From Pseudomonadota bacterium (GTDB taxonomy: Bacteria > Myxococcota > JACRCW01 > JAFGSX01), in contig JBDRCO010000112.1 of the NCBI GenBank assembly GCA_043821645.1, forward strand, positions 1 to 22,011: a DNA stretch of 22,011 nucleotides, written 5' to 3'. The notes under the pieces were generated by a model. It saw only the letters and a program-made list of their open reading frames with translations. It ran no database searches and was not told the DNA's origin. The translations under genes and the position numbers were made by a program. Positions 1 through 22,011 of the stretch are shown here, piece after piece (positions within the stretch are counted from its first letter, which is position 1; every line of letters begins with the position of its first letter).

Positions 1-27
1 GACTCAACCCATCTGATCAGCGCTGTA

Positions 28-53
28 GAATATTCGTCTGACACATATTCTGG
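28..53 (+). repeat. Junction motif copy (imperfect palindrome GAATAT-TC-GTC-T-GAC-AC-ATATTC followed by TGG)
   Basis: Palindrome centred on T39 with 9 of 11 arm pairs. Homology to 7997-8303 begins 2 nt after it. Confidence 0.7.
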
Positions 54-54
54 A

Positions 55-365
55 GGCCCACAGACAGGCCTCGCTGCTGTTCCGCTCCGGTGCGCGGGAT
101 ACTTCGTTTCCCCGATACAGCTACCGCCCACCACCACGCGACGGTCTCGACGACTGAACATCTCATTCACCAGAGACAGTCAGACTCGGCGCGCGTGAGT
201 TGCGATGGCCAGCATTGTGCGCCGCTGACAATCCCGTCGATGAGGCGTCCGAGCTCCGGTCTCCTGGGCTCTTCGTGTTGACTTCGCGTTGCCAGGAAGA
301 GTGCTCTCGAAGCGATTGGGAGGTCGGACCACGGCTGGCGGCTCGGCGAGGAATTGTTCGTGTGA
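55..365 (+). repeat. ~310-bp dispersed repeat, copy 1 (transposase 3' end plus trailer running into the junction motif)
   Basis: Aligns by eye with 7997-8303, with scattered substitutions and a small indel. Confidence 0.95.
56..157 (+). pseudogene. 3' remnant (33 aa) of a putative Y1/HUH RAYT-like transposase, copy 1
   Basis: Translates to AHRQASLLFRSGARDTSFPRYSYRPPPRDGLDD* with no start codon. Nearly identical to the longer remnant at 7950-8099. Family call is from recalled similarity to C-termini of myxobacterial Y1 transposases. Confidence 0.5.
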
Positions 366-378
366 CACCTTTTCTGGG
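351..378 (+). repeat. Junction motif copy GAATTGTTCGTGTGACACCTTTTCTGGG
   Basis: TGACACC-TTTT-CTGGG core at the end of the 310-bp repeat. Confidence 0.7.
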
Positions 379-430
379 TGTTTCGGGGGGTGGGGTGAGG
401 TTGGGGGCTATCCCAATGAGATCATTCGGT

Positions 431-512
431 GGATATTCGTATGACACCTAATCGGGGATATTCGTATGACACCTAATCGGGGAACAATATTCCTCTGACA
501 CCTTTTCCGGGG
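431..512 (+). repeat. Tandem junction motifs: two perfect 25-bp units GGATATTCGTATGACACCTAATCGG plus a third variant
   Basis: 431-455 and 456-480 are identical. 481-512 is GGAACAATATTCCTCTGACACCTTTTCCGGGG. Confidence 0.9.
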
Positions 513-718
513 TGGACGCTGGGTTTCGACGAGGAGACCTGCGGGTGGCACAGTGGGGCTGATACAAAATCGCCTGGATTCGACCCTGTTGTGGGGCCCC
601 GCCTTCACCGGCGAGGCTGCTCATCCTGGCGAGCTCGGAACAAGCCTCACCTGGGCCCCCCACAGCAAGCTCAAGCAAAGCGATTCAGTATGACACCTCG
701 CTCCCCGGTCGCGCATCG

Positions 719-2071
719 TCAGAGCTCCGGGATTCGCGCAGCGCTGGCAGAGGACACCTCGAGATCGACCTCGATCTCGGCGTCTGGGAAGACGTCCTTC
801 AGACAGGTCATCAGAGCTTCGTAGTCCCTGTAGCGGTGCCCCAGCCGAATGGACGTGAGCGGCACGCTGGACTGGTGAGGAAACTCCTCGACGTCGCGGC
901 CAAATACCTTGTCGCAGCCGTTGAAGACGATGCGCTTGAGCGAGACCAGGTCCGAGGAGCTCAGGATCCATCCGATGTCCGTGAGGCTCACCTCGGTGTA
1001 GGCCAGGTTGAGCAGCTTGAGATGCTTGAATTTTCCTGAAGCCGTAAAATCATAGAGGTCGCTCGTCGGTGTCCACGAAAGATCGAGCTCTTCCAGCGCG
1101 TCCAGGCTCGAGAAGTGCGCCAAGGTCCGCGGTCCCATCCAGCGCAGCGGGTTCGAGCGGAGGACCAGCGTACGAAGCTGCGCAAGAGACGTGGATGCGA
1201 CGAGCTGCTGGAGCCCGCCGGGGCTGATCGCGTTGCTGGCCAGATCGAGACGCCGGAGGCTCGGGGACAGGCTCGAGCTCTCGAAGCAGGCGGCGGCCTC
1301 GTCGTCGATGGCGCAGCGGGAGAGGAACAGGTCCGAGACTCGCGTCAGATGCGTCGAAGCCAGAAGCGCGGCGAGGCCTGCGCTCGTCAACTTGTTGCCG
1401 CTGAGCCTGAGCGAGCAGAGCGTCTGCAACCGTTCGCATCGAGCCAGGCGCTGCATGTCGCTCGCATCGAGAAAGTTGCCGCCGGAAAGATCGAGAGAAT
1501 CGAGGTGCGCCAGGAGCGGTGAGTCCAGCAGCGCCTCGAGCTCCGGAGTCCGAAGGCGGCAGTGGGCGAGGCGAAGGCTCGTGAGGTGGACGAGCGAGGG
1601 GGAGCTGGAGAGCGCCTCGAGCGCATCCTTTCGGAAGTCACCTGTGATCGACAGGCTCCCGACGCTGCTCAGCTGCGGGGCGTGAGACCACTCGCGCGCC
1701 TGGGCCCCCGAAGCGCTGAGCCTGCCGATCTCGATGTGTTCGAGCTGATCGAGATGCACGGCGGCACGAAGGGCGGCGACGTCCTTCTTTTTGAGCACGC
1801 CGACGTCCGGCTGTTCGGGATCGGGACACCTGAGGACCTTGCAGAGCGAGAGCGCGGGATGTCCCCCTTTCGGCTCGTGGAGCCAGCGCAGCGGGACGGT
1901 CCGAATCGCGCTCGGCCAGGCATCGAGCCGATCCCGAACAGGATCGATCAGCTGCTCGAGTTCAGCTCGCGTCGTGGTCGCACCGAGCAGTGCGGTCAGC
2001 TCGGACCAGGCCTCGCGGCTCGGGCCCTTCTCGACGCACCTGCAGATCGCGGCGTGCCTTTCGTGCTGCAT
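719..2071 (-). CDS. Leucine-rich repeat protein (RNI-like LRRs), 450 aa
   Basis: Repeated LxxLxLxxN/C units of ~28 aa (LTSLRLAHC, LDSLDLSGGN, LCSLRLSGN, LRRLDLASN, LRTLVLRSN). Purine-rich AGGAGAGGAG lies upstream of the ATG. Confidence 0.9.
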   Translation of the reverse strand: MQHERHAAICRCVEKGPSREAWSELTALLGATTTRAELEQLIDPVRDRLDAWPSAIRTVPLRWLHEPKGGHPALSLCKVLRCPDPEQPDVGVLKKKDVAALRAAVHLDQLEHIEIGRLSASGAQAREWSHAPQLSSVGSLSITGDFRKDALEALSSSPSLVHLTSLRLAHCRLRTPELEALLDSPLLAHLDSLDLSGGNFLDASDMQRLARCERLQTLCSLRLSGNKLTSAGLAALLASTHLTRVSDLFLSRCAIDDEAAACFESSSLSPSLRRLDLASNAISPGGLQQLVASTSLAQLRTLVLRSNPLRWMGPRTLAHFSSLDALEELDLSWTPTSDLYDFTASGKFKHLKLLNLAYTEVSLTDIGWILSSSDLVSLKRIVFNGCDKVFGRDVEEFPHQSSVPLTSIRLGHRYRDYEALMTCLKDVFPDAEIEVDLEVSSASAARIPEL

Positions 2072-2106
2072 GCGCGAGTCTCCTCTCCTTTTTTTTTAGG
2101 TGTGCT

Positions 2107-2125
2107 CCCCCAAAGAGGTGCCGCC
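2107..2125 (-). repeat. Junction motif copy, minus strand (GGCGGCACCTCTTTGGGGG)
   Basis: GGCACCT-pyrimidines-G run, facing the LRR gene. Confidence 0.5.
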
Positions 2126-2207
2126 ATGCGAGGTGCCCGCGACCTTGGCGCGGACGCCGTGCTCACTGGAAAACATAGCCTTCGGGCAGCGTGCAGTCGA
2201 TTACCCA

Positions 2208-2247
2208 GGAACAGGTACCTGGCACCTTCCCGCTCACCTTCCCTCGG
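2208..2247 (+). repeat. Junction motif copy AGGTACCTGGCACCTTCCC plus a degenerate second unit (CACCTTCCCTCGGG)
   Basis: Near-palindrome AGGT(A)CC-T-GG(C)ACCT. Confidence 0.7.
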
Positions 2248-2309
2248 GTCCCCGGCGCTTTGCCCCCGCACCCTTTTCAGCCAGACCACGCCTTCACGCA
2301 GCCGTCGTC

Positions 2310-2960
2310 CTAGGGGAAGAGCGAGCCGAGGCACGAGCCAAAGACCGCCATGACGACGCCGAATATCACCAGCACGGGCAGCCCGGCACGCAGCCAGTGA
2401 AACGCGGTCCACAGCTCTGGTTCGGCGCCCACCCACGCCACCAGCATTCTCCGGAACGGTGTCGGCGGAGAATCCAGGGGCGGAAGCTGAACCCGAAGCG
2501 CAGGGCCGGGGCAGCGCGCGAGGACCGCGTCGACGAGGGAGCGCACGACGAGACGCGTCTGCTGGACCCGGTCCTGGTTGCGGCCGTGGGTGCGCAGTGC
2601 GCCGAAGTCGAAGACGGCGCTCAGCAGGGAGCCATCGGCGGCCCAGTCCCAGATCGAGATGGCGTCGAGCTCCGCGATCGCACCAGCATCTGTCACCAGC
2701 CCGGCGTTCTGCACGGCGCGGCGGACGATGGCCTGGGCCTCCAGCAGCCTGTTGTTGGCCAGGGCCACCTCGGTGCGCTCGGCCTTGCCAAGCAGCCCGT
2801 CGAACGAGCTCGAACCCAGGAGGTCCAGGACCTGCCGGTCACGCAGGGTGCGTGTCTCGCCCTCGAGGCCGTACAGGATGCGATCGGCGCTGAGCAGCTC
2901 CTCGAGGCACTGCACCGCCAGCTCTCTCGACAGCTTCACGTCGGACGCGCTGTTCTCCAT
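2310..2960 (-). CDS. Hypothetical protein with C-terminal transmembrane helix, 216 aa, copy 1
   Basis: Reads MENSASDVK...LPVLVIFGVVMAVFGSCLGSLFP*. The paralog at 17118-17768 keeps the frame with conservative changes. Start codon inferred. Confidence 0.8.
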   Translation of the reverse strand: MENSASDVKLSRELAVQCLEELLSADRILYGLEGETRTLRDRQVLDLLGSSSFDGLLGKAERTEVALANNRLLEAQAIVRRAVQNAGLVTDAGAIAELDAISIWDWAADGSLLSAVFDFGALRTHGRNQDRVQQTRLVVRSLVDAVLARCPGPALRVQLPPLDSPPTPFRRMLVAWVGAEPELWTAFHWLRAGLPVLVIFGVVMAVFGSCLGSLFP

Positions 2961-3053
2961 CACAGACCTTTCGCTGGGCCCGCGAGCTCGGGCGCGTTGC
3001 ACACCGGGCAGCGAGGGGTGGCGAGAGCCGGTCCCCGCCGAGGCCATGGCCCG

Positions 3054-3077
3054 CCCCGGGAACGGTGCCACCCGGTT
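3054..3077 (-). repeat. Junction motif copy, minus strand (AACCGGGTGGCACCGTTCCCGGGG)
   Basis: Matches GGGTGGCACCTTTCCGGGG. Homology with the 17.1-17.86 kb copy ends at ~3052, just inside it. Confidence 0.75.
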
Positions 3078-3168
3078 GTCATACTGCAAGGACCACGCAT
3101 CCTCCACCCATGCCAATGATCGGGCCAGGGCGCTAGTGTATGGGTCCGGTGATCGCGGGAGGTGGCAA

Positions 3169-5391
3169 ATGTGTGCAGTCCGCATTGGCAGGGACGGTCA
3201 GCGCATCCTGGACGCGGCCCAGCGCTTCGAGGCGCAGGCGCGCGTCGGTAGCGACGACGTCAAGGCCCTGGTCGACCTGGCGCAGGCCAACGCCCGGGCC
3301 TCTGCCGGTGAGCGCGCCGCACTGAAGCAGGTGCTGGCTCGCTATTCGGACAAGCTGGAGCCCGACGCGCGCGCGCGGCTCGAGGGCTACCTGGGCATGA
3401 CGAGCGCCGCCGTGCGCAACCTGGTGCACGCGCTCGAAGCCGACGACGGCGTGGTCGACGCACGCGACGCCGGCAAGCTGGCCGAGCTGGTCACCAAGGA
3501 CGGCCGCATCACCTCGCGCGAGAAGTACTCGCTGGGTGCGGCGCTGATCGCGGCCAAGATGACGCCCGAGGCGGCGGCGGCCGTGCGCGCGCTGCAGGCC
3601 GGCGTGCGGCCCGGCCCCGCGCTGGTGGCCCTCGGCACGGTCGGTGGGCTGGACATCGCCCTGCACCCGGCCGGCTACTTTGGTTTTGCCGCGGATCGCG
3701 CCGACGCGCCGACGACCGGCGTTGCCGGCACGCCGCACGGCAGCGAGGCGCTGGCCACCCGCCTGTACTGCGGCGCGCGCCTGATCGCGGCCGACCCTTC
3801 GCTGCTCGCGCGCGTCGATGGGGCGGCCCAGCGGCAGCTCGTCGCCCACCTGGTGCGAGCCGCCAGCCACGGTGGCGACGTCGAGACGTCGGCGCCGGGA
3901 AGCGTGGCGTCGCGCAAGCTGCGCTACGGTGCGGCCGGCGTGCTGGCTGCCTGCGTGCGCAGCGGGGTACAGCGCGAGGCCGCCGTCGACGGGCTGCTCG
4001 GGATGGTCCACAACGAGCGCGACCGGCCGCTGCTCGCCTTCGTCTACCACCAGCTCGCGGGCGCCACCGATCTGAACCCGGCGCAGCGCAGCGCGCTCGA
4101 CGCGCTCAAGGTCCGCGTGCTGCGGCAGGCGCCGCCCTACGAGGGCTGGTTCAAGGACGGCAACACGCAGCTCAACGTTCGCCACTACATCCACGAGGAG
4201 TACTGGAACCTGTGGGTGCCCGAGTACCGGCGCCTGGGCTTCCAGGAGACGCCGCAGCCGGGCGGCGCCATCCTCTTCGAGCGCGAGTACAAGGACCCCC
4301 AGGGGCAGAACCCGCCGACCCGGGTCTCGGTGCTGGTGCACAGGACCGAGAAGGACATCTTCCGCGACATGGACGACTCGAAGACCCACATCGAGTGGTA
4401 CTCGGGTCACTCGAACCTGGGCGGCAACGTCGAGTACGCCCTGCGCAACGGGCCCGCTGCGGCCAGCGGCGACAAGTGGATCCTCAACTGGATGTGCCGC
4501 GGCTTCCAGGTGCACTCCGACGTCACCCGGCGCTACCCCGACGCCCACTACACGACGACGACGATCTCGCCCGCGGGCGGCAACGGACAGCTCCTGATCG
4601 ACGAGGTGTTCCGCGGCGTGGCGGCGCGCGCGAGCTACGCCGACATCCGCCGTGGCGTCGAGGCCCGGGACCGCCAGAACCCGCGCGGCACCTACCTGTT
4701 CCCCGACGATCCGCGCACGCTGGCGCTGCTCGACTATGACGGCGACGGCAAGGCCGACGCGGGCCCTGCCGGCGCCGACCCCCTGCTCGACGCGGCGCTC
4801 AACAACCCCGACCGCGAGCGCTGGGATCTCAAGCCGCGGCCGAGCACCCTCGACGTCGACGAGCTGCGCGGCGAGAAGGTGTTTCACGCGGTTAACTTCG
4901 CCAACACCCTGGTCCACTACCACAACGAGTACAGCCCGCACCGCCCCGGCATCGGCAAGGCCTACGACGACCACATCGTGTCGGGCGGCTGGTTCGACGA
5001 CGGCAGCGACACGCCGGTGCGGGTCCAGCCCAGGCGGGTCGACGGCCAGGACTTCTTCGAGGTGCAGGTCAACGCGCGCTTCGCCGACCAGTCGGCCGAC
5101 GCGGTGGGCGCCCTGGTGCAGTACGAGCTGTTCCTGCACGCGGTGGCCGAGGAGCGCGGCGGCTCCCCCACCGCCGAGGACAGGCTGCGCGGCCTGGTCT
5201 TTGCCGGCGAGTACCTGAGCTACATGTACTGCAGCTGGAACGAGATGGACGCGGTGCTGCGGCGCCTGGGCGAGCGCGCGGGCTTTGCCGGCGTGAACGC
5301 CGAGAAGGTGCGGCGGGCCATCGACAGCGACGGCTCGGGCTACATCACCGACGCCCAGGTCGCCGCGCTCGGCCGCATCCTCGGCGTCTGA
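3169..5391 (+). CDS. Hypothetical 740-aa protein with possible caspase-fold His-Cys dyad and Ca-binding loops
   Basis: GGAGGT RBS before ATG 3169 and strong GC3 bias. Contains IEWYSGHS...ILNWMCRG, DYDGDGKAD and DSDGSGYI. No signal peptide. Confidence 0.85.
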   Translation: MCAVRIGRDGQRILDAAQRFEAQARVGSDDVKALVDLAQANARASAGERAALKQVLARYSDKLEPDARARLEGYLGMTSAAVRNLVHALEADDGVVDARDAGKLAELVTKDGRITSREKYSLGAALIAAKMTPEAAAAVRALQAGVRPGPALVALGTVGGLDIALHPAGYFGFAADRADAPTTGVAGTPHGSEALATRLYCGARLIAADPSLLARVDGAAQRQLVAHLVRAASHGGDVETSAPGSVASRKLRYGAAGVLAACVRSGVQREAAVDGLLGMVHNERDRPLLAFVYHQLAGATDLNPAQRSALDALKVRVLRQAPPYEGWFKDGNTQLNVRHYIHEEYWNLWVPEYRRLGFQETPQPGGAILFEREYKDPQGQNPPTRVSVLVHRTEKDIFRDMDDSKTHIEWYSGHSNLGGNVEYALRNGPAAASGDKWILNWMCRGFQVHSDVTRRYPDAHYTTTTISPAGGNGQLLIDEVFRGVAARASYADIRRGVEARDRQNPRGTYLFPDDPRTLALLDYDGDGKADAGPAGADPLLDAALNNPDRERWDLKPRPSTLDVDELRGEKVFHAVNFANTLVHYHNEYSPHRPGIGKAYDDHIVSGGWFDDGSDTPVRVQPRRVDGQDFFEVQVNARFADQSADAVGALVQYELFLHAVAEERGGSPTAEDRLRGLVFAGEYLSYMYCSWNEMDAVLRRLGERAGFAGVNAEKVRRAIDSDGSGYITDAQVAALGRILGV

Positions 5392-5407
5392 AGCTCGCGC
5401 TCCCCTG

Positions 5408-5445
5408 AACAGGTGCGTGGCACCTGAACTGGGCACCTGAACTGG
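5408..5445 (+). repeat. Junction motif AGGTGCGTGGCACCT with a perfect 13-bp tandem duplication (GGCACCTGAACTG x2)
   Basis: 5419-5431 equals 5432-5444. Starts 17 nt after the stop of the upstream gene. Confidence 0.8.
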
Positions 5446-5485
5446 TGTGTGGGTGAGATCGAGGGGGCCAAGCGACGAGAACTAT

Positions 5486-5520
5486 TGGATTGATAAGTGG
5501 GTGGCACCTTTCCTGGGGGA
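5486..5520 (+). repeat. Junction motif copy TGGATTGATAAGTGGGTGGCACCTTTCCTGGGGGA
   Basis: 31/35 identical to 12073-12107. Confidence 0.85.
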
Positions 5521-5585
5521 GCCTTGGGACAGCCACGACCGTCCGCCGATGCGCGCGCGCCGCTGCTGAAGCCGCGTCCAGACCG

Positions 5586-6011
5586 CTAGTTGCAGCCGAC
5601 GTCGCCGAAATCCGTCGGCCCGCACAGCGTCTTGCCCTGCTGCACGCAGTCCTTCTGAAGCTGCCACGTGCCGCCGACGCACTTGAGTTCGATCTCGGGT
5701 CGGGTCGAGGAGCAGGCATACTTGCCCAGACTGGTGCAGGCCTTGCCTTCCTCGGCCATGGCGTACAGCTCGGGGAAGTCTCCACAAAGCACCTGGTCGT
5801 CGGTGAAAGCGTCGTTGCAGCCCACATTCTCGACGCAGGCGCCGTAGCCCACCCAGGTGCCGCCCTCGCAGATGAGCAGCGAGTGATCGCGTCCGTTGGC
5901 GACGCCACAGCGATTCTCATCATCGCTCATGCAGGGCTGGCCCGCCTCGGGTGCACAGAGACACGCGGAGAAGGGCAGGACAGCCAGCAGATACATCAGC
6001 TTCTTGTTCAC
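5586..6011 (-). CDS. Cys-rich putative lipoprotein, 141 aa
   Basis: GGAGG before GTG start. Signal/lipobox-like N-terminus MNKKLMYLLAVLPFSAC. Two CxGGTW-type Cys-rich repeats. Confidence 0.8.
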   Translation of the reverse strand: MNKKLMYLLAVLPFSACLCAPEAGQPCMSDDENRCGVANGRDHSLLICEGGTWVGYGACVENVGCNDAFTDDQVLCGDFPELYAMAEEGKACTSLGKYACSSTRPEIELKCVGGTWQLQKDCVQQGKTLCGPTDFGDVGCN

Positions 6012-6155
6012 GAACGCCTCCGCGGACAGACTGAGTTCGCCAGACCACAGCGACGCACCCTGGGATGCACGTCGGCGATGTTGTCGCACCAGACGCAGCC
6101 GCGGGAAGCAAGGCCCCGCGACACGGCGCGCGCGCGATCCTGCTAGCATGGCTCC

Positions 6156-6402
6156 ATGCGACAGCTCCTGCTGGTCTCCATGCTCGGGCTCACCTCGGTC
6201 CTCCCTAGCCACACATACGCCCTGGCGGGTCCTCTCGACGGCTTGCAACCCGGCGAGTGGTGCGAGGCGCCAGGATCGCACCTGCGCAGCGTCGACCCCT
6301 GTCCCGCGCGCGACTGCGACTACAGCGCGGTCGAGGGACAGGCGGCAGTCATCAACGACTGGAGCGGCGGCGCCTTCGACACCTCGCGAGACCGCCTGCT
6401 GG
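6156..6402 (+). pseudogene. 5' fragment of a secreted beta-propeller-like protein, truncated after WSGGAFDTSRDRLL
   Basis: Signal peptide MRQLLLVSMLGLTSVLPSHTYALA. Coding-like to ~6402, then Arg/Pro-rich junk to a stop at 6512. Confidence 0.55.
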
Positions 6403-6703
6403 GTCGTAGGAAACACAAAGTGCCTCTCCGCCGCCGACTTCGGGTACGCGCTCCTCGTGGTCCGTCTCCACATCCGTCGCCATCGATTGTAGCACGGTCT
6501 CCGAACCCGTGAAAACGACGCCAGCGCGCAGCCCGGGCAAACGAGTGCCTTGCCGCCATGACTCGGCGGCGCAGATGTCGTAGCAGGTGACGTCGTCAGC
6601 TCGTTAGCAGCACTCGAACGCGAGCTCGGTCTGAGGAGGTGCTCGCGCCGGGGCGATCGCCACAGTCTCGGCGGGCAAGCCGGCGTGGTGCTGGTGGGTT
6701 GAA

Positions 6704-6753
6704 GTCCGTCCGGACCTGTGCCGGACGGACGAAGGTCTTCCCGAAAGACCTTC
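6704..6753. other. Two abutting perfect hairpins downstream of prxU
   Basis: GTCCGTCCGG-N7-CCGGACGGAC (10 bp) followed directly by GAAGGTCTT-N5-AAGACCTTC (9 bp). Confidence 0.7.
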
Positions 6754-6844
6754 GACAAGTGAGTAGCGACGGGCCTCGCTGGGGGCGGTCACGAAGGCGA
6801 CCAGCTTGAGGCGACCGCCGCAGGAACCCCCTGCCCCGGGTGCC

Positions 6845-7561
6845 TTACTCGCTCGGCTTCCAGACCTCCCACACCCGGCCTGCCAGATCCGGCCCGACCT
6901 TCAAGGTGGGCTGGCCAGGTTCCCAGCCGGCGGGACAGACCTCGGCACCCTTGGTCTTGCGCACGTGCATGAAGGCGTGAAGCTGACGGATGGACTCGGC
7001 CACCTTGCGACCGACGGGAGGTGTGAGCATCTCGATGGCCTGCACGATGCCGTCCGGATCGATGATGAACCGGCCGCGCACGTCGACCCCGGCCTGTGCG
7101 TCGTAGACTCCATACACCGCACCGATCTGGCCCCCGGCGTCCGAGAGCATGGGGAAAGGGAAACCACCTTCCACCATCTTCGACAGCTCCTGCTCCTGCC
7201 AGATCTTGTGCACGAAGCGGCTGTCGGTGCTGCACGAGAGCACCTGCACGTCCAGCGCCCGGAACGCATCTGCTTTGTCGGCGACCGCCGACAGCTCGGT
7301 CGGTCAGACGAAGGTGAAGTCACCCGGGTAGAAGCAGAGAAAGACCCACTTGCCGCGGTAGCTCGACAGCTTGATGTTCGTGAACCCACCCTCGAAGAAC
7401 GCCGAGGCTTCAAAGTCCGGTGCTTCCTTGCCGACCATCACGCCCATGGAAACCTCCTTTTCGGTGTGACCAGGTGACGTCGCCGCGGCCGTCGCCTCCG
7501 GGCGAAGGATGGGCCCGGCCGCCTTGGACACGCAGCCCTCCGGTCCCTTGCTCTTGGTCAT
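6845..7561 (-). CDS. prxU: Selenocysteine-containing 2-Cys peroxiredoxin (AhpC/Prx1 family), UGA at 7304-7306 read as Sec
   Basis: Two track ORFs join in frame: ...[20 protein letters not shown]... with UGA at the peroxidatic Cys position. Resolving motif EVCPAGW. Alternative start at ATG 7447 has an AAGGAGG RBS. Confidence 0.93.
7276..7293 (-). promoter_or_regulatory. Bacterial SECIS-like hairpin
   Basis: UGUCGGC-GGUC-GCCGACA, a 7-bp stem with a G-containing 4-nt loop, starting 11 nt 3' of the UGA. Confidence 0.8.
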
Positions 7562-7760
7562 GCCTCCTCCTCGATCCTGTGCCTTGTGACCTGTCTGTCT
7601 CCGATGTTGCTTCTCGAGCGGCACCTCCCCGCCGCGGGGGACGAGTCTGTCCCGCAGCGCCAGCACTCCACTCGTCGTCGCACCCGACGTGCTGGTCGAC
7701 GCGGCACTCGCAGTGAGCCCAGCGTGCGACGAGGACGACGGTGGTCGACCCGATCTATCC

Positions 7761-7784
7761 TTGACGGTTATGTGTATATGTCAA
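7761..7784 (-). promoter_or_regulatory. Putative prxU promoter/operator: TTGAC-N14-GTCAA inverted repeat containing TTGACA on the minus strand
   Basis: AT-rich island TTGACGGTTATGTGTATATGTCAA ~200 bp upstream of prxU. The -10 element is not clear. Confidence 0.45.
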
Positions 7785-7920
7785 TAAAGAACCCCGTGAG
7801 CGCCCGAAAGAACCGCCTGGGGTGCCCGGCGCACCGAGGGAGGTCCGCACCGGTGTCAGGACAAGACCGGCACGATGGCGAGGCCTTTCAACTGGGACCC
7901 GATGGCGATCTGGTCCTGAG

Positions 7921-7950
7921 CCTGGATCGGGTCTGGCACCTTTCCTGGGG
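7921..7950 (+). repeat. Junction motif copy CCTGGATCGGGTCTGGCACCTTTCCTGGGG
   Basis: Shares TGGCACCTTTCCTGGGG exactly with 5502-5518. The transposase remnant starts directly after it. Confidence 0.85.
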
Positions 7951-8099
7951 CAGCACTGCGTCGGGAATACCGGCACTGCTACCGCGACTTCGTACGGGCC
8001 CACAGACAGGCCTCGCTGCTGTTCCGCTCCGGTGCGCTGGATACTTCGTTTCCCCGATACAGCTACCGCCCACCACCACGCTACGGTCTCGACGACTGA
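7950..8099 (+). pseudogene. 3' remnant (49 aa) of a putative Y1/HUH RAYT-like transposase, copy 2
   Basis: AALRREYRHCYRDFVRAHRQASLLFRSGALDTSFPRYSYRPPPRYGLDD*. The pattern YRxFVxAxRxAxxxxxxG...FPxxSxxP is recalled from myxobacterial Y1 transposase C-termini. Not on the ORF track. Confidence 0.55.
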
Positions 8100-8303
8100 A
8101 CATCTCATTCAGCAGAGACAGTCAGACTCGGCGCGCGTGAGTTGCGATGGCCAGGTGCGCCGCCGACAATCCCGTCGATGAGGCGTCCGAGCGCCGGTCT
8201 CCTGGGCTCTTCGTGTTGACTTCGCGTTGCCAGGAAGAGTTCTTTCGAAGCGATTGGGAGGTCGGACCACTGCTGGCGGCTCGGCGAGGAATTGTTCGTG
8301 TGA
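7997..8303 (+). repeat. ~310-bp dispersed repeat, copy 2
   Basis: Matches 55-365 and breaks off at GTTCGTGTGA, the centre of the junction motif. Confidence 0.95.
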
Positions 8304-8367
8304 TGGAGTAAAGCGGCCGGCCTGAGTGCGAATCGAGCGCCCCACCCGGCCACAGGGGCGGGCCGGA

Positions 8368-10062
8368 TCAGAGCAACGGGCAGTAGACGCACAGCTCGCT
8401 TCCATAGCCAGCGACGGTCCCCCTGAAGAACAGGCAGTTGCCGGCGACCACAAAGGTCTTTGGATCGAGGCTGGCGGCGCCGGGGTTCTTGTCCTCGATG
8501 AGCGTGGTCACCTTCGCGCTGATGTCGTACTCGAACAACTCGTTGCCGGTGACCCCGTCGTTGGCATGGAAGATGACCTTGTCGCCGATGATCGCCTTGG
8601 ACTGGATGTTGGACGACGTTGGACCCGGGTTGGCCTCGGCGACCATGTAGGTTCCTGCCAGCGTGCCGTCGGAGATCCACATCTCCCCCGGTGTGCTGCC
8701 GACGTCCGCCAGGAAGACAAAGTGCTGGTCCCCTCCCAGGAACTCCCTGGGGTTGCCGTGCCCGGTGTCGTTCAGGTCGATCAGCAAGCTGGTGCCGGCA
8801 AAGGTGCCGTCGGACTTGAAGATCTCATGCTCCACCACCACGTGCATGCTGGAGTCGTACTGCGTGCCGCGGAAGAAGATGGAGCCATTGGCGGTGATGA
8901 CCTGGTTGTCCTCCACCATGAAGACCTCGTTGGTCTGGGTGTTGGCCAGAGCCAGCGCGGTGACCGCCTGGGTGCCGTCGGTCGTCACACAGCCTTCGTC
9001 GCAGACCCAGAGCTTGCTGCCATACTCGAAGACCACCGACGGGGCTGGAGAGTGGGAGCCGCCGCCGAAATCAAAGGTCAACATCTCCACGCTGCCACCG
9101 GCAATGTCATAGGCCCCGTACCCGTTCACCGTCGTGTTGAAGATCTCCATCAGCAGCTTGCCGCTGTAAAGGTAGGGAAGGTTGACGTTGGTGCTGTCGG
9201 TGCCGGGGGTGTCGTTGAGCACGATCTCCACGTTGCTCAGTGGGAGGCCAAATCGGAACAGCTCCCCACCCTCGGCCGCCGTGCTTCCCTCGACGTAGAG
9301 TCTGCTGGTGCCCGCAACCAGGAAGGTGCCGTTGAGATCCAGGTTGGCTCCTCCGTACTGAAGCAGTCCCTGATTCGATGTTCCACCCGGGGTGCCGTCC
9401 GTCTCCCACAGGTAGTACGACGGCCAGGGGTAGCCCGACTGGATGATGTACAGCGTGTCGTTGAACACGGTCCAGGTCTCCAGGTTGATGTTCTGGTCGA
9501 TCAGCACGACGGTTCCCTGCTCGGTCCCGTCCGAGACCCAGATGCTCTGCGCGGGCCCCTGAAACACGACCTTGTTGCCGAGCGCGATCATCCGGGCGTT
9601 GGTGTCCATGCCGCTGCCCTGGGAATCGGTGTCGAGCACCCGGATGATCCCGGTGGCTGCGTCCTCGGTGCCGGTTCCGGCGTCGAGAGACGCCGAGTCC
9701 GGAGTCGCGGCATCCGCAGCGGCAACATCCGCACTGGTGACATCGGCTGCGGCGACATCCACGGAGGCGACATCCGCAGCGGTGACATCTCCTGTGGCGG
9801 TGTCTGCTGTGGCGGTGTCAGGCAGTCTACCATCGGTGACGACGACATCTGCCGTGGTCGCGTCCGCGGTGGTACTGGAGTCGCCGACCATCATGTCGGG
9901 CGAACCAGCGTCTGCATTCGCTGAATCCTGGTAGGCGGCGTCGGAGCTCGCCGCATCACTGCCGGGATTTCCGCCTCCATCTTTCTGGGTCTCGGGAGCC
10001 GGACACCCCGTCATGGCCAACAGGCCCAACAACCAAGCAGCTGAAAAGAGAGCAGATCGCAT
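8368..10062 (-). CDS. Lipoprotein with acidic Ala/Asp/Thr linker and ELWxxDGT-repeat domain, 564 aa
   Basis: Lipobox LLAMTGC. Repeats IWVSDGT, LWETDGT, IFKSDGT, EMWISDGT, and GxEL motifs. Confidence 0.9.
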   Translation of the reverse strand: MRSALFSAAWLLGLLAMTGCPAPETQKDGGGNPGSDAASSDAAYQDSANADAGSPDMMVGDSSTTADATTADVVVTDGRLPDTATADTATGDVTAADVASVDVAAADVTSADVAAADAATPDSASLDAGTGTEDAATGIIRVLDTDSQGSGMDTNARMIALGNKVVFQGPAQSIWVSDGTEQGTVVLIDQNINLETWTVFNDTLYIIQSGYPWPSYYLWETDGTPGGTSNQGLLQYGGANLDLNGTFLVAGTSRLYVEGSTAAEGGELFRFGLPLSNVEIVLNDTPGTDSTNVNLPYLYSGKLLMEIFNTTVNGYGAYDIAGGSVEMLTFDFGGGSHSPAPSVVFEYGSKLWVCDEGCVTTDGTQAVTALALANTQTNEVFMVEDNQVITANGSIFFRGTQYDSSMHVVVEHEIFKSDGTFAGTSLLIDLNDTGHGNPREFLGGDQHFVFLADVGSTPGEMWISDGTLAGTYMVAEANPGPTSSNIQSKAIIGDKVIFHANDGVTGNELFEYDISAKVTTLIEDKNPGAASLDPKTFVVAGNCLFFRGTVAGYGSELCVYCPLL

Positions 10063-10135
10063 GTGTACCCCCTGTGATGTTCGCCACACTATGAGTCATA
10101 AACGATACGCTAGCCCGCACGGTGGTCGTTGACGA

Positions 10136-10158
10136 GGAGAAAAAGGTGTCGAGCCTGG
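10136..10158 (-). repeat. Junction motif copy, minus strand (CCAGGCTCGACACCTTTTTCTCC)
   Basis: GACACC-TTTT core. Intergenic and facing the ELWxxDGT gene, but lacks the G run. Confidence 0.5.
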
Positions 10159-10301
10159 CGTGCCCGGGTTGGCGTGGGTGGGTGAGGTGACGGGACGTGG
10201 GGGCAGAGTTCGAGGCGCGAGCTGCTGGAAGAGTGTGCGCACTCGGGCAAAATTCGAGCCTAACGGCGCTAGATGTCATGCTGCCTGGCAACGGAGGTTA
10301 G

Positions 10302-10530
10302 ATGCCTGACGACGCCCGTCTGAAACGCGGCCTTGGAGCCCTGCTCGGTCACTATCGCGCGCTCGAATGCTCCCTCGAGTTGTCCACCAGCGACGGCTCA
10401 CACTGACCACTGCGCTGCTCAGCGCGCTCACCGCACAGGCCTAGGCGCAAGGTGTCGACGAGCGCGCGCTCGATGCGTTGCGGCTGCAGGCTGCGTGTCT
10501 GTCGGGCGAGGGCACCGCGCCATCCGAGAC
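10302..10530 (+). pseudogene. Possible degraded small gene
   Basis: GGAGG-N4-ATG then MPDDARLKRGLGALLGHYRALECSLELS..., stop at 10406. Protein-like text continues in another frame with an internal TAG. Confidence 0.25.
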
Positions 10531-10588
10531 CGGGCCCGCCGCCGCCAGCAACCCCCCGAATGGTGCCAGCCGAGTGTTCGGGGGTGCC

Positions 10589-11419
10589 TCAGCCGGGCGT
10601 GCCGGCCCCGGCGCTGGCGGTGCTCGCACCGGGCGTGGTCATCACCTCGCCGCTGGGCGCGATGGTGGTGTTCTCGAGCATCAGGTCGGCGGGCACCTCG
10701 CCCGAGGCCGCGCGCTTGCGGCTCTCGACCTTGGCCTCGCTCATGGCCTTGCTCAGGTGCAGCAGCAGGTCCTGACCCCTGTGCATCATGTCGGCGTCGT
10801 CGAGCAGCGAGCCCTGGTCGGCGGCGGCGCTGGCGGCGTGGCTGATCTTCTCGAAGATGTCGACCAGGCGCGTGTGCAGCTCGCCCACCTTGACCCGGGC
10901 CAGCGAGTCCTCGGCCTTCTCGCGCGCCACGTCGCCGCTGGCCTTCTCGAGCTCGGCGAGCACCTTGGCCGGGAAGCTGAGCACGGCGTCCATGGCGCCG
11001 AGCTTTTTGAAGCTGTCGCGGTGCGGGCCCACGCGCGCCTTCACCTCGACCAGAAAGTCCTTCATCTCCTTGACCGAGCTGGGCGAGCCCAGGCCGTAGC
11101 CGGCGGCCTGCAGCAGCACCGCGCGCCGGGTGGCGGTGGCCTGGCGGGCCATGCTGGTCATCATGCTGCGCCAGGTCACCACCTTGGACATGAGCGCATC
11201 GCGGGTGCGAATGGCGTCCGAGGTCTCGGCCTGCTCGCGCAGCAGCGCATCAAAGGTGTCGCGATAGGCGGTGATGTCGCGCTCGAGGTCGGCAAACCAG
11301 GTGTCGCCCATGCTGGCGGACATGAAGCCGTTGAACCAGCTGCGGTGCTTGTCCAGCGGCGCGCGGGTCATGGCGCTGTAAAAGTACAGGTCTAAAAGGC
11401 TGGTGTTGTCGAGATACAT
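10589..11419 (-). CDS. Hypothetical alpha-helical protein, 276 aa
   Basis: GAGGGAGGA RBS, strong GC3 bias, amphipathic helical composition and a low-complexity tail. Confidence 0.85.
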   Translation of the reverse strand: MYLDNTSLLDLYFYSAMTRAPLDKHRSWFNGFMSASMGDTWFADLERDITAYRDTFDALLREQAETSDAIRTRDALMSKVVTWRSMMTSMARQATATRRAVLLQAAGYGLGSPSSVKEMKDFLVEVKARVGPHRDSFKKLGAMDAVLSFPAKVLAELEKASGDVAREKAEDSLARVKVGELHTRLVDIFEKISHAASAAADQGSLLDDADMMHRGQDLLLHLSKAMSEAKVESRKRAASGEVPADLMLENTTIAPSGEVMTTPGASTASAGAGTPG

Positions 11420-11506
11420 GCTGTCCTCCCTCTCGCGCCTGTTGTTCAGGCGCGGCCAGTGGGCCCGCAGGCCCGGTTAACGATGGGGTGGCCTGGGCCC
11501 TTGCAT

Positions 11507-11682
11507 TCGCCGGGTGCCCAGGGTGGGGTCTCCGGGTGCCGAGATGGGGGTCGCCGGGTACCTAGATCGGGGTCGCCAGGTGCCGAGATCGGAGTCGCCG
11601 GGTACCGAGACGGGGGTCGCCGGGTGCCGAGATGGGGGTCGCCGGGTGCCGAGCTCGGGGTCGCCGGGTGCCGAGCTCGGGG
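11507..11682. repeat. Tandem repeat, 8 x 22 bp (TCGCCGGGTGCCGAGATGGGGG consensus)
   Basis: Eight contiguous units counted, no spacers. Confidence 0.95.
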
Positions 11683-11740
11683 TCTGGCAGTGGCTGCGTG
11701 GCCTCCCGGGTCCGCATCGTGGGGTCCAGGGACTGCTCCG

Positions 11741-11835
11741 GTGGGGTCTCCGGCTGCCTCCGTGGGGTCTCCAGGTGCCTCCGTGGGGTCTCCAGGTGCC
11801 TTCGTGGGGTCTCCGGCTGCCTTCGTGGGGTCTCC
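11741..11835. repeat. Tandem repeat, ~4.5 x 21 bp (GTGGGGTCTCCRGSTGCCTYC)
   Basis: Units start at 11741, 11762, 11783, 11804 and 11825. Confidence 0.95.
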
Positions 11836-12072
11836 CCCCGGCCGCACGCGGGCCTCCCCTGCCCTGTCACAAGGGCATGAAAAGACAAGGCAATGCCTGT
11901 AACCAGACCCCCCAAAACAGCCCGTCCCCCTGCCCTGGCAGTCCGCTGATCGCCAAGGCGGGCATTTGTCTACGATCGCTGGGTTTCTGGATCAACCCAA
12001 AATTGTTCTGGGGGGCCGAGAGGATTGGCAAGTTGTTGTTATTGCTTGTGGTATGGTCGTGTGGTCCTGGTC

Positions 12073-12107
12073 TGGATGGATAGGTGGGTGGCACGTTTCC
12101 GGGGGGA
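12073..12107 (+). repeat. Junction motif copy TGGATGGATAGGTGGGTGGCACGTTTCCGGGGGGA
   Basis: 31/35 identical to 5486-5520. Confidence 0.85.
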
Positions 12108-12198
12108 CCATCCTCGCGACGGCGGTTGTGACCCCATTCTCGTCCCGCATCTCCGCGCACACCTGCGCGCGACGCCTTGACTCACCAAAGGGAGGTGA

Positions 12199-12888
12199 TC
12201 AAGACAAGCCCTCCAGCGCCACCAGCTCGATACGTCCGCGGTGACATCGCACGGCGCCACGCTTCTGCAATCGCCTGAGCGCTCGCGACACATTGGCCCT
12301 GGTGGCGCCAAGGTGCTGGCCTAGCTCCTCGTGGGTCAGGCGCAACTCGCGCTGGCCGCGTGCCTTTTTCGCAAGATAGGCAACCAGCCGCCTGTCCAGC
12401 CCCTCGAAGCGTAGCGCCTCGACTTCGTCGGTGAGCCTGGCCAGCAGATCCGCCAGGTGCGCCACCATGCGCAGGCCGAGCTCTGGATTCGCGGCCACCG
12501 CCTGGCGAAGCGCGATACCCGGGAGCACAGCGATCGCGAGCTCCGGGCCGGCAACGACGTCGGCACTGTGGCGCGCGCCGGCCACGGTGGACAAACCTAC
12601 CAGCTCGGTCGGCCCGAGTGTGCGCAGTAGTATGCGCGCGCCGCGAGCCGTGTTGCGGCAGATGTCGACGCGCCCGGCCAGTACCACGACCACGGCGTCG
12701 GCCGTCTCGTCCCGGGCCCACAGCAGCTGGCCGCGAGGCGGTTGTCGCAGCACCGCGCGCTTCGCCAGGTCGCGCAGTGCCGCCTCGCCCAGCGTGTCGA
12801 GCGGAGTCGCGCACTGCAGGCGGCGCCACAGCTCCGGTGCGGGCCTTGCCAGTAGGTCCTCCTGCCTTGTGCGCGTTATGTGCCGCAC
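12199..12888 (-). CDS. Crp/Fnr family transcriptional regulator
   Basis: cNMP-binding-like domain (VVLAGRVDI...LGPTELVGLS) and C-terminal HTH LTHEELGQHLGATRANVSRAL. Start uncertain: ATG 12918, GTG 12888, or CTG 12852 after AGGAGG. Confidence 0.9.
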   Translation of the reverse strand: MRHITRTRQEDLLARPAPELWRRLQCATPLDTLGEAALRDLAKRAVLRQPPRGQLLWARDETADAVVVVLAGRVDICRNTARGARILLRTLGPTELVGLSTVAGARHSADVVAGPELAIAVLPGIALRQAVAANPELGLRMVAHLADLLARLTDEVEALRFEGLDRRLVAYLAKKARGQRELRLTHEELGQHLGATRANVSRALRRLQKRGAVRCHRGRIELVALEGLS

Positions 12889-12942
12889 GGCACCGTTCTT
12901 GACGCCAGCTTGCCGCATTCTGGTCGTGGAGGGAACCCAGCC

Positions 12943-13953
12943 ATGCGACGCATTCGAGCCAAGCCTTCAGAGTTTCTTGTGGTGAGCCGCAACGGCCTGC
13001 TGCGCAATGTGGGACTGGGCGGGCGCGCCTGGCTGTGGCCTGGCGTGGCCGCGGTGCGCGTACCTGGCAGCAAGCAGGAAACCCTGTTCGCCATGACCCA
13101 GGAGACCCGCGACGGCATCCCTCTGCGCTTCAAGGGTGAGGTGCAATTTCGTGTCGTGGATCCGGTGCAGGCGGCGGCCTGCTTTGATTTCGGTGACAGT
13201 GCCGGCCTCGAGCAGCTCAAGAACATGGTGTGCCACGTGTGCCTGGGCGAGCTGCGCGACCTCGTGTCGCACATGACCTTGCAGGACTGCGTCGAGGGGC
13301 GAAAGTCGACCTTGGCCCAGGGGGTGGCCACGGCTCTGTCGCGGGTGGCCGGAGCGGATCCAGGCGCGGGGACTGGCTGGGGGATCGCGGTAGAGCTGGT
13401 GCAGGTGGCGCAGGTGTTCATCGTCGATGACGATCTGCGGGCACAGCTCGAGGCGGAGCTCCGGGACGAAATCGCGGCGCGCAGCGAGCGCTCCCACATC
13501 GACCTCGAAGAAACCCTGGCTCAGGCGCGGAATAGTTCTCAGCAGCGTTTGCTGGTTCAGCAGTTGGAGGCGGATCGGGCACAGCAGCAGGCCGATCTCG
13601 AACGCCTGCACCTGGAACGTGGCCTCGAACGTGAGCGTATTCTCAGCGCCGCGCCCGTACGCCAGCTCGAGCTCGAAAGACAGAGCGACCTGATGGAACT
13701 CGAGATTGCCGTGCGGCGTCTGGCCAATCGCTTGCGCCAGCTCGAGGTCGAGGGCGACATGCTGGACAAGCGCTCCCTGCAGGAACTGGAACGCGAGATC
13801 TTGCCCCTGCGCCAGGTACCCGAGGTGGCGCGTGCACTGGGCGGAATGTTCAACGGTGCGCACCTGTCTCTGGTCGGGGCGGACGATGCCGTGTTGACCA
13901 GTCTTGCTCCCCTGGTGGATCTGCTGGCGCAGCGCCTGCGGCCCGGAAGCTGA
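12943..13953 (+). CDS. SPFH/Band 7/flotillin domain protein, 336 aa
   Basis: GGAGG RBS. AKPSEFLV, TRDGIPLRFKGEVQFRVVDP and WGIAVELVQV, followed by a coiled coil. Confidence 0.88.
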   Translation: MRRIRAKPSEFLVVSRNGLLRNVGLGGRAWLWPGVAAVRVPGSKQETLFAMTQETRDGIPLRFKGEVQFRVVDPVQAAACFDFGDSAGLEQLKNMVCHVCLGELRDLVSHMTLQDCVEGRKSTLAQGVATALSRVAGADPGAGTGWGIAVELVQVAQVFIVDDDLRAQLEAELRDEIAARSERSHIDLEETLAQARNSSQQRLLVQQLEADRAQQQADLERLHLERGLERERILSAAPVRQLELERQSDLMELEIAVRRLANRLRQLEVEGDMLDKRSLQELEREILPLRQVPEVARALGGMFNGAHLSLVGADDAVLTSLAPLVDLLAQRLRPGS

Positions 13954-14046
13954 GTGCGGGCGCTGGGGGTGGACTGCGCTGGAGGGAGTCGTCTGGAAAG
14001 ACGACGGGAAGAAAAGTGAGGACTCCCGTCAGCGCCGTCGCGACCC

Positions 14047-14157
14047 TCATCTCGCCGTGAAGTACTGCCCCTCGAGGTCAATGGTGTAGTCCACGTCGAC
14101 GCTCGGTGCCGTACCCGCAACCAGGAACTGGTGAACCAGGACCTGCTTGCCTGAAGA
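14047..14157 (-). pseudogene. Orphan 3' gene fragment cut at the MITE-like element
   Basis: SSGKQVLVHQFLVAGTAPSVDVDYTIDLEGQYFTAR* with GC3-rich codons and no start. The 5' end abuts 14159. Confidence 0.45.
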
Positions 14158-14158
14158 A

Positions 14159-14293
14159 GGGGTCTGGCACTTACAATTACATTTTATTTATCAATCATTA
14201 CTATTTGTTATGCTGTCGTCTCGCGTTTTGTTGCATCTACCTTGACGAGCAAAAATCTGCATCCGGAAATTGTAATAGTAAGTGCCAGTCCCC
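14159..14293. mobile_element. 135-bp AT-rich MITE/REPIN-like element with 23-bp terminal inverted repeats related to the junction motif
   Basis: Left GGGGTCTGGCACTTACAATTACA versus right (reverse complement) GGGGACTGGCACTTACTATTACA, 21/23 identical. Confidence 0.75.
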
Positions 14294-14308
14294 CCCCGCT
14301 CCTCGACC

Positions 14309-15613
14309 TCAGGGAATGGGCATCGGACTCGCGGCCGGCTGGCGAAAAGCCAGGGCGAGGTACTTGAGATACCACCGTAGGCGGGGGTAGTTGACGCGGT
14401 CGCGCCGCGCGAGAAAGCGGACCAGAGCAAAGTAGTTGGCGTTGGTGTCGGCCGGGGCTGCATCAAACACCGGCTTGCCGCGAATGTGAGACATGATCGA
14501 CTTCGCTGCGTGGGCGTATGCCCATGGGGTCGAGGTGATCGTCTCCAGGACGCCAGGCGCGAGGATGAAGAGGTTCGGGGCGTCCAGCGCGAGAAAGTGC
14601 GAGCCACAGCGCCGGCCAATGTCGTCGAGATGCGTGAGCCGCGACAGGTCGCCCGCCTCCAGGTAGCTCAGATCCGTTGCGTAGCCTGTGCCCCACAGGA
14701 TGAGATCGGCGCGCCAAGACCGGCCCGAGGACAGCTGCACCGTGCTCCCTTCGATGCGCACAATCTCATCGCGGTGCCGCATGATCTGTCCCAGGTCCTG
14801 GATCATGCGCCGACGGCCAGGAATGAGCATCTGGTGCCCGAGGTCGATCGCTCTGTCGGGCAACAGCTCTTCGATACCCGCCTTCTTGTAGCGAGTGCGA
14901 AGATCCAGATTGGCTCGTTTGTTCATGGTCGCGAGCGAAGTGCCGAGCATCTGCATCTTCGCGAGCGCACGCAGGCTCGTGGCCTGATACTTCGGGCGCC
15001 GCGTGGGGAGCATCCACTTGAGCGAGCGATAGACCCAGGTGACGCTGCCCGCCTCCCGTTGCAGGCACAGCTCGAGGAGGTCGTATGCCGAGGCGCCGCC
15101 CCCGACCACGATCACGTCTTTTCCCGTGAGCTCGGCCGGATCCCGCAGCGCCGAGGAGTGATACTCGGTGAGCGTGGGGAGAACGCGCTCGACCTGTGGC
15201 ACCACGGGCCGATTGTGGCCACCTGTGGCGGCGATGAGGTATCTGGCGTGGAAGGAGTCGCTGCCGACACTCACCTCCCATCCGCCATCGCTCGGGCGAG
15301 CCGAACTCACCCGTGTGCGCAGGTGAATCGAGGGTGCAAGATCGAAACGCTCCACCCATGAGCAGATGTTGGCAAGGACGCTGGCTTGGTCCTCGCCAGC
15401 GATCGGCAAATCCCCCAGCGTCCAGTCCTCCTTGGGGATCTGCAGATCCTGCCAGGCGGGAAGATCGCGCCAGAGCCCGCCGACGGAATCTCCCTGCTCC
15501 AGCAGCACGGCATCGAGGCCGGCGTCCTTGGCGTACTTGAGGCTGATGAGGCCACCGATTCCGCCCCCGATGATGATCAGATCGTGCTCTCTCTCCACTC
15601 GCGTCGAGCCCAT
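14309..15613 (-). CDS. Flavin-containing monooxygenase-like NAD(P)/FAD-dependent oxidoreductase, 434 aa
   Basis: IIGGGIGG, GGLW, ATGG, YHSS, VVGGGASA and WGTGY motifs. GGGGAGGGG RBS. Confidence 0.9.
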   Translation of the reverse strand: MGSTRVEREHDLIIIGGGIGGLISLKYAKDAGLDAVLLEQGDSVGGLWRDLPAWQDLQIPKEDWTLGDLPIAGEDQASVLANICSWVERFDLAPSIHLRTRVSSARPSDGGWEVSVGSDSFHARYLIAATGGHNRPVVPQVERVLPTLTEYHSSALRDPAELTGKDVIVVGGGASAYDLLELCLQREAGSVTWVYRSLKWMLPTRRPKYQATSLRALAKMQMLGTSLATMNKRANLDLRTRYKKAGIEELLPDRAIDLGHQMLIPGRRRMIQDLGQIMRHRDEIVRIEGSTVQLSSGRSWRADLILWGTGYATDLSYLEAGDLSRLTHLDDIGRRCGSHFLALDAPNLFILAPGVLETITSTPWAYAHAAKSIMSHIRGKPVFDAAPADTNANYFALVRFLARRDRVNYPRLRWYLKYLALAFRQPAASPMPIP

Positions 15614-15731
15614 GAAATTCCCCTCCCCCAGCAGACAGAAAGCACGGAGCAGACGTGCAGCGTGGTTGTGGACGTGCTCAACACAGGATCCGTGATCATC
15701 TCAACGGTGGCCCCGTCGAGCAACGAGCAGA

Positions 15732-16130
15732 TTACTTGAAACTCGAATCGGTCTGCGTGGCCGCCCGGGACGGCGGCTCCTTGAGTTCCACGATCAGGAC
15801 GTGGGTATCGGTGGTGCCAACGTTCTCGCCGATGTGGACCTGGCGTTTCATCCAGATGACATCGCCGGTCTTGAACGCACGCGTCGACGAGGTCCCATCC
15901 GCGAAGGTGAGCTTTCTCTTGAAGGGCGCCAGCGCATAGAGAACGAAATCGCTGTGTTCGTGCTGATGGGTCTTGTCACCCGGTTTATCGTCATAGGTGA
16001 GGACGCGGACACGCTCGTTCTCCTGCACCAGCTTGTACTTGTCACCGTCCGTGACGAGGGGATCGGCGGCCAGCGCCACATGTTCCGCACCCAGAATCAT
16101 CAAGAACGATAGCAGGGAAAACTTGAACAT
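15732..16130 (-). CDS. Secreted cupin-domain protein, 132 aa
   Basis: Signal peptide, then ENERVRV...PGDKTHQHEH...GDVIW...HIGENVG. Confidence 0.85.
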   Translation of the reverse strand: MFKFSLLSFLMILGAEHVALAADPLVTDGDKYKLVQENERVRVLTYDDKPGDKTHQHEHSDFVLYALAPFKRKLTFADGTSSTRAFKTGDVIWMKRQVHIGENVGTTDTHVLIVELKEPPSRAATQTDSSFK

Positions 16131-16246
16131 CTCGGACACCCCCACACCGGTTTCACCGGCACCGCTGGAACCACTGCCTGCTACATACGCCGCGCCCCCC
16201 AAACAACAAGCGCGCTCAACCATCGCTTTCGAGCATCCAGGACCGG

Positions 16247-16276
16247 TGGATATGTGGCTGGCACCTTCGCGGGGGA
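16247..16276 (+). repeat. Junction motif copy TGGATATGTGGCTGGCACCTTCGCGGGGGA
   Basis: Same GATA-x-GTGG-x-TGGCAC...GGGGGA layout as 5486 and 12073. Confidence 0.8.
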
Positions 16277-16372
16277 CGGAGCGGACGTCGACGTCGACTC
16301 CCTCGTCCGGTGCGTCGCGTCGATGGCTCGGGCGGCTGCGCGCCTTGCTCGCTCTCAGTACATACCCAGGCC

Positions 16373-16927
16373 ATGGGAGTCCTCACCTTTGGCATCAACG
16401 TGACCCTGGACGGGTGCATCGATCACACGCAGGGGATCGTCGACGACGAGCTGCACGACTACTGGACGCGGCTCCTGGATCAGAGCGGGGCGATGCTCTT
16501 CGGACGCCACACCTACGAGCTGATGGAGGGGACCTGGCCCGCGGTGGCGCGCGAGGGCAAGGCGCCGCGCGCGCTGCGCGAGTGGGCACAGAAGCTCGAG
16601 GCGAAGGCAAAGTACGTCGTGTCGGGCTCGCGCAGCGACTTCCCGTGGCACAACACGACCAGGGTAGAGGGTGACCTGCGCGAGGCGATCGTGGCGCTGA
16701 AGGCGAAGACCGAGCGAGGTGTCCTCGTCGGTGCGCCCACGCTCGCGACGGCGCTCGAGGAGTGGGGGCTCATCGACGAGTACCGCCTCCTCGTTCATCC
16801 CGTCATCAGCGGCCGCGGGCCGACCCTGTTTCACGGCCTGTCGGGTACGCGGCAGCTCGAGCTCCTCTCGACGCAGCGGCTCCGGTCCGGCGCGCAGGCG
16901 CTGCACCTCCGTCGCCAGGTGGGGTGA
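16373..16927 (+). CDS. Dihydrofolate reductase family (RibD C-terminal domain) protein, 184 aa
   Basis: INVTLDG, LFGRHTYE, KYVVS and GLIDEYRLLVHPVISGRGPTLF. Confidence 0.92.
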   Translation: MGVLTFGINVTLDGCIDHTQGIVDDELHDYWTRLLDQSGAMLFGRHTYELMEGTWPAVAREGKAPRALREWAQKLEAKAKYVVSGSRSDFPWHNTTRVEGDLREAIVALKAKTERGVLVGAPTLATALEEWGLIDEYRLLVHPVISGRGPTLFHGLSGTRQLELLSTQRLRSGAQALHLRRQVG

Positions 16928-17065
16928 GCGCGGCAGAGGCCGGCTCTGTCCCCGCTGTCGTGAAGCCCGTGGCCTGGCAGCGACACTCGCCGGCCCCGCA
17001 AGATCCGCGCTTTTTTTTTCAACCAGCATGGGCGGTGACTCGTCGAGTCCGGCGAAGGAGCCACG

Positions 17066-17118
17066 GGAAGGTGCCAGGCACCTGTTCCGGGGAGCACCTT
17101 TATCGGGGGCACCTATTC
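17066..17118 (+). repeat. Junction motif with perfect palindrome AGGTGCC-A-GGCACCT and two further tandem units
   Basis: GGCACCTGTTCCGGG / GAGCACCTTTATCGGG / GGCACCTATTC, directly abutting the stop codon of the duplicated gene. Confidence 0.88.
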
Positions 17119-17768
17119 TAGGGGAAGAGCGAGCCGAGGCACGAGCCAAAGACCGCCATGACGACGCCGAATATCACCAGCACGGGCAGCCCGGCGCGCA
17201 GCCAGTGAAACGCGGTCCACAGCTCTGGTTCGGCGCCCACCCACGCCACCAGCATTCTCCGGAATGGTGTCGGCGGTGAATCCAGGGGCGGAAGCTGGAC
17301 CCGGAGCGCAGGGCCGGGGCAGCGCGCGAGGACCGCGTCGACGAGGGCGCGCACGACGAGCCGCGTCTGCTGGACCCGGTCCTGGTTGCGGCCGTGGGTG
17401 CGCAGTGCGCCGAAGTCGAAGACGGCGCTCAGCAGCGCGCCATCGGCGGCCCAGTCCCAGATCGAGATGGCGTCGAGCTCCGCGATCACACCGGCCTCTG
17501 TCACCAGCCCGGCGTTCTGCACGGCCCGGCGGACAATGGCCTGGGCCTCCAGCAGCCTGTTGTTGGCCATGGCCACTTCAGTGCGCTCGGCCTTGCCAAA
17601 TAGCCCGTCGAACGAACTCGAACCCAGGAGGTCCAGGACCTGCCGGTCATGCAGGGTGCGCGTCTCGCCCTCGAGGCCGTACAGGATGCGATCGGCGCTG
17701 AGCAGCTCCTCGAGGCACTGCACCGCCAGATCTCTCGACATCTTCACGTCGGACGCGCTGTTCTCCAT
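17118..17768 (-). CDS. Hypothetical protein with C-terminal transmembrane helix, 216 aa, copy 2
   Basis: 9 amino-acid differences from 2310-2960. Confidence 0.8.
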   Translation of the reverse strand: MENSASDVKMSRDLAVQCLEELLSADRILYGLEGETRTLHDRQVLDLLGSSSFDGLFGKAERTEVAMANNRLLEAQAIVRRAVQNAGLVTEAGVIAELDAISIWDWAADGALLSAVFDFGALRTHGRNQDRVQQTRLVVRALVDAVLARCPGPALRVQLPPLDSPPTPFRRMLVAWVGAEPELWTAFHWLRAGLPVLVIFGVVMAVFGSCLGSLFP

Positions 17769-17943
17769 CACAGACCTTTCGCAGGGCCCGCGAGCTCGGG
17801 CGCGTTGCACACCGGGCGGCGAGGGGTGGCGAGAGCCGGTCCCCGCCGAGGCCATGGCCCCCCGGCGAGGTCATCAAGGCGTCGTCGTCCCGGCACAACA
17901 CGCCTCCTCGCCCTGTCGTCGCGAACCTGGCTCGCACCGACGT

Positions 17944-18309
17944 TCAGCATCTCATCTTGTCGCCGCCATGCGACCCCTTTTTGGCAGCACGACGCGCCAG
18001 GTGCTGCAGCGCCTCGTGCCGGCCGTGCAGCTCGAGGATCTGCCGGTACATCTTCTTGCCCTCGGCGAGCTGGTCCCTGGTCGGCGACGGGGTCTTGAGC
18101 TCTTCGTACTGTTGCTGCACCTGCTGCAGGCACTTCTCGCTCTGCGCGAGGGCCTCGGCCAGGCCGTGCTGCTCGACGAGCTGCAGGGCCTCGGCACGCA
18201 GCCGGGCCCGACGTCGGCGCCGCCGTGTCACCCCGATGGGGACGGACACCAACGAGACCGCAAAGGACAGCACGGCCAGGAAGAAGAACAGGTCCCGAAC
18301 AGCTTCCAT
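17944..18309 (-). CDS. Small membrane-anchored hypothetical protein, 121 aa
   Basis: N-terminal hydrophobic helix, then a poly-Arg stop-transfer and a helical tail. Confidence 0.7.
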   Translation of the reverse strand: MEAVRDLFFFLAVLSFAVSLVSVPIGVTRRRRRRARLRAEALQLVEQHGLAEALAQSEKCLQQVQQQYEELKTPSPTRDQLAEGKKMYRQILELHGRHEALQHLARRAAKKGSHGGDKMRC

Positions 18310-18345
18310 GGGCGGCCCTCGTCACGTCGAGCGGGAACGGGGACA

Positions 18346-18371
18346 GAGCCGACACATTTCTGGTGGCACCT
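18346..18371 (+). repeat. Left part of a 14-bp junction-motif array interrupted by IS3
   Basis: GACACATTTCTGGT then GGCACCT, followed by the IS. Confidence 0.8.
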
Positions 18372-18416
18372 TGGCCTTGCCCCGATTCGGTGGACACCTG
18401 ATAGAAGGAGTTCATC

Positions 18417-18701
18417 ATGGGAAGGCCGTCCAAATTCAGTGAGGAGTTCAAGCGTGAGGCCGTCAGGCTGCTCGAGGCCGGACAGTCGCTGGAGCAGGTC
18501 GCCGTGGACCTCGGCGTGGGTCACTCGTCGCTGTCACGGTGGAGGAGGCACTACGGAATGGTCATCGATGCGCCCACGCCTGCGGATGGCGACGAGCTCC
18601 GCGAGGAGAACGCTCGACTGCGCACGCGCGTCCGCGTGCTTGAGGAGGAGCGTGAAATCCTAAAAAAAGCCACGGCCTTCTTCGCGAAGGAAAGCAGATG
18701 A
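18417..18701 (+). CDS. IS3 transposase OrfA (HTH)
   Basis: KFSEEFKREAVRL...VAVDLGV...LSRW...EILKKATAFFAKES. AAGGAG RBS. Confidence 0.95.
   Translation: MGRPSKFSEEFKREAVRLLEAGQSLEQVAVDLGVGHSSLSRWRRHYGMVIDAPTPADGDELREENARLRTRVRVLEEEREILKKATAFFAKESR
18662..18669 (+). other. -1 programmed frameshift site A7G
   Basis: AAAAAAAG at the end of orfA, with orfB in the -1 frame. Confidence 0.85.
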
Positions 18702-19573
18702 GATTTGCTTTCATCGACGTGGAGAAGGCCAATCACGCGGTCGAGACGCTGTGTCGAGTCCTGCAGGTTTCGCGGAGCGGTTTCTACGCCTGGCAGAGCA
18801 GGCCAGAATCGGCTCGAGCCGTGCGCGACCGGCAGCTCACCGCGAAGATTCGCGTGTTCCATGCTCAGAGCCGCGGCCGATACGGCAGCCCGATGCTTCA
18901 CCGTGACCTGCGTGACGACGGAGAACGCGTTGGTCGCAAGCGTGTGGCCAGACTGATGAGGCAGCAGAACCTGGCAGGCCGGAGGAAGCGCCGATTTCGC
19001 CGGACCACGAACTCGGAGCACAAGCTTGCGATCGCTCCCAATCTGCTGGAGCGCCGATTTGACGCGGCGGCGCGCGATCAGGTGTGGGCGGCAGACATCA
19101 CCTACGTCCGCACCTGGGAAGGGTGGCTCTACCTCGCCGTCGTCATCGATCTGTACTCTCGACGCGTCGTCGGATGGTCCATGGCGAACCACCTGCGTAC
19201 CGAGTTGCCGCTGACGGCCATGCACCAGGCGCTGCTCCTCCGGCGCCCACCTGCCGGCCTCCTGCACCACTCCGACCGAGGGTGCCAGTACGCCGCCGAG
19301 GCCTACCAGCGGCTCCTGGCCAACCACGGCGTCATTCCGAGCATGAGCCGAAAGGGCAACTGCTGGGACAACGCGGTGGTCGAGAGCTTCTTCTCGACCC
19401 TCAAGGAAGAGCTCATCTACCGAGGCGCGTGGGCCACGCGCCGCGGCGCTGAGCTCGCGATCGCCGACTACATCGAGAACTACTACAACCGCCATCGACG
19501 ACACTCGTCGAACGGCTACGTGAGCCCAGTGAAGTACGAGAATCCAGGACTGGAGTTGAAGCGAGCAGCGTAG
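18698..19573 (+). CDS. IS3 transposase OrfB (DDE/rve)
   Basis: WAADITY, HHSDRGCQY and GNCWDNAVVESFF. Confidence 0.96.
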   Translation: MRFAFIDVEKANHAVETLCRVLQVSRSGFYAWQSRPESARAVRDRQLTAKIRVFHAQSRGRYGSPMLHRDLRDDGERVGRKRVARLMRQQNLAGRRKRRFRRTTNSEHKLAIAPNLLERRFDAAARDQVWAADITYVRTWEGWLYLAVVIDLYSRRVVGWSMANHLRTELPLTAMHQALLLRRPPAGLLHHSDRGCQYAAEAYQRLLANHGVIPSMSRKGNCWDNAVVESFFSTLKEELIYRGAWATRRGAELAIADYIENYYNRHRRHSSNGYVSPVKYENPGLELKRAA

Positions 19574-19603
19574 AAAACTGTCCACTGAAACGGGGCAAGC
19601 CCA

Positions 19604-19658
19604 CCTTTCCGGGGGCACCTTTCCGGGGCCACCTATTCGTGGGCACCTTTGTCGGGGG
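19604..19658 (+). repeat. Right part of the 14-bp junction-motif array
   Basis: CCTTTCCGGG / GGCACCTTTCCGGG / GCCACCTATTCGTG / GGCACCTTTGTCGGG. Confidence 0.88.
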
Positions 19659-19670
19659 GCCCCGCCCGCC

Positions 19671-19691
19671 TGTGCTAATCTCGTTAGCACA
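19671..19691 (+). promoter_or_regulatory. Perfect inverted repeat TGTGCTAA-N5-TTAGCACA overlapping an extended -10-like TGcTAATCT
   Basis: Ends 17 nt upstream of ATG 19708. Confidence 0.45.
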
Positions 19692-19707
19692 CCGCTCAGG
19701 AGAAGAC

Positions 19708-21687
19708 ATGAGGCTCTGTTGCTCGATCTCGGCGGTGCTGGCGCTGTCCCTGTTCGCCGGCTGCCCTTCGAACCTGCCCGCGAGCTCCGATTCCGGCTGC
19801 CCCGACTGCGACGCCCGGGTGACCACCGACGCTGCGGTCGCCGATGACGTGGGCCCGGTCCTCGACGCCGCCGTGTCTCGCGACGCGCGGGTGGCGACGG
19901 ATGGGGCCACCACCGCCGACGTCACACCGCCCCGCGATGCTGGCGTTCGTGCCGACGCCGGGTCCGACGCCGCCACGCCCCCCGACCTCGACGCTGGCGA
20001 CCCCGGCGAAGCCGGTCGTGATGCCGGGGCGGCCGATGTTCGAGACGCCGCGTCCAGCGGCGGGGCCGATGCCGCACAGGACGCCGCGTCCAGCAGCGGG
20101 GGAGATGCCGCACAGGACGCCGGTGCGCAGTGCCCGGAGGCCGGATTCTGCGACGACGGGGACCCCTGCACCCGCGACAGCTGTGATGGCGCGGGCGGAT
20201 GCGCACATGTCCTCGACCTTGCCCTGTGTCCGGCGCCCACCCTCAGCATCGGCGACAGCGTGGCCAAGCGGGGTGGCGCCTTGCTGTTCGACCTGACCCT
20301 GTCCGGTCCTGCACCCGAAGCGCTGGTGCTCGAGCTGGCCGCGGTCGGCATCACCGCGACCGCGGTCGAGGACTTCGCCAGCGGCACCTACCGCTACACC
20401 GTCGACGACAGGGGGTCCTGGCAGGCCGCGGAGGGCACCGCCGGCACCCGGGTGCGCTTTCCCTACCGCGGCGAGCGCCTGACCGTGGAGATCATGAGCC
20501 AGCGTCGGCCGCAGCTGGGGTTCCCGTTGGTGGAGGGGCCGCGGACCTACGGCGAGGAGACCCTGACCCTGCAGGTGGCCAGCCTGGTCTCCGGCCTGGC
20601 CGCGGACGTCGGCGACACCGGGACCGGCACGCTCCGCGAGTGGATCTGCTTCGGGGCCGATTCCTCGGGCAGCCCGGACCGTTGCGACCATCGCGGCCGC
20701 TACCTGAGCGTGGCCCATCGCGAGGACGGCTGCCTGCGCTACGGCCCGAGGCCATCCTCAGGAGGTGGCGGGCCGGTGGACCCCGAGCTCTGCAGCTACT
20801 GCGACGACACCTCGGGGAGCCCGGAGATGCGGGCCATGGACCTGTGCAGCCTCGAGGAGACTGGCCAGCAGCGCTGCCGCGACGACGCGCTCGAGACCTG
20901 CACGCTGATCGCCGGCTGCGGCTATGTCTGGAAGCTGGTCGAGGACTGCAGCGACGGCGGGGGGCGCTGCGAGGCGGCGCACTGCGTGGACTCGGTCTGC
21001 ACCAGCACCTGCCCCGAGGTCGGCGAGGTCCGCTGCACCGACGCGGCACCCGAGGTTTGCATGCTGAGCCACCCTGGCTGCGACAGCTGGAACCTCTGGG
21101 CCGGCATGTGCATGCAGGCGGACTGGTACTGCCTCGACCTCGCCGGAGAGATGGTGGTGGGGCAGGCCGAGCCCTGCGACATCGTGACCGAGGGCCAGCT
21201 GAGCTGTCAGCACGACATCGTGTACCAGTGCGTGCTCGTGCACGACCGCGCCTACATGGGCTGCGGCTACCGCTGGCGACCCGCCTGCGTGGACGCGGCG
21301 CCCGGGGACCCGGGCTGCCCGGCCGCGGCCTGCAACACGGGCGCCGGCGACCATCAGCGTTGCCAGGACGGTGCGCTGGAGCTCTGCACGGTGGACGCCT
21401 GCGGCAGCTACTGGCGCCCGGATGAATCGTGCGCGGCCTGCAACGCGCTGTGCAGCGAGCCCGAGCCGGACAGCTACCAGTGCCTGCCGCAGAGCTGCGA
21501 CGTGGGCTCGCTGGGGGCGCGGCGCTGTGTCGGCGATCGCATCGAGGCGTGCATGGACAGCCTGGGGTGTGGCGCCCACTGGCGCCCGGTCGACGATTGC
21601 TCACGCATCAGCGAGCACACCTGCTATCCCGACGCGAGTCACGACCCGTCCTGTCAGGACAGTGGCCCCCACTGCGACTATCGCTGA
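19708..21687 (+). CDS. Cys-rich surface lipoprotein, 659 aa (DAG-rich linker, CDDGDPCTxDSC repeat, Calx-beta-like domain, Cys-rich repeats)
   Basis: AGGAG RBS and lipobox LFAGC. PTLSIGD...FDLTLS...TATAVEDF segment. Repeated C..G..RC....LE.C....CG..W.....C units. Confidence 0.88.
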   Translation: MRLCCSISAVLALSLFAGCPSNLPASSDSGCPDCDARVTTDAAVADDVGPVLDAAVSRDARVATDGATTADVTPPRDAGVRADAGSDAATPPDLDAGDPGEAGRDAGAADVRDAASSGGADAAQDAASSSGGDAAQDAGAQCPEAGFCDDGDPCTRDSCDGAGGCAHVLDLALCPAPTLSIGDSVAKRGGALLFDLTLSGPAPEALVLELAAVGITATAVEDFASGTYRYTVDDRGSWQAAEGTAGTRVRFPYRGERLTVEIMSQRRPQLGFPLVEGPRTYGEETLTLQVASLVSGLAADVGDTGTGTLREWICFGADSSGSPDRCDHRGRYLSVAHREDGCLRYGPRPSSGGGGPVDPELCSYCDDTSGSPEMRAMDLCSLEETGQQRCRDDALETCTLIAGCGYVWKLVEDCSDGGGRCEAAHCVDSVCTSTCPEVGEVRCTDAAPEVCMLSHPGCDSWNLWAGMCMQADWYCLDLAGEMVVGQAEPCDIVTEGQLSCQHDIVYQCVLVHDRAYMGCGYRWRPACVDAAPGDPGCPAAACNTGAGDHQRCQDGALELCTVDACGSYWRPDESCAACNALCSEPEPDSYQCLPQSCDVGSLGARRCVGDRIEACMDSLGCGAHWRPVDDCSRISEHTCYPDASHDPSCQDSGPHCDYR

Positions 21688-21727
21688 GCAATGTCCCCGC
21701 CATCGTTCTTTGCCCCCAATCGCCTTT

Positions 21728-21853
21728 TGTAGTGACCACAATCACATTGGGAAAACGCGCATCGCGTTTAAGAGTGCTCAGAATCACATTGGGGGAACGC
21801 AAGTCGCGTTCTGTAGTGCTCAGAATCACATTGGGGGATTGCAGATCGCGATC
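21728..21853. repeat. Degenerate tandem repeat, 3 x 42 bp
   Basis: AATCACATTGGG recurs at 21740, 21782 and 21824. Confidence 0.85.
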
Positions 21854-22011
21854 GAGACGGTGTCGAAGGCCTCTGGGGGCCCACGCGAGCTGCTCTACCG
21901 GGGGCTGCCGGCCTGCCCCCCGCCCATCGAGAGCGAGTCTCGACGGGCTCCCCCAAGCAGCGCCCCTCCGAACCTGAGAGCACAAAAAGACGCGCCGGTG
22001 ACGGCGGGGCC

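Follow-up and report, generated by a model that had tools for sequence, protein, structure and literature searches.

A short repeated motif in a contig of an uncultured myxobacterium is probably the end-repeat of RayT/TIRYT-like transposase genes (HUH, single-tyrosine or Y1) that form a clade in Myxococcota (we give this reading a probability of roughly 0.6), and the contig is then a repeat-colonised accessory region rather than a dedicated capture platform. The contig was analysed whole (22,011 nt; hereafter the window) and belongs to a metagenome-assembled genome of 7.07 Mb in 140 contigs.

Form of the motif and its copies in the window

The core of the motif is a 14-nt unit, approximately TG(G/A)CACC-TTTCC-GGGG with a T-rich pentamer in the middle, which carries a 5' extension of 10-15 nt. 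Copies stand alone, in tandem runs, or as palindromic doublets. Beyond two remnants of Y1 units, the window carries about 20 such copies, and most of its intergenic gaps are taken up by them. Its features are as follows.

2-157, plus strand: 5'-truncated 3' remnant 1 of a RayT-like Y1 gene (tblastn, C128 protein residues 267-302, 78% identity); homologous part 47-154, stop codon 155-157
24-54, plus strand: degenerate type-A motif adjoining the truncation point of Y1 remnant 1
55-365, plus strand: duplicated right end of the Y1 unit (3' end of the gene and about 200 nt), 96% identical to 7997-8303
348-511, plus strand: four type-A motif copies (348-378, 427-457, 452-482, and 481-511), the middle two forming a 25-nt tandem
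556-696, plus strand: unrelated 135-nt miniature element with inverted ends of about 20 nt
696-711: motif-like GACACC..CCCCGG adjoining the right end of the 556-696 element
2101-2139, minus strand: tandem pair of motif units
2204-2235, no strand: palindromic doublet, a minus and a plus copy core to core
2310-3055, minus strand: duplicated 746-nt block (216-aa ORF and upstream DNA) with a counterpart of 96% identity at 17118-17863; on the right it ends within the outer CCCCGG of the 3054 motif copy
3054-3085, minus strand: motif copy in a gap between divergent genes
5399-5445, no strand: palindromic doublet with 13-nt tandem units (-12.1 kcal/mol, z -2.3); Logan contigs of one run have an extra 12-nt unit after 5417
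5486-5520, plus strand: type-B extended motif, 89% identical to 12073-12107
6826-6845, minus strand: weak motif-like sequence beside the peroxiredoxin stop codon, seen by eye only and unscored by the matrix
7918-7950, plus strand: motif copy adjoining the truncation point of Y1 remnant 2
7953-8099, plus strand: 5'-truncated 3' remnant 2 of a RayT-like Y1 gene (tblastn, residues 255-302, 90% identity)
8289-8303, plus strand: type-A motif broken off immediately before CACC, so that only its left half is present (351-378 compared with 8289-8320)
8304-8322, plus strand: 19 nt exactly as at the left end of the IS1111-like element in this genome
10136-10156, minus strand: motif copy without the G-run (15.1 bits)
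12073-12107, plus strand: type-B extended motif; a paralogous block on contig C63 ends in the motif at the same relative place
14159-14293, no strand: 135-nt miniature element whose 27-nt inverted ends match the TIRYT-like Y1 element of contig C32
16243-16277, plus strand: motif copy in a gap between divergent genes
17056-17123, no strand: palindromic doublet and two tandem units (-13.4 kcal/mol, z -1.85); the final unit, inside which the duplication begins, overlaps the duplicated ORF's stop codon
18346-18371, plus strand: two motif units, the second split by an IS3-family element
18372-19603, plus strand: IS3-family element (OrfA, OrfB) within a motif unit, with a 3-nt duplication, CCT, at 18369-18371 and 19604-19606
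19604-19658, plus strand: remainder of the IS3-split unit and three more 14-nt tandem units

A first-pass annotation of this DNA had listed 17 motif positions. Fifteen belong to one family, with those at 28 and 10136 degenerate, and the other two (14159 and 14293) are the inverted ends of the 135-nt miniature element, which belongs to another, related Y1 family. Its division of the window into blocks of 0.8-2.4 kb, each with 1-3 unrelated genes in either orientation, was correct. Single units formed no stable hairpin (folding z from -1.5 to +1.6), and only the doublets at 5395-5450 and 17056-17125, both of them fully palindromic, folded well.

Density and distribution of the motif

The motif was about 60-fold denser in the window than genome-wide. 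Its loose core, CACCT-N2-5-GGGG, had 13 occurrences in the window (0.59 per kb) and 354 in the whole genome of 7.07 Mb (0.050 per kb). A 12-nt weight matrix with a G-run rule, built from 17 window copies by coordinate, gave 94 matches in the genome, 16 of them in the window; these window counts are partly circular, since the matrix was trained on window copies. At 14 bits or more there were 39 matches, compared with 7 in a reversed-sequence control, and 12 of the 39 lay in the window. The motif is real and non-coding, as had been claimed: all 16 scored window copies fell outside coding sequence, one overlapping a stop codon, although non-coding DNA makes up 24.7% of the window. Beyond the window, 20 of 27 strong matches were outside coding-like ORFs, versus 74 of 400 random positions. 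A matrix copy was present in 10 of 18 intergenic gaps and in 0 of 18 in the reversed control, and by eye up to four more gaps have a copy (8289-8303 and 18351-18371, interrupted; 14159-14293, related; 6826-6845, weak). Strong matches were clustered, with 28 of 39 in contigs shorter than 25 kb that together form 9.3% of the genome, which contradicts the even genome-wide spread that the first-pass annotation had set against its own reading.

A strictly intergenic, clustered motif in iteron-like tandem arrays might serve a mobile element or regulon as operator, promoter, or terminator. This is very improbable, however: gaps between convergent (5399-5520 and 17056-17123), divergent, and tandem gene pairs alike contain the motif, in both orientations, and it is tied to Y1 gene ends. 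No T-run follows the motif hairpins, and an Rfam search found no family matching the motif. Less credible still is an assembly artefact, in which a repeat common to unrelated segments led the metagenome assembly to join them. The window makes up one entire contig among 140 and has repeats at its block borders, but motif copies share at most 16-17 identical bases with one another. Independent Logan contigs span the sites at 2101-2230, 5399-5520, 6826-7950, 10136, and 17056-17123, and pieces from other studies span 2055-2214, 5376-5633, and 15945-16409 with 0 differences.

Association of the motif with Y1 genes

A search of the genome with Pfam Y1_Tnp (PF01797) located four loci. Three of them, on contigs C128, C63, and C3, are intact full-length paralogues of one RayT-like Y1 family of about 300 aa; by tblastn the C128 protein matched C63 at 58% and C3 at 54% over its full length. 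Within the window it matched 7953-8096 at 90% and 47-154 at 78%, and these two 5'-truncated 3' remnants are all that the window has of such genes. With the intact genes on other contigs, the enzyme would have to act on the window in trans, as the first-pass annotation held. The HUH histidines H61/H63 and Y120 were invariant in an alignment of 12 family members. The nearest named match was NCBIfam 'REP-associated tyrosine transposase' (69.4 bits, under the 80-bit cut-off), the nearest PDB match was 4ER8 TnpA-REP (E 0.004), and relatives are labelled 'REP element-mobilizing transposase RayT' by JGI.

Inverted motif copies bracket all three intact genes, about 150-230 nt upstream and 200-300 nt downstream, giving a basic unit of about 1.35 kb whose G-runs face outward. 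The flanking copies are often short tandem runs, and each paralogue has its own motif variant. At both fully assembled Y1 genes (C63 and C3), motif arrays lie on the 3' side.

The gene-plus-motif design recurs in other Myxococcota families, with a near-identical motif beside their Y1 genes; the assignment of the motif to an HUH/Y1 system was upheld. At 7 of 20 homologous Y1 loci in other genomes, inverted repeats of 14 nt or longer flank the gene at distances that match, and the TGGCAC core with tandem G-run units also occurs at Y1 loci from genomes G081, G051, and G080. Genome G037 had 29 motif matches versus 0 in its control. Nucleotide similarity of G080 to the Y1 gene (74-80%) was restricted to the coding part, so the genes are old paralogues, which fits domesticated RAYT-type genes rather than active insertion sequences. 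In G051 the unit was found beside its single Y1 gene only; dispersal is therefore not general to the Y1 family. DNA-level matches to the only same-family genome, as sums of listed alignment segments, covered about 8% of the window and about 48%, 42%, and 23% of three control regions. By these alignments the region is poorly conserved in relatives; the motif marks this unstable region.

We propose that the Y1 enzymes bind the motif in trans and would cut and rejoin single-stranded DNA there. Such activity could spread copies locally, by preference beside existing ones, and cause rearrangements, and repeat-colonised, recombination-prone accessory regions of this kind would number at least eight, the window among them. 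Classical HUH Y1 enzymes recognise hairpins, and because single units fold poorly the cutting step is offered as a proposal. Local colonisation does not by itself explain the motifs on both sides of a low-GC RHS block on C3, nor the arrays 3' of both fully assembled Y1 genes.

Comparison with RAYT and TIRYT systems

The closest known kind of system is the TIRtron/TIRYT and REP/RAYT class. The concept is not beyond known biology, since RAYT and TIRYT genes with flanking repeat families are already described (PMC3733652, PMC6006769). The former includes RAYT-like genes with flanking non-REP inverted repeats and moderate repeat families occurring as dimers and clusters (PMC3733652). TIRtron/TIRYT (Di Nocera et al. 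2013, PMC3733652) largely equals TnpA-Y1 subclass 2.1 (Quentin et al. 2018, PMC6006769). The system studied here shares three features with it: a RAYT-like HUH/Y1 gene whose inverted repeats stand at fixed distances and are not GTAG-tagged hairpins; more than one diverged paralogue in a genome, every one with a repeat of its own; and repeat families of moderate size whose members occur singly, as dimers, or in clusters. The C32 element of the host, with its miniature derivative at 14159-14293, fits well, as it has Y---NP and its ends begin with GGGG. The main clade (C128, C63, and C3) differs in that it has Y---[H/N]G in place of the class-2 signature Y---NP, its ends are runs of the 14-nt unit, and Pfam detected no helix-turn-helix in the C-terminal half of the protein. 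The published GGGGWSAS consensus is matched in full by a single end, GGGGTCAC, to the left of the C128 gene. For TIRtrons, the portions available do not mention copies in dense arrays among accessory genes such as those seen here (PMC3733652, PMC6006769).

REP/BIME sequences with RAYT genes (REPtrons) are exemplified by E. coli TnpA-REP (PDB 4ER8) and Pseudomonas REPIN-RAYT (PMC5581495). The likenesses are extragenic repeats in inverted orientation around a Y1 gene, doublets and clusters, repeats that are hot spots of IS insertion, and paralogues that are not near-identical. Copy number here, in the tens, resembles that of RAYT groups 1 and 4, for which 12-14 occurrences of the flanking 16-mer are given (PMC5581495). 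Unlike REP sequences, single units here are not palindromic hairpins and the copies read had no GTAG tag; copies number tens, not hundreds, and are concentrated in few regions, and the protein is twice as long and under the family cut-off.

Rearrangements and the case for gene capture

The first-pass annotation proposed that the enzyme repeatedly adds foreign DNA at the motif. In such a reading, Y1 enzymes would move DNA blocks or join them at the motif, and arrays of passenger genes, in part foreign, would accumulate beside Y1 genes, an action like that of integrons or dif modules with HUH chemistry. We consider this unlikely, though clearly the strongest of the alternatives weighed here. On C63, the intact Y1 gene has on its 3' side single-gene blocks with motifs between them, in the order lipase, 434-aa ORF, MFS transporter, 276-aa paralogue, and the array is set between ABC genes. 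On C3, a motif-bounded block of 42-58% GC with an RHS-repeat gene also lies 3' of an intact Y1 gene. Similar blocks occur on C105, C82, C67, C54, and C77, and on contig C65 of G037 in the absence of a Y1 gene. In both cases compared (G000 C63 with G001, and G037 with G105), synteny with the nearest relative ended at the array edge, but these relatives are distant (70-74% identity) and breaks are common at such distances anyway. A RibD_C gene shared 86% DNA identity with a genome from another family, limited to 16317-16930, but the homologous locus of G012 has no motif. One Logan contig joined 2235 to 16933, with only 30 nt on one side of the joint.

The annotation had also stated that duplications and truncations end at the motif. 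Single cases agree: the Y1 remnants (55/7951), 365/8303, 3055, 17118, and the IS3 element at 18372-19603. That 5'-truncated Y1 and IS110-type genes adjoin motif copies is a point in favour of capture. In a strict test, 5 of 45 repeat-segment ends were near a scored motif; random positions gave 1.4 expected (54 of 5000 trials reached 5), but random intergenic positions gave 5.3 expected, so there was no significant excess. Junctions fell at different places inside the motif (after GGGG, before CACC, or between T-run and G-run), and motif orientation relative to genes or blocks was inconsistent. GC3 of window genes was ordinary (0.74-0.95; genome mean 0.834, sd 0.045). No excision or circle junctions, for which a search had been suggested, were seen in Logan contigs. 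Identical pieces of the locus occurred in four studies, and because 0-difference pieces, some spanning motif sites, recurred in runs of three other studies (2016-2019), the array is not visibly turning over. Accretion of foreign genes by the motif is thus not supported as stated, and the HUH/Y1 interpretation as a whole is partly supported.

Like an integron cassette array, the window has short blocks of unrelated genes with a semi-palindromic site between them, and the C63 and C3 arrays adjoin a recombinase-like gene. Unlike in integrons, sites and genes have mixed orientations, and a scan of 20 window ORFs detected no tyrosine-recombinase integrase domain, in line with the first-pass annotation. 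The attC hairpins of integrons span 57-141 nt; the sites here are runs of 14-35 nt. Short alternating recombination sites also delimit small modules in the dif (pdif) modules of Acinetobacter plasmids and the dRS3/NIME arrays of Neisseria, which resemble the arrangement here but depend on different enzymes, XerCD and Piv/IS110-type, respectively.

Insertion elements at the motif

The motif is an insertion site for one IS1111-like and one IS3-like element. Transposase_20 genes of the IS1111-like element lie on contigs C122 and C109, and all nine of its ends found adjoin the motif (left ends at three contig ends, right ends at six places). Every copy is at a contig end, so a complete one is unassembled. 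Motifs in the window (at 8304-8322) and on C3 contain left-end fragments of 14-19 nt, a 5'-truncated IS110-type copy on C82 adjoins a motif, and the reconstructed target is the centre of a palindromic doublet. The same observations would suit a reading in which this DEDD, guide-RNA-type recombinase, not the Y1 enzyme, causes the rearrangements and the motif is its preferred target. That is improbable, since neither the bracketing of Y1 genes by the motif nor the joint conservation of motif and Y1 family in genomes of other families would be explained. IS110/IS1111 elements are reported to insert into REP sequences (Tobes & Pareja 2006, PMC1525189; ISPpu9, PMC12288879; seekRNA, PMC11187229), and pre-existing repeats are known targets of such elements (PMC1525189, PMC12288879). 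The element here resembles those described: its inverted repeats are subterminal, its 3' end is long and non-coding, and it is found only beside the motif; it is a guest in the motif and leaves the motif's origin unexplained. The flanks of the IS3-family element, when joined, restore a perfect motif unit.

Gene content of the window

The 22,011-nt window is one entire contig (C112) of genome G000, a 7.07-Mb assembly of 140 contigs with 67% GC, and the relatives of its encoded proteins are found in Myxococcota. Its 20 ORFs were compared with Pfam. An integrase domain was absent from all 20 ORFs, in agreement with the initial proposal that the locus is not an IntI integron, and no intact Y1 transposase was found among them. 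A tRNA search found none, and Rfam at E ≤ 0.1 returned only a spurious miRNA match.

Predicted genes of the window
LRR protein (Pfam)
216-aa ORF, two copies
740-aa ORF
Cys-rich secreted proteins, two
6845-7447, minus strand, peroxiredoxin (AhpC/TSA)
564-aa repeat protein
276-aa ORF, with a paralogue on contig C63
Crp-type regulator
SPFH protein
Flavin monooxygenase
16317-16930, RibD_C reductase
Small ORFs
IS3-family gene pair, within the element at 18372-19603

In the peroxiredoxin gene, a TGA codon lies in frame exactly where the catalytic cysteine would be (FTFV-TGA-PTE). With this codon taken as selenocysteine, the AhpC/TSA match is complete (E = 1.9e-36), and a predicted hairpin of unremarkable z-score includes the UGA and extends 3' of it. 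A dispersed repeat of ~420 nt (6402-6823), represented by ≥10 partial copies that often lie at contig ends, breaks an ORF at 6402, of which an intact relative is present on C139; no Rfam family matched this repeat. Downstream of a Cys-rich gene, a 42-nt tandem repeat occurs three times (21718-21850).

Form and distribution of the motif

The first-pass annotation had described a repeated semi-palindromic motif that, in its extended form, was found only between genes. The motif exists, and its core is a 14-nt unit, approximately TG(G/A)CACC followed by a T-rich pentamer and GGGG, to which longer forms add 10-15 nt at the 5' side. Copies occur solo, in tandem, or as head-to-head palindromic doublets.

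Motif copies in the window
24-511, variant type A
5486, 12073, and 16243, variant type B
427-482, 5419-5445, and 19604-19658, tandem copies
2204-2235, 5399-5438, and 17056-17092, head-to-head palindromic doublets

The loose core (CACCT-N2-5-GGGG) occurred 13 times in the window and 354 times in the genome. With a weight matrix derived from 17 copies in the window, the genome had 94 matches, 16 of them in the window; at ≥14 bits, 39 matches remained (12 in the window), and the reversed-sequence control had 7. These window counts are partly circular because the matrix was trained on window copies. All 16 window matches were non-coding, as claimed; non-coding DNA makes up 24.7% of the window. Outside the window, 20 of 27 strong matches lay off coding-like ORFs (74 of 400 for random positions). 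By the matrix, 10 of the 18 intergenic gaps held the motif, compared with 0 of 18 in the control, and up to four additional gaps had interrupted, related, or weak copies when inspected by eye. REP and REPIN sequences are extragenic and reach high copy number across the chromosome. The motif copies are extragenic; only ~30-50 stand above background, and their spread over the genome is uneven, with 28 of the 39 strong matches in contigs <25 kb (9.3% of the genome).

Stable folding was confined to the two fully palindromic doublets, 5395-5450 and 17056-17125 (z = -2.3 and -1.85, respectively), and nine single-unit or tandem stretches gave z-scores of -1.5 to +1.6. Hairpin recognition of single units is therefore unsupported, since these have no stable fold. 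A sigma-54 promoter reading of the motif was set aside because its GG-N10-GC spacing, judged by eye, is wrong for such a promoter. Broader searches were at chance level: a 15-base pattern gave at least 120 single matches in unrelated phyla among public genomes, and a 20-base pattern gave one coding-region match in metagenomes, with no second copy nearby. Over the genome, coding matches swamped the signal of palindrome regular expressions, and a tandem-doublet scan (13 real, 4 control) yielded too few for use.

Two other G-rich repeats were observed. The stretch 11507-11835 comprises ~15 tandem copies of a 21-22-nt unit with GGTGCC and GGGG, and its paralogue on C2 (30216-30650) has motif copies on its flanks. 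A separate palindromic repeat of another REP-like family, ~20 nt long and built on a G-rich stem around GCCGAAC, is present in ~22-29 copies genome-wide; no gene was linked to it here.

Y1 transposase genes bracketed by the motif

Four genes of G000 match Pfam Y1_Tnp (PF01797). On C128, C63, and C3, inverted motif copies bracket intact Y1 genes, which upholds the suggested link to HUH/Y1 enzymes. The C128 gene (302 aa) has an inverted pair of type-A copies with G-runs outward: two reverse-orientation tandem units ~180 nt upstream and one forward-orientation unit ~200 nt downstream. Around the C63 and C3 genes the bracketing copies are of type B and form runs of two to four; the products of these genes are full-length paralogues of the C128 protein (58% and 54% identity, respectively, by tblastn).

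In the window, tblastn matched residues 255-302 of the C128 protein at 7953-8096 (90%) and residues 267-302 at 47-154 (78%). On the basis of these fragments, 55-365 and 7997-8303 represent two copies of the right end of a Y1 unit. Both are truncated on their 5' side directly behind a motif copy.

The C128 protein belongs to the HUH Y1 superfamily by its Y1_Tnp score (26.7 bits, above the gathering cut-off of 23), its HUH motif, and its tyrosine; H61, H63, and Y120 were invariant in 12 of 12 aligned relatives, in which the C-terminal half after the tyrosine motif is also conserved. Pfam at E ≤ 1 revealed no further domain. The sole NCBIfam match was to NF047646 ("REP-associated tyrosine transposase") at 69.4 bits, and this score, below the curated cut-off of 80, is one difference between the C128/C63/C3 clade and the RAYT class; similarity to E. 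coli TnpA-REP (PDB 4ER8) was detected at E = 0.004. The tyrosine motif of the clade is Y-x3-[H/N]-G in 12 of 12 sequences, unlike the Y---NP given for RAYT/TnpA-Y1 class 2 in the relevant section of PMC6006769, which the fourth Y1 protein (C32) does carry.

Conservation of the clade and its ends in Myxococcota

Of 201 genomes sampled from the phylum, 65 encode the clade of ~300-aa Y1 proteins, a count that takes in G000 and the unpublished G195, usually with several diverged copies each. Matches at E ≤ 1e-10 numbered 966 proteins; some of them, in Cystobacter and Archangium, are annotated as "REP element-mobilizing transposase RayT" or plain "transposase." Flanking inverted repeats of ≥14 nt at similar distances were found at 7 of 20 homologous Y1 loci in other genomes. 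Loci of G081, G051, and G080 that were read directly share the plan of the G000 units, with a short conserved stretch, a TGGCAC core, and then runs of GGCAC-N-GGGG units at their ends, and the type-B motif is matched almost exactly by one end in G080. Such near-identity at gene ends across families argues for a specific protein-DNA interaction, and the co-retained clade and motif may offer a directly testable case of one.

Dispersal of the motif varies by genome: in G051 the unit is found solely beside the single Y1 gene, and in G037 there were 29 matches compared with 0 in the control. The G080 paralogues have 74-80% nucleotide similarity that stops at the gene ends. The within-genome copies are old, a pattern that fits domesticated RAYT-type genes. 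An active insertion sequence was rejected as an explanation of the Y1 genes since the paralogues are old and their similarity is confined within gene ends.

Insertions and junctions at the motif

Two kinds of insertion sequence occupy the motif. An IS3-family element lies within a motif unit (18372-19603, flanked by the 3-nt duplication CCT), and joining its flanks rebuilds a perfect unit. An IS110/IS1111-type element, with Transposase_20 genes on C122 and C109, is nowhere fully assembled; nine of its ends were found, six right ends and three left ends, the latter at contig ends, and every one abuts the motif. By reconstruction from these ends, its target would be the center of a palindromic doublet. 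At 8304-8322, 19 nt of its left end stand in place of a motif's right half, and a 14-nt piece lies within a motif on C3. REPs have previously been described as targets of insertion sequences (PMC1525189, PMC12288879).

Duplications and truncations had also been said to start or stop at the motif. Individual cases are clear, including both Y1 remnants and a truncated IS110-type gene on C82. In a 746-nt duplication (2310-3055 and 17118-17863), one end per copy falls within a motif, between its T-run and its G-run; the position of the junction within the motif varies from case to case. A strict test was, however, unconvincing against an intergenic null: 5 of 45 repeat-segment ends lay ≤15 nt from a scored motif, where random positions would give 1.4 (at least 5 in 54 of 5000 trials) and random intergenic positions 5.3. 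Only two variants were seen among the Logan contigs: an extra 12-nt motif unit after 5417 in one contig of run X1, which thus differs from the assembly in the number of tandem units, and one contig that joins 2235 to 16933, with only 30 nt on one side.

Possible local rearrangement or gene capture

The motif is associated and co-conserved with Y1 genes, receives insertion sequences, and coincides with individual junctions. We infer that the motif may be bound by Y1 enzymes supplied in trans, which would cut single-stranded DNA at this site and rejoin it. Motif copies would thereby spread, chiefly beside existing ones, and deletions, duplications, and joins would follow. A weak point of such cutting is that single motif units form no stable hairpins.

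A more far-reaching explanation, close to the accretion of foreign genes proposed in the first-pass annotation, is that enzymes of the clade join DNA at the motif and in this way insert, excise, or shuffle small blocks of accessory genes, with arrays growing 3' of the Y1 gene. The layout of the arrays speaks for this proposal; motif orientation, GC3, and the strict junction test do not, and we consider it unlikely. Motif-separated arrays surround the intact Y1 genes on C63 and C3. The C63 array lies between ABC-type genes and consists of four motif-separated single-gene blocks 3' of the Y1 gene, and on C3 a motif-bounded block of 42-58% GC follows the Y1 gene.

Blocks 3' of intact Y1 genes
C63, lipase
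C63, 434-aa ORF
C63, MFS transporter
C63, paralogue of the 276-aa gene of the window
C3, 62400-66400, low-GC block directly 3' of the Y1 gene, with ORFs of 850 aa (RHS-repeat), 283 aa (weak transglycosylase match), and 145 aa

Five other small contigs, C54, C67, C77, C82, and C105, have a similar architecture, and in G037 three motif runs delimit non-Y1 genes; a 301-aa ORF of that array, considered as a Y1 candidate, is not a Y1 gene. Synteny ended at the array edge both for C63 against G001, the only genome of the same family among those compared, and for G037 against its congener G105, although both comparisons rest on distant relatives. Only ~8% of the window matched G001, which belongs to another genus, versus ~48%, ~42%, and ~23% of three control regions (sums of the listed segments). 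The RibD_C gene (16317-16930) shares 86% DNA identity with G012, a genome of another family; recent transfer is likely because the other cross-family matches listed are far more distant. No motif lies near the G012 locus. Motif orientation follows no rule. Window genes have ordinary GC3 (0.74-0.95; genome 0.834, SD 0.045), which gives no support to a foreign composition. Short pieces with 0 differences, some across motif sites, occurred in runs from three other studies, so the array is not visibly in flux.

In at least two genomes the motif borders small accessory-gene blocks, one of them clearly foreign, and enzymatic joining of such blocks, if true, would be a new route of array assembly. 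Capture by the Y1 enzymes would then amount to a counterpart, with HUH chemistry, of what integrons or dif modules do, and the RAYT/TIRYT class, long without an explanation, would gain a role in the assembly of gene arrays. If the enzyme does not join DNA, the repeat family and the insertion sequences that target it fragment assemblies and mark flexible parts of myxobacterial genomes.

Relation to known systems

RAYT and TIRYT genes are common among bacteria, as are the repeats that accompany them. The G000 units resemble REPtrons in that a genome repeat flanks the C128, C63, and C3 genes in inverted copies, and differ from them in that single units are not stable hairpins and no GTAG tag was present in the copies read. 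They resemble TIRtrons in having a RAYT-like gene between inverted repeats other than REP hairpins. Published TIRtron/TIRYT traits are GGGGWSAS in the inverted repeat and, for subclass 2.1, a C-terminal HTH in the protein; only the C128 left end reads GGGGTCAC, and the remaining motif copies read GGTG(C/T)CA. Unlike both TIRtron/TIRYT and REP/RAYT systems, the clade has ends made of non-palindromic 14-nt tandem units, and motif copies are densely placed between accessory genes. IS200/IS605 elements are marked by several near-identical copies with identical ends, and the Y1 paralogues differ from them in sharing only 54-58% protein identity. The window differs from an integron in lacking an IntI-type integrase among its 20 ORFs, on a Pfam basis. 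Among known systems, the TIRtron/TIRYT and REP/RAYT class (PMC3733652, PMC6006769, PMC5581495) comes nearest.

A second Y1 family and miniature elements

Two sites assigned to the motif, 14159 and 14293, are indeed repeat sites, but they belong to a related second Y1 family and not to the main motif.

14159-14293, 135-nt AT-rich miniature element with 27-nt inverted ends

The same 27-nt ends flank the fourth Y1 gene (C32), and ~10 miniature elements with ends of this type occur elsewhere in G000. The C32 protein (304 aa) has HYH and YVHLNP motifs and scored 63.8 bits on NF047646 (cut-off, 80), besides a weak IS200 match (13.6 bits). The gene and its miniature elements fit the published TIRtron/TIRYT description well. 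Another 135-nt miniature element (556-696), with inverted ends of ~20 nt, is unrelated to the motif; ~20 further copies or pieces of it are present in G000 and several in G001, and its right end adjoins motif-like sequence.
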